From Nitrospirota bacterium (lineage in GTDB: Bacteria; Nitrospirota; Nitrospiria; Nitrospirales; Nitrospiraceae): a stretch of 64,000 nucleotides of DNA. The stretch is taken from contig CAVPBK010000005.1 of NCBI GenBank assembly GCA_963701855.1, positions 256,001-320,000 on the forward strand, read 5' to 3'. Position numbers and translations under genes: made by a program. Under the pieces are notes generated by a model, which saw only the letters and a list, made by a program, of their open reading frames with translations, was not told the origin of the DNA and made no database searches. Below, in pieces: positions 1 to 64,000 of this stretch. How positions within the stretch are numbered: position 1 is the first letter of the stretch; every line of letters begins with the position of its first letter.

Positions 1-991
1 CGCCATCAGTATTGCTCGGCCCGACGACGAACTGGCCAAGCTCATGGTGGCTGTGCTGGGCTTTGCCATGGTATTTAAAGCTACCGAGGTGGTGAAATAC
101 TGGTTTGAATCCCAAGTCAAATCCAAGTACACCATCTGGGTCGAAAACGGCGTTTTCCTTGTCCTCGCCGCCATCAGGGTCGGCCTCATTCTGGCCCAGG
201 CATCGCTCTTGGCCTTTGTGTGGGCGGCGTTTGCCGAAGGGCTTCTGGTAGCTGTGGGCTTGCTGTGGGTGTATGTATGGCGGGGCGGCGTCTTGGCTGT
301 ATGGCGTATACGATACAGTCGCGCGAATGCCCTGCTCAAGGACAGTTGGCCACTAATTTTTTCCGGTCTGGCCATCATGGTCTACATGCGCATTGACCAG
401 ATCATGCTGGGACAGATGCTCGGTGACAAGGCAGTGGGCATATACACTGCAGCCGTGCGGATTAGCGAAGTTTGGTACTTCATCCCGATGGCCATCGTTG
501 CGTCGGTGTTTCCTTCGATTATCGTGTCCAAAAAACAAAGCGAAGCACTGTATTACCAGAGGTTGCAGAAACTCTATGACCTCATGGTTTTGTTGGCCTT
601 GGTGGTGGCGATACCGATGGCCGTTCTGTCGGATTGGTTGGTTGTTTCGCTCTTTGGGGATGAGATGCGCAAGCCGGTGCAGTGCTAGCATTGCATATCT
701 GGACCGGCCCGTTCGGGTCTTTATCGGTTTGGCCAGCGGTAGGTGGTATCTGACCGAAAACCTCCAAATGCTCGCCTTAAATAGAGCCCTCCTAGGTGCT
801 GTTGTAAATATTCTGGCTAATCTGCTTCTGATTCCGGAGTATGGAATCGTCGGTGCGGCGATGGGGACAGTGCTGTCGCAGATGGCGGCATCCTATCTTT
901 TTGATTTCTTTACCCCAAGACGCGAAATACTTTTTGGATGAAAACAAAATCCTTTGTGCCATTTTATCGATACAAATTTTACAGGTCTTGA
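1..991 (+). pseudogene. wzx: O-antigen/polysaccharide flippase (Wzx-type), 5' end outside window, frameshifted
   Basis: Multi-TM ORF 44-688 with IYMRIDQIMLG/VGIYTAAVRISE motifs. Continues in another frame (LLLIPEYGIVGAAMGTVLSQ, ORF 393-941) and a third frame ending at TGA 989-991. Confidence 0.8.
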
Positions 992-2065
992 GTTCTAACT
1001 CCAAGTGCAACACTACAGGCCCTGATGGGCTATGGTGTTGCCATGCCAACAAGATGCTACAGACACATGAGTGCCGAAGACCGTGAGACCTTGAGTCTGG
1101 GCCTGGCCCACGGCCATTCGCTCCGGACGATGGCGAGGGTGTTGGGACGCGCGCCCAGCACCCTGAGCCGCGAGTCGGCCCGCAACACCACGCGGGGCCG
1201 CCCCTATCGTGCCTGCACGGCGCAGACGCGGGCGGCCGCCCGGGCCCGTCAGCCGCGGCGACCGCGCAAACTCCTGGATCCCTGGCTGTGGCAGTATGTG
1301 CAGGACCCAGCTGGCCCAGGGCTGCTCGCCCGAACAGATTGCCGGGCGCCTCCGACGCGCGTATCCTGACGACATGCGGAAACAGCTCTCGGCCGAGACC
1401 ATCTATGTGGGGCTGTATGTGTTGCCCCGCGGCACCCTGCGGAGCGCACTGTTGGCCGCGCTGCGTCAGGCGCGCAAGGCGCGCCGGCCTCGGGCGCGAG
1501 GGACGGATCGACGCGGCCAGATCCCCAACATGACGCCGATTGCCGAGCGTCCCGCCGAGGTGGCCACCCGCACGGTGCCCGGCCACTGGGAAGGCGACCT
1601 CATCAAGGGGGCCCGCAATGGCTCGGCCGTCGGCACCCTGGTGGAGCGGACGACGCGCCTGGTCATCCTGGCCAGGATGGACGGGACGGATGCGACGAGT
1701 GCCCGAGCAGGGCTTCACGAAGAAACTCCGGCACGTGCCCGCGCTGCTGCGCAAAACCCTGACCTATGATCGGGGGAAAGAGATGGCCGAGCATGAGCGC
1801 TTGGCCGAGCGGCTCGCGATCCAGATCTTCTTTGCCGATCCGTACAGCCCGTGGCAACGCGGCACCAACGAAAACACGAATGGCCTGCTGCGCCAGTACT
1901 TGCCCAAGGGCACGGACTTGTCGGGCTACACCCAGCGCGAGTTGAACGCCATCGCCCATCGGCTGAACACGCGCCCCAGAAAATGTCTGAACTTTGCCAC
2001 GCCCCTGGAAGTCTATGCGCACCTGCGCCATCATTCACCCGTTGCACTTGGAACTTGAAACCGCC
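985..2065 (+). mobile_element. IS30-family insertion sequence with a transposase split over three frames
   Basis: HTH (RVLGRAPSTLSRE), WEGDLIKG, TLTYDRGKEM and PWQRGTNENTNGLLRQYLPKG motifs in ORFs 1025-1369, 1209-1769 and 1540-2058. Inverted repeat core TCCAAGTGCAAC (1000-1011) / GTTGCACTTGGA (2041-2052). GC jumps sharply relative to the flanks. Confidence 0.93.
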
Positions 2066-2254
2066 GGTTCTAATGTTTAGACATTAGCCGTGCTTGTAAT
2101 GAGGTTCACTCAAATCCGCTCTCAGTTGACCTTCCATTGCCTGCGGACCACCTGAAGCAATGCCAACCGGACATCCGCTTGGTCTAGTTGCATAGATGGA
2201 CATCAAAGGTTGGGCGGCCACTCGACCTCATTAGAAAGTCGACTAACTTACCCT

Positions 2255-3260
2255 ATGTTTGCCGAGGATTTTTCTTTCAAACCGCCTGGTCCCTTACAAA
2301 CTGCAGTCCTATTGTTGGCATTCAATCGACCAGACGTTACATCGAGGGTCTTTGAAGTGATTATGAGCGTCAAGCCGCCACGTTTGTACGTGGCCGCTGA
2401 CGGACCAAGGGCGAATCGACCAGATGAGTTTGCTAAGTGTAGCGAGGTAAGGGCGATCGTTTCGAAGGTCGATTGGCCCTGTGAGGTTAAGACACTCTTC
2501 CAGATAGAAAATCTGGGCTGCAAGCTTGCGGTCAGTTCAGCGATTACTTGGTTCTTCAAGCAAGAGGAAGAAGGAATCGTTCTTGAAGACGATTGCTTGC
2601 CGAGTCTAAGCTTCTTTTGGTTCTGTCAAGAGTTGCTGGAGCGGTATCGCCATGATACCCGAATTTGGCAAATTTGTGGATTCAATCCCGTGGCGGCGGG
2701 TAATAGTCAGGGAGAAGATTACTATTTCACAAAAAATGGTCCTGTATGGGGCTGGGCCTCATGGAGGCGTGCCTGGTCTGTATACGACGTTAGCATGTCT
2801 TGTTGGCCAGATGTGAGAAGGAAGGAGCTTTATCGGGCTTTCTGCAATTCCCCAAAAGAGGCGCTTTGGCGACGTAAGTTATATGACAAGGTCTTTTCAG
2901 GAGAGATTAATACTTGGGACTACCAATGGGGTTTCTCTAAGTTCATAAACAGCTGGGCTTTGTGTTTCTCCCACAAAGAATCTGATTACAAATATTGGAT
3001 TTAGTGAAGAAGCAACTCATACAAAGAAAGGCATCCTGTATCCAAGCGGGGAACGCGGTTGGCCCTTGAGGCACCCCACATATGTGATAAGATCGTTAGA
3101 AAAGGAGCGTGAATTTTTCAGCATTTTGTCCTGCCTGGAGGATGGTTGTCTCGAATCTGGCGCTCCTAATGCGCTTGAAAGAGTGCAACCCCCACATAGA
3201 CGAATCTGTGGGGAGGCGATGAGCAACTGTTCAACGTGGTGGTGGGTTATGATGTTCTAG
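2255..3260 (+). pseudogene. Nucleotide-diphospho-sugar transferase (GT-A fold), frameshifted near 2955
   Basis: AFNRPD, LYVAADGPR, GIVLEDDCLP, WGWASWRRAW and TWDYQW motifs. The C-terminal NLITNIGF lies in a shifted frame. 3' end is approximate. Confidence 0.75.
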
Positions 3261-3528
3261 CCGTCCACGTTGCCGCGGTGCGTATATCAAAGAGTTCATT
3301 ACAAGGCGATGTGATTCCAATTGTCCCGGCCGTTAATGAAGCCAGAGACATGCGAAACTCTGGGAGTCAATGATCCTGCTTGCCCTAGCTCGTATTCATT
3401 GATGACTCGCTGTGTGACTGGTGGTGGGAGTGGGGAATTGTAATAGGCTGATCTGAATCGAATCCTTCTTCATGTTTTCACGAGAAATATAAAACGTGCC
3501 ATTCTGGACGAACACGAGTGGGCTCTTC

Positions 3529-4320
3529 ATGCAAAAGATGATGTCGTGGCCAGAAGCCCCTACTCGAACGCTACAGGTCCGAGAGCGATTCGTCACAAAG
3601 GCGCTCCTTCAAGGATGTCGGCCGTAGGGTCTATCCCCAATACGACGAAGACAGCATCCTTCTTTATACATTCGGCTTCATTGGTAGCACACCTATTGTG
3701 CAGTAGAAATCTGAGCCGGAGATGGTATCGAGTGCAACACGGCCAATCTACTGCTGAATCATCGTTGAACCGGACTGCTGGTAGATGGCAATGCGGAAAA
3801 TGTGCGGCGCGCAAGGGATTTCTATCGCGCCAGGGCGGAGACGAGACATTGGCCATCCGATATCGCTCAAGCATGGCTAGCTAGAGGGACCTCAACGAGG
3901 TTATTGTAAACGCCGGCTACTCAGGCGAGATTGAGCTGCTGTCGCTGGACGTGGATGGAGTGGACTTCTGGCTTTGGGAGGGGCTTTCAGTCGCGCATCC
4001 GAGAGTGGTGGTTTTGGAGTACAACTGTCTTCTCAAGCCAAATGTGTCATTGTCCATCCCCTGCCGTCTCGATTTCGTCGCCGAGCTCACCAAGTACGGC
4101 AGCGACTATGCGGGCGCATCGCTCCAGGGGGTTCATCAGCTCTGGCCGCCGAAAGGGATATCGTTTTGTTGGGACCAACGTATTCCTTGTGCGGAACGAA
4201 ATCTCGCCAACTCTGCTTCCTGACGCCAACTCGCTAGTAGCGTTTAATCACCCCGTGCGAAGTTCGGGGATGAGCGGTAGATATCAAGCTATCAAGGACA
4301 AGGAGTGGGTGCAAGTCTGA
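3529..4320 (+). pseudogene. FkbM-like/SAM-methyltransferase-fold protein, disrupted
   Basis: Fragments QYDEDSILLY, GDGIECNTANLL, ELLSLDVDGVDFWLW, PRVVVLEYN and GYRFVGTNVF spread over several frames, with an in-frame TGA at 3712-3714. Confidence 0.6.
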
Positions 4321-4370
4321 GCTCCCTTCGTGGTCCCATCCTGATTTTTTCTATAAAAGAGTCCCATAAA

Positions 4371-5478
4371 GTGCGAGTTACTCTTATCACCACGATTGTG
4401 CACAATATCGGTGACGATTTTGTGCGGGAAGGTATCCTGCATTGCTCGACTCGATCGGAGTGCTAGATAGTGCAGAATTCATTCACAAGCACTCACCAAT
4501 CACGGCGGTGTATGGCTTCGAGAAGTATCGTAGGTACCGTGTTTCGAGGGCATTAGATCCTGCCACTCGCGTTTTGCGACTGAAGGACCGGGTGAGTGAG
4601 GCCGATGTCCTAGTACAGAGCGGCGCACCCGTTTACTGGTGTCATCTGAACGGGCCTCACTGTTCTGACAACGAGTGGTTCGATCCCCTAATCCGAAAGC
4701 GTTTCCTGCCAGATCGCCGCGGGCGGGCGTTTCTGAACGTCGCCGGTGGAAGTTGCCAGCGGTATCACTCCGACGGAAGCGAGATCTCCTCGTGCCAAAA
4801 GTGCGGCGACTACGTCCGTGAGTTTTTTGATGCGTGCGCACTCACGATCCTTCGGGATCGTTTGGCGCGTGCGATGTTGAACCGCGTCGGTCGGGACGCA
4901 CAAATTCTACCTTGTACTTCTATTTTCGCGAGGGACCGCTTGGCTTGACGCCGCAACCAGGCGAATTTGTGGTAATTAATTGTATGGAGAACGGGGGGCA
5001 TTACACCTTCGGGCAGGCAATTGACGGAGCTCGTTGGAGGCGGCAGTTTCAAGACATTGCCCAGCTGGTGAAAAAGATGGGCAGAGTGGTGGTTGCCTGC
5101 CATAACAAGGAGGAAGAGAGATTGGCAAAGATGCTTGTGCCGGACCTAGAGCGTTTCCTAGTTCCCAATGATCACTTGGAGTTTATGAAGTTTTATGCTC
5201 GTGCAAGATTCGGAGTCGTAAACAGAGTTCACGCGGGATTTATGATGGCATCGTTCGGTAAGCCAGTTGCCGTGATCGGTAACGATAGTCGTGCGCGAAT
5301 GATAGAGAGTCTCTCTTTGCAGTCGCATTTTGTGGGCGATATTGAATCGGAGTCAATTGAGAAAGTTGTAGAGTCTGTGAGTGCAAGAGAATTTTCGTAT
5401 TCAGATGAGGTCGACGCGATTCGATCAGAATCTCGAAGAGAATATCTCAGAGTTCTGGAAGCTGCCTTGCTTCGGTGA
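4371..5478 (+). pseudogene. Polysaccharide pyruvyl transferase family protein, frameshifted
   Basis: N-terminal HNIGDDFVREG, middle TILRDRLA and C-terminal VNRVHAGFMMASFGKP motifs. Two frame changes at about 4440 and 4930. Confidence 0.7.
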
Positions 5479-5548
5479 GATGTTTAGTGCACGTGCGTAT
5501 AGAAACTTTAGTCAATGCCTTCGTAGCTCGACATATTAACTGATTTGT

Positions 5549-6776
5549 ATGGCTAGGCGGTTGCGAATACTTCTGAGTCACATGCGCAACTTAGTTTGGG
5601 CAGTGATGGATGGTGTGGTGATACGTTTGATAAGGCCTGCCGCGTCTCAGTCTCGTATGCTGATAATCCGACCAGACGCCATAGGAGATTTTGTCTTGTG
5701 GTTGAACGCCGGACGAGAACTATGCGCGCACTCTCAAAAACAGGGTTATTCGGTAGTCCTGATCGGTAACGCCGTACTGGCAAATGGGCGAGTGATCTTG
5801 GATTGGGCGACGAAGTGTGGGCTCTGGATACGGATCGCTTTTTATACAACCTGCGGTATCGGTGGAGCTGGCTTAGGCGCCTGCGTAGGGCAGGATTTGC
5901 AAAGGTTATTCATCCCGTCCATTCCCGTGTTTTTCTCGTTGGTGATGCCTTGGTACGGGCGGCTAACGCGGCGGAACGCGTCGCACCTGAGGGGGATTAC
6001 AGTAACACCACCTTCTGGCAAAAGCACTGGAGCGACAGATGGTATTCACGACTAATCCCCGAAACCTCAAAGGAGTCGATGGAGCTTCTGCGGCATGCAG
6101 AATTTATGCGTGGTCTTGGGTTGTCGAGCTTTGTGGCGCAGGTTCCAAAGTTGCCATACGCAAAAGCGGTGTCAGGATTTAGTTCGGTTTCTAAACCGTA
6201 TGCCGTTTTGTTTGTAGGGGGTAGTTGGGAGGGAAAAGTATGGCAAGCGAGAAATTTTGGGGAAATTGGCTTGCGCTTGCGAGAAGGTGGAGTCAATATC
6301 GTGCTAGCTGGTGGTCCTTTGGATCGCGTTCAGGCGACAAAAACATTAGATTATTTGAGTGGGAATGCAATTGATCTTATTGAAAAGACGAGCCTTAGCG
6401 AGCTCGCGGAATTCTGCGAAATGCGGTGGTGGTTCTGAGTAATGATACAAGTGCAGTGCACATCGGGGCGGCAGTCGGCGCGCCAGTGGTGTGCATTCTG
6501 GGTGGCGGACACTACGGTCGGTTCTTGCCGTATGTCGTTGAGAAACAGGAACCGTCTTGCCCAACACCTATTGTGGTGATGCAACCCATGTCATGTTTCG
6601 GTTGCAACTGGCGGTGCATTCATCCCCGAAAACGGGGAGAGGCTGTGAAGTGCATAAGTGATATCTCAGTGGAACAAGTGTGGCGCCAATTGGAGGGGGT
6701 TTTGCCGGCGTGGAATCGAGAAAGGACCGGGTCAGGCAAGATTCGTAGCTGGCCGAAAGAAGAGGCGTGGAAGTGA
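5549..6776 (+). pseudogene. Glycosyltransferase family 9 (heptosyltransferase-like), frameshifted
   Basis: IRPDAIGDFVL, GGSWEGKVW, KTSLSELA and SNDTSAVHIGAAVGAP motifs in three successive ORFs (5549-6055, 5803-6438, 6426-6776). Confidence 0.8.
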
Positions 6777-6779
6777 TCG

Positions 6780-7010
6780 GCATTGCCTTTTGCCGCACTC
6801 TTATTTGCTCTTGGCCAGGGAAGCAGAGAAGTTATTGCACAGGTGAATCTTGAGGTTGTAAACCTTGGCTATCTCGCTGACGCTAGTTTTTGTTTGCAAG
6901 TGGCCTACTCCGCCGTCGATGTCTTTGTAGCCCCCCGCATTTTATAGAAGCGTTCGGAAAAACTATTGCAGAAGCGATGGTCTCTGGCACAGTCGGCTGT
7001 GGCGATTCGG
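6780..7010 (+). pseudogene. C-terminal fragment of a GT4 glycosyltransferase
   Basis: Translatable remnants AYSAVDVFVAP and EAFGKTIAEAMVSGT (ExF..EAM motif). No intact ORF. Confidence 0.5.
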
Positions 7011-7019
7011 TCAGGCAGA

Positions 7020-7469
7020 GCATCCGCGTCGCGCGTTGGGAGATCGTCTTGGCGAGATCGAACTAAACAGATCCGGCAACTTGGTCAGTAGTTCGATCCT
7101 TCCCATGCTTACATCGCAAGTAGTGCGACGCCTGAATATGCTTATCTTGGACATGAGTCGGCTCTGCTGATCACGTTGGACTCGGTTGTGCAGCTTTCTT
7201 TCGAATGTGCTCAGGCGCCGTTTCTCAAAATTGATACACAGGGTTATAAATGGCATGTCCTCGACGGAGGGATTGAAACATCGCCAAAGGTACGTGGAGT
7301 CCAGATGGAGTTATCCCTGGTTCCGCTGTACGATGGTCAGCGTATCAGGCGCGAGTGCATTGAACGCCTGGAAGCAGAAGGTATTGTGGTGTGGGCGCTA
7401 TATCCAGTGTTCGTCGATCCAGTGAATGGGCGCACTCTGCAATGGGATGGATTGTTCTTCCGGCTATGA
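7020..7469 (+). pseudogene. FkbM-family methyltransferase fragment
   Basis: ALGDRLGEIELNRSGNLVSSSILPM, then FLKIDTQG..VLDGG and LQWDGLFFR. N-terminus missing. Confidence 0.65.
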
Positions 7470-7625
7470 ACCTTTATGAAGGCTGGAGTGCAGGGGTTGA
7501 AGAATCGGAGTGATTTGAAACGCTCACGTCAAGTTGACACCCCATTTGAATGGGATCAGATGCTAGAGTTCCCGAACCAAACTTAGATTGCATAAAGCAA
7601 TGTTCTGACGTAGGTAGCATACGAA

Positions 7626-8543
7626 ATGAACCCTCCTTTTCCCCTTATTTCAGTCGTCACGCCTTGTCTCAATGGTCGCCCATTCATTGAGGAAGCAATT
7701 CAGAGTGTACTCGACCAGGACTATTCCCATGTGGAGCATATTATTGTTGATGGGGGATCGACTGACGGGACACTCAAGATTATCAATAAATATCCGCATT
7801 TACGTGTGGTCAGTGAGCCAGATCGAGGGCTTTACGACGCACTCAATAAGGGCGTGCGGTTAACCAAGGGCGACATCATTGGCCATCTTAATTGTGATGA
7901 CTTCTATGAAAAACGCGTATTTGGACAGGTGTCTGAAAGGTTTAGGGAGGCGCCTGATATAAATGCGGTTTGCGGAGGCGTGGAAGTATTTGAGCATGGC
8001 CAGGGGGGAGAGAAGCGTGTCATTGCTCAATATATGCGTCCCAAGGATTTGGAGCTTTCGTTTGAAAATGTGACCACTGGTCCGGCCATGACGAATGCGA
8101 GATTTTTCAGAAAGAGGGTCTATGAAAAAATCGGACTCTATGAGACGCGTTTCGGTCTTGCTGCTGATCGAGAGTTTCTCATTCGTGCGACCGTGGCGGG
8201 AATCGAGAGTATCGGAATACCGAGTGTGTTGTATCACTATCGGGCACACTCTGGGTCATTGACATTTAGTCATGGTAGTCCTAATCGCTTGAGGATGCTC
8301 AATGAGTTCTTGGAGATTGCTGAAGAGCATATACGGACAAACGGCAAACGCGAACCGATAGAGCCATTCTGTCGAAATTGGCATGCCAGAACGACAGCCG
8401 AAGCTGCTTTACGAGCATTGCGTGAGGGGAACTATAAATTAGCACTGAGCTATGCGAGACGTGGACGAACGTATAGGCCATCGTGGCCGGTTAACTTCAT
8501 GGCTGTTCTTCTCCGAAGAATCACGACCGGTCAGAGCCATTAA
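7626..8543 (+). CDS. Glycosyltransferase family 2
   Basis: ISVVTPCLN, IIVDGGSTDGT, SEPDRGLYDALNKG and HLNCDD motifs. Confidence 0.92.
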   Translation: MNPPFPLISVVTPCLNGRPFIEEAIQSVLDQDYSHVEHIIVDGGSTDGTLKIINKYPHLRVVSEPDRGLYDALNKGVRLTKGDIIGHLNCDDFYEKRVFGQVSERFREAPDINAVCGGVEVFEHGQGGEKRVIAQYMRPKDLELSFENVTTGPAMTNARFFRKRVYEKIGLYETRFGLAADREFLIRATVAGIESIGIPSVLYHYRAHSGSLTFSHGSPNRLRMLNEFLEIAEEHIRTNGKREPIEPFCRNWHARTTAEAALRALREGNYKLALSYARRGRTYRPSWPVNFMAVLLRRITTGQSH

Positions 8544-8556
8544 TCCAGATGAATCC

Positions 8557-9399
8557 ATGAAAGTTTCCTTAATTGTAGCGACTGTTGGGCGAACATCCGA
8601 GTTGCACAGATTGTTGACTTCGTTAGACGCCCAGACCTACAAGAATTTTGAATTGATTGTTGTTGATCAGAATCTTGATGATCGGCTCGAGAAGGTGATT
8701 GCTTCATTTTGTGATCGTTTGACGATTATCCATCTGACGTCGCCACTTGGTGTTTCGCGAGCTCGCAATGCGGGGATTAAGAAAATAACAGGAGACATCG
8801 TGGGGTTTCCCGACGATGATTGTTGGTACCCCCATGACCTCTTGAAAAATGTCCTTCGATCCCTGGAGGAAGGTAACTGTGATGGTATAACAGGTCGGAT
8901 CATAAGCCATGATGGGCAAGTGAGTCCCATGGCGCGGTTTGATGAGACAGCAGGCCTCGTGTCTTTGACGAATGTCTGGACGCGAACATGTACCTTTACA
9001 ATTTTTCTCAAGCGAAAAGTCGTAGATGCAATTGGAGGCTTTGATGAAATGATGGGGCCGGGTGCTGGGACTCCCTGGGTGGGAGGAGAGGACATCGATT
9101 ATCCTGTCAGAGCGATCAGTGCCGGGTTCAACTTACTTTACCTGCCCAAGATTCAAGTCTTTCATCCTAATCCATTCGACCGAGGATGGGAGGAAATGGC
9201 TAAACGCGCTTATGTCTATGGTATGGGGATTGGAAGGGTCTGGAAAAAACACCATTTTCCACTGTGGATTGTTGGATACTATTTGATCCGGCCATTTGGG
9301 GGAGCGTGCGTGAACCTTATAACAGGAGAGTGGCCAAAAGCCTACTATCACTGGAATGCTTTGTGCGGCAGGTTTAAAGGCTGGAGATCAAAATTATAA
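8557..9399 (+). CDS. Glycosyltransferase family 2
   Basis: MKVSLIVAT, ELIVVDQN, GVSRARNAG, FPDDDCWY and GGEDID motifs. Start moved to ATG 8557. Confidence 0.9.
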   Translation: MKVSLIVATVGRTSELHRLLTSLDAQTYKNFELIVVDQNLDDRLEKVIASFCDRLTIIHLTSPLGVSRARNAGIKKITGDIVGFPDDDCWYPHDLLKNVLRSLEEGNCDGITGRIISHDGQVSPMARFDETAGLVSLTNVWTRTCTFTIFLKRKVVDAIGGFDEMMGPGAGTPWVGGEDIDYPVRAISAGFNLLYLPKIQVFHPNPFDRGWEEMAKRAYVYGMGIGRVWKKHHFPLWIVGYYLIRPFGGACVNLITGEWPKAYYHWNALCGRFKGWRSKL

Positions 9400-9422
9400 G
9401 TGTCCGCACATGAGATTCAAAC

Positions 9423-10487
9423 ATGAGAGTGTTACAGGTTGTTGCAGATGGTAATCCTGGCGGTGGAACAACCCATGTCCTCCAAATTCTCCGTGGACTC
9501 CGGTCCACACATTCGATCGGGCTTATTACCCAAAGTCAGTCCTATTTATTTCATCAAGCAGAAGTACTTGATACTCCTGCTTACGGATTACATTTTTTTC
9601 GCAGTCGATTGAATCTTGCAGTCTCTTTCGGACTGAACAAGATTTATTCCGAATGGAAGCCAGATCTCATTCACGTGCATGGAGGACGGGCCGGGTTATT
9701 CCACGCGATTATTGGGACGACTGTCCCTACTGTGTACACGGTCCACGGGTTTCATTTTTCACACAAGCCTACTGGAATACGATGGCTTGCGACGTTTATT
9801 GAAGGGGTTACCATCTCTCGTGCCAATCGTATAATTTTTGTGTCGGAGCATGATGCTAATATTGCAAGAGCTTGCAATATTCTTCCGGACAATAAACCCA
9901 CCACCATTATCCATAATGGTATTCAGTTTCGTGAGATTCCAGAAAGCCACACAACCCTGGCCAAGCATGTGGGATTCGTAGGTCGGCTAGAGTACCAAAA
10001 AGATCCTTTCTTGTTTCTGGATGCGCTGGAACACCTGCCCGATTACACTGCGACGATGGTAGGGGGAGGCAGCCTTGAATCTGCTGTTAAACAGGAAATC
10101 ACCCATCGGGATTTGGCAAAGCGTGTTCGTCAGGTAGGCCCACTGTCTCACGCGGAATCGTTACAGATTCTTTCGACATTTGATGTCTTACTCTTAACCT
10201 CTAGATGGGAGGGATTGCCGCTTGTTGTGCTGGAGGCAATGTGTGCGGGGGTGCCTGTTGTAGCAGTGAATGTCAGTGGGCTATCAGAAATAATCGAGCA
10301 TGAAAAGAATGGCCTGTTAATAGACGAACGATCTGGGAAGGCCTTGGCATGGGCGGTCAGAGCAGTGGTAGAAAATCAGGAGTTGCGAACAGAAGTAATT
10401 AACCAGGCGCACCAACATGTGCGTAACCGTTTTTCCGAAGAAAACATGTTGTCTGAAATCCTGAAAATCTATGCCGCGATGGTGTAA
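9423..10487 (+). CDS. Glycosyltransferase family 4
   Basis: GGGTTHV, FVGRLEYQKDP and SRWEGLPLVVLEAMCAGVPVV motifs. Confidence 0.92.
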   Translation: MRVLQVVADGNPGGGTTHVLQILRGLRSTHSIGLITQSQSYLFHQAEVLDTPAYGLHFFRSRLNLAVSFGLNKIYSEWKPDLIHVHGGRAGLFHAIIGTTVPTVYTVHGFHFSHKPTGIRWLATFIEGVTISRANRIIFVSEHDANIARACNILPDNKPTTIIHNGIQFREIPESHTTLAKHVGFVGRLEYQKDPFLFLDALEHLPDYTATMVGGGSLESAVKQEITHRDLAKRVRQVGPLSHAESLQILSTFDVLLLTSRWEGLPLVVLEAMCAGVPVVAVNVSGLSEIIEHEKNGLLIDERSGKALAWAVRAVVENQELRTEVINQAHQHVRNRFSEENMLSEILKIYAAMV

Positions 10488-10511
10488 TAACGAAGACTAT
10501 GGCAGAGAGCT

Positions 10512-11696
10512 ATGAAAGTTGCGATTGTACACGATTGGCTAGCGTCCATGCGTGGTGGCGAGCGCTGCGTGGAAGTGTTCTGTGAGTTGTTTCCTCAAGC
10601 CGATCTTTTTACTCTTCTTCATTTTCAAGGGAAGGTTTCTGAAACCATTGAACGGATGCCAATCCATACGTCTTTCATTCAGCACCTACCGTTCCTAAAA
10701 CGATATTATCGTCATTACCTTCCATTGTTCCCATTTGCGATTGAACGTTTTGACATGCACGATTACGACCTGATTCTTTCGTCCAGTCACTGCGTCGCGA
10801 AGGGAGTTCGGAGGCTTCCGGGAACGTTGCATGTCAGTTATACGCACACGCCCATGCGATACGCATGGGATCTCTACGATGCATACTTTGAGGACAGCGC
10901 TGGTCTGGTCAAGAGTCAAATTCTTCGGACTTTGATGGCACATCTTCGACGTTGGGACGTACAGGCGTGTGATCGGGTTGACCGTTTCGTGGCGAACTCT
11001 CATCACGTTGCGGATCGAATTAGAAGGCATTACGGGAAAGAATCCATTGTTGTATACCCACCCGTAGATTTTGATCGATTTGTTCCCTCGGAAACCGATG
11101 ATGGGTTTTATCTGGTCGTATCGGCATTAGCTCCCTATAAGCGAGTGGAACTGGCAATTGAGGCGTGTAATGTGACAAAGCGACCCCTCAAAATCATTGG
11201 TACGGGGCAGCAATATCAATTCCTTAAACAACATGCAGGACCAACCGTGGAGTTGCTGGGGTGGCAGCCTGATAAGGTGATCACTGAATATTATCGTCGT
11301 TGCAAGGCGTTGTTGTTTCCTGGGGAAGAAGATTTTGGAATTGTTCCGCTCGAGGTCATGGCCTGTGGCAAGCCAGTCATTGCATATGCCAAGGGAGGCG
11401 CATTGGAGACGGTTGTGCCGTTGAACCCTGGTGAGCGAAAGAAGCCAACGGGCAACGCCTTTGGGATGCCACACGGTGATGATTCAGGCAAAAATCCAAC
11501 CGGCGTGTTTTTCTACGAGCAGACTTGTGAAGCACTTATCCAGGCTTTAGAAGTATTTGAACGCTACCGCGACCAGTTTCAACCTGAAATGATTCGCTCT
11601 CATGTGGAACCATTTGACCGCAAGCATTTCAAGGCACGAATCCATGCCGTCATTGAGCAAACCTGGGAAGAATTTCAGCGTACACGGTCATGTTGA
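10512..11696 (+). CDS. Glycosyltransferase family 4 (mannosyltransferase-like)
   Basis: MKVAIVHDWL..GGERC, YTHTPMRYAWD and EEDFGIVPLEVMACGKPVIA motifs. Confidence 0.92.
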   Translation: MKVAIVHDWLASMRGGERCVEVFCELFPQADLFTLLHFQGKVSETIERMPIHTSFIQHLPFLKRYYRHYLPLFPFAIERFDMHDYDLILSSSHCVAKGVRRLPGTLHVSYTHTPMRYAWDLYDAYFEDSAGLVKSQILRTLMAHLRRWDVQACDRVDRFVANSHHVADRIRRHYGKESIVVYPPVDFDRFVPSETDDGFYLVVSALAPYKRVELAIEACNVTKRPLKIIGTGQQYQFLKQHAGPTVELLGWQPDKVITEYYRRCKALLFPGEEDFGIVPLEVMACGKPVIAYAKGGALETVVPLNPGERKKPTGNAFGMPHGDDSGKNPTGVFFYEQTCEALIQALEVFERYRDQFQPEMIRSHVEPFDRKHFKARIHAVIEQTWEEFQRTRSC

Positions 11697-13084
11697 AACG
11701 CCATTCGCAATTTCTTCAGAGTTCCCTCTTTTTATTTGATCTGGCTCTGATCTGTGCCTGCTGGCTGGCAGCCTATTACATTCGCTTTTCGGGTGGATGG
11801 GGGCCGGTCGGCAAGGGTGTTCCACCTCTGGAGATTTATATTTATTTACTTGTGCCGATCGTGATCGTATGGGGAGTATCTTTTCGGGCATTTAATTTGT
11901 ATCGACCTCGACGGATGGGCTCCCACCTGGCCGAGGTCCTCGACATTGCTATAGCCAATTCGTTGTCGGTGTTGATTCTCATCGGGTTAACATTTTTCGT
12001 TCGTCAGTTCGAATATTCGCGTCTAGTCTTTCTATATTTCTGGGTTTTGAATCTTGTTACGCTCAGCTTCTCGCGAATGGTGTTTCGCGAGGGCCTGAGG
12101 TTTTTCAGAAAGCAGGGTTACAACCAGCGACATTGTCTGATCATCGGGGCAGGCAAACTCGGACAGCGGATTGCCCGCTCACTGTCGCTTCATCCTGAAT
12201 TCGGCATTAAAGTCCAGGGCTACTTGACCCGCAAGCCGAAAAAGTTGGGCGAAACCTTTGAAGGGGTTCCGGTCATCGGCTTATACGGCGATGTGGAGAA
12301 GTATGCGCCAGCTTTGGACATGGTCTTTCTTTGTCTTCCTCCTGAGTCCGAGCCACAAGCGGAAAAGATGCTGGCGTATTTAGCGACCACGACCGTCGAA
12401 GTGAAAGTCATCCCGTCAATTTATGAGTTTATTACGCTCCGTGCCGAGGCGGAGATGTTTGAAGGGTTACCGATTATCACGCTACAGGGCTCGCCTCTCC
12501 ACGGATGGAACATTATCCTCAAGCGTAGCAGCGATTTAATCGGTTGTATGATCGCGCTTCTCCTGACACTGCCGGTGCAGGGATTTGTCGCGTTGCTGAT
12601 TAAGCTGACTTCGTCCGGACCGATCTTATTCAAGCAGGAGCGCATGGGGTTGGATGGAAAGCCGTTCATGATGCTCAAGTTTCGTACGATGCGCGCGGAT
12701 CATGCAGGCGATCACGCGCTGTTGACCCAGAAGAATGATCCCCGCGTGACATCGATCGGACGCTTCTTACGATCGACCAGTTTGGATGAACTGCCACAAT
12801 TCTGGAACGTTCTGAAGGGAGATATGAGCATCGTCGGACCACGGCCGGAACGGTCTTGGGTGGTCGAGGAGGTTCGAAAACAGATTCCTCTGTATATGCT
12901 CAAGCATAAGATGAAGGCCGGGATCACGGGCTGGGCGCAAGTCAATGGTTGGCGTGGCGACACCTCGCTTGAGAAACGAATTGAGTTCGACCTCTATTAT
13001 ATTGAGCATTGGTCCCTCTGGCTCGATCTGAAGATCATGTGGCTGACGATATGGCAAGGATTTGTTCACAAGCATGCCTATTGA
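11690..13084 (+). CDS. Undecaprenyl-phosphate glucose phosphotransferase (WcaJ-type priming transferase)
   Basis: N-terminal TM helices and a C-terminal sugar-transferase domain with [29 protein letters not shown] and [13 protein letters not shown]. Confidence 0.93.
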
Positions 13085-13142
13085 TTGCACTGAGGTGTTC
13101 TCTCCTCGCTAAGAAGCAACAAACAGGGATTCCAACAACAGG

Positions 13143-14216
13143 ATGAGTATTGTAGTCACCGGCGGCGCCGGGTTTATCGGCGCCAACTTCGTTCTCGATT
13201 GGCTGGCGCACAACGACGAGCCAGTCATCAACCTCGACAAGCTCACTTATGCGGGCAATCTGGAGAGTCTTGTCAGTCTGCAAGGCGACGCGCGGCATAT
13301 CTTCGTGCGGGGTGACATCGGAGAGACATCGTTGGTCGATCGATTGCTGGCCGAGCATCGCCCCCGGGCCATCATCAACTTTGCCGCTGAGAGTCATGTT
13401 GACCGGTCAATTCACGACCCTGGCGAATTCATCCAGACCAATATCGTCGGCACCTTTCATCTGCTGGAGTCCGTGCGTGCCTACTGGGACGCGCTGGAGG
13501 GCGAGGCTAAAGAACACTTCCGTTTTCTGCACGTGTCCACCGACGAGGTCTACGGCTCGTTAAGGAAAGATGACCCGGCCTTCAGAGAAACGAATCGTTA
13601 CGAACCCAATAGCCCCTATTCTGCCAGCAAAGCTGGCAGTGACCATCTGGTGCGTGCATTCCACCACACTTATGGCCTGCCAGTCCTCACGACCAACTGC
13701 TCCAACAACTACGGTCCCTACCACTTTCCTGAAAAGCTTATTCCGCTCGTCATCCACAATGCGCTGGCGGGCAAGCCGTTGCCTATCTATGGTGACGGCC
13801 AACAAATCCGCGACTGGCTCTATGTCAAAGACCACTGCAAGGCTATCCACCGGGTGCTCGAAGCGGGGCGTATGGGGGAAACCTATAACATTGGTGGCGG
13901 GCACGAAAAGGCTAATCTCGAAGTTGTCCAGACTCTGTGCGACATCCTGGACGAACTTGCTCCACCTGCCACCTGCCACTTACCATTTGCCACGTACCGC
14001 TCACTGATCACCTTCGTCAAGGATCGCCCAGGTCACGATCGCCGCTATGCCATTGACGCTAGTAAGCTTGAACGCGAACTGGGTTGGAAGCCCCAAGAAA
14101 CCTTTGAAACCGGCATTCGCAAGACGGTAGCGTGGTATCTGGAGAACCAGAACTGGGTTGCTAACGTGACCAGCGGTGCCTACCGCAACTGGGTCGAAAG
14201 GCAATATGGCGAATAG
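13143..14216 (+). CDS. rfbB: dTDP-glucose 4,6-dehydratase
   Basis: [30 protein letters not shown] and DRPGHDRRY motifs. Confidence 0.97.
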
Positions 14217-14273
14217 CGAGAGCAGATTCGTAGCTGCTCAGGTGGATAGACTGAAGATTTTTAGGGGCCAATC

Positions 14274-14441
14274 ATGGGCGATCACACTAAGCTTTGGGCA
14301 TTTGAGAGGGCTGATGGGGTAGCAGGGCTGGTCTCTCAGGGAACCGCGGGAACGTTGCGTGATGATTGGTTTACTTCAACCCTCAGCCTAGATATCTGGG
14401 CATTTACCAAAACGCTAAAAATGGATGGAATAAAGAAATGA
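14274..14441 (+). pseudogene. Truncated four-helix-bundle (23S rRNA intervening-sequence protein family) remnant
   Basis: MGDHTKLWAFERADGVAGLVSQGTAG resembles the N-terminus of this family, then diverges. Flanked by short tandem-repeat arrays like the other two copies. Confidence 0.5.
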
Positions 14442-14511
14442 TAGCAACCAACCCTTCGCGACCCGCCACTCGCCACTCGCCGCCTGCCACTCTCCAAAGG
14501 CACTACCGCGC

Positions 14512-15411
14512 ATGAAGATCTTGCTTCTGGGAAAGAACGGGCAGGTCGGTTTTGAGCTACAGCGTGCACTGGCTCCCTTAGGGGAAGTCTGTGCCGTTGA
14601 TCAACCTGAATGTGATTTGGCAGATGCATCTGCTATTCGTGAACTGGTGCGGTCGTTCAAACCAAACCTGATAGTCAATCCCGCTGCCTATACCGCAGTG
14701 GACAAGGCAGAGTCCGAGCCGGAGCTGGCTCACGCCATTAATACCGTCACTCCTGGAGTGCTCGGAGAAGAAGCGGCGAAGCAGGGCGCATGGGTGGTGC
14801 ATTATTCCACCGACTACGTGTTCGATGGCATCAAGCCGAGCGCATATACCGAAGATGACCCCGCGAATCCCCAGAGTATCTATGGTCGCACCAAAAGGGA
14901 TGGTGAAATCTCGCTACAACAAAGCGGGGTGCCGTACCTGATCTTTCGCACGAGCTGGGTGGTTGGAGCGCATGGCTGGAATTTTGCCAAAACCATTCTG
15001 CGATTGGCCGGTGAGCGCGAAAGTTTGAACGTGGTGGCCGATCAATATGGCGCGCCAACCTCTGCTGCTTTGCTGGCTGATGTGACGGCTCAGCTTGTCT
15101 GGCAGAAACAGCGTGAGGGGGGGGAGCGCTTCCCATTTGGTTTGTATCACCTGGTGGCCAGCGGTGAGACCAACTGGTGTGACTATGCGAGGTTTGTCGT
15201 GTCGGAAGCCCTCGCTGCCGGCAAGCTGCTCAAGCTCTCGCCGGATTCCATTCGTGCGATTACCTCTTCCGAATATCCGACGCCCGCCAAGCGTCCGGCC
15301 AATTCACGGCTGGATACCCGCAAGTTGCGCAGTACTTTTGAATTGGAATTGCCCAACTGGCAAAGCGGTGTCCGGCACATCCTTCAACAGATTCTGGCTG
15401 ATGGTAAGTAG
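14512..15411 (+). CDS. rfbD: dTDP-4-dehydrorhamnose reductase
   Basis: GKNGQVG, AAYTAVDKAE, HYSTDYVFDG, YGRTK and DQYGAPT motifs. Confidence 0.96.
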   Translation: MKILLLGKNGQVGFELQRALAPLGEVCAVDQPECDLADASAIRELVRSFKPNLIVNPAAYTAVDKAESEPELAHAINTVTPGVLGEEAAKQGAWVVHYSTDYVFDGIKPSAYTEDDPANPQSIYGRTKRDGEISLQQSGVPYLIFRTSWVVGAHGWNFAKTILRLAGERESLNVVADQYGAPTSAALLADVTAQLVWQKQREGGERFPFGLYHLVASGETNWCDYARFVVSEALAAGKLLKLSPDSIRAITSSEYPTPAKRPANSRLDTRKLRSTFELELPNWQSGVRHILQQILADGK

Positions 15412-15442
15412 TAAGTAATAAGTAGTGAGTGTGGAGTAGGAA

Positions 15443-15803
15443 ATGAAGATGGGTAAGCCACACGAGCGGCTCGATGCTCGGAAGTTCTCGATGGAATTGG
15501 CTAAGGCGGTGTATCAGATGACCTCGAATTTCCAGGCAGAGGAGCGTTATGGATTGGCGCAGCAAATGAGACGTGCGGCCGTCTCTATTCCGCGTAACCT
15601 TGCGGAGGGTGCGGGTCAAAAATAGCGGAAAGGAATACGTTCATTTCATCGGTTTTTTACGTGGTTCACTCGCGGAGCTAGAAACTCAGATGCAACTGTC
15701 GGTGATGCTCGGTTTTACAATTGCCGATCATGCCGCATTCGATTTGGCTGATCGGGCAGGAAAATTGTCAACCGGTCTGCACAAAAAATGGAGCGCAGCA
15801 TGA
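15443..15803 (+). pseudogene. Four-helix-bundle protein (23S rRNA IVP family), one frameshift near 15620
   Basis: EERYGLAQQMRRAAVSIPRNLAEG, then in a shifted frame KEYVHFIGFLRGSLAELETQ. Confidence 0.85.
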
Positions 15804-16735
15804 CCCCACTCCCCAGTTCCCACTCACCACTCTCAGGGAATGCCCTCTCGCCACTTCCCAGAAAAGGCATCATCCTCGCCGGCGGTTCTGGCAGCCGACT
15901 GCACCCGGCCACATTGGCCATCAGCAAGCAGCTGCTGCCTGTGTTCGATAAGCCGATGATCTACTATCCACTTAGCACCCTTATGCTGGCGGGCATTCGG
16001 GACATCCTCATCATCTCCACACCGCAGGACACCCCTCGTTTTGAGCAACTGCTCGGCACGGGTGAGCAGTGGGGCCTGAAATTGCAATACGCAGTACAGC
16101 CCTCGCCCGATGGTTTGGCGCAAGCTTTCATCATCGGTGAATCGTTCATTGGGAATGATCTCTCGGCCCTGGTGTTAGGCGATAACATCTTTTACGGTCA
16201 TGACTTCCATTACTTGTTGCGCAACGCCATGGCCCGAACCGAAGGCGCGAGCGTGTTTGCCTACCACGTACAGGCTCCTGAGTGTTACGGCGTCGCCGAA
16301 TTTGACTCGAACGGCAAAGTGCTATCGCTGGAAGAGAAGCCCAAGCAACCGAAGTCTAACTACGCTGTGACTGGCCTGTATTTCTACGATCGACAAGTAA
16401 TTGATCTGGCCCAAAGTCTTACACCCTCACCTCGCGGCGAGTTGGAAATCACCGATCTCAACCGTTTGTATCTTGAACGAGGCAAGCTCAACGTCGAAGT
16501 CATGGGCCGAGGCTACGCCTGGCTGGACACTGGCACCCATGAATCGCTGCTCGAAGCCAGCCAGTTTATCGCCACACTAGAAAACCGGCAAGGCTTGAAG
16601 GTGGCATGTCCGGAAGAAATCGCCTACAGGTTAACGTGGATTGACGCCGCCAAACTGGAAAAGCTCGCGCAGCCCTTGATCAAAAGTGGTTACGGGCAAT
16701 ACCTGCTGCGCGTACTCAAGGAAAAGGTTTTTTAG
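15800..16735 (+). CDS. rfbA: Glucose-1-phosphate thymidylyltransferase
   Basis: [29 protein letters not shown] and GYAWLDTGT motifs. Carries a repeat-derived N-terminal extension. Confidence 0.97.
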
Positions 16736-16945
16736 CGAGATTCGAGGGACAAGGTTCAAGGGGATGGCACGATTTGAACCTTGCCCCTTGAATCTTGAAA
16801 TGAAAACCACTCTTCGCATCCACTCCAAGTTAATAGGATGCTAGATCGACTCGCCGACCCATTGTTTACCCTAATCACAGATTTTGGTGGGCAACGCTAG
16901 GCAAGATCAGTAGTATGCCGGCAGGTTACATCTAGAGGTTGGACA

Positions 16946-17518
16946 ATGGCTCAACGATCGGCAACGAAAAAAGCAGCTCGATCCAGAAAAGTACCGCGCA
17001 AGCTACTCCAACGGATCCGTCTGTTTGCCACCGATGTGGACGGAGTCTTGACGGACGGCGGAATGTACTATGCCGAATCCGGTGATGAGTGGAAGAAGTT
17101 CAACACGCGCGATGGCATGGGGATCAAGCTGTTGCAGAGGGCAGGAATCATCACCGCCATCGTCACGCAGGAGCGGACGAAGCTGGTGGCGCGGCGTGCC
17201 GAGAAGCTCGCGATTCCCGAGCTGCACCAAGGGGTGATGGATAAGTTAACGGTGATTGGGGAGATGGCGGCCAGACATGGGCTCTCGCTCAAGCAGGTGG
17301 CCTATATTGGGGACGATATCAACGATCTTGAGACATTGGAGGCGGTAGGGTTTTCCGCCACACCGGCCGACGGGATGCCCCTGGTTGTTGCGGTGGCCGA
17401 CTATATCTGTCAGAAGAAGGGCGGGGAGGGAGCGGTTCGGGAAATCATTGAGATGATTCTTGAGGCGCAAGGTCGAAGTTCAAAATTCAAAATTCCAGGT
17501 TCTGGAAAACGCTCATAG
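16946..17518 (+). CDS. kdsC: KDO-8-phosphate phosphatase (HAD, KdsC-type)
   Basis: DVDGVLTDG, FNTRDGMG, YIGDDIND and GGEGAVRE motifs. Confidence 0.88.
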   Translation: MAQRSATKKAARSRKVPRKLLQRIRLFATDVDGVLTDGGMYYAESGDEWKKFNTRDGMGIKLLQRAGIITAIVTQERTKLVARRAEKLAIPELHQGVMDKLTVIGEMAARHGLSLKQVAYIGDDINDLETLEAVGFSATPADGMPLVVAVADYICQKKGGEGAVREIIEMILEAQGRSSKFKIPGSGKRS

Positions 17519-17535
17519 GGTAGGAAACTCAGTGT

Positions 17536-19053
17536 ATGGCCTCTCTCACACGCCGAACTTCGAAGCTTGGACTACATAATCATCTGTATCCCGTGATCAT
17601 GGCCGGCGGAAGCGGCACCAGATTTTGGCCGCTCAGCCGGCAGTTGTTTCCTAAACAGCTGCTTCGGATTTTGGGAGATGAAACGTTGATTCAGCAGACT
17701 ATGCGCCGAGTGGTCTGTGCGTCGGCGCCCAACCGGGTGATGATCTCCACGAATCCAGCTCAAGCAGAGTCCATTCGCGTCCAGCTGAGTGAATGGAAAG
17801 ATGCGCTCACAGATAATTTCGTGCTTGAACCGGAAGGGCGCAATACCGCTCCAGCAATTGCATTGGTGGCATTAGAACTGGTCCGCCGGGATCCTGACGC
17901 GATTATGTTGGTGGTTCCGGCCGATCATATTGTCAAAGGCCAGCGAGCATTTGATGCGGCGGTATTGTTGGCGGCGACGCTGGCGAAGCAAGACTATCTG
18001 GTGACCTTCGGCATCAAGCCGATTCGTCCAGAAACCGGCTATGGGTACATTAGGCCCAACTGGAAAGTGACGTTGGGAAAGCAGGGGACGCTCAAGGGAC
18101 ATCCGGTCAGCCGATTTGTTGAAAAACCCAATGCCACCAAGGCTGCGCAATATCTCAAGGCTGGGGACTACTACTGGAACAGCGGCATGTTTATTTGGCG
18201 TGCGGCAGCGATCCTCGATGAAATAAGCCGCCACCAACCCACCCTCTATCATGGGATCGAACGGATTGGCCAATTGATGCAGACTGGGGCGACCAGACAG
18301 GCCATCGACGATGCCTACAGGGCACTCACGTCAGTCTCGATTGATACAGGCGTCATGGAGCAGTCGAAGAAAGCGGCAATCGTGCCCGTGTCCTTTCAAT
18401 GGTCTGACGTTGGGAGTTGGGGGAGTCTGGATGAAGTGGCGCCGAGGGATAAGGCCGGCAATGTCATGGTCGGTCGTGTGGTCGACGTTGACAGCCGTCG
18501 ATCGATCGTCTACGGGGATCGCCGTCTCGTGGCGACGATCGGGCTTACCGACATGGTGGTGGTCGATACGCCGGACGCTACGTTAGTCTGTCCAAAATCA
18601 CGTGCGCAAGATGTGAAGCAGTTGGTCGAAATCCTGAAACGGCAGAACGCTCCGGAACATCTTGAGCATCTGACTGTGCATCGGCCCTGGGGGTCCTACA
18701 CGATTCTGGAAGAAGGTCTTGGTTACAAAGTGAAACGGGTGACGGTGAAACCGGGAGGGCGGCTCTCGTTACAGATGCACCATCGACGGAGCGAACATTG
18801 GGTGGTAATCACCGGGATCGCGCGAGTGACCAGGGGTGACGAGGTCTTCGATCTCAAAATTGGCCATAGCACAGAAATTCCTGTGGAAACCCGCCACCGG
18901 TTGGAAAACCACGGTCAAGAGACCCTGCATATCATTGAAGTGCAAAACGGACCTTACCTTGGGGAAGACGATATCGTCCGGTTTCAGGATGATTATGGGC
19001 GGGACGTTAATCGTGAAACGTTAACCGTGAAACGCAATAATCGGAAACTGTGA
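17536..19053 (+). CDS. manC: Mannose-1-phosphate guanylyltransferase/mannose-6-phosphate isomerase
   Basis: MAGGSGTRFWPLSR, EPEGRNTAPA, FVEKP and WSDVGSW motifs, plus a cupin domain (RPWG, SLQMHHRRSEHW). Confidence 0.95.
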   Translation: MASLTRRTSKLGLHNHLYPVIMAGGSGTRFWPLSRQLFPKQLLRILGDETLIQQTMRRVVCASAPNRVMISTNPAQAESIRVQLSEWKDALTDNFVLEPEGRNTAPAIALVALELVRRDPDAIMLVVPADHIVKGQRAFDAAVLLAATLAKQDYLVTFGIKPIRPETGYGYIRPNWKVTLGKQGTLKGHPVSRFVEKPNATKAAQYLKAGDYYWNSGMFIWRAAAILDEISRHQPTLYHGIERIGQLMQTGATRQAIDDAYRALTSVSIDTGVMEQSKKAAIVPVSFQWSDVGSWGSLDEVAPRDKAGNVMVGRVVDVDSRRSIVYGDRRLVATIGLTDMVVVDTPDATLVCPKSRAQDVKQLVEILKRQNAPEHLEHLTVHRPWGSYTILEEGLGYKVKRVTVKPGGRLSLQMHHRRSEHWVVITGIARVTRGDEVFDLKIGHSTEIPVETRHRLENHGQETLHIIEVQNGPYLGEDDIVRFQDDYGRDVNRETLTVKRNNRKL

Positions 19054-19056
19054 TCC

Positions 19057-19377
19057 ATGGAAATGGAAGGTACTGGGGAAGAGCAATCAATCATCAGAAC
19101 ATTCGAAGACCTCGATGTCTGGAAGGTGTGCAGAGACCTAAGAACGCAGATTGCGACCATAGTGCGCACGTTTCCAAGGGAGGAGCAATATCGGTTGCGG
19201 GATCAACTTATCAGGGCATCACGATCTGTTACGGCCAATCTAGCAGAAGGGTACGGACGATTTCATTACGCGGAGAACATCCAGTTTGCGAGGCAGGCAA
19301 GGGGCTCGTTATACAAAATCATAGTTACTACTCAGGTAGATAGACGGAAGGCTACAGCCTTCAGCCTGAACCCCTGA
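19057..19377 (+). CDS. Four-helix-bundle protein (23S rRNA IVP family), C-terminus apparently truncated
   Basis: FEDLDVWK, FPREEQYRLRDQLIRASRSVTANLAEGYGR and ARGSL motifs. The last helix appears replaced by a hairpin repeat. Confidence 0.85.
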   Translation: MEMEGTGEEQSIIRTFEDLDVWKVCRDLRTQIATIVRTFPREEQYRLRDQLIRASRSVTANLAEGYGRFHYAENIQFARQARGSLYKIIVTTQVDRRKATAFSLNP

Positions 19378-19446
19378 CGAGTTACCGATATTTATCAAAA
19401 GCAAGAACGTCATCACGCGGTTCACGATTAACGAGTAACGAGGGTC

Positions 19447-20847
19447 ATGGGACTATTTCGCGAGTACGATTTGCGCGGCATCGTGGGGCAGGAACTCACC
19501 GATTCGATCGCGGAGCAGGTGGGTCGGGCCTACTGCACCTATGTGAAAGACCGTGGGGTGAAGACGATTTCGGTCGGGCGAGATGGCCGACTGAGTTCAC
19601 CTGGGCTTTACAAGGCTCTTGTGCGGGGTCTCCTCGCCGGTGGACTGAACGTGGTGGATATCGGCATTTGTCCCTCGCCGTTGGTGTATTTCTCTCTGTT
19701 TCAATTACCGGTTGACGGCGGCATCATGATTACCGGGAGCCACAATACCGCAGAATACAATGGATTTAAGATCTGCATCGGGAAAGACACGATTCATGGA
19801 GAGGAGATCCAGGCGCTTCGAGTGGTAATGGAAGCCGGCTCTTTTGTATCTGGATCTGGACAGTTATCGGAGTATCCCATCATTCCCGACTATCTGGCCT
19901 ATATCAAGAAGAGCTTCACCCATGTCAATGCGAAACGCCTGCACGTCGTCATCGACTGTGGAAATGGTGTGGCGGCCTTGGTGGCCAAACAGGCTTTGGA
20001 GCTTCTCGGCTGTCATGTCACAGGGCTCTATTGCGATCTCGACGGGAGATTTCCAAACCACCATCCCGACCCCACGGTTTTAGAGAATCTCGACGATCTG
20101 ATTCAGTCCGTCAAACAACACAAAGCCGATGTCGGGATCGGCTACGACGGAGATGCCGATCGCATTGGGACCATTGATGAGCAGGGCAATGTGTTGTGGG
20201 GCGATCGCCTGATGGTGATCTACGCCCGCGATATTCTGGCAGCAAAGCCGGGGTGTACCATCATCTCAGAGGTCAAATCCTCGCAGAGCCTCTATGATGA
20301 TATTGCAAAGCTGGGGGGGCGACCGATCATGTGGAAGACCGGCCATTCCCTGATCAAGGCGAAGATGAAAAGCGAGCAGGCCCTCTTGGCCGGCGAAATG
20401 TCCGGGCACATGTTCTTTGCCGATCGGTATTTCGGGTATGACGACGCGATTTATGCCTCCTGCCGGCTGGTGGAGATTTTAGCCAAGACCACTCGTTCGC
20501 TCTCCGCGTTGGTGGCGGATCTTCCGAAGACGTCCGTTACCCCGGAGATCCGGGTAGACGTGTCGGATACCATCAAATTTGAGTTAGTCAGGCATGTGCA
20601 GGAACGGTTGACAGACTGCATGAAGACCCGCGAGGAGCTTGGTTCGGCCAAGCTGGTGGCCCGCGATGTCGTCACCATCGATGGGGTGCGTGCCATCTTC
20701 GAGGATGGGTGGGGTCTGATCCGAGCCTCGAACACTCAGCCGGCCCTTGTATTACGGTTTGAAGCCACGTCGCCGGAGCGGTTGGCCACAATCCGCGCAG
20801 TCATTGAAGGCGAGCTGGCAGCGGCCAAACAAGCCCTTGGCTGCTAA
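19447..20847 (+). CDS. Phosphomannomutase/phosphoglucomutase (AlgC-type)
   Basis: FREYDLRG, ITGSHN, DGDADR, GEMSGH and RASNTQP motifs. Confidence 0.95.
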   Translation: MGLFREYDLRGIVGQELTDSIAEQVGRAYCTYVKDRGVKTISVGRDGRLSSPGLYKALVRGLLAGGLNVVDIGICPSPLVYFSLFQLPVDGGIMITGSHNTAEYNGFKICIGKDTIHGEEIQALRVVMEAGSFVSGSGQLSEYPIIPDYLAYIKKSFTHVNAKRLHVVIDCGNGVAALVAKQALELLGCHVTGLYCDLDGRFPNHHPDPTVLENLDDLIQSVKQHKADVGIGYDGDADRIGTIDEQGNVLWGDRLMVIYARDILAAKPGCTIISEVKSSQSLYDDIAKLGGRPIMWKTGHSLIKAKMKSEQALLAGEMSGHMFFADRYFGYDDAIYASCRLVEILAKTTRSLSALVADLPKTSVTPEIRVDVSDTIKFELVRHVQERLTDCMKTREELGSAKLVARDVVTIDGVRAIFEDGWGLIRASNTQPALVLRFEATSPERLATIRAVIEGELAAAKQALGC

Positions 20848-20848
20848 G

Positions 20849-21002
20849 CAGAATGCGGAAAAAGTCCGCCAGCAGGGAGGGGGGGAGTGCTTCTTGTCCA
20901 GAACGGCCTATAAGAAGTGCTGTCATCGTGTGTTAACTCAGACGAACCCCTAACCGAGATAGAGAGATGGACGGGCCTTGCTGGACGGACTTTTGAGACC
21001 TG
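20849..21002. repeat. MITE-like element with terminal inverted repeats
   Basis: AAAAGTCCGCCAGCA (20860-20874) versus TGCTGGACGGACTTTT (20979-20994), one bulge. Non-coding interior. Confidence 0.5.
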
Positions 21003-21049
21003 AGGGATGCGTCTTTCTTGTGCCATTACCCGCCTCCTAGCTTACTCAA

Positions 21050-21881
21050 ATGACTGCTTCTCAACCGATACAGCTTATACGCGATGCGTGTTTCGCTCCA
21101 TGCTCTTTTTCCCGCATGTGGCTCATATTGGCATGGCTGATTTGAGTGCCAGAGCGGTTCGATCTCGTGGGCTGGGTCTGCTAGCGAGCCTTCTTCAGCG
21201 CGATCCTTCCAAGTTGGGGAACAGCTCACCTATGAAATTTCTTGGTTGAATATCACAGCCGGCACAGCTGTGATGGCTGTTAGTGATGCCGGTATGGACG
21301 GAGGACGATCACTGGAGAAATTGATCACTACGGCGCAGTCGAAGCCCGTCATCACCAAGTTCTTTCCCGTCGATAACCGGGTTGAGTCGATTGTGGATCC
21401 CGCCACGCTGCTTCCTGAGCATTTGACTTTCAAGCGGCGAGAAGGGAAGAAGAAAGAAGACTTCGAGTACACATTTCATCAGAAAGAGGGGAGGGTCACA
21501 GTCGTCAAAGACGGGACGACTGAAACATTGGAGATGCCAACGGGCACCCAGGATGTCATCTCCTGTCTCTATTATGCGCGTGCTACATTATCGTTCCAGC
21601 CGGGCTCATCTCTGACGATGAATGTGTATCATGATAAAAAGAACCGCAAACTGGACGTGCTGGTTGAGGGGGTCGAGACTGTCAGTAGTCCGTGGGGGGA
21701 AGTTGAAACGGCTCGTGTGTTGGTGATCATGCCGTTCCAAGGTCTCTTCCTCAACCAGGGCAACATCCGGGTGTGGTTTACCAACGATGATCGGCGCATT
21801 CCGGTTCGTATGAAGGCCAAGGTCATCATCGGGTCGATTGTGGCCGATCTCGTCAGCGGATTGCCGGCTTCCTTACGGTAA
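21050..21881 (+). CDS. DUF3108-like exported protein, apparent frameshift near 21140
   Basis: FQVGEQLTYEISWLNITAG...VWFTNDDRRIPVRMKAKVIIGSIVA. The signal-peptide-like start is in a different frame. Confidence 0.7.
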
Positions 21882-21939
21882 GGTAGCCAGTCGTTCGTTG
21901 CCCGACCAGTTCAAAACGGTTATACTTGCCTCTATTATC

Positions 21940-22944
21940 ATGGCACAGTTTTCTCTTACTTTAAGCAGATTTATCACCCAGAAGCAGGCGTCCCATCCAG
22001 GGGCCACCGGGGAACTTTCCAGTCTCCTGGTCCAGATCGGTCTGGTTGGTAAACTCATTGCGCAGGATCTCAGGCATGCAGGGATCATCGATATTCTGGG
22101 AACGACAGGCGAGATCAATGTGCAAGGGGAGACAGTTAAGAAGCTGGATGAGATTGCGAATGAGACATTTCTCAACGCATTTCACCAGAACGGGCTTGTG
22201 TGCGCATTGGCGTCTGAAGAGATGGAAAAGCCGGTCCTGCTGCCGGAGAATTGGCCGCAGGCCAAGTACATGTTGCTCTTCGATCCTCTCGATGGCTCAT
22301 CGAACACGGACTGCAACATGCCGCTCGGCGCGATTTTTTCCGTCGTGAAGTTCGAGCGCAAAGATCGGATGCCGACCGAGGATGACCTTGCTCGCAAGGG
22401 AACAGAGCAGGTAGCCGCTGGCTATCTCCTGTTCGGGTCAAGCACCATGCTGGTCTATACGGTTGGACAAGGAGTCCACGGGTTTACATTGGAGCCTGGC
22501 ATCGGCGAGTATCTCCTGTCCCACGAGCAGATCCGCATTCCTGCTCGAGGCAAGGTTTATGGCGTAAACGAAGGCAATTATCATAAATGGACGGCGGGCA
22601 CGAAGAAGTATGTGGACGACCTGAAGGTCTCGGATAAAAACGCGGGGAAGCCTTACAGTGTGCGCTATTCCGGTTGTCTGGTAGCCGACGTGCACCGGAT
22701 TCTCCTCGGGGGAGGCATTTATCTGTATCCCGGTGAGCTGGACAAGCCGGAGGGCAAGCTCCGATTGTTATACGAAGCGAATCCCCTGGCGTGGGTTGTG
22801 GAGCAGGCGGGCGGCAGGGCCAGCACCGGCACTATGCGAGTCCTCGACGTGGAGGCCAAACAACTGCATCAACGGGTGCCGTTGATTATCGGGAGTGCGG
22901 AGGACGTGCGCGATGCAGAGGCATTCATCCAAGGCAGACGTTAA
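21940..22944 (+). CDS. fbp: Fructose-1,6-bisphosphatase class 1
   Basis: NVQGETVKKLD, FDPLDGSSN, RYSGCLVAD and GKLRLLYEANP motifs. Confidence 0.95.
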   Translation: MAQFSLTLSRFITQKQASHPGATGELSSLLVQIGLVGKLIAQDLRHAGIIDILGTTGEINVQGETVKKLDEIANETFLNAFHQNGLVCALASEEMEKPVLLPENWPQAKYMLLFDPLDGSSNTDCNMPLGAIFSVVKFERKDRMPTEDDLARKGTEQVAAGYLLFGSSTMLVYTVGQGVHGFTLEPGIGEYLLSHEQIRIPARGKVYGVNEGNYHKWTAGTKKYVDDLKVSDKNAGKPYSVRYSGCLVADVHRILLGGGIYLYPGELDKPEGKLRLLYEANPLAWVVEQAGGRASTGTMRVLDVEAKQLHQRVPLIIGSAEDVRDAEAFIQGRR

Positions 22945-23040
22945 GCGTGAAACGTGAAACGAGGAAAATCCGGCCAAGTTTTTGACGATTGGCGGTTCAC
23001 GTTTAACGAATAACGTTCACGAATCTACGGGAGGAGAGAC

Positions 23041-23964
23041 ATGGCTGATCGGGTACAAGAGATTCTCAGCTGGTATAGCAGCGACAATGCGGGAACACGA
23101 ACGAATATCGCCCGCCTGCTGCGTCATGGCAAATTGGCAGGCACAGGCAAGCTAGTGATTCTGCCCGTCGACCAGGGGTTCGAGCATGGCCCCGCCAGGA
23201 GCTTTGCGCCGAACCCATCCGGGTATAGCCCCCTGTACCATTTTCAATTAGCCATCGATGCCGGCTGCAATGCCTACGCGGCTCCACTGGGATTTCTCGA
23301 AGCCGGCGCCGCTGAATTCGCCGGACGGATTCCACTAATTCTCAAGTTGAACAATCACGATGTCTTGCATGACGAGAAAGATCCCTTGCCCTCGGTCACC
23401 GGCAGCGTGAAGGACGCGCTCCGGCTCGGTTGTTCAGCGGTCGGATTTACGATCTATCCGGGGTCATCGCACTGCAACGCCATGTATCAACAGTTGCGTG
23501 CGATTGCAGAAGAGGCCAAGGATTGTGGCTTGGCGGTCGTTGTATGGTCATATCCGCGTGGGTCGGTGCTCAGCAAGGAAGGGGAGACCGCGATCGATGT
23601 GGTGGCCTATGCGGCGCAGATTGCAGCCCAGCTCGGCGCCCATTTCATTAAGGTCAAGCTCCCCACTGCGCACCTTGAACAGGCCGCGGCGAAGAAGGTG
23701 TACGAATCGGCCAAGATTCCAATCGCAACACTGGCGGAACGGGTCAAGCATGTGGTGCAGAGTTCGTTCGATGGGCGCCGGATCGTCATTTTCTCTGGAG
23801 GAGCCAAGAGCGAGGATCAGCATGTGTTTGAGGAGGCGCGCGCCATTCGAGACGGCGGGGGGTTCGGCTCCATCATCGGGCGGAACTCGTTTCAGCGGCC
23901 TCGCGCGGAGGCGATGAAGTTCCTCCATACCATCATGGGGATATATTCCGGAGAAATTCTGTAA
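23041..23964 (+). CDS. fbaB: Class I fructose-bisphosphate aldolase
   Basis: ILPVDQGFEHGP, WSYPRG, IKVK and GSIIGRNSFQR motifs. Confidence 0.92.
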   Translation: MADRVQEILSWYSSDNAGTRTNIARLLRHGKLAGTGKLVILPVDQGFEHGPARSFAPNPSGYSPLYHFQLAIDAGCNAYAAPLGFLEAGAAEFAGRIPLILKLNNHDVLHDEKDPLPSVTGSVKDALRLGCSAVGFTIYPGSSHCNAMYQQLRAIAEEAKDCGLAVVVWSYPRGSVLSKEGETAIDVVAYAAQIAAQLGAHFIKVKLPTAHLEQAAAKKVYESAKIPIATLAERVKHVVQSSFDGRRIVIFSGGAKSEDQHVFEEARAIRDGGGFGSIIGRNSFQRPRAEAMKFLHTIMGIYSGEIL

Positions 23965-24031
23965 TGTGCAGGGATGCATCGGTGGTATATGAATTGTTCG
24001 AACCACGAGAGATGAAGGGCAAGGGTCACCT

Positions 24032-25549
24032 ATGAAACTCGTTCGTGCAGGGCTTGTTCCGCTTGCCTTGGTCACTGGAGGGGTCATTATCGGGATCGTG
24101 GTGGCTTCCAACATGGGTTGGTTGCCGACCGGCACGGCCGGCCCTGAGCCGATTCCCAACCCCATCGCTCGCCCAGTTGCGACTGCGCCGCAGTTGCCGA
24201 TGGGAGGAGGGAGTGGGAAAAACTTCGTTGAGATCGCGAAATCGGTAAAGCCGGCGGTCGTCAACATTTCGGCGACGAGAAGCGGAAAGCCCGGAGAAGG
24301 TCTGCACGGCTCCCCGCACGATGACCCATTTTTTCGCAAGTTCTTCGGCGATGAACTTTTTAAGCGCGATGCGCCTCAGCGAGAGCCAAAAGAGCGCGGT
24401 CAGGGGTCCGGGGTCATTGTGGAGTCCAATGGTTTGATCGTCACCAATAATCATGTCGTGAACAAGGCCGACGAGATTCGGGTCTTTTTGTCGGACAAAC
24501 GGGAGTTTAAAGGCAAGCTGATTGGAACCGATGCGAAGACGGATATTGCGATTGTGAAAATCGAAGCGACAGGGCTCTCAACCATTCCTTGGGCAGACTC
24601 CGACCAGCTGGAAGTCGGGGAGTATGTGTTGGCTGTGGGGAGTCCATTCGGGCTCACCCAGACCGTGACCATGGGGATCGTCAGTGCAGTTGGACGAGCC
24701 AGCATGGGCATTGCTGAATACGAAGACTTCATCCAAACCGATGCGGCGATCAATCCGGGAAATTCCGGAGGCGCGTTAGTCAACGTGCGGGGTGAATTGG
24801 TTGGGATTAATACGGCGATTTTCAGCCAAAGCGGCGGCAGCATGGGTATTGGGTTTGCGGTGCCCAGCAATTTGTCGCGCGCCGTCATGGATCAGTTGGT
24901 GCGGACGGGCAAGGTCGTCCGCGGCTGGCTCGGTGTGGCGATCCAAGATTTGACTCCTGAGTTGGCCACACAGTTCGGGATCGCCGATACGAAGGGCGTG
25001 CTCGTCAGTGACGTCATGGAGGATAGTCCTGCGAAGAAGGCGGGGGTCGAGCGCGCAGATGTCATTGTCGAATATGACGGGAAGTCGATGGATTCGCCGA
25101 CGCATTTGCGGAATGCCGTCGCGCAGACTCCGATCGGGAAGAAGGTCTTGGTCAAGTTAATTCGAGACAAGAAGCCCAAGACGATGGAGATTGCCATTGT
25201 CGAGCAGCCGAAATCGTTAGGACAGCCAGGAGCAGAGGAGAGCAGGGAGTCGGCGGTGCCGACTGGTGTTCTCTCGGATATTGATGTCCGCGAGCTCAAC
25301 GAGGAACTGACTGCTCGTTACGGATTGAAATCTACCGAGCGTGGGGTAGTGGTAGTCAGGGTCAAGTCTGGAAGCACGGCGGAAGAAATGGGTGTGCGTG
25401 AAGGCGATCTGATACTCGAAGTCAATCGCAAGGCCATAGGCTCGCTCAAGTCCTATGAACAAGCTGCTTCCGGTCTTGCCAAGGATCATGCGGTCCTCTT
25501 GTTGCTCAAACGAAAGGGCCAAGCGATCTACCTCACACTGCGGCCCTAG
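24032..25549 (+). CDS. DegP/DegQ serine endoprotease with two PDZ domains
   Basis: TNNHV, DIA and QTDAAINPGNSGG catalytic triad motifs, plus RGWLGV at the PDZ start. Confidence 0.95.
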   Translation: MKLVRAGLVPLALVTGGVIIGIVVASNMGWLPTGTAGPEPIPNPIARPVATAPQLPMGGGSGKNFVEIAKSVKPAVVNISATRSGKPGEGLHGSPHDDPFFRKFFGDELFKRDAPQREPKERGQGSGVIVESNGLIVTNNHVVNKADEIRVFLSDKREFKGKLIGTDAKTDIAIVKIEATGLSTIPWADSDQLEVGEYVLAVGSPFGLTQTVTMGIVSAVGRASMGIAEYEDFIQTDAAINPGNSGGALVNVRGELVGINTAIFSQSGGSMGIGFAVPSNLSRAVMDQLVRTGKVVRGWLGVAIQDLTPELATQFGIADTKGVLVSDVMEDSPAKKAGVERADVIVEYDGKSMDSPTHLRNAVAQTPIGKKVLVKLIRDKKPKTMEIAIVEQPKSLGQPGAEESRESAVPTGVLSDIDVRELNEELTARYGLKSTERGVVVVRVKSGSTAEEMGVREGDLILEVNRKAIGSLKSYEQAASGLAKDHAVLLLLKRKGQAIYLTLRP

Positions 25550-25564
25550 CCAGTTGCGGAAGAA

Positions 25565-25653
25565 TTATCAGGCTTATCGGGTTTGTTTTGTTTATCTGGT
25601 TAGCGTTGTTCAACCAAACAAACCAGACAAACAGGACAAGCCAAATGAACCAG
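25565..25653. repeat. Inverted array of 9-nt tandem repeats (TTATCTGGT / ACCAGACAA type)
   Basis: Four units, a 12-nt spacer, then about five complementary units. Related copies at 27655-27739 and 52859-52902. Confidence 0.8.
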
Positions 25654-25669
25654 GTAGGCGGCCCTGCCT

Positions 25670-26479
25670 ATGACATCGTGTCGAGTCGAACCAATCTTAC
25701 GTCAAGCCCATTTGGTGGTGGCGCTCGTGCCGGCTGCCGGCCGTGGGCTTCGGATGGGTGGCTCCGTCCCCAAACAATTTCTGTCGTTGGGTGGTGAGCC
25801 ACTCATCGTTCAGTCGTTACGGACATTGCAAGCTTCTTCCGCGATCGACCAGATCGTTCTTGCCGTTCCGCTTCCCGACGTTGAATACTGTGAGAACGAA
25901 ATCGTTTCGCGGTATCGATTCACCAAAGTGACGAAAGTGGTGGCGGGCGGTGCAGAGCGCCAGGATTCAGTGCGGTACGCGCTCACTCAGATCCCGTCGG
26001 ACACAGAGATCGTGCTTATCCATGATGCGGTGCGGCCTTTTGTGACGCAACGGATGATCGAAGAGGTCGTGGCTGCAGCGAGGAAAGAGGGCGCGGCGAT
26101 TATTGCACTTCCGATGCGGGATACCGTGAAGCAGGTACGGACGGATGGGACGATTGAGCGAACGGTCGATCGTACTCCCTTGTGGCTCGCCCAAACTCCG
26201 CAGGCATTTCGGCGGGACTTAATCGAGACTGCCCACAAGAAAGCGCATGCCGAAGGAATTCGGGCCACCGACGACGCCTTCCTGGTGGAGTGGTTAGGGT
26301 ATTCCGTGGCGGTGGTGGAAGGAAGCGGGGAGAATATCAAAGTGACGAGGCCTGAAGACCTGGTCATTGGCGAGGCTATTCTGGCGTCGCGAATCACGGG
26401 GAGCGGGACGCGCGAGAAGAGCGTGAAAAGCGGGACTGGCACGTCTCGCTCTTCGCGCCCGTCACGCAAATCTCGCTGA
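25670..26479 (+). CDS. ispD: 2-C-methyl-D-erythritol 4-phosphate cytidylyltransferase
   Basis: PAAGRGLRMG..PKQF, GGAERQDSV, IHDAVRP, AQTPQ and NIKVT motifs. Confidence 0.95.
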   Translation: MTSCRVEPILRQAHLVVALVPAAGRGLRMGGSVPKQFLSLGGEPLIVQSLRTLQASSAIDQIVLAVPLPDVEYCENEIVSRYRFTKVTKVVAGGAERQDSVRYALTQIPSDTEIVLIHDAVRPFVTQRMIEEVVAAARKEGAAIIALPMRDTVKQVRTDGTIERTVDRTPLWLAQTPQAFRRDLIETAHKKAHAEGIRATDDAFLVEWLGYSVAVVEGSGENIKVTRPEDLVIGEAILASRITGSGTREKSVKSGTGTSRSSRPSRKSR

Positions 26480-26494
26480 GATAGAGGAGAGCCT

Positions 26495-26983
26495 ATGACA
26501 ATGCGAATCGGTTGCGGCTACGACATCCATCCGTTAGGACCAGGTCGGAAGTTGATTCTCGGCGGGGTCGAGGTGCCCCACAGTAAGGGTTTGATGGGAC
26601 ATTCCGATTCTGATGCCTTGGTCCATGCCCTCTGCGATGCGCTGCTTGGAGCGATGGGTGAAGGAGATTTAGGCCGGCACTATCCCAGTTCAGATCAGCG
26701 GTTCAAGGACATATCGAGTCTGAAGTTGCTGCAGGATGTCGTCGGGAAGATGCGGGGGAAGGGGTATCGTCTCGTGAACGCCGACACAGTCATTATCGCG
26801 CAGGCCCCTCGGCTCAGTTCGCACTTGGCAGCTATGCAGAAGCAAATGGCGCAGGTGCTCGGGGTCGATCCGGACCTCGTCAACGTCAAGGTGAAGAGCG
26901 GAGAGGGAATCGGCATGATCGGTCGGGAGGAAGGGATTGCCGCCCAGGCGGTCTGTTTGATTGAACGGCCTTCGACAGCTTAA
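26495..26983 (+). CDS. ispF: 2-C-methyl-D-erythritol 2,4-cyclodiphosphate synthase
   Basis: RIGCGYDIH, GHSDSD and GREEGIAAQAV motifs. Confidence 0.95.
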   Translation: MTMRIGCGYDIHPLGPGRKLILGGVEVPHSKGLMGHSDSDALVHALCDALLGAMGEGDLGRHYPSSDQRFKDISSLKLLQDVVGKMRGKGYRLVNADTVIIAQAPRLSSHLAAMQKQMAQVLGVDPDLVNVKVKSGEGIGMIGREEGIAAQAVCLIERPSTA

Positions 26984-26995
26984 GATAATTCGACT

Positions 26996-27649
26996 ATGGT
27001 CCTGAAAGCCATCAGAGAAGATCTCCGGGCCGTGTTCGACCGAGATCCGGCGGCGACGAGTTGGCTTGAAGTCGTGCTGACCTACGCCGGCTTTCATGCC
27101 GTATCGGCCTACCGCGTATCCCATTGGCTCAAGACCCATCATATCCCGTTTCTTCCCCGCTTCATTTCTCAGACTGCTCGCATTCTGACGGGAATCGAAA
27201 TCCATCCTTCGGCGACGATTGGTACCGGGTTCTTCATCGACCATGGAATGGGTGTGGTCATCGGCGAGACGGCAGAGATCGGAGATTATGTGACCCTCTT
27301 TCAGGGTGTGACGCTTGGTGGGACGGGGAAGGAACGAGGGAAACGCCATCCTACGCTTGGCAATCACGTGGTCGTCGGAGCGGGGGCCAAGATTCTCGGC
27401 GGTATCACGGTCGGCGACAATGTGAAGATCGGCGCCAATTCGGTCGTGCTCAAGAACGTCGTTGCCAATTCCACTGTCATTGGAGTGCCGGCCCGCGTCA
27501 TTAAAACTCAAGGCGAACGGCTGCCCGACGCCACCATGGACCACAGTAACCTGCCGGACCCAGTCAGTGACCGGCTCATGGCACTCGAGCAGGAGTTGAT
27601 CGAATTGCGCAAGAAGCTGGAAAATCAAGACTCCCCCCGCCTGCTCTAG
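26996..27649 (+). CDS. cysE: Serine O-acetyltransferase
   Basis: [25 protein letters not shown] and [12 protein letters not shown] motifs. Confidence 0.96.
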
Positions 27650-27654
27650 CGAGA

Positions 27655-27739
27655 CGGGTTTATCTGGTCTGTCTGGTTCATCTGGTTAGTTTCGTTCAAC
27701 CAAACACACGAGACAGACCGAACAGATCAGATGGACCAG
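27655..27739. repeat. Inverted array of 9-nt tandem repeats, second copy, between convergent cysE and truA
   Basis: TTATCTGGT CTGTCTGGT TCATCTGGT, spacer TAGTTTCGTTCA, then ACCAAACAC ACGAGACAG ACCGAACAG. Shares the central core with 25565-25653. Confidence 0.8.
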
Positions 27740-27755
27740 TCAGACTGGCGGACTG

Positions 27756-28493
27756 CTATTCGTAATCTACGCGCATGAGACAGAGTCCATGAGGAGGGGC
27801 GGTTTGGCCTGCTGCAGACCGATTCCGCGCCCGCAAGACTTCTGTGAGACTGTCGGGAGTGCGTTTGCCCAGCCCCACTTCGACCACCGTTCCCACTATT
27901 GCGCGGACCATGTGTTTCAGAAACCTGTCGGCGTAGGCCTCAATGAGGATCTGATCGTCGTGGCGGATGATCGCGATTCGTTGCAGATGGCAGATGGGAT
28001 TGTTGTTGTCCGTGAGACTTCCCTCGAAGGAGGAAAAGTCTTGCGATCCGATCAGCGTCGCTGCTGCCTGTTGCATGGCAGTTTCATTCAGCGGTTTGTA
28101 GATGTGCCAGGCGAACGCGCGATCGATGGTGGGACGGGCTGGACGATGAAGAAGCCGATAGGTGTAGAGCTTGCCTCGTGCATCGTGTTGGGCATGAAAG
28201 CGGTCATCCATTAGGGTCGAGGACCGAACGGCAATGTCTTTTGGCAGCACGGCATTGAGCGCCCGCATCCAGTTGGAGGCGGGCCAATCCAGGTTTGTGA
28301 GGAAACTCGCCACTTGACCTCGCGCATGCACGCCGGAGTCCGTGCGGCCTGCGCCGATGACGGATACCGTGGCTTGGCTGACCTGCCGAATGGCTTGTTC
28401 GATGGCTTCTTGGATCGTGAGGTGATCAGGTTGGCGCTGCCATCCTGCGTAGCAGGTCCCGTCGTACTCTAAGACTAACTTGACCGTAGGCAT
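27756..28493 (-). CDS. truA: tRNA pseudouridine(38-40) synthase
   Basis: EYDGTCYAGWQRQ, AGRTDSGVHARGQ, FLKHMVR and TAPPHGL motifs. Confidence 0.96.
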   Translation of the reverse strand: MPTVKLVLEYDGTCYAGWQRQPDHLTIQEAIEQAIRQVSQATVSVIGAGRTDSGVHARGQVASFLTNLDWPASNWMRALNAVLPKDIAVRSSTLMDDRFHAQHDARGKLYTYRLLHRPARPTIDRAFAWHIYKPLNETAMQQAAATLIGSQDFSSFEGSLTDNNNPICHLQRIAIIRHDDQILIEAYADRFLKHMVRAIVGTVVEVGLGKRTPDSLTEVLRARNRSAAGQTAPPHGLCLMRVDYE

Positions 28494-28521
28494 TGACGTA
28501 GGGGTTTGAACAGTGCGGAGG

Positions 28522-29805
28522 TCATCGCGTGGCGAGCTTCGACGAGGCGAGGAAGGACTTGACACCCTCCATCAGTGCTTCTGCCACGCGTGTGGTGAAG
28601 CGGTTGGTTCGGAGCAGGTCTTCTTCGTCAGCGTTCGAGATATAGGCGATTTCGGCCAGGATACTGGGCATGCTGGTGAATCGGAGCACATAGAAAGGCG
28701 CAGTTTTTACTCCATGGTCCACCAAGGTGTAGTGGTCGTTTAGGTTGGTCACCATGGCTTCCTTAGCGGTCCAGGCAAGTTCAAGAGACTCTTCGATCTT
28801 TTTTGCCGTCAGGAGATCGGCGACAAGATATTCCCATCCCACGCCGGTGCTGTTGAGAGGGGTTCCATTTTCTCGGGCCGCCACTTCGAGCGCTCGTTGA
28901 TCCTTGGCCTCTCCGAAGTGGTAAACCTCAATTCCCTTCACGGAGCGTTGTGGGTGGGAGTTGACATGGATCGACACGAACAGATCCGCCTCCTGTCCAT
29001 TGGCAAATTTCGCACGGTCTTCCAACTCGACGAACTGGTCCCGCTCACGGGTCATGAGGACACGGACTCCAGGTTGCCGGCTCAAGAGATCGCGAAGCTT
29101 CAACGCAACTTTCAGTGTAATGTCTTTTTCTTCCGTCCCGCGTTGCCCACGTGCCCCAGGATCTTTCCCGCCGTGCCCTGGATCGATCACGATGGTCTTA
29201 TAGGATTTGGCTCGCGGCTGAGAAGGCTGCGGAGGAGTGGGGAGTGGAAGTCCTAGGTCTGGTGTCGATTTAACAGGCGGAGCTGTCAGGAGTTCACGGG
29301 GAGGCACTACATCGATGACAAGTCGTGGAGGGTCCGCCAGCGTGAGCCATTTATAGCTTTTAAATGAACCAGTTGGCAGAGAGACATGTACAGATCGTTC
29401 AGATGGCTGGGTAATGATAAATGGTTTGGCAATCTTGCCAGCTGAAAGCTTCATCTTGGCGGATGTGCTCAAGGTGGCGTTGGGAATCTCGATGGTTACC
29501 CCCTCGGCCTGGAATTGGGGATGTTTGCTGGGACGGACCTTCGTGTCGAGGTCAAGCACAAGCCTCGTCAACTCGGGCGAGCTGGCCGTCCTGAGGTTCT
29601 GAATCGTCGTCAGCCCGAGCGGAGTGGGGACCATGCGTATAGGGGAGGTACGAGACTGTTTAGGCTTGGCGGGAGGCTCCTGATGGGCGGTACTCGTTGC
29701 TGCAAATGCCTGATCGGTGTGAAACGGAATGAGGGTATGCCCAGAGAGGCCGAAGAGTCCGGCCAGGAAGGTGAGGGTAAGAATGCGCCACAGGGCTGAT
29801 CGCAT
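28522..29805 (-). CDS. N-acetylmuramoyl-L-alanine amidase (AMIN + Amidase_3)
   Basis: Signal peptide, PPRLVID, IDPGHGGKDPGA, SIHVN and PSILAE motifs. Confidence 0.93.
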   Translation of the reverse strand: MRSALWRILTLTFLAGLFGLSGHTLIPFHTDQAFAATSTAHQEPPAKPKQSRTSPIRMVPTPLGLTTIQNLRTASSPELTRLVLDLDTKVRPSKHPQFQAEGVTIEIPNATLSTSAKMKLSAGKIAKPFIITQPSERSVHVSLPTGSFKSYKWLTLADPPRLVIDVVPPRELLTAPPVKSTPDLGLPLPTPPQPSQPRAKSYKTIVIDPGHGGKDPGARGQRGTEEKDITLKVALKLRDLLSRQPGVRVLMTRERDQFVELEDRAKFANGQEADLFVSIHVNSHPQRSVKGIEVYHFGEAKDQRALEVAARENGTPLNSTGVGWEYLVADLLTAKKIEESLELAWTAKEAMVTNLNDHYTLVDHGVKTAPFYVLRFTSMPSILAEIAYISNADEEDLLRTNRFTTRVAEALMEGVKSFLASSKLATR

Positions 29806-29947
29806 GGGTATTCACGGTATGTGATGGAATGGGATGGGATATAGAGTTTTTTCTCAGATGCGTGTGCCGTTGTCAAGAGGATCGGTCGTGCTAACAGCCG
29901 ACGGAACCGATTGACAGTGAGCAGTGCGAGCAGTAGGGTTACGGATT

Positions 29948-30481
29948 ATGGCACTCCACCTGATCGTCGATGGGTACAATCTCTTGGCGCTGACAGGTCG
30001 GATCGGTGCAGGGACGAGCTTGCATTCCGAGACGGCACGCGAGTCTTTCCTGCGCGATTTGGCGGCGTATCGTCAACGAAAATCCCATGCGATCACGGTG
30101 GTCTTTGACGGATGGCAACAAGGATGGGGCACAGAACAGCGGGAGCATCGGCTTGGTCTTGAAATTATCTTCTCTCGACGGGGAGAAAAGGCCGATCAGG
30201 TGATTCAACGTTTGGCTGCTGAGTTCGGATCCGCCTGCGCGGTGGTGAGTTCTGATCGTGAGATCGTCAACGTTGCGACGGCGCAGGGGGCCTTCGTCAT
30301 GAAAGCCCAGGAGTTTATTGGGAAACTGCAGGGGCCGTCGAGCTTGAGCCGAGCTTCCCTCCACAAGGAACTGGATACAGGGGAGGATCTTCGCCCGAAG
30401 CGAGGTCCGGAGAAGCGCGGGAACCCGAGGAAGTTACCCAAGGCGCTGCGACAGCGCAACCGGCAGCTCAAGCGATTTTGA
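29948..30481 (+). CDS. NYN-domain protein (YacP/Rae1-like ribonuclease)
   Basis: LIVDGYN, VVFDG, ADQVI and VVSSDREI motifs. Confidence 0.88.
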   Translation: MALHLIVDGYNLLALTGRIGAGTSLHSETARESFLRDLAAYRQRKSHAITVVFDGWQQGWGTEQREHRLGLEIIFSRRGEKADQVIQRLAAEFGSACAVVSSDREIVNVATAQGAFVMKAQEFIGKLQGPSSLSRASLHKELDTGEDLRPKRGPEKRGNPRKLPKALRQRNRQLKRF

Positions 30482-31247
30482 ACAGTCGTTTCGCGTTCTC
30501 GGTCGTAATGCGTCCGATGGTGTCGACCGACATGCCCGGTGCATCGGCATGAAGCTCCGCCAGTTTTTTCGCGACAAAGGACACGTAAGCCGGCTCGTTT
30601 CGTCTGCCTCGATGAGGGATGGGAGTCAGATACGGGCAGTCGGTTTCGATCAGGAGGCGGTCTAACGGAGCAGTCTTGGCGATATCTCGGAGCATTGTCG
30701 CGTTTTGAAACGTGAGAATACCGGAGAACGAGAGGTAGAACCCTAAGTCCAGCGCATCCTTTGCCAGCCACGCATCCCCTGAGAAGCAGTGAAAAACCCC
30801 GCCGATTTCTGACGCGCGCTCCTCTTTCAAAATTGCAATCGTATCATCTTGGGCCTCTCGCGTGTGAATGATCACCGGGAGTTTCAGCTCGCGTGCAAGT
30901 TGGATCTGTTCGCGAAATCGCTCGCGCTGTTCCTTCGGTGATGAATGATTGTAGTGGTAGTCAAGGCCGATCTCCCCATAGGCGACCACTTTTTTGTTCT
31001 GTGCTAGCCGGCGGAAATCGTCGTACCAGTTATCGAGGATATGCTTCACTTCATGCGGATGGACGCCGAGGGAGGCATAGACGAACGGGTATTGCTCTGC
31101 CAGTGCGATCGCCGCCTGGCTGGTTGCCAGATCGCAGCCGATGGTGACGAAGGCTTCGACGCCGGCTTCCCGGGCGCGGGCAATCATCGCCTCGCGATCC
31201 TCATTGTAGCGGGCATCGTCCAGATGGGTATGCGTATCGAAGAGCAT
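30468..31247 (-). CDS. TatD-family hydrolase
   Basis: DTHTH, GVHPH, GEIGLDY, IHTR, HCFSG and ETDCPYL motifs. Confidence 0.95.
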   Translation of the reverse strand: MLFDTHTHLDDARYNEDREAMIARAREAGVEAFVTIGCDLATSQAAIALAEQYPFVYASLGVHPHEVKHILDNWYDDFRRLAQNKKVVAYGEIGLDYHYNHSSPKEQRERFREQIQLARELKLPVIIHTREAQDDTIAILKEERASEIGGVFHCFSGDAWLAKDALDLGFYLSFSGILTFQNATMLRDIAKTAPLDRLLIETDCPYLTPIPHRGRRNEPAYVSFVAKKLAELHADAPGMSVDTIGRITTENAKRLFKIA

Positions 31248-31436
31248 TGCAAACGGATACTAGCACGGGCCTCAACTCTTGAGAAAGCATCTGCGGCTTA
31301 TATCGTGCACAGAATAGCGGTCTGCCCGACGGACGACTGTGAAGAATACCCATCCTTCGAATGCAAGCGCTTCTATGGCTGATGGATGAGCTTGTGTCTC
31401 GGAGGGTAGAGAGGTGTACCCGATTCCAAAGGGGGG

Positions 31437-31478
31437 TTGACATAGATAGGCCAGGACCTGTATTGATACTAATTATCA
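31437..31478 (+). promoter_or_regulatory. Fur box downstream of a TTGACA -35 element
   Basis: TGATACT-A-ATTATCA (31464-31478) differs at one position from the 7-1-7 consensus TGATAAT-N-ATTATCA. TTGACA at 31437-31442. Upstream of iron-uptake genes. Confidence 0.8.
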
Positions 31479-31525
31479 AATTCAGAAATTCGCCGGTACT
31501 GCCAGTCACATAAGGCATTCGGCAA

Positions 31526-31586
31526 GAGGCCAGAGCACTTCGAGTCCAGAGCCCAGGGTCGCCAATCGGCGACTGTGGGCTTTTTT
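31526..31586 (+). promoter_or_regulatory. Leader motif copy 1: GAGGCCAGAG-N6-GAGTCCAGAG overlapping an intrinsic terminator
   Basis: Stem AGCCCAGGGTCGCC/aatc/GGCGACTGTGGGCT followed by a T run. Lies between the Fur box and tonB. Confidence 0.75.
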
Positions 31587-31604
31587 ATTGTGATGAGGGG
31601 CGAT

Positions 31605-32663
31605 GTGAACGGGTTCCAAGACAACTCCCAAATGCTGTTCCGTCTTGATGCGGAGGAATCAAGGCTTCGAGGGGAAAGTGCTGTTGCATGGCAGCAAATC
31701 TGTCGGCGGTTTCCGGTTCATAGGCAACCGGGGCATGGAGTCATCGTATCGCCATTTCAAGAGCAGTCATCTCCAATTACTCAACAAACAATATTTCGCT
31801 CACACAGTAAAGGCAGGGAGCATGCAGGTAAGCAGAGAAAGCTTCTAGGGTGGAACATATCAGTGTTGCTCCATGGTCTTGTCCTGACTGTTGTGACGGT
31901 GCTCAATCTTCACATGACTTCTCCACGAGTGACGCCACAGAAGGAGGCGTTCCATTGGGATGTGTCGCTCGTTTCGGTCCCCAAGACTGAACCCGTCGTT
32001 GCTGATGGAGTGCCGTCGCAAGAGGCTTTTCAGGCTGAAGAGATCTATCCTGAGGAAACGGGAGTCCGAGAGGTCGACTCATCGACTCAATCAGTAGAGT
32101 CGCTGCAGCAGATAGCGATCGTACAGACTATGTCATCGCCTGATAGAGCGCATCAACTCTTGTTTCCTCCAGAAAACAGGTCTCAGACGACAGAAGTATC
32201 CAGTAGGGCAACAACGATGTCCGTTGCCAGGCCCGTCGCGTCTATCTTGCCCCCTCCTGAAGTCGAGAACCAGACAGATTCGAAATTATTTCAACTTGAG
32301 ACGGAATTGGAAAATCCTACTGTGCTGCAACGCCCCCAAAGCATGACTCGAACTCCATTTAGCAAGACCATTCTCCCCGATTATGCATGGTTGATGGATA
32401 CGCTACGAACGAAGCTCGAGCGTGTCAAAACCTATCCAGCATTGGCAAAAGCCAACCATTGGCAGGGGCGTGTGGTCGTTCAGGTCCATATTGAAAGGGA
32501 TGGCCGCATTGCGAATTCGGAAATCGAAGAGAGTTCGGGACATGCGGTGTTGGATCGTGCGGCGCTGGAGGCCCTACAAGGCGTGTCGCCATTGATGCTC
32601 GCGCATGAACTGAATGGTAGTCCTGTCGTCATGTTGGTTCCCTTCAACTATCAACTCGAGTAA
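31605..32663 (+). CDS. Energy transducer TonB
   Basis: TM with SVLLHG motif, Pro/Glu-rich linker and C-terminal YPALAKANHWQGRVVV...SSGHAVLDRAA. Start uncertain. Confidence 0.85.
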   Translation: MNGFQDNSQMLFRLDAEESRLRGESAVAWQQICRRFPVHRQPGHGVIVSPFQEQSSPITQQTIFRSHSKGREHAGKQRKLLGWNISVLLHGLVLTVVTVLNLHMTSPRVTPQKEAFHWDVSLVSVPKTEPVVADGVPSQEAFQAEEIYPEETGVREVDSSTQSVESLQQIAIVQTMSSPDRAHQLLFPPENRSQTTEVSSRATTMSVARPVASILPPPEVENQTDSKLFQLETELENPTVLQRPQSMTRTPFSKTILPDYAWLMDTLRTKLERVKTYPALAKANHWQGRVVVQVHIERDGRIANSEIEESSGHAVLDRAALEALQGVSPLMLAHELNGSPVVMLVPFNYQLE

Positions 32664-32668
32664 ATCTT

Positions 32669-33205
32669 ATGCATGATCAGCGTCTTGTGCTCGAAACCTC
32701 GCTCTTTTATCAGTACTCCGGCGAACTGCTACGATTTCTGACTGCCAAACTAGGTTGCAGAGAACAGGCTGCTGATGTGGTGCAGGACACGTTCGTCCGT
32801 ATCCGCTGCCTGAAAGATTTGGCAGCCGTCGACCAGCCGCGCGCATTTCTTTACAAGACTGCGCTAAATCTCACGGTCGATCTGTTTCGACGGCAACGAG
32901 TCCGCGCCGAACGGATTGTCCAGCTTGAGGCGACCGAGGAAGTGCCATCCACGATACCGAGCCAGGACGTCGAGGTCGAGGCAAAAGAGCGTGTTCGACT
33001 TCTGTACGACGCGATCGCGGATCTCCCGCCCAAATGTCGACAGGTCTTTCTGCTCCATAAGTTCATGGATATTTCGCATGCGGAGATCGCCGCTCGTCTC
33101 GGGATTTCAAAGAACATGGTGGAAAAGCATGTGATGAAAGCCATGTCTCGGTGCCGGGAACGAGTTGAAGGCCTCGGGGACAACGGACACATCGATCCCT
33201 CATAG
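32669..33205 (+). CDS. FecI-type ECF sigma factor
   Basis: AADVVQDTF, PRAFLYKTALNL, LPPKCRQVFLL and EIAARLGIS..VEKH motifs. Adjacent to a FecR-like gene. Confidence 0.93.
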   Translation: MHDQRLVLETSLFYQYSGELLRFLTAKLGCREQAADVVQDTFVRIRCLKDLAAVDQPRAFLYKTALNLTVDLFRRQRVRAERIVQLEATEEVPSTIPSQDVEVEAKERVRLLYDAIADLPPKCRQVFLLHKFMDISHAEIAARLGISKNMVEKHVMKAMSRCRERVEGLGDNGHIDPS

Positions 33206-33235
33206 AGTGTCACTATATATATCAGCGACACACGG

Positions 33236-33266
33236 AGTCAGGTTTCTTCGGACTCTTGCGTCATAC
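33236..33266 (+). promoter_or_regulatory. Putative ECF-sigma promoter, copy 1 (upstream of fecR)
   Basis: AGTCAGGTTT-N7-CTC-N-TGCGTCA-N-AC, repeated ungapped at 36760-36790. Confidence 0.65.
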
Positions 33267-33316
33267 GACAGGGGAGCAGGAACTGGATAGGGTGATCTTT
33301 GCTTACAGGTTGAGAA

Positions 33317-34363
33317 GTGAATCGGATGAAGATCGTGCATGCTGTAACGGACGACCAGTTATCGACGGCTGATCAAGCACTTCGATGGTTCGTGCGGTTT
33401 CGGTCCGGCGATGCGACGGTCGCCGATCGGCGGAAGTTTCAGTCCTGGGTCAGGTCAGACCCGTCTCACCAACAGGAATTCGAGAAGATTTCCAGGCTTT
33501 GGATAGACCTTGACGAAACAAAACCGTTGCTCGCCGATGAGCTGAAGCGTGTCGTTGCCGATGGGAAATCCGAGGCTCATCGATCGCTTGAGAGGCATGC
33601 TGGACGATGGAGTACCTATGGACTTTCGAGCGCACTCGCAGCCTCTCTCATGTTGTTCATCGCAGTAGGCTGGTGGATGGTCGATCGACCAGAGACCGCG
33701 GTGTATCGGACTGTCAAGGGCGAACAGCGAACGGTTGCGCTCCCGGATGGGTCCAGGGTGATCCTGAATACCGATACCGCGGTCACGACGCAATTGTCCT
33801 CCTCTCGGAGGGGGGTGATTCTGCACAGAGGAGAAGCCTTCTTCGTCGTGTCGCATGACAAGCAGAGATCATTCGAGGTGGAGGCGGGCCGCGGAGTAAT
33901 TCGGGATATCGGCACACAGTTTACCGTCCGTCGGCAGTTGGAGCAGGTGACGGTGACTGTCGTAGAGGGTGCAGTAGAGGTACAGGGCCTATCGGAAAAA
34001 ATAGGCATAGCACCAGGGCAGCTTCTGACGGCCGGTGACAAGACGTCCTATGGGGCAGATGGCTTCCTCGCTCCAGTCGAAAAGATCGACATTGCCGTAT
34101 CCACCGCATGGATGGAAGGCAAAGTGCTGTTCGACCATCGTCCGTTGGCCGAGGTGATTCAGGAAATCGGTCGCTATCAAGAGGGAGAAATACGCGTCCT
34201 CGATCCCCGATTGAACGATCTCACAGTCAGTGGTGTATTTGGCGTCGATGATCGTGACGGGTTTCTGAGGGCACTTGAGACTGCAATTCCTGTGAAATCG
34301 ACCCGTGTAAACACAAGGTTAGTTGTTTTGGAGAAGAGCGATTTCCCCTCCCCTCGAAGATGA
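33317..34363 (+). CDS. FecR-type anti-sigma factor/transmembrane sensor
   Basis: QALRWFVR..FQSW..DPSHQQEF, a TM helix, and GEQRTVALPDGSRVILNTDT, GEAFF and IGTQF motifs. Confidence 0.93.
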   Translation: MNRMKIVHAVTDDQLSTADQALRWFVRFRSGDATVADRRKFQSWVRSDPSHQQEFEKISRLWIDLDETKPLLADELKRVVADGKSEAHRSLERHAGRWSTYGLSSALAASLMLFIAVGWWMVDRPETAVYRTVKGEQRTVALPDGSRVILNTDTAVTTQLSSSRRGVILHRGEAFFVVSHDKQRSFEVEAGRGVIRDIGTQFTVRRQLEQVTVTVVEGAVEVQGLSEKIGIAPGQLLTAGDKTSYGADGFLAPVEKIDIAVSTAWMEGKVLFDHRPLAEVIQEIGRYQEGEIRVLDPRLNDLTVSGVFGVDDRDGFLRALETAIPVKSTRVNTRLVVLEKSDFPSPRR

Positions 34364-34389
34364 GGGTTCATCGGTATCATTCGTCCAAG
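34359..34389 (+). promoter_or_regulatory. Putative ECF-sigma promoter, degenerate copy (upstream of exbB)
   Basis: TGAGGGTTCATCGGTATCATTCGTC matches copy 1 at 18 of 25 positions, with the same AGG-N16-CGTC spacing. Confidence 0.45.
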
Positions 34390-34445
34390 CGTAAGCGGTC
34401 GAGGTAATTCGGCCGCCGATTATTCATTTCATGAGGTGATCGATC

Positions 34446-34871
34446 GTGGAAGCACTGGAACATATGGTGGATTATGGTGTTATTGGATTACTCGTGGGTT
34501 TAAGCCTGTGGGCGTTGGCCGTGGCCGTGGAACGGTGGCTCTTCTATCGGCGAGTCACGTTGAACCAGTTTGACAATGTGCAAAGCATGGAGATCGCGTT
34601 GACCAGACGTCTGGTCGTCATTGGGACCGTCGCGGCCAATGCGCCCTATATCGGATTGCTAGGGACGGTCTTAGGCATCATGTTGACCTTTCATACCATG
34701 GGCACTTCGGGCACGATGGCCATGGGGACTATCATGGTCGGTCTCAGTTTGGCTCTCAAAGCGACGGCGGTGGGATTGTTGGTGGCGATCCCTTGTGTGG
34801 TGCTCAATAACATGCTGCGTCGACGGGTCTCCGAACTTCTGACACTCTACAGAGTGCAGCATGGAGCGTGA
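34446..34871 (+). CDS. exbB: TonB-system energizer ExbB (short type)
   Basis: NAPYIGLLGTVLGIM and ALKATAVGLLVAIP motifs. Confidence 0.93.
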   Translation: MEALEHMVDYGVIGLLVGLSLWALAVAVERWLFYRRVTLNQFDNVQSMEIALTRRLVVIGTVAANAPYIGLLGTVLGIMLTFHTMGTSGTMAMGTIMVGLSLALKATAVGLLVAIPCVVLNNMLRRRVSELLTLYRVQHGA

Positions 34872-35235
34872 GCTCAATCAGATCAATGTCATTCCATTAG
34901 TTGATGTCATGCTCGTGCTGTTGGTCATTGTCTTGACCACCGCGACCTTTATCTCGACTGGTCAAGTGCCGGTAGAATTGGCCAAGGCGAAAGAAGCCGG
35001 CGATCACAAGGACACGCCGTTGGTGATCACGCTCACGGCAGATGGGCGGATGTTCATTAACGATCAACCTGTGGGAGACGATGGTTTGAAAACGGTGCTG
35101 ACGTCGCACCCGAGAGAATCGTTTGTTGTGGTGCGCGCCGACCGGGTAACGGTGTTGGAACGGTTCGTGGGTGTGGTCGATGAGGTCCGAGGGTTGGGAT
35201 TTCGGCAGGTGAGTCTCGAGGTGGTTCGGTCATGA
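34861..35235 (+). CDS. exbD: Biopolymer transporter ExbD
   Basis: INVIPLVDVMLVLLVI and VRAD motifs. Confidence 0.93.
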   Translation: MERELNQINVIPLVDVMLVLLVIVLTTATFISTGQVPVELAKAKEAGDHKDTPLVITLTADGRMFINDQPVGDDGLKTVLTSHPRESFVVVRADRVTVLERFVGVVDEVRGLGFRQVSLEVVRS

Positions 35236-36077
35236 CAGCGGTCGAGATCAGCCAGGTAGCCAGAGGCCGCGAGGCGCATCATGCTCATGGCTGGATAGTT
35301 TCGATGCTGTGTCATGTGTTCGGCATCGGGAGCATTCTCTTGTTCATGGCGGACATCGAACCGCCGGTACTCCCGAACACATTTCAGTGGGAGGTCGCCA
35401 TGGTGGAAGCTCCGCCGACAGTGGAGCCGGCGCCTGCTCCACCGACGCCGACCCCCGTTCCTCAGCGCCAGGCTGAACGGTCCTTCGACCCTCGCCATCG
35501 TGCTCAAACCGCAGAGATGGTTCCACAAACAGTGCACGATATTGTTACTCCGATTGATGCGACGATGGAGCGCGCAATCATACAGACCACGGAAAGCTCG
35601 ACGGCAGTTACTCAGGCAGTTACCACCAATCACGAATCGGTGGCAGAGCAGGCAACCGTCACCTTTATGCAGAACTTGAGACAGGTGGAATTGGTAGAGC
35701 GAGAATCTCCTGCTTCCGACCCTCAATTATCCGCGATCGAGCATCGAGTCGTCCAACATCGGTTAGTGAAGGTTCGTGAGACGCAAGCCGACTATGGCTG
35801 GCTTCGGGATGCGCTCTGGGGTCGCATCCATGAGCTGAAGCGCTATCCATCGCTAGCCAAGGAGAACCATTGGGAAGGGAAGGTTGTGGTGCAAGCGGTA
35901 ATTCGCGCCGACGGTACAATCGTCGATTGTGAAGTTGCAGAAAGTTCTGGCCGGGCGATCCTGGATCAGGAGGCCCTGGCGGTTATGAGAAAAACCTCGC
36001 CGTTGATTCTCAAGCATCCGTTGGGGAAGCCGAGTATTACGCTACTTATTCCGATCACCTACAAGTTGGACGGCTAG
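35232..36077 (+). CDS. Energy transducer TonB (second paralog)
   Basis: SMLCH TM motif, Pro-rich linker and YPSLAKENHWEGKVVV...SSGRAILDQEA. Confidence 0.88.
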   Translation: MTAVEISQVARGREAHHAHGWIVSMLCHVFGIGSILLFMADIEPPVLPNTFQWEVAMVEAPPTVEPAPAPPTPTPVPQRQAERSFDPRHRAQTAEMVPQTVHDIVTPIDATMERAIIQTTESSTAVTQAVTTNHESVAEQATVTFMQNLRQVELVERESPASDPQLSAIEHRVVQHRLVKVRETQADYGWLRDALWGRIHELKRYPSLAKENHWEGKVVVQAVIRADGTIVDCEVAESSGRAILDQEALAVMRKTSPLILKHPLGKPSITLLIPITYKLDG

Positions 36078-36158
36078 CATCAAGGCCCCGCCTGGGTCAC
36101 GGTGATCGTAGAGGAGGAGAATACATTACGTGACTGAACGATAAACAGGAGAATCATC

Positions 36159-36617
36159 ATGATGAATTACTCGATGATCCGGCGCATATCCACGTTGTGC
36201 CGCGTGCTATGTGTGATGTTGGCATGTTCTGTGATTGGAAGTTCTGTCTGGGCGCAAACCAAGACTGACAAAGTCTTCCATGCCGTGGCGATGGATGCCA
36301 AGGGGGTCGAAACGGACATGAAGAACGTCATGTTCTATTGGGAGGAAAAAATCAGTGAGACGGCCTTCGTGCCGCACGAAGGCCGCGAAGTACCGGTCAA
36401 GCGCGGCACGGCCACGGTCAAGATCAAATTCGAGGCTATTAACCACATCGATCTCAAACCTTCCGGGAACGGCGCTCTGCCGAACGTCACGATTACACTC
36501 AATGACGGCAAGACGGGAGACTTCGTCCTCGCCATCGCGGGCAGTTTCAAAGGGCAATCAGACTTCGGAGAGGTTGAGCTGCCGGCAACTGAACTGAGGA
36601 AGCTCAGCTTTAGATAG
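36159..36617 (+). CDS. Exported hypothetical protein
   Basis: AGGAG RBS, Sec-type signal (VWA-QT) and a beta-rich mature region. Confidence 0.7.
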   Translation: MMNYSMIRRISTLCRVLCVMLACSVIGSSVWAQTKTDKVFHAVAMDAKGVETDMKNVMFYWEEKISETAFVPHEGREVPVKRGTATVKIKFEAINHIDLKPSGNGALPNVTITLNDGKTGDFVLAIAGSFKGQSDFGEVELPATELRKLSFR

Positions 36618-36759
36618 CGCCGCAAGCCATGCGACGTCGGGTAGACCCTCGCGGACGTTCATGCGCTTCTCAATTTCGGCTTTCCCTGACTCTGAAGCTG
36701 AACCGGTTTGGTGTCCCTGTCCCAGGCCATCACCAGCTGGCTATCTTTTCCGACGGAGA

Positions 36760-36790
36760 AGTCAGGTTTTTCAATTCTCATGCGTCAAAC
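36760..36790 (+). promoter_or_regulatory. Putative ECF-sigma promoter, copy 2 (upstream of the Com-like gene and receptor)
   Basis: AGTCAGGTTT-TTCAATT-CTC-A-TGCGTCA-A-AC. Confidence 0.65.
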
Positions 36791-36867
36791 CTATCGTGGA
36801 TGGGATTCGGCCTCTGTGCTCTCGTTGAGCAGGACGATAAATTTTTCTCCAGGGGCCAGGGGGGGCA

Positions 36868-37056
36868 ATGAGTGAACAGCGTGCGTCGGCGCCGGCTGCC
36901 ATGGATGTTCGATGTCGCTGTGGCAGGCTGATTGCTCGATGGGAAGGACACAGTCTTGTCATCAAGTGCACTCGATGCGGGCGTTTCGTACAGATTCACT
37001 CTTCGGCCATCAGTGGAACGCCACCTCCTGATCTGAGATCAGGGTCCCACCGGTAA
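36868..37056 (+). CDS. Com-like zinc-ribbon protein (phage Mu Com family-like)
   Basis: DVRCRCGRLIAR-x6-LVIKCTRCGRFVQI matches the Com pattern [IV]RC..C.[KR]L[LI]...I[KR]C.RC. G-rich RBS upstream. Confidence 0.7.
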   Translation: MSEQRASAPAAMDVRCRCGRLIARWEGHSLVIKCTRCGRFVQIHSSAISGTPPPDLRSGSHR

Positions 37057-37086
37057 TCCCGTCCACAGACAGGCGTTTGTCCGCAC

Positions 37087-37150
37087 GAGGCCAACGGAAC
37101 TTGAGTCCAGAGCCCACGGCTGCTTAGGCAGCCGTGGGCTCTGTTGTTTT
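37087..37150 (+). promoter_or_regulatory. Leader motif copy 2 with intrinsic terminator, between the Com-like gene and the receptor
   Basis: GAGGCCA-N9-GAGTCCAGAG. Perfect 16-bp stem CAGAGCCCACGGCTGC/ttag/GCAGCCGTGGGCTCTG followed by TTGTTTT. Confidence 0.78.
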
Positions 37151-37196
37151 CTAGAGGCAATGAGAACAAGTCAGTGCTGAGAAAGGAATAACGGCG

Positions 37197-39674
37197 ATGA
37201 CATGGCGCGAGATGGGAATTGGGTTGGGAGTGTTCGTATTGTTGATCGTATTGGCGTTCGTGGTGACACATTCTGCGTTTGCGCAGTCGGATGCGGTGAC
37301 CGTCACCATTCCACCTCAAGAGTTGTCGACAGCGCTGACGGCATTGGCCGAACAGACGAATCTGCAAGTACTCTATGCATCGGAACTTGCGAGCGGGAAA
37401 ATGACGAAAGGAGTCGCCGGCACGGTCACCGCGCAGGAGGCTATCCAACAGCTGATAGAAGGCACCGGTCTGGCCTATACGTTTACCGACGCCAAGACCG
37501 TGACGCTTCAGGCTGCGACACCGGCTGTGATGATCCCGGGCAATCTCTCTGCTCAGCCGGAACTCGGGACGATCAAACAGAAACCGATTAAAGTTCCAGA
37601 AGTTGTGGTGAAAGACGTCAGGACGCGCAGCTACACCGCCGATGAGGCCTCCAGCGCCACCAGGATTCCGATTCCCATTGAAGACGTTCCACGCTCTGTT
37701 GAGACCGTCACACGACAAGTAATTGATGACCAGAAAGTCATTCGTATGAGCGACGCGCTTCGGAATGTGAGCGGAACCTCTATGCCAAGTACACAGGGCG
37801 GCCGAGGCGGCGACTTCATGATCCGGGGTTTTCGGTCTGATCTGAACGTGTTCAAGAACGGCTTTCGGGAAGATAGTACGTTCGCTGCCCGGGCTGCACG
37901 GGACATCGCGAACCTCCAGAATATCGAAGTCGTGAAGGGACCACCTTCCTATCTCTATGGCCGAGCCGACCCGGGCGGTGTGATCAACCAGATTACCAAG
38001 GACCCGCTCCGAACACCCTACTACTCGGGTGAAATGATCTTTGGAAGCTACAACCTCTACCGGCCGACCATTGATATCGGCGGTCCGCTCAACGACAGCA
38101 GAACACTGACGTACCGGCTCAACGGCGTCTATGAGTCAGCCGAGAGCTATCGCGAAGGGGTTAAGAGCGAACGGGTATTCCTTGCGCCGACATTTGGTTG
38201 GGAAGCGACCTCACGGGACACATTTCGGCTTGAGCTCGAGTATCTCTATGATCGGTCCCCCATCGATCGAGGTCTGGTCGCAGTGGGAAGCGGTCCGGCG
38301 AATATTCCGATCGGCCGGTTTCTTGGAGACCCCACGAAGCGAGGAGAGATCAATCAGGGGAAGGCGACGTTGCAGTATCTTCATCAGTTCAACGAGATGT
38401 GGAAATGGCGAACCGCTGTGCGTATGGCCGTCACATCGGAAACCTATAACAGTCTCGAATCCTGGTTCATGGATGATGCAACAGGGAATCTCAGTTTGGC
38501 GGCGTTTCACATTCCATCGCTCGTACAAAGCAATTATATGCAGAATGAGGTACACGGTCTGTTTTCGACCGGGTCGGTGAAGCACAAGCTCTTAGCGGGT
38601 GTCGAGCTGGGATGGGAGTATTCGAAGCAGCAAGTACTTTCCGACTCTTTCGACTTCGCCAATTTGAACACCATCAATATTTATAATCCCTCCTATTCTT
38701 TTCACAATAACCGCTTGGACTCACAGTTTAACGGCACAACTAAAAACCAGATCGTGGGTGTCTATGCCGGCGATCAAATCAATCTGCTTGAGAACTTAAA
38801 GATGAATGTGGGTGGCCGGTTCGATTACTTCCATCAGAAGCAGGAGCTGAACCCCAATTCGTTCGATTCAACAAGCAGCACGGACGGACAGACCAAGAAT
38901 GCCTTCAGTCCGTCGATCGGGATCGTCTATCAACCGATCAAGCCGATCTCGTTGTTCGCCGATTTTACCCAGTCATTCGCCCCGCAATCTTCCATATCGC
39001 GAAGTGTCACCGGCCAAATATTCGAACCTGAGCGGGGACAGCAGGTCGAGGGAGGTATTAAATTTCAAGCGTACGAAGGAAAATTGCGGGCTACGATGGC
39101 CGTGTTTGAAATCAAAAAGAAGCACGTGCTCACCGCCGACGTCAGCCAAGGGCCGGGGTCCGGATTCTCCATCGCCACCGGAGAACAACGCAGCAAAGGC
39201 TTTGAATTCGACATTGCAGGACAGGTCCATCCAGGATTAGAGATCATCGGCAACTATGCCTACATCGATGCGCGCGTCACCCAAGACAATCTATTTGCCA
39301 TTGGCAGCCGCCTGCCGAATGTTCCTTTGAACCAAGGGAGTATCTGGGCCAAGTATGTCTTTCAAGAGGGTGTCGTGAAAGGGTTCGGAGCCGGGCTGGG
39401 AATGTACGCGCAAAGTAATCGTCAAGGTATTTTCCAGTGTCAGGATCCGATCCAGTGTCAGGCACCCTTCAATTTAGCTGGTTTCGTGCGCATGGATGGG
39501 GCGTTGTACTATTACAAACCGGAGGTATTTTCAGGAAGCAATCTGCTCGCGTCGTTGAACTTCACGAATCTACTGGATCAGCGCTACATGACCGGGGCGC
39601 AAAACTTCCGTGAAATTATCTACACCGGCGCACCATTGACGGTGATTGGTTCGCTGAAACTGGAGTTCAATTAG
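37197..39674 (+). CDS. TonB-dependent siderophore receptor with N-terminal signalling (STN) domain
   Basis: Signal peptide, STN (IPPQELSTALTALAEQT), plug (DVPRSV, IEVVKGPPSYLYG..PGGVINQITK) and a beta-barrel ending LKLEFN. Confidence 0.95.
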   Translation: MTWREMGIGLGVFVLLIVLAFVVTHSAFAQSDAVTVTIPPQELSTALTALAEQTNLQVLYASELASGKMTKGVAGTVTAQEAIQQLIEGTGLAYTFTDAKTVTLQAATPAVMIPGNLSAQPELGTIKQKPIKVPEVVVKDVRTRSYTADEASSATRIPIPIEDVPRSVETVTRQVIDDQKVIRMSDALRNVSGTSMPSTQGGRGGDFMIRGFRSDLNVFKNGFREDSTFAARAARDIANLQNIEVVKGPPSYLYGRADPGGVINQITKDPLRTPYYSGEMIFGSYNLYRPTIDIGGPLNDSRTLTYRLNGVYESAESYREGVKSERVFLAPTFGWEATSRDTFRLELEYLYDRSPIDRGLVAVGSGPANIPIGRFLGDPTKRGEINQGKATLQYLHQFNEMWKWRTAVRMAVTSETYNSLESWFMDDATGNLSLAAFHIPSLVQSNYMQNEVHGLFSTGSVKHKLLAGVELGWEYSKQQVLSDSFDFANLNTINIYNPSYSFHNNRLDSQFNGTTKNQIVGVYAGDQINLLENLKMNVGGRFDYFHQKQELNPNSFDSTSSTDGQTKNAFSPSIGIVYQPIKPISLFADFTQSFAPQSSISRSVTGQIFEPERGQQVEGGIKFQAYEGKLRATMAVFEIKKKHVLTADVSQGPGSGFSIATGEQRSKGFEFDIAGQVHPGLEIIGNYAYIDARVTQDNLFAIGSRLPNVPLNQGSIWAKYVFQEGVVKGFGAGLGMYAQSNRQGIFQCQDPIQCQAPFNLAGFVRMDGALYYYKPEVFSGSNLLASLNFTNLLDQRYMTGAQNFREIIYTGAPLTVIGSLKLEFN

Positions 39675-39719
39675 ATGTGCCGGGAAGGTTGCGCAGCCCG
39701 GTCTTGGTTGGGCTAGGCC

Positions 39720-40874
39720 GTGAACCGCATGCCTTGGCAGAAGCTGTGGCTGCGGGTTCATTGGTGGCTCGGTCTCTTTGCCGGGGCGATGTTTGTTTTC
39801 ATCGGGCTCACCGGAAGCACCTTGGTGTTCTATCAGGTTCTCGATGTATGGCTGAATCCGGAGCGACTCACGACAGGGGGTCGAGGAAGCTATCGTTCGT
39901 TTGATGAGATGGCGACGGCAGCTCGAATGGCGCGGCCCGATGTGCCAGGACCCTATGTCCTCTTGTTGCCGTCCGATACCCAGGGCGTGGTGGTTGCCTG
40001 GTTCAAGAAGTCTACTGGCGAGCAGGGGCGCGCCCAGGAGATCGAAGTTGCGATCGATCCGTACAGTTCAAGAGTTTTGAGCAAGGATCGTATGTGGGGC
40101 AGCACCCCGGTCTCGTTTGTCTACGAATTTCACCAAGCCCTGCTACTGGAAACGGTTGGGGAAACCATTCTCGGTTTCTTCGCCTTCTTCCTGTTGTTGT
40201 CGGTTTCCACAGGTCTCTACCTCTGGTGGCCAAAGCCGGGAAGAATTCGAGAAGCGTTTACGATCAAGTCTGATGGGAGCCGTCTCCGGAGCCTGTATGA
40301 CCTGCATAAGCTCAGCGGGATTTCGGGCGCGCTGATTCTGCTTGTTCTCGCTTCAACGGGCCTATATCTGGAGTTTCCCGCATACGTCAGCCCACTGGTC
40401 GGGTCGATTTCGCCATTTCCCGAAGAGCCTGTATTGCGTTCGAACGCAGGTTCGGAGAGACGATCTATTCCGATCGATCGGGCCGTCACGATCGCCCAGT
40501 CTATCTTTCCATCCGGTGAACTGAAGTGGGTCGGGTTGCCGCAACAGCGCGATGACGTCTACCAGATCGGTCTGCGTCAATCCGAGGAGGTTCGGCGTTC
40601 GAGTGGCGAAAGCATTGTTTGGCTGGATCAGTATAGCGGTGAGGTTTTACATACGCGCGACTGGAATCGACTTACTGGCGGAGAAACGTTCCTTGCCTGG
40701 CTGTTTCCCTTGCACAACGGCGAAGCGTTCGGACTAATAGGGCGATGGATCGTGTTCGTGACTGGATTTATTCCCTCCGTGCTCTATGCCACCGCGCTTC
40801 GGATGTGGTGGTTGAAGCGAAAGGCGCATATGCGGCGAAAAGCGAGTGTCGACTCCTCACCTGCGAACGCCTGA
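39720..40874 (+). CDS. PepSY-associated TM helix protein (ferrisiderophore reductase-like)
   Basis: HWWLGL..GLTGS, YEFH, TGLYLWWP, DLHKLSG and PLHNG conserved His motifs. Confidence 0.9.
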   Translation: MNRMPWQKLWLRVHWWLGLFAGAMFVFIGLTGSTLVFYQVLDVWLNPERLTTGGRGSYRSFDEMATAARMARPDVPGPYVLLLPSDTQGVVVAWFKKSTGEQGRAQEIEVAIDPYSSRVLSKDRMWGSTPVSFVYEFHQALLLETVGETILGFFAFFLLLSVSTGLYLWWPKPGRIREAFTIKSDGSRLRSLYDLHKLSGISGALILLVLASTGLYLEFPAYVSPLVGSISPFPEEPVLRSNAGSERRSIPIDRAVTIAQSIFPSGELKWVGLPQQRDDVYQIGLRQSEEVRRSSGESIVWLDQYSGEVLHTRDWNRLTGGETFLAWLFPLHNGEAFGLIGRWIVFVTGFIPSVLYATALRMWWLKRKAHMRRKASVDSSPANA

Positions 40875-41053
40875 TATTCCCATGAGTTACGTTTTCCCGC
40901 CCATCCGGCATGGGATCTATCTTTTCGGCAAGGATTCAACCCTGGCGCGGTGTCTAGAGGAGGAGTTACACCACATGAGGTTATTTCTAGTTCATACGTC
41001 ACATCTATATGGGTGGGTTGAGGGAAGATGGCGGCTGCGCTGAATGTTCTTCT

Positions 41054-42121
41054 ATGAACAAAAAGAAGATTTCAATCGTTCTGGCGGTATTCGCAGTGAT
41101 CGTCATTCTGATGATCAAGCTGTGGGATCGACCGACAAGCGGGTCGGCTGTGTTCACAGAATCGGCCGAAGGGCCCATGTTGGTGGATGTTTCACCGGTT
41201 ATGGTCGGCTCGATTACTGAATCAATTCAGGCAGTCGGTACGCTGCAGGCTATTGCCTCGATCATGATTAGGCCGGAAATTGCCGGGATAGTTCGCCGGA
41301 TCCATTTTGCTGATGGGCAATTCGTCGAACGAACAGTTCCTCTCGTCGAAATGGATCCGGAGGAACTTCAGGCACAAGCCAATCAAGCCGCAGCTCAAGA
41401 AAAAATGACGCAAGTCACATACGAACGTCTCAAGCGGCTCGCTGCTCAACAGACGACGATTGTGCCCACTCAGCAAGTCGATGAAGCCAGGTTAGCCCTC
41501 CAAGCCGCCGCCGCCAATACGGTGCTGTATGCCACGCGCTTGAAGAAAACCATCATCCGTGCTCCGTTCAGCGGCACGGTGGGTTTTCGTCGAGTGTCGG
41601 TCGGGGATTACATGCAACCAGGACAGGATATTGTGAATCTCGAAGATCTGAGCACCCTTCACGTGGACTTCAAGGTGCCCGAGGTGTGGCTCAGTCAGCT
41701 CTTCGTGGACCAACGTTTGATCGTCACGACCGATGCGTTTCCCAATGTCTCGTTTGAAGGATGTGTATCGGCGATCGATCCGCGGATCGATTCGGTCAAT
41801 CGAACGGTCGCCGTTCGTGCGGCGGTTCCCAACCCCGAAGGAACACTTCGTCCCGGTCTCTTCGCGACGGTTCGGTTGACGCACGGACAGGATACTCACG
41901 CCCTGCTAATCCCGGAAGAGGCGGTGTTTCTGCAACGGGACAAGGTCATGGTATTTCGCGTGGAGGATCAAACTGCCCGGTTGACGGAGATCGCGGTCGG
42001 CGCGCGCGAACGGGGGATGGTCCAGGTGCGCACCGGTTTGAAGGAAGGCGATCATGTCGTACGTACCGGCACGCATAAGGTGCGCGAAGGTCTCCGGGTT
42101 TCCGTCAAGTCATCTCAGTAA
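41054..42121 (+). CDS. RND efflux periplasmic adaptor subunit
   Basis: IRPEIAGIV, IRAPFSG, LRPGLFA, IPEEAV and GLKEGDHVV motifs. Confidence 0.92.
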   Translation: MNKKKISIVLAVFAVIVILMIKLWDRPTSGSAVFTESAEGPMLVDVSPVMVGSITESIQAVGTLQAIASIMIRPEIAGIVRRIHFADGQFVERTVPLVEMDPEELQAQANQAAAQEKMTQVTYERLKRLAAQQTTIVPTQQVDEARLALQAAAANTVLYATRLKKTIIRAPFSGTVGFRRVSVGDYMQPGQDIVNLEDLSTLHVDFKVPEVWLSQLFVDQRLIVTTDAFPNVSFEGCVSAIDPRIDSVNRTVAVRAAVPNPEGTLRPGLFATVRLTHGQDTHALLIPEEAVFLQRDKVMVFRVEDQTARLTEIAVGARERGMVQVRTGLKEGDHVVRTGTHKVREGLRVSVKSSQ

Positions 42122-42178
42122 GAAAGGCTCACCCGTTCGCATGCTCAGCTTCAACACACATTTCTTCCGGCTATCAGT

Positions 42179-45100
42179 ATGAAGCTGTCAGAGACATCAA
42201 TCCATCGCCCTGTGTTTGCCATCGTACTGACGCTGTTGCTGGTCCTGTTCGGTGGGCTGAGCTTCACGCGTCTTTCCGTGCACGAATATCCCGATATCAA
42301 ACCTCCGATTGTCTCGGTACGCACGGTGTACCTTGGAGCCAGTGCGTCCGTGATCGAAACGGATGTGACCACTCCCATCGAGGATGCGCTCAGCGGGATA
42401 CAGGGGCTGAGAACCATCACGTCTGCGAGTCGGGAAGAAGCCTCATCGGTGACCCTGGAGTTCGATCTGGGTCGTGATTTGGACGGCGCTACAAACGACG
42501 TACGGGATCGAGTCGCATTGACTCGCGCGCTGTTGCCGCTGGGGATTCAAGAGCCCATCGTATCTAAGGCCGCATCGGACAATACCGAAGTGATGTGGAT
42601 GGCGCTGTCCAGCGTCCGTCATTCAGAATTGGAACTTTCGGATGTCGCCGATCGTTTTATCAAAGTCCGCATGGCCATGGTTTCGGGAGTTTCGAGCGCG
42701 TATTTGGACGGGGAACGTCGGTACGCGATGCGAATATGGTTGGACCCCGATCGTCTCGCTGCACGCCGCTTAACCGTCCAGGATGTCGAAGAGGCGATTC
42801 GAAACCAGAATGCTTCGATCCCTGCGGGACGGATCGAAAGCGATCAAATGGAATTCGGCGTATCGCTCAGGGGGACGTTGCATACCCCGGAGCAATTCGA
42901 GCAACTTATCATTGCCACCCGCGAAGGCTATCCCGTTCGGTTACGCGATGTCGCTCGAGTCGAACTCGGAGCTGAAGATTCCCGCAAGCTCGGCCGTCTG
43001 AACGGTACCTCGTCGATCGGCATCGGCGTCTCGAAGCAATCCAAAGCCAATCCCTTGGCCGTCGCCCGCACGCTCAAAGAGCAGCTCCCTGGCATTGCCG
43101 CCGGTTTGCCGGAAGGGATGAACCTGACAATTGCCTGGGATAGTTCGACTCCGATCGAACGGTCGTTGCACGAGGTCTATGTGGCGTTGGGGCTGTCGCT
43201 GGTGCTTGTCGTGGTCGTGATTTTTGGCTTTTTGGGCAACGCCAGGGCCACGCTTGTGCCGGCCGTTGCGATTCCTGCTTCGATCATCGGGACCTTCACG
43301 GTCATGGCCGTCACGGGGTGCTCTCTGAACGTGCTGACGTTACTCGGACTCGTTCTGGCTGTGGGGTTGGTGGTCGATGATGCCATCATCGTGCTTGAAA
43401 ATATCCATCGACGGATTGCCGACGGGATGCCGCCATTGCAGGCGGCTGCCGAAGGCACGAAAGAAATTTCGTTTGCTGTAGTGGCGACGACGATCTCACT
43501 CGTGACCGTGTTCGTCCCGATCACGTTTCTAAGCGGCCTCGTTGGGCGCCTCTTTGCCGAATTGGCCATCGCGGTGGCCTCGGCCGTGCTGCTGTCCGGT
43601 TTTGTCGCGCTGACGCTGACGCCGATGATGTGCGGATACTTGCTTCGTCCTGAAACGAAGCAGTCGACCTGGAACCGGTTGGCTGCGCGAGCGTCGGAGC
43701 GTCTCGCCGCCGTCTATCGGCGCGCACTGGTATGGACCATGGAGGCGAAGGTCATGGTCGTGATCTTGGCCATAGGCGCGAGTCTGGGAAGTTTGGTTGT
43801 CCTGAAACATCTGCCGTCCGAACTGGCCCCGCATGAAGACGCAGGATGGTTCTCAGGGTTTCTCACGGCTCCACAAGGCGCGACCATTCGCTACACCGAC
43901 ACCTATGCCCGAGAGTTGGAATCGTTAATCCAATCCGTTCCGGAGGTCTCGATGCTCTATACGGTTGTGGCGCGAGGAGAGCGCCCTACGATCGTCAATC
44001 GGGCTGCGAGTTGGGTGACGCTACGGGATTGGAATGATCGGACTAGGAGCCAACAGGAGATTGTCGCTGCACTGAATCGAGATCTTGGCAGACTGACCGG
44101 CGTAAAGGCGTATTTGCTGAATCCATCTCCCATCGAAGAATGGTCGGAGAAAACTCCCGTACAGTTCGTGATTGGGGGCTTGGAGTATCAGGAGTTGCAA
44201 AAGGTTGCCGAAGGGTTGCTTGCGAAGCTGGCGGCTCATCCGGGATTTGTAACGCCGGATATGGACTTAGCGCAGAATACTCCGCATGTCGTCGTTGATA
44301 CGCATCGGGAGAAAGCCGCGGACCTTGGGGTATCGGTTGTCACCATCGGGCGTACGCTTCAAACGTTGCTCAGCGGGAGTCCGGTCAACACATTCGCGCG
44401 AAACGGGCGCCAGTATAACGTGATCGTCAAGGTCGACGATCAACGTCGCGAAAAGCCGTCCGACATCAGCGCGCTCTATGTGAGAGGGAAAGAAGGAGTA
44501 TTGGCTCAGCTGAGCAATCTCGTGACCGTGCGGGAGGAGCCCGCGCCCGAATCATTGCATCATGTCGATCGTATGCGCGCGGTGACGATCAGCGCAGGGT
44601 TGACTGAGGGGTTTACCCTCGGGCAAGCGTTAGCCTATCTCGATCAAACGGTTCACGAGATGCTCCTTCCGAACATGCGGACAAGCTACGCGGGAGAATC
44701 GAAAACCTTCGTGGAAAGCAATGCGAATCTGTACATGACCTTCGCACTTGCGCTGGCGGTGATCTTTCTAGTTCTCTCCGCCCAATTCGAAAGTTTCCGG
44801 CATCCCTTCACGATTCTCTTGGCAGTGCCTCCGGCTGTCTCAGGAGCGGTACTCGCGCTGACTATTACTCGAGGCACACTGACGATCTATAGCCAAATCG
44901 GGTTGGTGATCTTGATCGGACTTGCCACGAAGAACGCCATTTTGATCGTGGAGTTTGCCAATCAACTTCGGGATCGAGGCGTGGATCTGGTGGATGCCGT
45001 GATCGAGGCAGCGACATTGCGGCTGCGACCGATTCTCATGACAACCTGCGCCACGATTCTGGGCACCCTTCCGCTTGTGTTCGCGACCGGCGCCGGCGCT

Positions 45101-45241
45101 GCCAGCCGACGACAAATTGGAATCGTGTTGGTTGGGGGGCTGGTCGTTTCGACCCTGGTCACGCTTTTTCTCGTTCCGGCTGCGTATGCGATCCTGTCAA
45201 GCCGTAGAGAGAGACCGAAACTTCCGCAATCATTGAATTAG
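42179..45241 (+). CDS. RND efflux permease (AcrB/AcrD/AcrF family)
   Basis: RPVFA, GLVVDDAIIVLENI, KNAILIVEFA and RLRPILMT motifs. 1020 aa. Confidence 0.95.
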   Translation: MKLSETSIHRPVFAIVLTLLLVLFGGLSFTRLSVHEYPDIKPPIVSVRTVYLGASASVIETDVTTPIEDALSGIQGLRTITSASREEASSVTLEFDLGRDLDGATNDVRDRVALTRALLPLGIQEPIVSKAASDNTEVMWMALSSVRHSELELSDVADRFIKVRMAMVSGVSSAYLDGERRYAMRIWLDPDRLAARRLTVQDVEEAIRNQNASIPAGRIESDQMEFGVSLRGTLHTPEQFEQLIIATREGYPVRLRDVARVELGAEDSRKLGRLNGTSSIGIGVSKQSKANPLAVARTLKEQLPGIAAGLPEGMNLTIAWDSSTPIERSLHEVYVALGLSLVLVVVVIFGFLGNARATLVPAVAIPASIIGTFTVMAVTGCSLNVLTLLGLVLAVGLVVDDAIIVLENIHRRIADGMPPLQAAAEGTKEISFAVVATTISLVTVFVPITFLSGLVGRLFAELAIAVASAVLLSGFVALTLTPMMCGYLLRPETKQSTWNRLAARASERLAAVYRRALVWTMEAKVMVVILAIGASLGSLVVLKHLPSELAPHEDAGWFSGFLTAPQGATIRYTDTYARELESLIQSVPEVSMLYTVVARGERPTIVNRAASWVTLRDWNDRTRSQQEIVAALNRDLGRLTGVKAYLLNPSPIEEWSEKTPVQFVIGGLEYQELQKVAEGLLAKLAAHPGFVTPDMDLAQNTPHVVVDTHREKAADLGVSVVTIGRTLQTLLSGSPVNTFARNGRQYNVIVKVDDQRREKPSDISALYVRGKEGVLAQLSNLVTVREEPAPESLHHVDRMRAVTISAGLTEGFTLGQALAYLDQTVHEMLLPNMRTSYAGESKTFVESNANLYMTFALALAVIFLVLSAQFESFRHPFTILLAVPPAVSGAVLALTITRGTLTIYSQIGLVILIGLATKNAILIVEFANQLRDRGVDLVDAVIEAATLRLRPILMTTCATILGTLPLVFATGAGAASRRQIGIVLVGGLVVSTLVTLFLVPAAYAILSSRRERPKLPQSLN

Positions 45242-45324
45242 CCAAATCGACATCGTGAAGGATACGGACGGAGCTATCGAGCTTCGTCACTTCGGTCAGA
45301 TGTTACGAAAACTCGCATTTGAAT

Positions 45325-45351
45325 GCCCCGCCCGGAAGGGCGGGGTTCTTT
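45325..45351 (+). terminator. Probable intrinsic terminator of the receptor-RND operon
   Basis: GCCCCGCCC/ggaa/GGGCGGGGT followed by TCTTT. Confidence 0.6.
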
Positions 45352-45452
45352 ACTCACCCGCGGTACTTACGAGGCCTCGCGAATCCCCACTTGGTTTTTC
45401 AGTTTCTTCCAGCAATCCGTAAAATAAATAAGTTGTGTGGGCGGTATAGGGC

Positions 45453-45493
45453 TTGCCATGCAAATTATTATATGATATTGTTTCTCAATATCA
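45453..45493 (+). promoter_or_regulatory. Sigma70-type promoter overlapped by a Fur-box-like palindrome
   Basis: TTGCCA(45453)-17-TATTGT(45476). TGATATT-G-TTTCTCA lies within a perfect 8-5-8 inverted repeat, TGATATTG-tttct-CAATATCA. Confidence 0.72.
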
Positions 45494-45533
45494 GACAGTG
45501 CAACGCTCTTCCGAGCGCCGATACATAGCAGCT

Positions 45534-45592
45534 GAGGCCAGAGTCATTCAGGACGGAGCCCAAGGTCATCGCAAGTGGCCGTGGGCTTTTTT
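45534..45592 (+). promoter_or_regulatory. Leader motif copy 3 with intrinsic terminator
   Basis: GAGGCCAGAG...GAGCCCAAGGTCAT/cgcaa/GTGGCCGTGGGCTTTTTT. An extra GAGCGCC sits at 45513-45519. Confidence 0.72.
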
Positions 45593-45686
45593 ATTGGTGC
45601 AGGGACAAGAAGATTCCGGAATCTGTGGGACTGATGCGAGGCAAACGAGATCATCGGATAGACCCAATTCAGGGAGGGCTCAGCGG

Positions 45687-45867
45687 ATGTATATCTGTCT
45701 GTGCAAAGGGATCAAGAAGGATGAGCTCTGTGAAATCGTGGCACGGCATCGGGCTGTCCTCAAGCAGTGAAATCAGCCATGGGGCGGGATGAGTCTTTTG
45801 CGGTCGATGCGAGCAGAAATTGGAATCCATGATTTATCACGTTTCAGCAAGTCTGCTGAACGATTGA
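45687..45867 (+). pseudogene. Bfd-like [2Fe-2S] ferredoxin, frameshifted
   Basis: MYICLCKGI..., then in shifted frames CPQAVKSAMG and CGRCEQKLE. GGAGG RBS. Confidence 0.7.
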
Positions 45868-45908
45868 ATAAGGAGCTGAAGGTGGCTCAACAGATGAAAG
45901 GATGGGCG

Positions 45909-46079
45909 ATGACTGGATCGTGTCGGAAGTGCGGTGGTTTCCTGATCGTGGAGCGAGTGCTCGATTACCATAGCTCGACGGACGGTATGAAATGCATCAA
46001 CTGTGGGTGGCGCCGCCGGGATGTTCAGCCGTCTTTCGGTCCCCCAGATGGCGTGAGGAATCGGGGCGCGCGCAAGTGA
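45909..46079 (+). CDS. Small zinc-ribbon protein (CxxCGG...CxNCG)
   Basis: MTGSCRKCGGFLIVE...GMKCINCGWR with an AGGA RBS. Confidence 0.65.
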   Translation: MTGSCRKCGGFLIVERVLDYHSSTDGMKCINCGWRRRDVQPSFGPPDGVRNRGARK

Positions 46080-46103
46080 CCTTTTCAGCAAAGGAGAACC
46101 GAG

Positions 46104-46613
46104 ATGAAACGAAACGGGATGCACGCATTGGACTTTCATGGTACGGCGCTGGTCGGAGGAGACCTCACCTATTTGAATGGCACGCGTTATATGAATCGGG
46201 TCGTGGCGCTCTGTTTTTTGCCCTACGTCAGCCTTCTTTCGGCCGGCGAGATCGACCGGCATGCTGCGCGCTTCGACAAGGTCGGCGCAACCCTTCTGAT
46301 CGTTAGCTCAAGTGCACGCCCCCTGCATCGATTGTGGATCGGGCATCGGGACAAGCCGAACACGCCGGTTTTAGAGGATCTCTGTTGCCGGCTCCATCGG
46401 TTATTCGGCGTGCCGGGAAGAATGCGGTCGGCACGCTGCCACACATTCATGATCGACCGGAAGGGCATTCTCCGGTTACGTGTCGCGCATGATTTTGTCG
46501 ATCGAGACATGGAGATGCTTCGTAAGATTGTCAGATTAACCGACCTCCGCAGGGCCAACGCGGAGCCCGATCACGAGGTGATTCCGAACAAGGCGGACTA
46601 TGTGTCCGTGTAA
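46104..46613 (+). CDS. Peroxiredoxin/AhpC-fold protein lacking the peroxidatic motif
   Basis: VVALCFLP, D..RLHRLFGV and TFMIDRKGILR resemble AhpC segments. No PxxxTxxC. Confidence 0.6.
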   Translation: MKRNGMHALDFHGTALVGGDLTYLNGTRYMNRVVALCFLPYVSLLSAGEIDRHAARFDKVGATLLIVSSSARPLHRLWIGHRDKPNTPVLEDLCCRLHRLFGVPGRMRSARCHTFMIDRKGILRLRVAHDFVDRDMEMLRKIVRLTDLRRANAEPDHEVIPNKADYVSV

Positions 46614-46661
46614 ATCAAATCATTTGTCAGGGGAATCTATTACATCAAGGAGACGTGAACC

Positions 46662-46880
46662 ATGGAAAATGTTCTATCAAGTGAGATGCAATCGAAGGTG
46701 GCGTTCTGCGGATGCGGGAAGCGCCTCTTTACCTATGGCCCTCTGACGCTACATTTCGACAGAGTCGAGTTTTTGGCGTTTGCGGATTCGGTTGGCCGAC
46801 TTGGGGCACTCGTCAGACAAGCCGCCAAAGATTCGTCAACCGTATCGAGGCATGTTACCAACGCTGCCGGCTGCCACTAG
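46662..46880 (+). CDS. Small hypothetical protein with CGC motif
   Basis: AAGGAG RBS. Sequence VAFCGCGKRLFTYGPLTLHFDRVEF. Confidence 0.55.
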   Translation: MENVLSSEMQSKVAFCGCGKRLFTYGPLTLHFDRVEFLAFADSVGRLGALVRQAAKDSSTVSRHVTNAAGCH

Positions 46881-47068
46881 GCGGGAAGCTGGGTCATGAA
46901 ACTCCGTCACCGTCCGAGCTGTCAGTGGCACAGCCGACTCCAAAATGGAGCCTTCTGGACTTGCGAGTGTGTCGGTATGCGATCACGCAGAAGGTGGTAC
47001 TGATCGACGAGGCCAGGGCCGAAGCCGGTCCGACAACGGCATTCGACGCGTCTTCGTTAAGAGAGACA

Positions 47069-47641
47069 CGTAACGTTAGATGTATGTGGTGCTTTAATCC
47101 GAATCATGGGGAGGCGTAAGCCATGACGAAGATAGTTTGCAAGAAGTGCGGTCAATCAAGATATGTGAAGAGCGGGACCATACGAGGCCACCAGAGATAT
47201 CTGTGCCAGGACTGTGGCTGCCATTTCACGGCGACGGCGGTGCGGGGCAAGCCGCCCGCGATGAAGGCGCTGGCGGTGTTGCTCTACGCAATGGGAAACG
47301 CCAGTCACGAAATGATCGCGCAGCTGCTAGGCGTCAGCCCAGTCGCTGTGTACAAGTGGATATGCAACAAAGCGCAAAAGCTGCCGAAGCCGTCTGCAAG
47401 AGCTTCCGATGGAACGGTGCGCATCGATAAGATGCGGCACTTTGTTGATGGGGGGAAAACAAGGTTTGAGTCTGGAGAGCCTTCAATCCTGTGGGAAGGC
47501 GAACCCTGGCCTGGGAGCTGGGTGGCCGTGATGATGCGTCCTGCCAAAGGCTTCTCGGAAGAAACTGGATCGAAGGAGATCTCTTCCGAGCGGACGACTG
47601 GAAGGGTTTCCGATTCCTCATTTCCGCAAGTCGTGAGTTAG
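47069..47641 (+). mobile_element. IS1-family transposase remnant
   Basis: InsA-like Zn ribbon (CKKC..VKSG..QRYLCQDC) and HTH (VSPVAVYKWI). InsB-like AWELGGRD/ADDWKG in a shifted frame with a stop and 3' truncation. Ends approximate. Confidence 0.8.
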
Positions 47642-47677
47642 GTGTCCCAATAGAATTGAGTCGAAGGTGGTCGATCA

Positions 47678-47901
47678 TGGGGAGCAGCCGGTCTCGAGGC
47701 GATGACGATCTGGCAGTGCTCATCAGCCTGGCCATTGCAGTTGGAATGCTGATAGGAGCAGTGGCGGCGATTTGGCTATGGGGCGCAATGTCGGAAAGTA
47801 TGGAAGCGGTCATATCTCTCCACGCCAACGGGCTGCCGTATCGATCGTCAGGTCACGACATGATGCCTGAGACCATTGAAGAGCTTCGACAAGCCAAGTG
47901 A
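47678..47901 (+). CDS. Small single-TM hypothetical protein
   Basis: Hydrophobic stretch LAVLISLAIAVGMLIGAVAAIWLWG. Confidence 0.35.
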
Positions 47902-47935
47902 CGGTGTTAGATCGTCGGCCTGTACAATCAATCAA

Positions 47936-48080
47936 CCTTCCTCTCGCGCTCGCTTCCGGCGCCGGGGTAGACGGCCTCCGTCAAATCGGAGCGGCCTCAA
48001 ATGGAGGGCGTATCGTCTCGACCTTCGTCTTGTTGTTTCTGGTCCCGGGCGCTATGCGATCTTGTCTGGTCGTAGAGAGA
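47936..48080 (+). pseudogene. Degenerate copy of the 3' end of an RND permease gene
   Basis: LPLALASGAGVDGLRQIG..GGRIVSTFVLLFLVP aligns with the C-terminus of 42179-45241. Confidence 0.75.
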
Positions 48081-48163
48081 TACGAGAATGGCTCGTGCGC
48101 GAAGTGATGCATGGGAGGGGCTGCGCGATGGAGCTAGCAGAAAAAGAATGAATGCTTGAGAGG

Positions 48164-49222
48164 TTATGCAGGACGTGGGGTGATGGCTTCTGCCAGCTCG
48201 CTGAGAAGAGACGCGGTCTCTTCCCAGCCAAGACAGGCATCGGTGATGGAGACGCCGTGGGCCGGCGCTTTTCCCAGCTGCCAAGTCTGCTTGCCGGGAT
48301 TCAGGTTGCTTTCGAGCATGAGTCCCATAATAGAGTGACGGCCGTCGCGGAATTGGCGGAGGACGTCGCGCGCGACCACACCCTGGCGGCGATGATCTTT
48401 ACCGGAATTGTCGTGCGAACAGTCGATCATGATGGGACGGACGATACCCTCACTTGCGACAACAGCTTCCGCGCGAGCTACGTGCTCAGTTTCATAATTG
48501 GTTTTCCCGCCGCCGCCACGCAGGACGATATGCCTGTCGGGGTTCCCGGTTGTCTTGATGATAGAGGTGAGCCCATCGGCGTTGATGCCGAGAAAATGGT
48601 GAGGCTGCTTTGCGGCGACCATCGCATTCCACGCAACTTCAAGGTTGCCCTCTGTGCCGTTCTTGAAGCCGACCGGCATAGACAGCCCGCTGGCCATTTC
48701 ACGATGCGGCTGGCTTTCGGTGGTGCGGGCGCCGATGGCGACCCAACTCCAGAGATCAGCAATGTATTGGGGGGACACCGGGTCCAAGGCTTCAGCTGCG
48801 CAGGGGATCCCTCGTTTGTTGATATTGAGAAGAATCGTTCTCGCGAGTTCCATCCCGGTGGCGATATCGCAGGTACCGTCCAAATGTGGATCGTTGATGA
48901 GTCCCTTCCACCCGACCGTGGTGCGGGGTTTTTCGAAGTAGGTGCGCATGACGATCAGTAGCCGGTCGCGCAACGCATCGGCCACTGGTTTCAGCCGGTC
49001 AGCATACTCATAGGCGGCTTCAGGGTCATGAATTGAACAGGGCCCGACAATCATCAGCAGGCGCTCACGGTCTTGGCCGTGCAGAATGCGGCGAATGGCA
49101 TCCCTGGTTTCAACTACGAGCGCAGCGGTTTGGTCAGTAATCGGCAGTGTTGACTTGACTGCTCGCGGTGAGGGCAGCGGTTTGATTTCAATGACGTGTT
49201 GGTTATCGAGCGGTCTCTGCAT
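48164..49222 (-). CDS. 3-deoxy-7-phosphoheptulonate (DAHP) synthase, class I-alpha
   Basis: VGPCSIHD, YFEKPRTTVGWKG, IGARTTESQ, IDCSH and SITDAC motifs. Confidence 0.96.
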   Translation of the reverse strand: MQRPLDNQHVIEIKPLPSPRAVKSTLPITDQTAALVVETRDAIRRILHGQDRERLLMIVGPCSIHDPEAAYEYADRLKPVADALRDRLLIVMRTYFEKPRTTVGWKGLINDPHLDGTCDIATGMELARTILLNINKRGIPCAAEALDPVSPQYIADLWSWVAIGARTTESQPHREMASGLSMPVGFKNGTEGNLEVAWNAMVAAKQPHHFLGINADGLTSIIKTTGNPDRHIVLRGGGGKTNYETEHVARAEAVVASEGIVRPIMIDCSHDNSGKDHRRQGVVARDVLRQFRDGRHSIMGLMLESNLNPGKQTWQLGKAPAHGVSITDACLGWEETASLLSELAEAITPRPA

Positions 49223-49424
49223 GGTCTTGCCTTTTGCCCGTGAATCGCCTCTGTGGGGTAAGTATAGCTTCGCGGTGGCGATGCGCTCGGATGCGTAAAA
49301 TATAGCGGATATTAAAGGAAATATCCACTGGAGTGGAAGCCGATCGCAGCAAGATGCCTGAATAACGACCTTAAATCCACTGTTTGACAAGTTGCGAACG
49401 CCTATGTTACTTAGCTCGCCCGTA

Positions 49425-49760
49425 ATGACTCTGCATACTTCCATACGACGTCTGCCCTGCGTTCTTCAGGGCACTATAGCGATCGGCCTTGTCCTACTCT
49501 TGCTCGCCATTGCGCCGTTTGCCGTGGCGCAGGATGTCCATCATGAGTTGGCGGCGGCTGACCATCATGATGGGCACGAGCATTCCGATAACGATCTCTG
49601 CCAGTGGTTACAGCATCATACGGCCGGGTTCTTCGATATCGGCGCTCCTCTCTTCACGGCACAGGAACTCGTCGATCTGCTGGAACTTCCAGCGGACTCC
49701 GTTCTGCTTTCCTTCGAACTATCCACGCCCGGCCCTTCTCGCGCTCCCCCCTGCAAGTAA
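49425..49760 (+). CDS. His-rich DUF2946-like leader protein ending in RAPP
   Basis: Signal/TM segment, HHELAAADHHDGHEH, LCQWLQHH and C-terminal GPSRAPPCK. Directly upstream of a TonB-dependent transporter. Confidence 0.75.
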   Translation: MTLHTSIRRLPCVLQGTIAIGLVLLLLAIAPFAVAQDVHHELAAADHHDGHEHSDNDLCQWLQHHTAGFFDIGAPLFTAQELVDLLELPADSVLLSFELSTPGPSRAPPCK

Positions 49761-49853
49761 TCACGGCATTTCGATTCTCACCATCCTGGCACGGTCGTCG
49801 TCGGACTGCCTGCCGGCATGGCGTCTTTTAATACGTGATTGCAGGAGGATTTC

Positions 49854-52268
49854 ATGCGACCCATTATATGGGGCCATCGTATTGTTCGTTCGGTATGTCT
49901 CTGTGTCATCTGTCTGAGTTTTCTTTATCAGGGCCATGCTGTTGCAGCCGAGCCCAATCTCATCACCGGATCGGTGCAGAATCAGGATCTCCGCCGGGTG
50001 GATCAAGCCATCGTGCAGGTGCGAGATCAGGAAGGGACCGTAGTCGCCCAAGGCGTGACGAACCAGGCTGGCGAATTTTCCGTCATCGTGTCGCAGGAGG
50101 GGACCTATTCCGTGAGCGCCATCCAGGAGACCTACCGCAGTGAATATGTGGTGGTGAAGATCGGCACGGAACCTCCGGCTCCAGTGACCCTGTCGTTGGC
50201 CCTGACGCAGGACATCGCGCTCGAAATTCGATCGCCGCTTCCTCCCATCCAATACAAGGCCTCAAGCGAGACGTATTCCGTGAGCCGGAAGGACATCGAG
50301 ATCCTCCCACGAGGCAACAATAACACCGTCGCGGAGGTCTTACAGACGGTGCCCAGTGTGGTGTACGGGGCCTTGGGGGAAACCCATATCCGCCAGGACC
50401 ACGCCAATCAGCAGTTCCGGATCGATGGGGTGCCCATTCCGGAAGGGGTGAGCGCGACCTTCACCGACGTGATTTCGCCCCGCATGTGGGAACGCGCAGA
50501 TATTATTCTCGGAGGCATGGAGGCCCAGTACGGCAACAAGACGGCGCTCGTGGTCGATATCACCAGCAAGAGCGGCACCAGTCCTTCGTTCGGCTCGGCC
50601 CAGATGTTTGGCGGCTCGAACCAGACGGTGAATCCGTCGTTCGAATACGGCGGCACGGTCGGCGAGAAGGTCCGCTTCTATGCCCTCAACAGCTATACAT
50701 CGACCGATCGGGGCATCGAGCCGCCGACAGCCGGCCATTCGATCTTTCACGGTCAGAGCGAGCGCAATCAAACCTATCTGCGAGGGGACTTTCAGCACGA
50801 CAACCGCAATAGCGTGAGCTGGGTGTTCTTGAACGCGGTGGCGAAGTATCAGATTCCGACGATCCCGGGTTTGGCGGTGAACCCAGCTGTGCTACCGCTC
50901 CTGCAGGTGCAGGATCCCACCTTCTCACCCGTGGCCTCCCAGGCGGTCAACCAGAACCAGAAGGAGAATTCGCAATACACCCACCTGGTCTGGCGCCATG
51001 ACGTGGACGCCGAACAGTCTTTCCAGCTCGCCGGGTTCCTCCGGAACTCGTATGCGAACTTCACGACCGACCCGTTCAACACACTCGCCTACACACCCGA
51101 TCAGCAGACGGCCAATCAGAAGCGCAAGGCCTACTCACTCGGGACGCGGCTCGACTATACGTGGACTCCCAACACACAACATCTCGTGAAGACGGGGTTT
51201 CAGTTCCAGTACACGAATGCGCAGAATGAATTCCAGCTGTTTAACTTCGCAGTAGATCCGGGCACGGGTCTTCCGACCGGACCGGTGCTCACGCAAACCG
51301 CTGCCAATACCAATGTGCAGAAGCGCGAAGAGTTCTGGGTCCAAGACCAATGGAGCCCGACCGACCAGTGGACCCTCAACCTGGGTGTGCGGTATGACCA
51401 GATTCAAAGCTTCTACAATGAAGGGCAGATCAGTCCACGCCTCGGCGTCACGTACAAGTTGAATCCGTCGCACGTCTTTCATGCCAATTATAGCCGGCTG
51501 TTCACGCCGCCGAATGTCGAGCAGATCGCCTTTACGAAGGTGAATCTCCAGGGCACCACCGCCCAACCCGATGACCCGACCGGATTCAACCCCAGGGCGG
51601 AGCGCTCCAACTATTTCGAAGTGGGGAGTTACCACGCGCTGACCAACTGGGCCACGCTGGAGTTGGCCGCCTATTACAAGCGAAGTCACTTCCAGTCCGA
51701 TGCGGGGCAGTTTGGGACCACCCCGATGCTGAACTTCTTTGCCTTTCAGTGGGGCTATCAAATGGGTATTGACGGCGCGCTCAAAATGCAAATCACTGAC
51801 AACTTCAGTGCGCGAGGGAATGTGGCGTGGGGCCGGTGCAAAGCCAATGGGTTGCAGTCGGGGCAATACCTGCTGGAGACAAAAGAGATTAACGACATCA
51901 ATACGGCAGGCGGCGTCTTCTGCGACCACTCGCAGTTGATGACGAGTTCTGCGGTGGCGGCCTATCGGTTCCGAGAGCGGACGACCGTGTCGGGTCAGAT
52001 GCTCTATGGTTCAGGCCTGCGGACCGCGGTGAATGATGATGCGTTCACCAACTCCTCACACTTCCAGTCCCATACCACCTACAATGCCTCAGTGACCCAC
52101 GTGTTTCCTCTGCCGTGGGATCAGCAAAAAATGCTGGTGGGATTCGACGTCATCAATGTGCTCGACCAGCAGTACTTCTATAATACGGGCGGAGGGAGTA
52201 TCGGGCTCGGGGTGGCCCATGCGGGGATGCCCCGTTCCTTCTTTTTCCGTGCGCAATGGTTCTTCTGA
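49854..52268 (+). CDS. TonB-dependent transporter with N-terminal carboxypeptidase-regulatory-like domain
   Basis: AGGAGG RBS, signal peptide, ITGSV..TNQAGEF, plug (RIDGVPI, GGMEAQYG) and a terminal aromatic (AQWFF). Confidence 0.9.
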   Translation: MRPIIWGHRIVRSVCLCVICLSFLYQGHAVAAEPNLITGSVQNQDLRRVDQAIVQVRDQEGTVVAQGVTNQAGEFSVIVSQEGTYSVSAIQETYRSEYVVVKIGTEPPAPVTLSLALTQDIALEIRSPLPPIQYKASSETYSVSRKDIEILPRGNNNTVAEVLQTVPSVVYGALGETHIRQDHANQQFRIDGVPIPEGVSATFTDVISPRMWERADIILGGMEAQYGNKTALVVDITSKSGTSPSFGSAQMFGGSNQTVNPSFEYGGTVGEKVRFYALNSYTSTDRGIEPPTAGHSIFHGQSERNQTYLRGDFQHDNRNSVSWVFLNAVAKYQIPTIPGLAVNPAVLPLLQVQDPTFSPVASQAVNQNQKENSQYTHLVWRHDVDAEQSFQLAGFLRNSYANFTTDPFNTLAYTPDQQTANQKRKAYSLGTRLDYTWTPNTQHLVKTGFQFQYTNAQNEFQLFNFAVDPGTGLPTGPVLTQTAANTNVQKREEFWVQDQWSPTDQWTLNLGVRYDQIQSFYNEGQISPRLGVTYKLNPSHVFHANYSRLFTPPNVEQIAFTKVNLQGTTAQPDDPTGFNPRAERSNYFEVGSYHALTNWATLELAAYYKRSHFQSDAGQFGTTPMLNFFAFQWGYQMGIDGALKMQITDNFSARGNVAWGRCKANGLQSGQYLLETKEINDINTAGGVFCDHSQLMTSSAVAAYRFRERTTVSGQMLYGSGLRTAVNDDAFTNSSHFQSHTTYNASVTHVFPLPWDQQKMLVGFDVINVLDQQYFYNTGGGSIGLGVAHAGMPRSFFFRAQWFF

Positions 52269-52370
52269 TGAGGGCTAGGTTGAGGTCAAGGTCAAGGTTC
52301 AGGCAAGATGAAAACAATCGTATGTAACCGGAGGCTAGACCGTACCCCAAGACGACTGGGGAGCTATATC

Positions 52371-52808
52371 ATGCAGAAATTTTATTGGGTTGTTCGGGTG
52401 TGCATGTTCGTTGTGTCTCTCTGGCCGGCCATAGCATTCGCGGTGGCGGGCGATGAGGCGACGCATGAGATGGATCATAGCGAAGACGTCTTGGAGTTGC
52501 CGGAGGTCCATGTCCATGGCTTGTCTCTCAACAAGGACCAGCAGCTTGGGCCGGTCGCCAAATCTACTCCTTGGCCCGGCATTCCCTCCTCGCTGGACGG
52601 CAAAGAACTCGACGACTGGATGAAAGCCCGCATGATGGTCTCGAAAGATGCCAAAGTAACGGTCGTCGTTCTGGAGCCGTGCAAACACCGGGAACTCACC
52701 ATCGCCGGTATGGCTGCGTTGAACAAATGGACCTTCGAGCCTCAGCTGAAAGGCGATGAGCCAGTTGACGGGGAACTCACTGTGCGCATCCATTTCCGCA
52801 CGAAGTGA
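52371..52808 (+). CDS. Exported protein with a TonB C-terminal-like domain
   Basis: Signal (AFA), HEMDH/HVH linker and ALNKWTFEP..GEPVDGELTVRIHF. Confidence 0.65.
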   Translation: MQKFYWVVRVCMFVVSLWPAIAFAVAGDEATHEMDHSEDVLELPEVHVHGLSLNKDQQLGPVAKSTPWPGIPSSLDGKELDDWMKARMMVSKDAKVTVVVLEPCKHRELTIAGMAALNKWTFEPQLKGDEPVDGELTVRIHFRTK

Positions 52809-52858
52809 TATCGCAAAGAGCTGAAGGCGGATAGCTGATAGTACGGACTAGAATCCGG

Positions 52859-52902
52859 ACAACCAAACAAACCAAACAAACCAGATAGACCAGACAGACC
52901 AG
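52859..52902 (+). repeat. 9-nt tandem repeat (single arm) abutting a start codon
   Basis: ACCAAACAA ACCAAACAA ACCAGATAG ACCAGACAG ACCAG immediately before the ATG. Confidence 0.7.
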
Positions 52903-53454
52903 ATGAGCTTGGACGAATCTCTCTTTCGCGCCATCAACGGGTTCGCCGGACAGTCGGCCTGGTTAGACGGACTGGCACTCAATCTCTCCAATTCAAGCCT
53001 GCTGTGGGTTCCCGGTATCTTGCTGACAGGCTATTGGCTGTGGTTGTCGTGGAGAGAGGTGTTGTTGGCCGCTCCGGTGCTGGCTGTTTCTATCGGCTTG
53101 TTGGATTTCGTGGGAGCGCGGATCAAAGATTTTGCAGTTCGTCCGCGACCCTGTATGGCGCTTTCGGATATCCACCAGATCGAAGCCTGCGGCAAGACCT
53201 TCGGATTTCCGTCGAACCACGCCATCAACACTGCGACAGCGGCAGCCTTTTTCCATGTGCTCTATCCGCGGTCAGGCTGGGTGAGTTGGCCGTTGGTCGG
53301 ACTGATCGGTCTGTCTCGTGTGTATATCGGGGCCCACTACGTCACGGACGTGCTGGGAGGTTGGGTGATCGGCGGCTTGTTCGGGGCCGGTGCCGCGTGG
53401 CTGCTCCTGCGCTATTCTCGTGTCCGCACTTCACGTGAAACTCCTGCTGTATAA
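52903..53454 (+). CDS. PAP2-family phosphatase
   Basis: K....RPRP, FPSNHA and SRVYIGAHYVTDV motifs. Confidence 0.92.
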   Translation: MSLDESLFRAINGFAGQSAWLDGLALNLSNSSLLWVPGILLTGYWLWLSWREVLLAAPVLAVSIGLLDFVGARIKDFAVRPRPCMALSDIHQIEACGKTFGFPSNHAINTATAAAFFHVLYPRSGWVSWPLVGLIGLSRVYIGAHYVTDVLGGWVIGGLFGAGAAWLLLRYSRVRTSRETPAV

Positions 53455-53693
53455 GCCCGAATAATTCATGACGCTTCTGCTGCAAGTGCGGATACGCGGC
53501 TGTGACGGGCAGTCTCGTCGTTCAGCCCTTCGACATACTGTTGGGGACTGGCACCCTTCTTCTTGGTGCCTGTCCCCGTCCGAGAAGCGGGACAGGCACT
53601 GCCGCAGACAGCAGAGCCGGTCCCTGGCCGCCGCGTGCCCGTCTCGCTTCGTGTCTGCACGCTTTCGTGACGAGCCTTCATGAATAATGCGGG

Positions 53694-54668
53694 CTAACTC
53701 CTTGTGCCCTCCTGGCTTTCAAGACAGCGTAACAGTTCTGCTTGGCAGCGCTCCTGGTCGTAGCCTCGTCCGATCAACACGATCGCGTGGCTCGGTTCGT
53801 CAAGCAACGTGATGGGCGTGATGGTGGCGTTGCCTGGCGGGGCATATTGAAATTCTTGAAGCTCCGGTCCCTTGGCGAACCGGAAGAAGCCTTTCGCCCG
53901 TTCAAGTTCAGGGGGCAGGGTCTTCATCCAGCGCAGGAATCGTTCAAAATTCAACGGGCCTGGCAGCCGAACCGTTGTGGCAATTGGATGATACGATGCC
54001 CGTGTCTTCGTCGCGGATGATCGAGGCGCTCCGAATTCTACATTCACTGTCGGTGTAGACGACATGCGGGTGATTGGTTCGAGCAGCGAGGAGGGATCGA
54101 CTTTGGCATGGCTGGTTTCCCAGGCCCGCGCATAGGGATTCTGATCGGTGATCGAGGTCTTGAATGCTTCCCAATGCCCAGGAACATAGAGATCTCGTTT
54201 GTTGAGAATGAGTTCATCGGCGCACCGAATCGCCTGCCTGGTGACGAATCCCCCCATACTCTCCCTATCTGTTGGGATCGGATGTAGTAAGGCGATGACT
54301 TTTTCTAAATGTGTGAGGCGCGCGGTATAGAGATCGGTGACGCCATCGATGACTTCGGCTGGATCGGCCATGCCTGAACATTCCAGGATGATCACATCCG
54401 ACTCATAGTCTTGCACCAGTTGCGCGATCCCCCAGGACAAGTCTTCCTTCGTGTCGCAACAGACGCAGCCGCCGGCGAGGTTCATGACTTGCTCGGCGAT
54501 GGTGCCTGCGCGGGGGCCGTCGATGCTCACCTCCCCAGCTTCGTTCATCAACACGCCGGCCCGTTTGCCCTGGTTCTTCCAATATTCAAGCAGCCGCATC
54601 AAAAGCGTGGTTTTCCCTGCGCCGAGGGAGCCACAAAGGATATAGAAGGGAACTGGAGACGCACGCAT
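53694..54668 (-). CDS. COG0523/CobW-family metal-chaperone GTPase
   Basis: GSLGAGKTT, GGCVCC (CxCC), ECSG, NKRD and C-terminal RAKG motifs. Confidence 0.92.
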   Translation of the reverse strand: MRASPVPFYILCGSLGAGKTTLLMRLLEYWKNQGKRAGVLMNEAGEVSIDGPRAGTIAEQVMNLAGGCVCCDTKEDLSWGIAQLVQDYESDVIILECSGMADPAEVIDGVTDLYTARLTHLEKVIALLHPIPTDRESMGGFVTRQAIRCADELILNKRDLYVPGHWEAFKTSITDQNPYARAWETSHAKVDPSSLLEPITRMSSTPTVNVEFGAPRSSATKTRASYHPIATTVRLPGPLNFERFLRWMKTLPPELERAKGFFRFAKGPELQEFQYAPPGNATITPITLLDEPSHAIVLIGRGYDQERCQAELLRCLESQEGTRS

Positions 54669-54903
54669 GGATTACCCCTGATCGACAGTGAGGACACAGA
54701 TTCATCCACAGGCATTCTACCGAGACACAGGATGAACAAAAAGGGGGGGACTTGGAGATAAGGCTGCCTGGCGTATTCGCCAAGTATCGTTTTCATGTGG
54801 AGAGTAGTATTTGAGTATAAACGGCAGTGCCATCGCCCTTTCAAGTGAAGGCTACACTGTGAACAACCAGAGGCCACCTTAACCTGCTTCTGTGCCCCGA
54901 TGT

Positions 54904-55710
54904 CTACCGCGTGGAGATGACGAGGCTGTTGTTTTCGACTCGAACGGATTCAATCTGGGGTGGAAGCTGGAACTTGTCTCGATTGTTCGGCGAATCGAAT
55001 AATTGATGTACGACACTGTCGAGAGTCGAGGATGGAATGGGTAATGAACCAATCTTGCCGGCCGTGGGTTGGAGCCGAATGTAACCTCCTTGGGTTGTGA
55101 GCGTGCCGTCGAGTTGCAGTGAGATCTCTTTCCCATAGAGGGCGAAGAGGGCATAGGCCCGAAGTTGGTTGCCCATGAGGTTGATGCGGACATCTTTCAA
55201 AGCCGATTGAATCTCTTGCACGTTCGGTTCGCTTCCTGTGGGCGCCGGGATACCGGCCTGTCGTGCTTGATGGGTTGAGGCGATTGCGAGATTGTCACGC
55301 ATCCACCGATTCAGCTCTGCTTCACTGAGTGTGAGTGTGTGAGGCTGGTTCGATTGCACGGCCATTTGTAGCTGGGCCATCTTCTCAGCGACGCGATCGG
55401 CTGCCTGCGGATCGGTTTGGATCGGCAGTGGCGGCGCTTGGCGAAGAATTAACAGCAAGATGCCGACTGTGGCGGCCAGCGAGATCCAGGGAAGAACGCG
55501 GAATACACGAGATACCAATCCTGGCGTCGCTGCTTGCGTCGTGGTCTCAGCGTCGGTGATCGGGGGAGTCTCGACAGCCGGAACCGGTGGTTTGAACTTG
55601 GAGAAAACGATTCCGCACCGCCGACACTCCGGTCCCTCCTCCTGTTCGAAACCGCACTTGGGGCAGCGTATGGCCGCCCTGCTCGACGATGGCGAAGATT
55701 GCAGTCGCAT
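54904..55710 (-). CDS. Membrane-anchored hypothetical protein with N-terminal zinc ribbon
   Basis: [14 protein letters not shown], a TM helix and an extracytoplasmic domain (LSEAELN). Confidence 0.7.
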
Positions 55711-55863
55711 GAAGTGACTGTAGTTCAGAGAAGCGGGGAGCGCAAAGAATAGTTCGAAATAGCCAGGGAGGGATTGTCATAATCCATCCTTCGCGAGCGG
55801 AATCGACCCCACTACTTTCCGTAAAAAATGAGTGAGTAAAGGAGAGGCCTCAAAAGGTTAGCT

Positions 55864-56311
55864 ATGGAAAAATACGGAAACCGATTGCTCCTTTGTATTT
55901 GCCCATGTTCTTGTGAAGTTTCAGTTTCTTGAAGAAGGTATACGGATATACCTAAAGGCAGCCTATGCTTTGACCAAGAAAAGAATGCAGGATTCAATTC
56001 CCATAAATTTATCTGCAGAAACCTTGAACAATAAATCTCTTTCGGTGCTATTGCGTGATTTTAAAAAATTTAACAGCAATGCTCACTTGATCGATAACAT
56101 CGGCAAGTTAATTCCGAAACGCAATCATCTCGCTCATGTAGCTTTTTACAGGATGTATCTTCAACTAGAAGAGGGGAAAGACATTACCCCAGATAGACAA
56201 GAGGCAATACAGGTGGGCAGTGAGGCTGCTCAGTGCATTAAGTTGCTGCATAAAGAAATCGAAATTGTAGAAAGTCTATGTCAAAAGGAAGGCATCATGA
56301 CTCTCGAATGA
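55864..56311 (+). CDS. AT-rich hypothetical protein with HEPN-like RxxxxH motif (possible 5' frameshift)
   Basis: Helical ORF 55913-56311 with FQFLEE and KRNHLAH. The upstream ATG 55864 is out of frame at an A run. Confidence 0.5.
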
Positions 56312-56646
56312 TCGCTGAGTCGAGAGTGTGGCTAGCTATCTTGCAGCTGCGATAGCTGCTTCCACCCACCTTTATAGAACGACCTGCTCCAGCCAGGTAA
56401 ACTCCCCCCACGCTTCTCGCCTCAACTGCATCTCCCTACCACCACCACACTCGCCCCCTCTTCTCCACCCACCCTTCCAAAAATGGTGGTCTGAGTTGCT
56501 CCATGAATTCGCGCTTTCAATGAGAGCCTGCTATTCCTGCAGGGAATAGGCAGACTGTTCTTCACTGCGCGCATCCAACGAGGGCCTTCGGAGGCCGCGC
56601 GTTGCGCGAGCACAGAAGATCATCAGGCTCCATCCCCGGTCCCCCG

Positions 56647-56676
56647 TTGACTCTCTTTCCGCCCCTTTGTTAGACT
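56647..56676 (+). promoter_or_regulatory. Putative sigma70 promoter for the NHL-guaB-guaA-rluB-aspS block
   Basis: TTGACT-18-TAGACT with TG at the extended -10 position. Confidence 0.45.
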
Positions 56677-56753
56677 TCTCCTTCAAATCTAAGCCCTTGA
56701 AAGACCCCTTGTATTTCTAGCTGGACGGCTTTAGCAACAGAAAGCACCACGGT

Positions 56754-59726
56754 ATGATCAAAGCTTGGCTGCTTGATGAGATGTTTCGGTATGATCGCAT
56801 GCATCTAACCATCGATGGGACCCTTGGCGAATGGGGCGCCGGTGATTCGATTGCCGCTGAAGAAGAACTTCCACCGCCTCCGGCGAACGTGGCCGCGAAA
56901 TCGGGGAACGGCTGGGTCACCATTACGTGGGATCCCGTTCCCGATGCCATGTACTACAACCTCTATTTCCAAACCACCAAGGGCGTGATGATCAAGTTTT
57001 CCGATCTCACGCGTCCGATTGCCAGCGCCGACGACTTCAAAGCCGTCATTGGGGTAAAAAAAGATAAAGGCACCTGTGTGGAAGGCGTTCAAAGTCCCTT
57101 TGTCCATGACGATCTGGCCAACGGGACTTGTTACCACTATGTCGTGACCGTGGTGACGCAAAAGGGGGAGAGTCTCGAGTCTCAAGAGGTCATGGCGATT
57201 CCTTCGCCCTATCTGTTGGCCATGAGTATCGGCCGAGAGGGTGTGGACGACGGGGAGTTCAGCTCGCCCACGGGGATCACGCTCGACAAGGATGGCAATA
57301 TCTACATCGCGGATACCGATAACCATACGATTCAGAAGTTCGATAAGTCCGGAAAGTTTGTCGCGCGATGGGGCGGCGACCCTTCTTCGCAGGAAGGGAG
57401 CTTCTACTATCCGCGTGGATTGGCCGTCGGGCCAAACGATGTGCTGTACATTGCAGACAGCGGCAATAACCGCATTCAGAAGCTCGATCTCAACGGCAAT
57501 GCGATGCAGGCCTGGGGCAAGTTCGGCTTTGCGTGGCGCGGGGCCGATCTGGGCAAGTTCGATGTGCCCTGGGGGCTCGCGACGGACGCAGAAGGGAATC
57601 TCTACATCTCGGACACGAGCAACGCGCGGATTCAGAAGTTCACGTCTGACGGGCAGGCCCTGCTTAAATGGGGTCGTGATGGGAGCTTCGACGGCGCCTT
57701 CTTCTTCCCTCGCGGCGTGGCCGTCGATTTTGTCGGCAATATCTTCGTCGCCGATGAAAGCAATAATCGCATTCAGAAGTTCGATGCCCGTGGGAGTTTT
57801 CTTGCCAAGTGGGGGCGAGAAGGGGCTGGTCCAGGGCAATTCAAGTCTCCCTGGGGGATTGCCTGCGATGCGCTCGGCAATGTCTATGTTGTCGATACCG
57901 GTAACCACCGCATCCAAAAGTTCGATGGCAACGGGACGTTCCTGTGTGCCTGGGGAAACCGTGGGAAGACGGAAGGGCAGCTCAACTTTCCTTACGGGAT
58001 TGCCGTCGACAAAGAAGGCGCGGTCTATGTGGTCGACAGCGGCAATGGCCGTATTCTGAAGTATGTGCCGACGGACGAAGAGCTCAATCGCGGCAAGGAT
58101 GAGGCGTCAACCGATCAGGCGCCGAGCGAGACTCCGGCGCCCCGTAGCGTGGCAGTCAAAGCCGGCGATACAGAGGCCTTCCTGAGTTGGATGACGGTTC
58201 CCGGCGCGCAGTCCTACAACCTGTATTTCAATACGATCCCGAAGCTCACGACTCAGACGGCGACAAAAATCGAAGGTGTGACGAATCCCTATACACATAC
58301 CGGCCTCTCGAACGATACCCCCTATCACTATGCCTTGACCACGGTATTCGAGACCGGCGTCGAGAGCGAGTTGTCGAATGAAGTGACGGTGACGCCGGTG
58401 CTTATCGATATCACGGCGCCCCAAAATCCCTATGCCGTGATCAATCATGGCGCGTTCATGACGAATACACCGGAAATCGTCGTCACGATTTCAGCGAACG
58501 ATGTCGATACCGGAGTCGCAGCCTACTTTGTCTCCGAGGCGCCAATGACTCCCACAGCGGGGATGCCGGGATGGGTCGATGTGACGCCGGCCACCAAGTT
58601 CGGGGCGACGATCCCATTTATTTTGTCGCTGGGAGACGGGCAGAAGTCGATCTACGTCTGGTTTAAGGATGTGGGCGGGAACGTCTCCACCCCTGCGAGC
58701 GCCACGGTTCTGGTTAACACGTCGGGGTATCTCTGCGTGTCCGAATGGGGCCGTACGGGCCGCGGCGCATCCTTGCTGCATGGCGGCGAGTTCATGGCCC
58801 CGATCTACGGGCTCTGCGTCGATCAGCAGGGATCGCTGTTCGTGGTCGATAACGGCAACAACCGGGTCCAGAAATTCGACAATGCCGGCAACTTCATCAT
58901 CCTGTGGGGCAACTTCGGTTCGTCCAATTCCAACTTCCATAATGCTACGGGGATTGCCTGCGACGGCAAGGGCGACGTCTGGGTGGTCGATACGAACAAT
59001 CATCGCGTGCAGAAATTCGACGGGAAGCTCGGCGGCTATCTTATGAAGTTTGGGTCGCGTGGAAACGGTGAAGGACAGTTCAACTCACCCTGGGGCATCG
59101 CGGTCGATCGGGTGCGCGGGTATGTCTATGTGGTTGACAGCGCCAACTTCCGCGTCCAGAAATTCGACATGAACGGGGAGTTCATCATGTCCTGGGGCAG
59201 CTTCGGAAACGGAGATGGCCAATTTTACTTTCCACGTGGCGTGGCGGTGGACCAGACAGACGGTTTTGTGTACATCGTCGATATGGGTAATCACCGGATT
59301 CAGAAGTTCGACACCAGCACCAATGTGCTCCCGCAGTTGCTGACCAAGTGGGGCGGCAGTGCCGAGCCGGGTCACGCCAGCAGCCCGCTCGCGCAGGAAG
59401 CTGGTCAGTTGCGGTCTCCCTGGGGTATTACGGTGGATGGGGCCGGCGATGTGTATGTGTCGGATACTGGTAATCACCGTGTCGAGAAGTTCGATAAAGA
59501 GGGCAACTTCATCACCCAGTGGGGTGGGTTCGGGAATGGAAAAGGGCAATTCAATTTTCCCTACGGCATCGCAGTCGATGCGAAGGGCAGTGTGTTCGTT
59601 GTCGATAGCGGGAACACCAGGGTCGAACAGTTCATGCCGGCGGACGAGGGGAGCGAGCGTCTCCAAGAAGACGCGGAAACGGTGGCCGAGATCGGGAACG
59701 CGCAACCCGCGAAACGTGAAGCGTGA
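56754..59726 (+). CDS. Fibronectin type III + NHL-repeat (double beta-propeller) protein
   Basis: Two FN3 modules (W..VP.A..YNLYF) and about 12 F..P.GIAVD..G.VYV.D.GN.RIQKFD repeats. Confidence 0.92.
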   Translation: MIKAWLLDEMFRYDRMHLTIDGTLGEWGAGDSIAAEEELPPPPANVAAKSGNGWVTITWDPVPDAMYYNLYFQTTKGVMIKFSDLTRPIASADDFKAVIGVKKDKGTCVEGVQSPFVHDDLANGTCYHYVVTVVTQKGESLESQEVMAIPSPYLLAMSIGREGVDDGEFSSPTGITLDKDGNIYIADTDNHTIQKFDKSGKFVARWGGDPSSQEGSFYYPRGLAVGPNDVLYIADSGNNRIQKLDLNGNAMQAWGKFGFAWRGADLGKFDVPWGLATDAEGNLYISDTSNARIQKFTSDGQALLKWGRDGSFDGAFFFPRGVAVDFVGNIFVADESNNRIQKFDARGSFLAKWGREGAGPGQFKSPWGIACDALGNVYVVDTGNHRIQKFDGNGTFLCAWGNRGKTEGQLNFPYGIAVDKEGAVYVVDSGNGRILKYVPTDEELNRGKDEASTDQAPSETPAPRSVAVKAGDTEAFLSWMTVPGAQSYNLYFNTIPKLTTQTATKIEGVTNPYTHTGLSNDTPYHYALTTVFETGVESELSNEVTVTPVLIDITAPQNPYAVINHGAFMTNTPEIVVTISANDVDTGVAAYFVSEAPMTPTAGMPGWVDVTPATKFGATIPFILSLGDGQKSIYVWFKDVGGNVSTPASATVLVNTSGYLCVSEWGRTGRGASLLHGGEFMAPIYGLCVDQQGSLFVVDNGNNRVQKFDNAGNFIILWGNFGSSNSNFHNATGIACDGKGDVWVVDTNNHRVQKFDGKLGGYLMKFGSRGNGEGQFNSPWGIAVDRVRGYVYVVDSANFRVQKFDMNGEFIMSWGSFGNGDGQFYFPRGVAVDQTDGFVYIVDMGNHRIQKFDTSTNVLPQLLTKWGGSAEPGHASSPLAQEAGQLRSPWGITVDGAGDVYVSDTGNHRVEKFDKEGNFITQWGGFGNGKGQFNFPYGIAVDAKGSVFVVDSGNTRVEQFMPADEGSERLQEDAETVAEIGNAQPAKREA

Positions 59727-59783
59727 AGCGTATCTCGTTCAAGTGTTTCAAGCTAGACTTTCGGATGTGATGATGGAGCGATC

Positions 59784-61250
59784 ATGTTAGATAAAGAACC
59801 ACGTTTGGGACTGACCTATGACGATGTCGTGTTGGTTCCTGCTAAGTCACAGATCTTGCCGAGTGAAGTCGACATGCGCACGAGACTGACTCGCCACATC
59901 AAGATCAACATTCCCATCATCAGCTCGGCCATGGATACCGTCACGGAGTCCCGGTTAGCCATTGCCATTGCCCGCGAAGGCGGCATCGGGATTGTTCACC
60001 GCGTGTTGTCGCCGGTAGATCAAGCGACAGAAGTGGATCGGGTGAAGAAATCCGAGAGCGGCATGATACTCGATCCGATCACGATCTCGCCCGATCAAAC
60101 AATTCGCGATGCCCATGCGTTGATGGCGAAATACCGGATCTCCGGGATTCCCGTTACCAAAGACAAGAAGCTGGTCGGTATTCTCACGAATCGCGATCTG
60201 CGGTTTGAGACCAGGATGGATTTGAAGGTTTCGCAGATTATGAAGCGGGACAAGCTGATCACGGCGCCAGAAGGGACCAGTTTAGAAAAGGCTCGCGAGG
60301 TGTTACACGAGCATCGGATTGAGAAGCTGCCGGTCGTCAACAAACATTTCGAGCTCAAGGGGCTTATTACCATCAAGGATATCGAAAAACGAATCATGTA
60401 CCCCAATGCCTGCAAGGACGGACATGGCCGACTTTGCGTGGGTGCGGCTGTTGGGGTGGGGCCGGAGACGGAGGATCGGGTGGCGCAGCTCAAGAAGGTC
60501 GGGGTGGACCTTGTTGTGGTTGATACGGCCCATGGGCATTCGCAAGCGGTGTTGGATACAGTCAAGATGATCAAGAAACGTTTTCCGGAACTTGAGCTGA
60601 TAGCCGGGAACATTGGCACGGCTGAGGCGGCGAAGGATTTGTTGAAGGCTGGTGTCGATGCCGTGAAGGTGGGGGTGGGGCCTGGTTCGATATGCACGAC
60701 CCGCATCGTGTCCGGCGCCGGGATGCCGCAACTGACGGCGATTGCCGATTGTGCAAAAGTCCTCGCGGGCAGCGGAGTTCCGATCATTGCAGACGGCGGG
60801 ATCAAGTATTCTGGCGATATCACGAAGGCTTTGGCAGCGGGCGCTTCCTCGGTCATGCTGGGCGGACTCTTGGCAGGTACGGAAGAATCGCCCGGGGAAA
60901 CCGAACTGTACCAAGCCAGGACTTATAAGGTATACCGCGGCATGGGCTCGATCGGCGCTATGGAGCGAGGCGGCGGAGATCGGTACGGGCAAGGGGGGCG
61001 TCCGGTGCAGAAGCTGGTCCCTGAGGGCATCGAAGGGCGCGTGCCCTATAAAGGAAAGCTTTCGGCCGTCATCTACCAATTGATTGGTGGTGTGAAGTCC
61101 GGCATGGGCTATTGCGGGTGCAGGACGATCTCGGACTTACAGCAGAAGGCCACGTTTATCCGGCAGACGGTCGCCGGTCTCCGCGAAAGTCACGTGCATG
61201 ATGTGATTATCACGAAGGAAGCACCGAATTACCGGATGGATTGGGAGTAA
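59784..61250 (+). CDS. guaB: IMP dehydrogenase
   Basis: [15 protein letters not shown], a CBS pair, GPGSICTTR and YRGMGS motifs. Confidence 0.98.
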
Positions 61251-61345
61251 TCTCCTCGTTAAGCGTGAATCGTGAATCGTTAATCGTAGGATGCCTCCCT
61301 TCAAATCTCTCGGTTAACGCGTAACGCTGCACGATTAACGTCTTC

Positions 61346-62905
61346 ATGGAACTCTGGCACAATAGAATCCTGGTCCTCGACTTTGGGTCGCAATACACCC
61401 AACTGATTGCACGCCGCATTCGCGAAGCCCACGTATACTCGCAAATTCTGCCCTGCACCGCTCCCTTGGCGACGATTCTCGCCTATCGCCCGCAAGGCAT
61501 TGTATTGTCTGGCGGCCCCTCCAGCGTGTATGAGAAGAAGGCGCCGACGGTGCCCAAGGAAATCTTCGATCTAGGCATCCCCATCCTCGGTATTTGTTAT
61601 GGGATGCAGCTTGTGACCCATCTCTCCGGCGGGGAAGTGGCCAAGTCCAAGCATCGGGAGTATGGCCGGGCGGATCTCACGATCGACGACCGCAGTAATC
61701 TCTTCAAGAACATCGGCACAGACGGATCGACTGTCGTCTGGATGTCGCACGGAGATCGTATCGAGCGGATGCCGCCGGGTTTCCGATCCATCGCGCATAC
61801 AGACAATTCGCCGATTGCGGCCATGAAGCGCGATGATCACAAGCGCCGGATCTATTGTCTTCAGTTTCATCCGGAAGTCGTGCATACGCCAGAGGGAACC
61901 CAGATCCTTCAGAATTTCGTCTACGATATCTGTGGCTGTAAACCGACCTGGACGATGCAGTCTTACGTGGAGACGGCGGTGCAGCAGATTCGCGAGCAAG
62001 TCGGCAAGGAGCGAGTGATTTGTGCCTTGAGCGGCGGGGTGGACTCGTCCGTGGCGGCGGCCCTCACCCATCGGGCCATCGGCGATCAGTTGACCTGTAT
62101 CTTCGTCGACAATGGGCTGCTTCGGGCGGGAGAAAAAGAGCAGGTTAAGCAGACGTTTGCCCAACAGCTCCATCTGAATTTGCGAATCCTCGATGCGGCT
62201 GAGTTGTTCCTTGCCAAGCTCAAAGGGGTGATCGATCCCGAACGTAAAAGGAAAATTATTGGGAAGCAGTTCATCGAACAATTCGAGGCCGAGGCCAAGA
62301 AGAAGTCTGGCGGCGCGAAATTCCTGGTCCAGGGTACGCTATACCCCGATGTGATTGAGAGCGTGAGTTTTAAGGGCCCGTCGGCCACGATCAAGACGCA
62401 TCACAATGTGGGCGGTCTGCCTGCTCGCATGAAGTTGAAATTGATTGAGCCCCTGCGCGAGCTATTTAAGGATGAAGTCCGTGTGCTGGGTAATGAATTG
62501 GGTCTGCCGGACGAGATTGTCTGGCGTCAGCCCTTCCCAGGGCCTGGTCTTGCCATCCGGGTGTTGGGAGCGGTTACCAAGGAACGGCTGGCCATCCTGC
62601 GCGCGGCCGAGTCCATTCTCGATCAGGAGATTCGCGCCGCCGAGTTGTATCGGGAGATTTGGCAATCGCTTGCCGTGCTGTTGCCGATCAGAACCGTGGG
62701 CGTCATGGGCGATCAGCGGACCTATGAGCATGTCATCGCGCTTCGTGCGGTCACAAGCTTGGACGGCATGACGGCCGATTGGGCCAAGATTCCGAATGAT
62801 GTGCTGGGCAAGATGTCGAATCGGATCATCAACGAAGTGAAGGGCGTCAATCGGGTGGTCTACGACATCAGCTCCAAGCCGCCGGCCACAATTGAGTGGG
62901 AGTAA
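61346..62905 (+). CDS. guaA: GMP synthase (glutamine-hydrolysing)
   Basis: [39 protein letters not shown] and KPPATIEWE motifs. Confidence 0.98.
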
Positions 62906-62979
62906 GACGTTAACCGTTATTCGTTAAACGTGGGATAAGAATTCTTGCGATTAACGATTAATGATTAACGATTAACGAG

Positions 62980-63807
62980 ATGGAAGTTAGATTACAAAAA
63001 GTCATTGCCGGAACCGGATTAGCTTCCCGGCGAAAGGCCGAGGTGTGGATTGCCTCCGGGCGTGTGACCGTTAACGGTAAAGTCGTGACGGAACTCGGCA
63101 CCAAGGTCGATCCGGACCACGTCCACATCAAGGTAGACGGCAAGCACATCAGTTCCACCCAGCCCTACGTCTATCTGCTGCTGAATAAGCCGAAGAACGT
63201 GATGTCGACGTTGAATGATCCGGGAGGCAGGCCGACAGTGAAGGATTTTCTCCGCGGAATATCAGTACGGGTGTTTCCCGTCGGTCGATTAGACTTCGAC
63301 AGCGAAGGGTTGATGCTCCTGACCAATCATGGCGACTTGGCGCAGACCCTTCTCCATCCCCGCTACCATGTGCCGAAAACCTATCTCATCAAGGTCAAGC
63401 AGGTGGTGACGGATGAACACATCAGGCAGTTGGAGCAGGGCGTGCAACTGGAAGATGGCATGACTAGTCCGGCTATCGTGAAGAAGGTGAAGAAGGCCAA
63501 ACTGAACTCCTGGCTGGAGATTACGATTCGAGAAGGGCGGCAGCATCAAGTGAAACGAATGATGGAGGCGGTAGGGCACCCGGTCTTAAAGTTGACCAGA
63601 ATTAAGATGGGTCCTTTGTTGTTGGGCGATCTAGAGCCTGGCGAGTTCAGGTATTTGACCGACCGTGAAGCGAACGCGTTGCGCGAGCTTACAGAACAAA
63701 AGGTGGCCTCAGCAGAGGATCCAGCACAGCAGGCTCCACGGCCAAGGCCAAAGAAGCCGGTCAGTCGAGCTGGATGGGCTCGTTCCAAGAAAGTGAAGGT
63801 GGTATGA
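62980..63807 (+). CDS. rluB: rRNA pseudouridine synthase (RluB/RsuA family)
   Basis: S4 domain (RLQKVIA..SRRKAE), [12 protein letters not shown] and [10 protein letters not shown] motifs. Confidence 0.9.
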
Positions 63808-64000
63808 AGGTCAGAACTCATCGGTGTGGGGAACTCACGAAAGCAGCCGTGGGGCAGACGGTTGTCTTAAACGGCTGGGTCCAGAAGCGGCGCGATCACG
63901 GCATGGTCATGTTCATCGATCTGCGGGATCGGACCGGGATCACGCAAGTGGTGTTTAACGCCGAACGCAATGCAGCGGTACACCAGGCCTCCCACTCCTT
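63804..64000 (+). CDS. aspS: Aspartate--tRNA ligase, 5' part (runs off the window)
   Basis: [11 protein letters not shown]...[27 protein letters not shown]. Confidence 0.93.

Follow-up and report, generated by a model that had tools for sequence, protein, structure and literature searches.

Conserved terminator-type RNA leaders and a Com-like zinc-ribbon protein at iron loci of Nitrospirales: a candidate second tier of control beneath Fur

Three related noncoding elements in the genome of a Nitrospirota bacterium each carry a terminator-like hairpin just ahead of iron-related genes, and one of them closely follows a gene for a 62-aa protein with four conserved cysteines. The locus raises the question of whether these elements form a regulatory RNA family and whether the small protein acts on it. 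The window analyzed here is a 64,000-nucleotide stretch of contig CAVPBK010000005.1 (assembly GCA_963701855.1), and all window features described below are on the plus strand.

The elements are ~70 nt long (copy 1, 31520..31590; copy 2, 37081..37149; copy 3, 45528..45596). GAGGCCA begins at 31526, 37087, and 45534, respectively, and is followed at a distance of 23, 23, and 22 nt by GAGCCCA, which pairs as 5′ arm with GTGGGCT to close a hairpin, and a T-rich run comes next; in copies 1 and 2, GAGTCCAGAG begins 16 nt after GAGGCC. In copy 1, box 1 (GAGGCCAGAG) occupies 31526-31535, box 2 (GAGTCCAGAGCCCA) occupies 31542-31555, and the terminator hairpin spans ~31548-31583, with the T run behind it. 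The copy 2 hairpin (37108-37143) has 16 pairs and an interrupted T run, and that of copy 3 (~45555-45589) has the T run directly behind. Folding of 73 to 76 nt gave −34.2, −39.7, and −24.3 kcal/mol for copies 1, 2, and 3 (z scores of −4.6, −4.7, and −1.9). Two boxes and a terminator hairpin with a covarying upper stem are common to all three copies. The box positions, spacings, hairpins, and T runs listed in a preliminary description of this DNA were all found again in the sequence, and its remark that the upper stems differ yet remain paired is borne out by the folding of every copy. Its “GAG-N-CC” box was only partly right: GAG and CC motifs are present, but the conserved units of the family are A-GGCCA and CC-R-GAGCCCA.

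Across the whole genome (4,297,576 bases), the GAGCCCA-hairpin pattern occurs only in the three copies (copy 2, being palindromic, is also matched on the reverse strand), and GAGGCCA-N10-25-GAGCCCA occurs in the three copies and one unrelated site. Since these strict patterns are nearly confined to the three copies, their similarity exceeds chance, and the pattern search argues against a generic dispersed repeat, which the preliminary description had named as one of the cases that would undo its proposal. A fourth, diverged and weaker copy lies outside the window on another contig (G000:C6:197176-197244), giving four putative RNA targets in the source genome; several per genome are usual.

The elements extend well beyond this genome, which is that of a Nitrospira. 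Covariance model R1, which scores copies 1 to 3 at 85.2, 83.1, and 75.4 bits, matches 66 of the 85 Nitrospira genomes (40 of the 47 of high quality). Model R2 has matches in all 18 sampled genomes of the same family, in 6 of 7 genomes of a second family of the order, in the single genome from another family within the class, and in 1 of 3 genomes of one more distant family. The boxes A-GGCCA and CC-R-GAGCCCA are conserved over 120 distinct family members. In these sequences, 93% of stem cells are paired (84.5% when shuffled), twelve stem pairs show double changes, and covariation reaches 0.335 versus 0.181 in shuffled alignments, a value attained by 0 of 500 shuffles and compared with ≤0.092 in slid controls. 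The lower stem is invariant in sequence, the upper stem covaries, and the U-rich tail is conserved. An invariant lower stem beneath a covarying upper stem indicates a constraint greater than a plain terminator needs. Rfam 15 returned no matches for the whole window at gathering thresholds and none for 31400-45700 at an E value of ≤1. The covariance-model scan of related genomes suggested in the preliminary description thus found the leaders genus-wide and across the order, and no Rfam family was found for them. Judged from sequence conservation, the three elements are best read as members of a previously undescribed, Nitrospirales-wide cis-acting RNA leader; in the literature and Rfam, no earlier description was found of this RNA family or of an RNA-binding regulator at Nitrospira iron loci.

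Copy 1 is preceded by a promoter-like site (31438..31487; TTGACA at 31438, TATTGA ~18 nt on), which overlaps a Fur-box match (31464-31478) with one mismatch. The Fur-box consensus used for the scan has a 7-1-7 arrangement; the site at 31464 is the only one in the genome with one mismatch, and five sites have ≤2. Promoter and Fur box are kept in copy 1-type relatives, and a single FUR gene is present in the genome. Copy 1 is immediately followed by a TonB-like gene (31575..32663; Pfam TonB_C, 5.3e-16), whose true start is probably an ATG or GTG at ~31593-31605, 3 to 15 nt from the T run, as suggested by homologous starts in relatives. Pfam then identifies genes for an ECF sigma factor (32669-33205), FecR (33317-34363), ExbB (34446-34871), ExbD (34861-35235), and a second TonB (35232-36077). 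Two conserved open reading frames (ORFs) of 152 and 80 aa from the ORF list follow (36159..36871), for which Pfam and NCBIfam searches returned no match; the latter overlaps by 4 nt the start of the 62-aa ORF (36868..37056). Copy 2 starts 24 nt past the stop of that ORF, with its GAGGCCA 30 nt downstream of the stop, and precedes Pfam-identified genes for a TonB-dependent receptor with an STN domain (37197-39674), PepSY_TM (39720-40874), an RND adaptor (41009-42121), and an RND pump (42179-45241). An ordinary terminator-like hairpin (45325..45346) closes the RND block, so copy 3 opens a new unit. Its promoter-like site (45453..45487; TTGCCA-17-TATTGT) contains a Fur-box-like match (45473-45487) that has three mismatches and is weak alone; the ATATGATATCGTTTCTCAATATCA element of this promoter/Fur-box region is conserved in copy 3-type relatives. 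A bfd-like gene (45687..45870) lies 95 nt behind copy 3. Three-frame comparison with an intact 60-aa homologue (L010) shows it broken by two frameshifts in the source assembly, and another homologue (L048) matches Fer2_BFD at 1.8e-4.

Iron genes are the common neighborhood of the family. Among 112 downstream ORFs scanned, 20 encode HD_5 proteins, 14 encode TonB-dependent receptors, 13 encode TonB, 9 encode ECF sigma factors, 6 encode ExbB, and 1 encodes BFD; at least 6 are com-like when judged by eye. The Pfam assignments agree with the tonB-fecI, receptor-PepSY-RND, and bfd blocks that the preliminary description had placed behind the elements and, together with the downstream-ORF scan, with its linkage of the elements to iron genes. 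The distance from the T run to the downstream ribosome-binding site or start is mostly ~0 to 50 nt, which leaves little space for a promoter; receptor, ECF sigma, and bfd starts lie 28 to 95 nt away, and many TonB, HD_5, and com starts lie within ~0 to 20 nt. A consensus scan for promoters other than the ECF type found no promoter-like site in the element-to-gene gaps (0 to 95 nt). The elements have the features of terminator leaders: a GC-rich hairpin with a U run, on the sense strand and upstream of an ORF. They appear to be placed between a Fur-controlled promoter or an upstream cistron and iron genes for which no separate promoter is evident.

The same arrangement could be produced by Fur-repressed trans-acting sRNAs analogous to RyhB or PrrF. 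Copies 1 and 3 would then be sRNAs of ~100 to 115 nt with their own Fur-box promoters, the intraoperon copies would be derived from 3′ ends, and the 62-aa protein would either serve these RNAs as a dedicated chaperone or be titrated by them. Fur-box promoters do lie ~45 to 60 nt upstream of copies 1 and 3, each of which ends in a strong terminator, and the 5′ hairpin of copy 3-type elements varies while keeping its pairing; Hfq was not found in the genome, which is 97% complete, and its place could thus be taken by a different RNA-binding protein. This explanation is nevertheless unlikely in our judgment, given that the iron genes behind the elements have no evident promoters, that operon-internal copies adjoin the next ribosome-binding site, and that no Rfam sRNA family matches. 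In addition, a crude test found no enrichment of box complements at Shine-Dalgarno-plus-start sites (11/172 and 15/206, versus 17/272, 8/211, 15/257, and 14/285 in controls). The elements may also serve in both roles, as leader and as sRNA.

The 62-aa ORF scores 23.7 bits against PF10122 (Zn_ribbon_Com), just above the cutoff of 22.9 (E = 3.3e-5). At an E value of ≤0.01, 10 of 21 aligned relatives match PF10122 and 11 miss. Alignment of the family profile with phage Mu Com (hhalign) gives a probability of 92.2% (E = 6e-7, 31 columns), in agreement with the Com assignment of the preliminary description. All 21 sequences share C16, C18, C34, and C37, and R15, G19, L21, A23, R36, R39, and G50 are likewise invariant. 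The first knuckle is CxC, in contrast to CxxC in Mu Com. An AF2 model has four strands and a mean pLDDT of 75; sequence search found no solved Com chain for comparison, and Foldseek against PDB and BFVD returned no hit at an E value of ≤0.001. Profile evidence therefore points to a borderline but real Com-family Cys4 zinc ribbon. Besides being a cistron of this island, the com-like gene heads a conserved Fur-box operon at another place in the genome, and the module is present in cultured strains, e.g., “Ca. N. defluvii” (L108).

The RNA and the com-like gene are closely linked. A same-strand RNA match is present at 72 of 80 Com-like loci, and the 117 same-strand matches at these loci compare with 0.13 to 0.27 expected from genus-wide density. 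Of these, 26 lie ≤120 nt after com, often 25 to 50 nt past it, 13 lie ≤120 nt before it, and 16 lie 3.2 to 3.6 kb away; all RNA matches near com are on the gene strand. Within Nitrospira, 67 of 106 RNA matches have a com-like match on their contig, in every case on the same strand and in 64 cases within 8.5 kb; the other 39 have none there, and many of the contigs are short. Four genomes of the genus have the RNA and no com match, and 14 have com and no R1 match. The pairing recurs in six genomes of the second family (~3.4 to 3.6 kb apart) and in a distant family, where the RNA follows com by ~95 nt (G114). Co-occurrence of motif and com-like genes, anticipated in the preliminary description, is thus seen genus-wide, order-wide, and in one additional family of the phylum. 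Related genomes are not independent, and the linkage could therefore be inflated by conserved synteny. Neighbors at com-like loci include genes for TonB/ExbBD, ECF sigma/FecR, receptor, porin-like, FMN_bind, and HD_5 proteins; no phage or mom genes were seen in the com-like loci read.

Synteny shared by descent is also the starting point for an attenuator independent of Com, whether a plain or ligand- or metal-sensing terminator or the site of another factor, with com being a gene of the iron regulon that is simply syntenic and has another job. The 39 RNA matches on contigs without com would fit this reading, as would weak R2 matches in families lacking com-like genes (nine genomes; E values of 1e-6 to 8e-4). 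We regard it as improbable, because com and RNA keep three close arrangements (com-RNA, RNA-com, and a fixed 3.4 kb) on one strand across order-level divergence and because one hairpin with two short boxes is too small and simple for a typical ligand pocket. Moreover, the boxes match the published Com recognition motif (PMC6483171).

According to the same account (PMC6483171), Mu Com binds CC(N)2-3GAG in a single-stranded or loop context and duplex weakly, and its site partly overlays an inhibitory hairpin; the GAG and CC boxes that the preliminary description gave for the Com target are correct on this account. The Mu com-mom sequence reads CC-UGC-GAG-CAU-CCCAC...GUGGG, and that of Nitrospira reads CC-A-GAG-C-CCAC...GUGGG. 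Both thus set alternating GAG and CC elements against a CCCA(C)/(G)UGGG inhibitory stem, with box spacers of 1 nt in Nitrospira versus 2 to 3 nt in the Com motif. The CC-N-GAG-N-CC boxes beside a CCCA/UGGG stem resemble the published binding motif.

We propose that the Com-family protein acts on the terminator leaders of iron operons under Fur control and that it most likely does so by antitermination, a reading that we hold at about even confidence. Its elements would be a GGCCA box, a CC-R-GAG-C-CCA box whose 3′ half is also the 5′ arm of the intrinsic terminator, and, as partner, a chromosomal Com-family Cys4 zinc ribbon encoded in the same operons. Under iron starvation, Fur would come off the promoters, with the Com-like protein then being produced; this protein would bind the CC-N-GAG boxes while they are single stranded and stop GAGCCCA from pairing with UGGGCU, and RNA polymerase would then read into the tonB/exbBD, receptor, ECF sigma, bfd, HD-GYP, and com genes. 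The net effect would be a feed-forward, self-reinforcing second tier beneath Fur. Sequence comparison shows the RNA family and its folding, its iron neighborhood, the tie to com-like genes, the relationship of the protein to Com, and the similarity of the boxes to the Com motif, whereas we infer the binding, the antitermination, and the direction of the effect. Several observations speak against antitermination: PF10122 membership is marginal and the first knuckle is CxC, the box spacers are shorter than in the Com motif, copy 1 is upstream of the com gene needed to open it, and RNA matches occur in com-less families and on com-less contigs.

Furthermore, the hairpin abuts ribosome-binding sites, a position that translational control would fit equally. 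As in Mu (PMC6483171), the protein would open a hairpin 5′ of the ribosome-binding site in full-length mRNA, activating translation or protecting the RNA, while termination would be constitutive and partial. The Mu inhibitory stem CCCAC/GUGGG does resemble the Nitrospira lower stem, and TonB, HD_5, and com starts often follow the T run closely. However, Shine-Dalgarno sequences and start codons are outside the stem, T runs on hairpins are typical of intrinsic terminators, and receptor, ECF sigma, and bfd starts are farther off, which make this mode unlikely. The opposite effect, a repressor that stabilizes the terminator or a box 1/box 2 fold and shuts iron genes off, could draw on the position of box 2 partly within the stem, which a hairpin-binding protein might clamp. 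It is highly improbable: hairpins already at −24 to −40 kcal/mol would gain little from a stabilizer, com is cotranscribed with the genes to be silenced behind Fur-box promoters, and Com binds duplex weakly (PMC6483171).

If antitermination is correct, the fold of a phage activator of translation now regulates a core nutrient regulon from the chromosome, zinc ribbons of the Com type can control terminators besides translation, and Fur regulons can bear a second tier of protein and RNA. Nitrospira species oxidize nitrite and perform complete ammonia oxidation in soils, waters, and treatment plants, and their iron demand for nitrite oxidoreductase, hemes, and Fe-S proteins is high; posttranscriptional control in Nitrospirota is essentially unexplored. 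With a protein of 60 residues, an RNA of ~70 nt, and cultured strains that carry the module, the system is directly testable. A wider proposal, which we consider quite unlikely, is that the Cys4 protein is a metal-responsive RNA switch that binds CC-N-GAG only with the right metal load (Zn versus Fe or apo versus holo) and forms with the leaders a bacterial counterpart of eukaryotic IRP/IRE beneath Fur. The stand-alone, promoter-driven copies 1 and 3 would additionally act as decoys or sRNAs buffering the protein, and the module, derived from a phage Com by a single domestication at the base of Nitrospirales, would set the iron economy of globally important nitrifiers.

Comparison with known systems places the antitermination proposal among several precedents. 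HemP/HmuP/ChuP (see PMC9131926) are small regulators encoded first in heme or siderophore uptake operons; they belong to another family, lack the Cys4 ribbon, and to our knowledge have no conserved terminator RNA. The likeness lies in a small protein that is encoded alongside TonB-dependent uptake genes and influences how the receptor is expressed. Pfam and NCBIfam detected no homology between them and the Com-like protein. RyhB, PrrF, and NrrF share with the elements an iron regulon, paralogous copies, and a length of ~100 nt with a Fur-box promoter and a terminal intrinsic terminator, the combination of promoter and own terminator being confined to copies 1 and 3; unlike these sRNAs, most copies are intercistronic and adjacent to a ribosome-binding site, with no target enrichment in the crude count. 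BglG/LicT-RAT and HutP, and conversely TRAP and PyrR, are RNA-binding proteins acting on terminator leaders. As with BglG/LicT and HutP, the predicted binding site overlaps the 5′ arm of an intrinsic terminator, located in a leader or between cistrons, and the operon under control often contains the gene for the regulator; the Com-like protein, in contrast, is an unrelated 60-aa zinc ribbon whose binding is predicted, and we know of no ligand or phosphorylation input for it. Mu com-mom differs in that the Nitrospira hairpin has a long GC stem followed by a T run, the Shine-Dalgarno sequence and start codon lying outside it, and in that the com-like loci are chromosomal, iron related, and spread through a whole bacterial order, with several targets per genome. 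Nevertheless, as in Mu, a small Cys4 zinc-ribbon protein of detectable homology is encoded immediately ahead of the RNA that it presumably targets and of the gene under control.

The three RNA elements of the window (copies 1, 2 and 3 at 31520-31590, 37081-37149 and 45528-45596, plus strand) carry the features that the preliminary description had read from the sequence. GAGGCCA begins at 31526, 37087 and 45534, GAGCCCA follows 23, 23 and 22 nt further on, and copies 1 and 2 share the word GAGTCCAGAG, which begins 16 nt past GAGGCC. Each GAGCCCA forms the opening arm of a hairpin that is closed by GTGGGCT and followed by a T-rich tail, and the upper stems are unlike yet pairing (GGTCGCC/GGCGACT, GGCTGC/GCAGCC and GGTCAT/GTGGCC). 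The predicted folds of the 69- to 76-nt cores reach -34.2, -39.7 and -24.3 kcal/mol for copies 1, 2 and 3 (z scores of -4.6, -4.7 and -1.9). A search of all 15 contigs of the 4.30-Mb assembly finds the GAGCCCA-hairpin pattern at the sites of these copies alone, and it is therefore not a dispersed repeat; the two-box pattern finds the three copies and one unrelated site. When copies 1, 2 and 3 were used to build a covariance model (R1), it added a fourth, weaker copy on another contig (C6:197176-197244). A generic repeat dispersed genome-wide, the possibility raised against the element at the outset, is thus ruled out by three sites for the strict motif and four real matches for the covariance models. 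The hairpin of copy 2 (37108-37143) is a near-perfect 16-bp palindrome whose minus strand also scores (36.5 bits), and it could act as a two-way terminator. Folding of copy 1 also predicts a small hairpin with the first box in its loop; since family-wide no more than 76% of its positions pair, it is not claimed.

The strict pattern was present in the window's own genome only and absent from the 61 relatives searched; it was too strict, and covariance models were used instead. The related loci studied come from Nitrospira, Nitrospiraceae or Nitrospirales, including “Ca. Nitrospira defluvii”. Full-length R1 matches are found in 66 of 85 genus genomes and 40 of 47 high-quality genomes, mostly one per genome and up to eight in some. 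In an alignment of 125 matches (120 distinct), fitted to the model and hence favouring structure, hairpin positions are paired in 93% of cells versus 84.5% in shuffles. Both-side changes occur at twelve pairs of the hairpin among the 120 distinct sequences, and one upper-stem pair alone appears as CG 66, UA 29, GC 8, UG 6, AU 5 and GU 5. Hairpin covariation was 0.335 (versus 0.181; reached by 0 of 500 shuffles), with slid controls at no more than 0.092. A conserved hairpin structure is strongly supported and, because of the slid controls and the many upper-stem pair types, is held to be clear despite the model-fitted alignment. The lower stem (AGAGCCCA/UGGGCUYU) and the boxes A-GGCCA and CC-R-GAG are near-invariant in sequence, beyond the needs of a terminator, as would be expected if they were recognised sequence-specifically. 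The lower stem of a class-level relative (locus L128, G213:C15) is compensated, with CCCG/CGGG in place of CCCA/UGGG.

A second covariance model (R2) was applied to 151 genomes sampled evenly from the phylum and matched 18 of 18 genomes in the family and 6 of 7 in a second family of the order. Matches were also found in the single genome of a further family of the class and in 1 of 3 genomes of one more distant family; weak matches in nine further genomes (E of 1e-6 to 8e-4) are regarded as doubtful. The search of Rfam 15 suggested in the preliminary description returned no match at gathering thresholds for the window or at E≤1 for 31400-45700, so that the element has no prior family there and a known one is ruled out.

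The gene content proposed around the copies was borne out by Pfam. Copy 1 is followed, in order, by genes for TonB, an ECF sigma factor, FecR, ExbB, ExbD and a second TonB, two unknown ORFs, and the ORF for a 62-aa Cys4 zinc-ribbon protein; copy 2 by an STN-domain TonB-dependent receptor, PepSY_TM, an RND adaptor and an RND pump. An ordinary terminator (45325-45346) lies between the RND block and copy 3, which is followed by a bfd-like gene. This gene (45687-45870) is spread over three frames and, compared with an intact 60-aa homologue at a related locus (L010), has two 1-nt losses, one within a G run; it is a pseudogene, or else homopolymer errors in this assembly have broken it. The two ORFs between the second TonB gene and the zinc-ribbon gene (152 and 80 aa; 36159-36871) match no Pfam or NCBIfam family, and a relative (L037) has ORFs of about these lengths in the corresponding place.

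Among the related loci, 115 of 119 sense matches have, no more than about 220 nt downstream, the start of an ORF of ≥55 aa. Three of these ORFs duplicated others and were left out, and the remaining 112, whose source genomes are related so that they do not count as independent, were scanned for families: HD_5 (HD-GYP-like; 20), TonB-dependent receptor (14), TonB (13), ECF sigma (9), ExbB (6), AraC-type (2), and cytochrome c, BFD and porin-like (1 each). The other 45 have no family; by eye, at least six of them are Com-like and some others bfd-like. In more distant relatives the element stands ahead of ECF sigma-FecR-receptor cassettes (G213, with tandem copies at L128 13547-13614 and 17697-17763, minus strand, each ahead of such a cassette) or of a porin-like/FMN_bind operon adjoining feoB (G114). 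In operon-internal copies the T run is followed directly by the ribosome-binding site of the next gene, and a consensus scan found no promoter-like sites in the gaps behind the window's three copies; an ECF-type promoter considered by eye within copy 2 was not retained. From the downstream iron genes, the adjacent ribosome-binding sites and the gaps in which the scan found no promoter, we read the element as a leader of iron-acquisition genes or an intercistronic gate in front of them. Its stem often ends up 0-20 nt from the next start, which would suit control of translation or stability in the manner of phage Mu; this is nevertheless fairly improbable, as the Shine-Dalgarno sequence and start codon lie outside the stem. 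HD_5 is the commonest gene directly behind the RNA (e.g., L033, L035, L038, L041, L044, L096, L102, L105 and L108), and its frequency there hints that iron status may be tied to cyclic-di-GMP turnover in Nitrospira.

Copies 1 and 3 appear to have promoters of their own. A TTGACA (31438) lies about 80 nt ahead of copy 1, and the -10-like hexamer that follows overlaps TGATACTAATTATCA. This sequence has one mismatch to the 7-1-7 Fur-box consensus; genome-wide, five sites have two mismatches or fewer, and the copy 1 site is the only one with a single mismatch. Ahead of copy 3 are TTGCCA-17-TATTGT and a weaker Fur-like match whose three mismatches are, taken alone, within chance; the promoter/box block as a whole is kept in relatives of the copy 3 type. 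The window's genome has one FUR-family gene, and we infer that Fur controls both promoters. Separate promoters would also befit Fur-repressed, trans-acting small RNAs, with the zinc-ribbon protein as a possible chaperone or as a titrated partner, as would the lack of any Hfq-family match in a search of this 97%-complete genome. The small-RNA reading is fairly improbable. Against an exclusively trans-acting role, the downstream genes show no promoter of their own, box complements were not enriched at translation starts in a crude test, and the RNA has no Rfam match. If the absence of Hfq is general in Nitrospira, RNA regulation there must use other RNA-binding proteins.

The 62-aa zinc-ribbon protein (36868-37056, plus strand) had been proposed as a relative of Com, the phage Mu activator of mom mRNA translation, and it does match PF10122 (Zn_ribbon_Com), scoring 23.7 bits where the cut-off is 22.9. 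Close homologues are few (seven at E≤1e-3 in a large protein collection). In a profile of 21 relatives, ten of which reach PF10122 at E≤0.01, residues R15, C16, C18, G19, L21, A23, C34, R36, C37, R39 and G50 are invariant. Profile alignment with Mu Com (from AF083977) covered the ribbon with 92.2% probability (E of 6e-7) and a one-residue gap at the first knuckle, which is CxC in the Com-like protein versus CxxC in Mu Com. The AF2 model has four strands (mean pLDDT of 75); a fold search with it against the PDB and BFVD gave nothing at E≤0.001, the protein being too small for this to be informative. Neither the Com-like profile nor Mu Com had a significant match when solved structures were searched by sequence, and NCBIfam had no names for the Com-like or the unknown proteins. 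The nearest Protein Atlas clusters, from Myxococcota, Nitrospirota and Thermodesulfobacteriota, are automatically named Com family, which is taken as a lead only.

A second Com-like paralogue (59 aa; C6:193580-193759) lies outside the window as the first cistron after an AT-rich Fur-like box. Its conserved operon (G000:C6:193580-199747, equivalent to L033 4580-10747) continues with porin-like, lipoprotein, FMN_bind and membrane protein genes, the fourth RNA copy, HD_5 and a di-haem peroxidase-like gene. The flanks contain ApbE, ExbBD-TonB and bacterioferritin genes, with the genome's only FUR gene about 8 kb upstream, and the operon looks like an uncharacterised system for flavin-dependent iron uptake or reduction. 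A Fur box considered ahead of the Com-like gene of G114 was dropped, as the AT-rich stretch is coding.

Com-like genes, found in 76 of 85 genus genomes, co-occur with the RNA as had been anticipated. Antisense matches and partial ones overlapping sense matches were left out, and for 67 of the remaining 106 genus sense matches a Com-like match lies on the same contig, on the same strand in all 67 and within 8.5 kb in 64. Several arrangements recur: com followed by the RNA after 25-51 nt (10 matches), the RNA followed by com after 26-66 nt (7 matches), and com followed by the RNA at a fixed distance of 3.36-3.44 kb (33 matches). Conversely, among the 80 best-ranking of 390 Com-like loci (one genome per species), 72 had at least one same-strand RNA match, and several of the other eight end close to the com gene. 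Of the RNA matches in these loci, 26 lie ≤120 nt after com, 13 ≤120 nt before it and 16 at 3.2-3.6 kb. Their 0.68 Mb contains 117 RNA matches versus 0.13-0.27 expected (genus density, 0.39/Mb). The ranges also coincide across the phylum sample, with both present in 18/18 genomes of the family, com-like genes in 7/7 versus RNA in 6/7 of the second family, each in 1/1 of the third and each in 1/3 of the distant family; the two are neighbours in other families too. Shared descent inflates all of these counts. A functional link is argued nonetheless because the tight arrangements vary, the strand is always the same and the association persists across order-level divergence; a Com-independent attenuator to which com is merely syntenic is accordingly rated as quite improbable.

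We consider antitermination by the Com-like protein under Fur the most likely mechanism, at about even odds. The strong terminator would be the default state of the leader, and a protein that keeps CC-R-GAGCCCA single-stranded would block the stem and allow read-through. Since the Com-like regulator would be made from the same Fur-box operons, it could form a feed-forward, self-reinforcing tier under Fur; this would also account for the frequent position of com directly behind or before a leader. The opposite action, a Com-like repressor clamping the stem, is very improbable, and metal sensing by the Cys4 site is pure speculation.

In the portions of the literature available on Nitrospira iron, Fur or small RNAs, and on Com-like zinc ribbons with TonB-dependent genes or antitermination, no prior description was found, nor did any paper among the matches listed join Nitrospira with the Com family. 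The GAG and CC boxes named for the Com target in the preliminary description agree with PMC6483171. There, SELEX with the zinc-finger domain from the Com protein of H. sputorum gave a GAG(N)2CC core, which 868 of the 999 sequences had in bipartite form; the element bound by Com is CC(N)2-3GAG within a hairpin loop, binding to duplex RNA is weak, and the native site GAAUGCCUGCGAGCAUCCCACGGAG overlaps in part the translation-inhibition hairpin. The Mu RNA reads CC-UGC-GAG-CAU-CCCAC, with the Shine-Dalgarno sequence in the loop and GUGGG containing the GUG start, and the Nitrospira leaders read CC-A-GAG-C-CCA(N), upper stem, UGGGCU and U run. Both set the same alternating words against the same kind of stem, whereas the Nitrospira spacers are 1 nt rather than 2-3 nt and the first knuckle of the protein is one residue shorter. 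Taken as a resemblance, this argues independently that the boxes may be recognised by the Com-like protein. The separate parts are of known kinds: Com-family RNA binders, intrinsic terminator leaders and Fur regulons. What is new is that they are combined, on a chromosome and with a terminator as the target, and so is the RNA family itself.

Follow-up and report, generated by a model that had tools for sequence, protein, structure and literature searches.

The 64,000-nucleotide stretch of DNA analysed here, called the window below, carries a TonB/siderophore-uptake island in which a short reading frame for a Com-like protein lies between an ECF-type promoter and the gene of a TonB-dependent siderophore transducer (Table 1). 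The genes for a TonB_C-domain protein, an ECF sigma factor, a FecR-type regulator, ExbB, ExbD, TonB and a signal-peptide protein lie upstream of the Com-like gene, and a PepSY_TM protein is encoded beyond the transducer. Three copies of a structured RNA element, each ending in a terminator-like hairpin, are found in the same part of the window. The mechanical start of the TonB_C-domain reading frame overlaps the first of these copies, so the true start is probably later. The initial annotation had placed a TonB-dependent transducer downstream of the Com-like gene with no prophage around it. The STN, Plug and barrel domains of the transducer bear out the first point, and a Pfam scan of 65 reading frames across the 64 kb, in which no phage family and no Mom family appeared, bears out the second.

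Table 1. Features of the island and of the DNA next to it, in window coordinates
Feature	Position	Strand	Remarks
TatD	30468..31247	-	Nearest real gene upstream of element copy 1, divergent
TTGACA (sigma-70-type -35) with AT-rich inverted repeat TTGATActAATTATCAA	31437..31478	+	Fur-box-like; 48 nt upstream of element copy 1
RNA element copy 1	31516..31605	+	Covariance model 71.6 bits; leader of tonB-like/ECF sigma operon; GAGGCCA, hairpin P1, hairpin P2 (terminator), U-run
TonB_C-domain protein	31575..32663	+	Pfam TonB_C, E 5e-16
ECF sigma factor	32669..33205	+	Pfam Sigma70_r2, Sigma70_r4_2
ECF-type promoter P1	33238..33262	+	TCAGGTT-N14-CGTC; between sigma gene and fecR
FecR-type anti-sigma/regulator	33317..34363	+	Pfam DUF4880, FecR, FecR_C
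exbB	34446..34871	+	Pfam
exbD	34861..35235	+	Pfam
tonB	35232..36077	+	Pfam
Signal-peptide protein ("putative lipoprotein")	36159..36617	+	152 aa; no Pfam family; name from atlas look-alikes (Nitrospirota)
ECF-type promoter P2	36762..36786	+	82 nt ahead of the com start
Com-like gene	36868..37056	+	62 aa; zinc ribbon at residues 13-44, C-x-C and C-x-x-C
RNA element copy 2	37077..37164	+	Covariance model 73.5 bits; com-proximal subtype; interrupted U-run
GAGGCCA of copy 2	37087..37093	+	
Hairpin P1 of copy 2	37096..37108	+	Weak
Hairpin P2 of copy 2	37108..37143	+	
TonB-dependent siderophore transducer	37197..39674	+	Pfam STN, Plug, barrel; NCBIfam TIGR01783, 328.7 bits
PepSY_TM protein	39720..40874	+	Pfam PepSY_TM, E 3.7e-61
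AT-rich inverted repeat TGATATTG-N5-CAATATCA	45473..45493	+	Fur-box-like; upstream of element copy 3; coordinates counted by hand
RNA element copy 3	45524..45611	+	Covariance model 66.1 bits; precedes two small Cys-rich reading frames
Small Cys protein	45789..46079		3' of element copy 3; C-x-x-C twice; no Pfam family
Small Cys protein	46662..46880		3' of element copy 3; C-x-C and C-H end; no Pfam family

The Com-like reading frame, which is open from position 36841, has a single possible start at ATG 36868, and the G-rich stretch that had been proposed as its ribosome-binding site is present as GGGGGGG ending 3 nt before this codon. The four Cys residues are at positions 16 and 18, in the C-x-C knuckle, and at positions 34 and 37, in the C-x-x-C knuckle. 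A scan of one genome per species found relatives of the gene in at least 15 Nitrospira/Nitrospiraceae MAG loci; a word-based search gave nine candidates, seven of them relatives, and an exhaustive profile-free search with the protein gave 80 representative clusters at E ≤ 0.001. In the window and the 15 loci listed, all four Cys residues are kept and the frame is open in 16 of 16 sequences, with the start codon always 11-15 codons ahead of the first Cys. Over a 41-codon core compared in all 120 pairs of these sequences, mean pN is 0.088 and mean pS 0.556, and the median dN/dS for the loci listed is 0.08, taken over the 113 pairs whose dS is finite. Read in either of the other two frames as a control, the bases show the reverse pattern, with a pN of 0.23 and a pS of 0.11. 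The gene is under strongly purifying selection. That it is a real gene is as good as certain, and the reading of it as a spurious frame is rejected on the low dN/dS. The initial annotation had also expected annotation pipelines to miss so small a gene; this holds for the exact window sequence, which is absent from the protein collection, but not for its relatives, which are present there under the names "hypothetical protein" or "phage FluMu protein Com".

The resemblance to Com that had been noted earlier is supported by two comparisons. The protein matches the Pfam family PF10122 (Zn_ribbon_Com) with an E value of 3.3e-5, a marginal match whose 23.7 bits exceed the cut-off of 22.9 by 0.8 bits. 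A profile of the wider family (A3) aligns with Mu Com, taken from an annotated phage record, over 32 columns at 28% identity (hhalign probability 96%, E 3.7e-9), with a gap of one residue within the first knuckle. A3 consists of 68 aligned sequences, namely the window protein, 13 of the loci and 54 database proteins; L005 and L012, which are redundant, P0003-P0007, P0039 and the tandem two-domain proteins are omitted. Six long proteins that match in several stretches (P0010, P0012, P0021, P0026, P0046 and P0077) are likewise omitted: they belong to FG-GAP or ankyrin/TIR families or to no clear family, PF10122 is absent from them, and their matches were treated as composition-driven. R15, C16, C18, C34 and C37 are invariant in A3, and G19, L21, A23, K33 and R36 are nearly so. 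Half of its members (34 of 68) match PF10122 at E ≤ 0.01. The protein does not have the two C-x-x-C knuckles of the Com family, since its first knuckle is C-x-C, while that of Mu Com is C-x-x-C. The C-x-C knuckle is found in all 16 of the Nitrospira sequences (loci listed) and in all 68 members of A3, from which P0015 and P0041, in both of which Tyr replaces the second Cys, are left out; it is therefore a trait of the broad family and not a local change. Together with the one-residue gap in the alignment with Mu Com, this defines a C-x-C sub-family of Com. By its sequence, the protein belongs to the Com zinc-ribbon family as a chromosomal member of this C-x-C / C-x-x-C sub-family.

The AlphaFold2 model of the protein, built with A3, is a confident ribbon of four short strands with pLDDT values of 88-94 for residues 11-50, and both ends are of low confidence. 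The family is basic, with a median pI of 9.6 and 63 of 68 members above pI 8. Look-alikes in the atlas go by "Com family DNA-binding transcriptional regulator" or by "hypothetical protein", and the phyla most common among them are Myxococcota, Nitrospirota and Thermodesulfobacteriota. NCBIfam has no family for the reading frame. A sequence-profile search of the PDB gave nothing usable (best E 0.065), and a Foldseek search of the model against the PDB and BFVD gave no match at E ≤ 0.001. Searches by tblastn returned ten phage records, all with E ≥ 0.9 and some annotated as Com, and a single plasmid record with an E value of 0.2.

The gene is a fixed part of the TonB/siderophore-uptake island of Nitrospira, and the conservation of its Cys residues and its low dN/dS, which the initial annotation had proposed to check, are accompanied by conserved synteny. 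The gene of the 152-residue lipoprotein is directly upstream of com in 15 of the 15 loci listed (by tblastn), TonB is encoded upstream in 14 of 15 and ExbB/ExbD in 13 of 15; L004 is cut by the end of its contig in both counts, and ExbB/ExbD are absent from L001. Two arrangements are found downstream. In class A, which comprises the window, L001, L002, L009 and L014, the transducer gene directly follows com, and pepSY is located beyond the transducer gene in the window and in three of the four class A loci, L001 being the exception. In class B, which comprises 11 of the 15 loci listed, pepSY directly follows com, and an orthologous transducer, 58-60% identical, is encoded about 3-5 kb further on, behind sigma and fecR genes of its own. 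In class A, 246-271 nt separate the lipoprotein gene from com; in class B the distance is 79-143 nt.

The sequence TCAGGTT-N13-15-CGTC occurs exactly twice in each of the five class A sources, with one occurrence in the sigma-fecR gap and the other ahead of com. In the window these two occurrences start at 33238 and 36762, which supports the earlier proposal of an ECF promoter upstream of com. The first, promoter P1, has a counterpart at the same place in each of the other four class A loci, and in the region of the second, promoter P2, the blocks GTCAGGTT and TGCGTC are invariant in five of five class A sequences. The chance expectation of a stricter ECF promoter pattern in the window is 0. 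We take the CGTC-type -10 to be a trait of ECF promoters. The class A sequence does not occur in the 11 class B loci listed. Their sigma-fecR and fecR-transducer gaps contain GAGGA or GAGGG, about 15 nt and CGTC, a motif found by eye and confirmed in part by regular expression, which is another spelling of the class A motif with the same spacing. The class B transducer has an ECF-type promoter of its own, with neither com nor the hairpin ahead of it. For comparison, the available part of PMC6851896, which reviews metal-responsive ECF sigma factors, gives no promoter consensus.

Promoter P2 would be the sigma-dependent promoter of the com-transducer unit, and com in the window would be the first cistron of an ECF-sigma-dependent unit consisting of promoter P2, com, the RNA element, the transducer gene and pepSY. 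Since com is located between promoter P2 at 36762 and the hairpin at 37108..37143, it would be transcribed ahead of the hairpin, and the statement of the initial annotation that com is 5' of the leader terminator is correct for the window. The interval between the hairpin and the receptor start, 52-67 nt long in class A, has nothing conserved besides the ribosome-binding site.

The leader terminator that had been proposed ahead of the transducer is a hairpin of 16 pairs that folds at about -37 kcal/mol (z -4.6) and has a T-rich run after it. It is not confined to this place. The sequence that follows com, GAGGCCAACGGAAC.TGAGTCCAGAGCCCA and the hairpin, is nearly invariant across class A, and a looser pattern finds three copies in the window, at 31526, 37087 and 45534, where 0 are expected, and 31 copies in the loci listed, every one of them on the gene strand. 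The 33 copies of the A5 alignment served to build a covariance model, which gives 35 full-length plus-strand matches in 232 kb, made up of the 64 kb window and the 15 loci listed, each of about 12 kb or less; the minus-strand matches are only the palindromic stems of the same copies. The element is present in 16 of 16 islands (window and loci listed), with two to three copies in each.

All copies in A5 share the order GAGGCCA, a 4-bp hairpin P1, GAGCCCA, a variable upper stem, TGGGC and a T-run. All 33 aligned copies have GAGGCCA, GAGCCCA and TGGGC without a change, and only the upper stem is free to vary among these parts. Pairing is kept in 95.4% of the cells of the alignment (90% for hairpin P1 and 97% for hairpin P2), and in 8 of the 18 pairs both partners have changed. 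The alignment has a covariation score of 0.40, compared with 0.167 for shuffled alignments, of which 0 of 500 reach the observed score; sliding the pairs gives no more than 0.066. Covariation supports both helices. The element is a structured RNA, and the constraint on it is sequence-specific. Rfam gives no match at E ≤ 1 in 32000..42000, and in the window, L008 and L011 no match reaches the gathering score. By these comparisons the element is a candidate for a new RNA family. Of the 8 nt that follow the stem, 6 or more are T in 28 of the 28 copies that do not adjoin com. In the five com-proximal copies of class A the numbers are 5, 3, 7, 4 and 6, which makes their U-tracts the weakest of the element family; copy 2 of the window has 5.

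The element is a leader and not the terminator of the upstream gene. The nearest upstream reading frame is on the opposite strand for 12 of 34 copies, and 18 of 34 copies end 70 nt or less from a start codon on the same strand, which belongs to exbB, a tonB-like gene, an ECF sigma gene or a transducer gene. Since the element ends near start codons, often with a divergent gene upstream, operons are transcribed through the hairpin, and many copies, located 11-67 nt ahead of the start codons of iron-uptake genes, act as leaders. Upstream of the copies, TTGACA-N-(A/T)GATA...TATCA is found by regular expression at 26 sites in the 16 sources, all on the plus strand and about 85-170 nt from the element; the AT-rich inverted repeats are presumably Fur-box-like. 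The com-proximal copies have no such site.

The leader folds into a variable hairpin P0, a single-stranded conserved block, hairpin P1 and hairpin P2. An intrinsic terminator lies between promoter and gene, and conserved sequence lies at the base of this terminator, an arrangement that fits leader antitermination. A consistent cis antiterminator was not found among the 20 copies compared, two of which have no usable leader: duplexes between the leader and an arm of hairpin P2 are mostly within about 2 sd of those in shuffled leaders, and the deviations have no consistent direction. This leaves room for a trans factor, and the invariant blocks of the element call for one that is sequence-specific.

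Several known systems are useful for comparison. According to the accessible part of its description (PMC6483171), Mu Com is a translational activator of mom and binds a small hairpin that adjoins a larger, inhibitory one; it recognises a motif, CC(N)2-3GAG, in the short hairpin and destabilises the larger neighbour, and its disordered C-terminal part is dispensable for binding. Both proteins are 62 residues long and carry a four-Cys ribbon towards the N terminus; the tail behind it is disordered in Mu Com and of low confidence here (PMC6483171, in part). Each gene immediately precedes a stable hairpin and the gene that it controls or may control. Apart from the first knuckle, the two differ in context, since Mu com overlaps mom, whereas the window has neither phage context nor a mom-like gene. 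The window hairpin, unlike that of Mu, is more than 50 nt before the receptor start, is followed by a U-run and leaves the start codon uncovered, so the unmasking of a start codon, as in Mu, is not directly transferable.

The nearest functional precedent in iron uptake is ChuP/HmuP, which is unrelated in sequence. ChuP is a small protein whose gene comes first in a Fur-repressed operon, before that of a TonB-dependent receptor, and both heme binding and a post-transcriptional action on receptor expression have been proposed for it in the part of the account available (PMC9131926). HemP/HmuP/ChuP and the Com-like protein share this position ahead of a TonB-dependent receptor, but their folds and families are unrelated, the Com-like frame having no Pfam match to the hemP domain at E ≤ 1, and a recurrent terminator element does not appear in that part of the ChuP description.

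Leader terminators can also be controlled by dedicated antitermination proteins such as BglG/LicT and HutP. These systems and the element have in common an intrinsic terminator in the leader and a conserved sequence that is 5' of its base and overlaps it. The candidate regulator, however, is a 62-residue zinc ribbon and has neither the CAT/PRD nor the HutP fold, and an alternative antiterminator hairpin was not detected in the leaders of the element.

These observations can be joined in a tentative proposal, to which we assign a probability of about 0.38: the Com-like protein may be an RNA-binding regulator whose target is the element and which weakens the terminator to give read-through. As a small, basic, RNA-binding zinc ribbon, it would act as Mu Com does. 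Its likely target would be the unit formed by GAGGCCA, hairpin P1 and the hairpin P2 terminator in the leaders of the island operons; by analogy, the geometry of this unit matches that in Mu, in that hairpin P1 is beside hairpin P2 and invariant blocks are at the base of P2. Binding at or beside this base would weaken the terminator, and RNA polymerase would then read into the receptor, exbB/tonB and sigma genes, adding a third layer of control to those of the Fur and ECF types. In class A, com would be made once the sigma factor fires, and its product would open the hairpin downstream of com as well as the Fur-type leaders. Four class B loci have a Fur-type leader before exbB; com is located behind that leader there, and positive feedback would be the result.

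The initial annotation had seen in the window the layout expected for a trans-acting antiterminator made first. This part stands, in that com precedes the hairpin in the window, but it does not extend to the 11 of 15 loci listed in which pepSY follows. Taken narrowly, the antiterminator claim is weakened by the U-tracts of the com-proximal hairpins; taken more widely, it gains from the finding that the hairpin belongs to an element with 35 copies in all, which is present in every island. Several observations count against Com as the regulator of the element. In 11 of the 15 loci listed com adjoins no copy of the element. The com-proximal copies, with their weak U-tracts, may simply leak. The Mu Com motif has no exact match in the element, as far as the motif is given in the accessible part of PMC6483171. 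Other conserved small Cys proteins of the island could be the trans factor, and the labels of look-alike clusters speak of DNA binding. Since com and the element occur together in one syntenic island of related genomes, their co-occurrence is a single observation.

A rather less likely explanation is that the copies of the element are Fur-controlled small RNAs, leaky terminators or both, independent of Com, whose role in the island would lie elsewhere; the copy after com would then end or dampen the com transcript. Fur-repressed small RNAs such as RyhB and PrrF, which include products of terminator read-through, offer a parallel. A typical copy consists of a Fur-box-like promoter, about 45 nt with hairpin P0, the conserved block, hairpin P1 and the terminator, giving a predicted RNA of about 105-115 nt (about 110 nt in the comparison with RyhB and PrrF) with three hairpins and a strong terminator end with at least 6 T in 8 nt. 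Like RyhB and PrrF, the element is present in several copies per genome region, two to three in each island, and the decayed U-tracts of the com-proximal copies also fit. Unlike RyhB and PrrF, however, the element has no Rfam match, no target complementarity was seen in the window, and many of its copies are leaders close to start codons. More than half of the copies (18 of 34) directly precede a start codon, which does not fit a stand-alone small RNA, and with no other promoter in view read-through would be needed anyway. A plain terminator, moreover, needs no invariant sequence in its lower stem, and the window shows no enrichment of sequences complementary to the conserved single-stranded block, with 27 matches found and 21 expected. 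The small-RNA and leader readings are compatible, and both can be true. A combined scheme, in which a chromosomal descendant of phage Com reads the invariant GAG(G/C)CCA blocks and opens a terminator leader driven by Fur and ECF control and the terminated leader is itself a Fur-controlled small RNA, so that iron uptake has a third layer, is unlikely as a whole.

It is slightly more doubtful still that the protein is a protein-binding zinc-ribbon accessory of TonB/ExbBD, of PepSY_TM or of the sigma/anti-sigma pair. Its neighbours are indeed constant, with the lipoprotein gene in 15 of 15, tonB in 14 of 15 and pepSY in 11 of 15 of the loci listed, and the C-terminal tail S-A-I-x-G-x-P-P is conserved outside the ribbon. 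However, the protein is homologous to an RNA-binding protein and strongly basic, the adjoining lipoprotein is exported while the Com-like protein has no signal peptide, and the wider Com sub-family spans several phyla. Binding to DNA, as a transcription factor on the island promoters, is improbable. The protein is basic, and look-alike clusters are automatically named "Com family DNA-binding transcriptional regulator", but this name is a label only, the characterised homologue binds RNA (PMC6483171, in part), and besides the promoters no conserved DNA motif accompanies com in class B, in whose com flanks no invariant non-coding motif was found. Although four invariant Cys residues, an iron-uptake context and adjacency to pepSY could suggest an Fe(Cys)4 rubredoxin-like site at the C-x-C knuckle, for iron sensing or for passing electrons to the PepSY_TM reductase, this is very improbable, since all 68 aligned members of the broad family have that knuckle, the protein is basic, unlike rubredoxins, and no rubredoxin family in Pfam or NCBIfam matches it.

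Com is known as a phage curiosity, and a chromosomal Com in a TonB/ECF island would show a tiny RNA-binding fold recruited to host regulation. The open-access literature searched contained nothing on a Com-family protein in such an island or on the element, and no title on the Com family (PF10122) concerned iron uptake or a TonB context. Nitrospira are nitrite oxidisers that matter for nitrogen removal; to our knowledge their iron regulation has hardly been studied, and the open-access search found nothing on it. In these nitrite-oxidising bacteria the recurrent leader is a candidate, and a new one, for a cis-regulatory RNA or a small RNA. The protein and RNA form a small pair, of about 60 residues and 75 nt, which is directly testable. 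If the proposed action of Com on the element is true, the C-x-C sub-family, with its 80 representative clusters in several phyla, would represent widespread, unrecognised bacterial RNA-binding regulators.

Elsewhere in the window, the two small Cys proteins encoded 3' of element copy 3 have relatives in most of the loci listed. The other window genes, 56 further reading frames, include sugar, cell-wall and housekeeping genes, an MFP/RND pair and a second receptor.

All copies of the recurrent RNA element, both in the window and in the 15 Nitrospira/Nitrospiraceae loci with a relative of com, the Com-like zinc-ribbon gene (L001-L015, the matches listed from a scan of one genome per species), lie on the gene strand. 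The element is about 75-90 nt long and runs from GAGGCCA through a first hairpin (P1) to a terminator hairpin (P2, GAGCCCA-stem-TGGGC) and a U-run. Covariation supports this structure, and Rfam does not contain the element. Most copies are preceded upstream by a sigma-70-type TTGACA with an AT-rich inverted repeat, which we take to be Fur-box-like, suggesting that iron-repressed promoters would feed the element-bearing leaders.

Features of the island and of the related loci (window coordinates except for the motif before exbB)
Feature	Position	Further sites or setting
RNA element	31516..31605, 37077..37164, 45524..45611	32 further copies in L001-L015
TTGACA with AT-rich inverted repeat	31437..31478, 45473..45493	25 further sites in L001-L015
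ECF-type motif before exbB	~155 or 3560-3655	L003, L005-L008, L010
Small Cys-rich ORFs, conserved	45789..46079, 46662..46880	behind element copy 3
Exported protein, 152 aa	36159..36617	between tonB and com in 15/15 loci
Second, longer TonB_C-domain protein	31575..32663	5' of ECF sigma gene
Membrane-fusion protein and AcrB-type RND pump	41009..45241	inside island, directly after pepSY, before element copy 3

The exbB operon is wired to different controls. In six class B loci, those with pepSY after com, the motif GAGGGAT-N-TCGTC stands immediately 5' of exbB, whereas in four others (L011-L013 and L015) this position is occupied by a Fur-type promoter and the RNA element. Two class B loci, L008 and L012, are separate exbBD-tonB-lipoprotein-com-pepSY islands on contigs of the same MAG, UBA5698; either a single genome carries both as paralogues or the bin is mixed.

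Seven database relatives of the com product (P0027, P0032, P0034, P0043, P0049, P0050 and P0051; 71-116 aa) carry two C-x-C / C-x-x-C ribbons in tandem, a hint that Com ribbons may work in pairs; paired action would be compatible with the two repeated GAG(G/C)CCA blocks of the element. The top PDB match of the family, below threshold (E 0.065), is 8oqh chain A, a phosphoinositide phosphatase. The matching Cys-rich region shares the R-C-x-C ... C-x-x-C pattern and may offer a structural template for a C-x-C knuckle.

Both small Cys-rich ORFs lack a Pfam family. The first contains a pair of C-x-x-C motifs and is matched by relatives in 12 loci; the second combines C-x-C with C-H at its C terminus, and 10 class B loci encode relatives. 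Each is a possible metal protein or a candidate for the trans factor in place of Com. The exported protein also has no Pfam family, and its Atlas look-alikes are Nitrospirota 'putative lipoprotein' entries. The longer TonB_C-domain protein is retained in class A loci, where the transducer gene directly follows com; since the ORF as mechanically called begins within element copy 1, translation probably starts at a more downstream codon. The membrane-fusion protein and RND pump may export siderophore.
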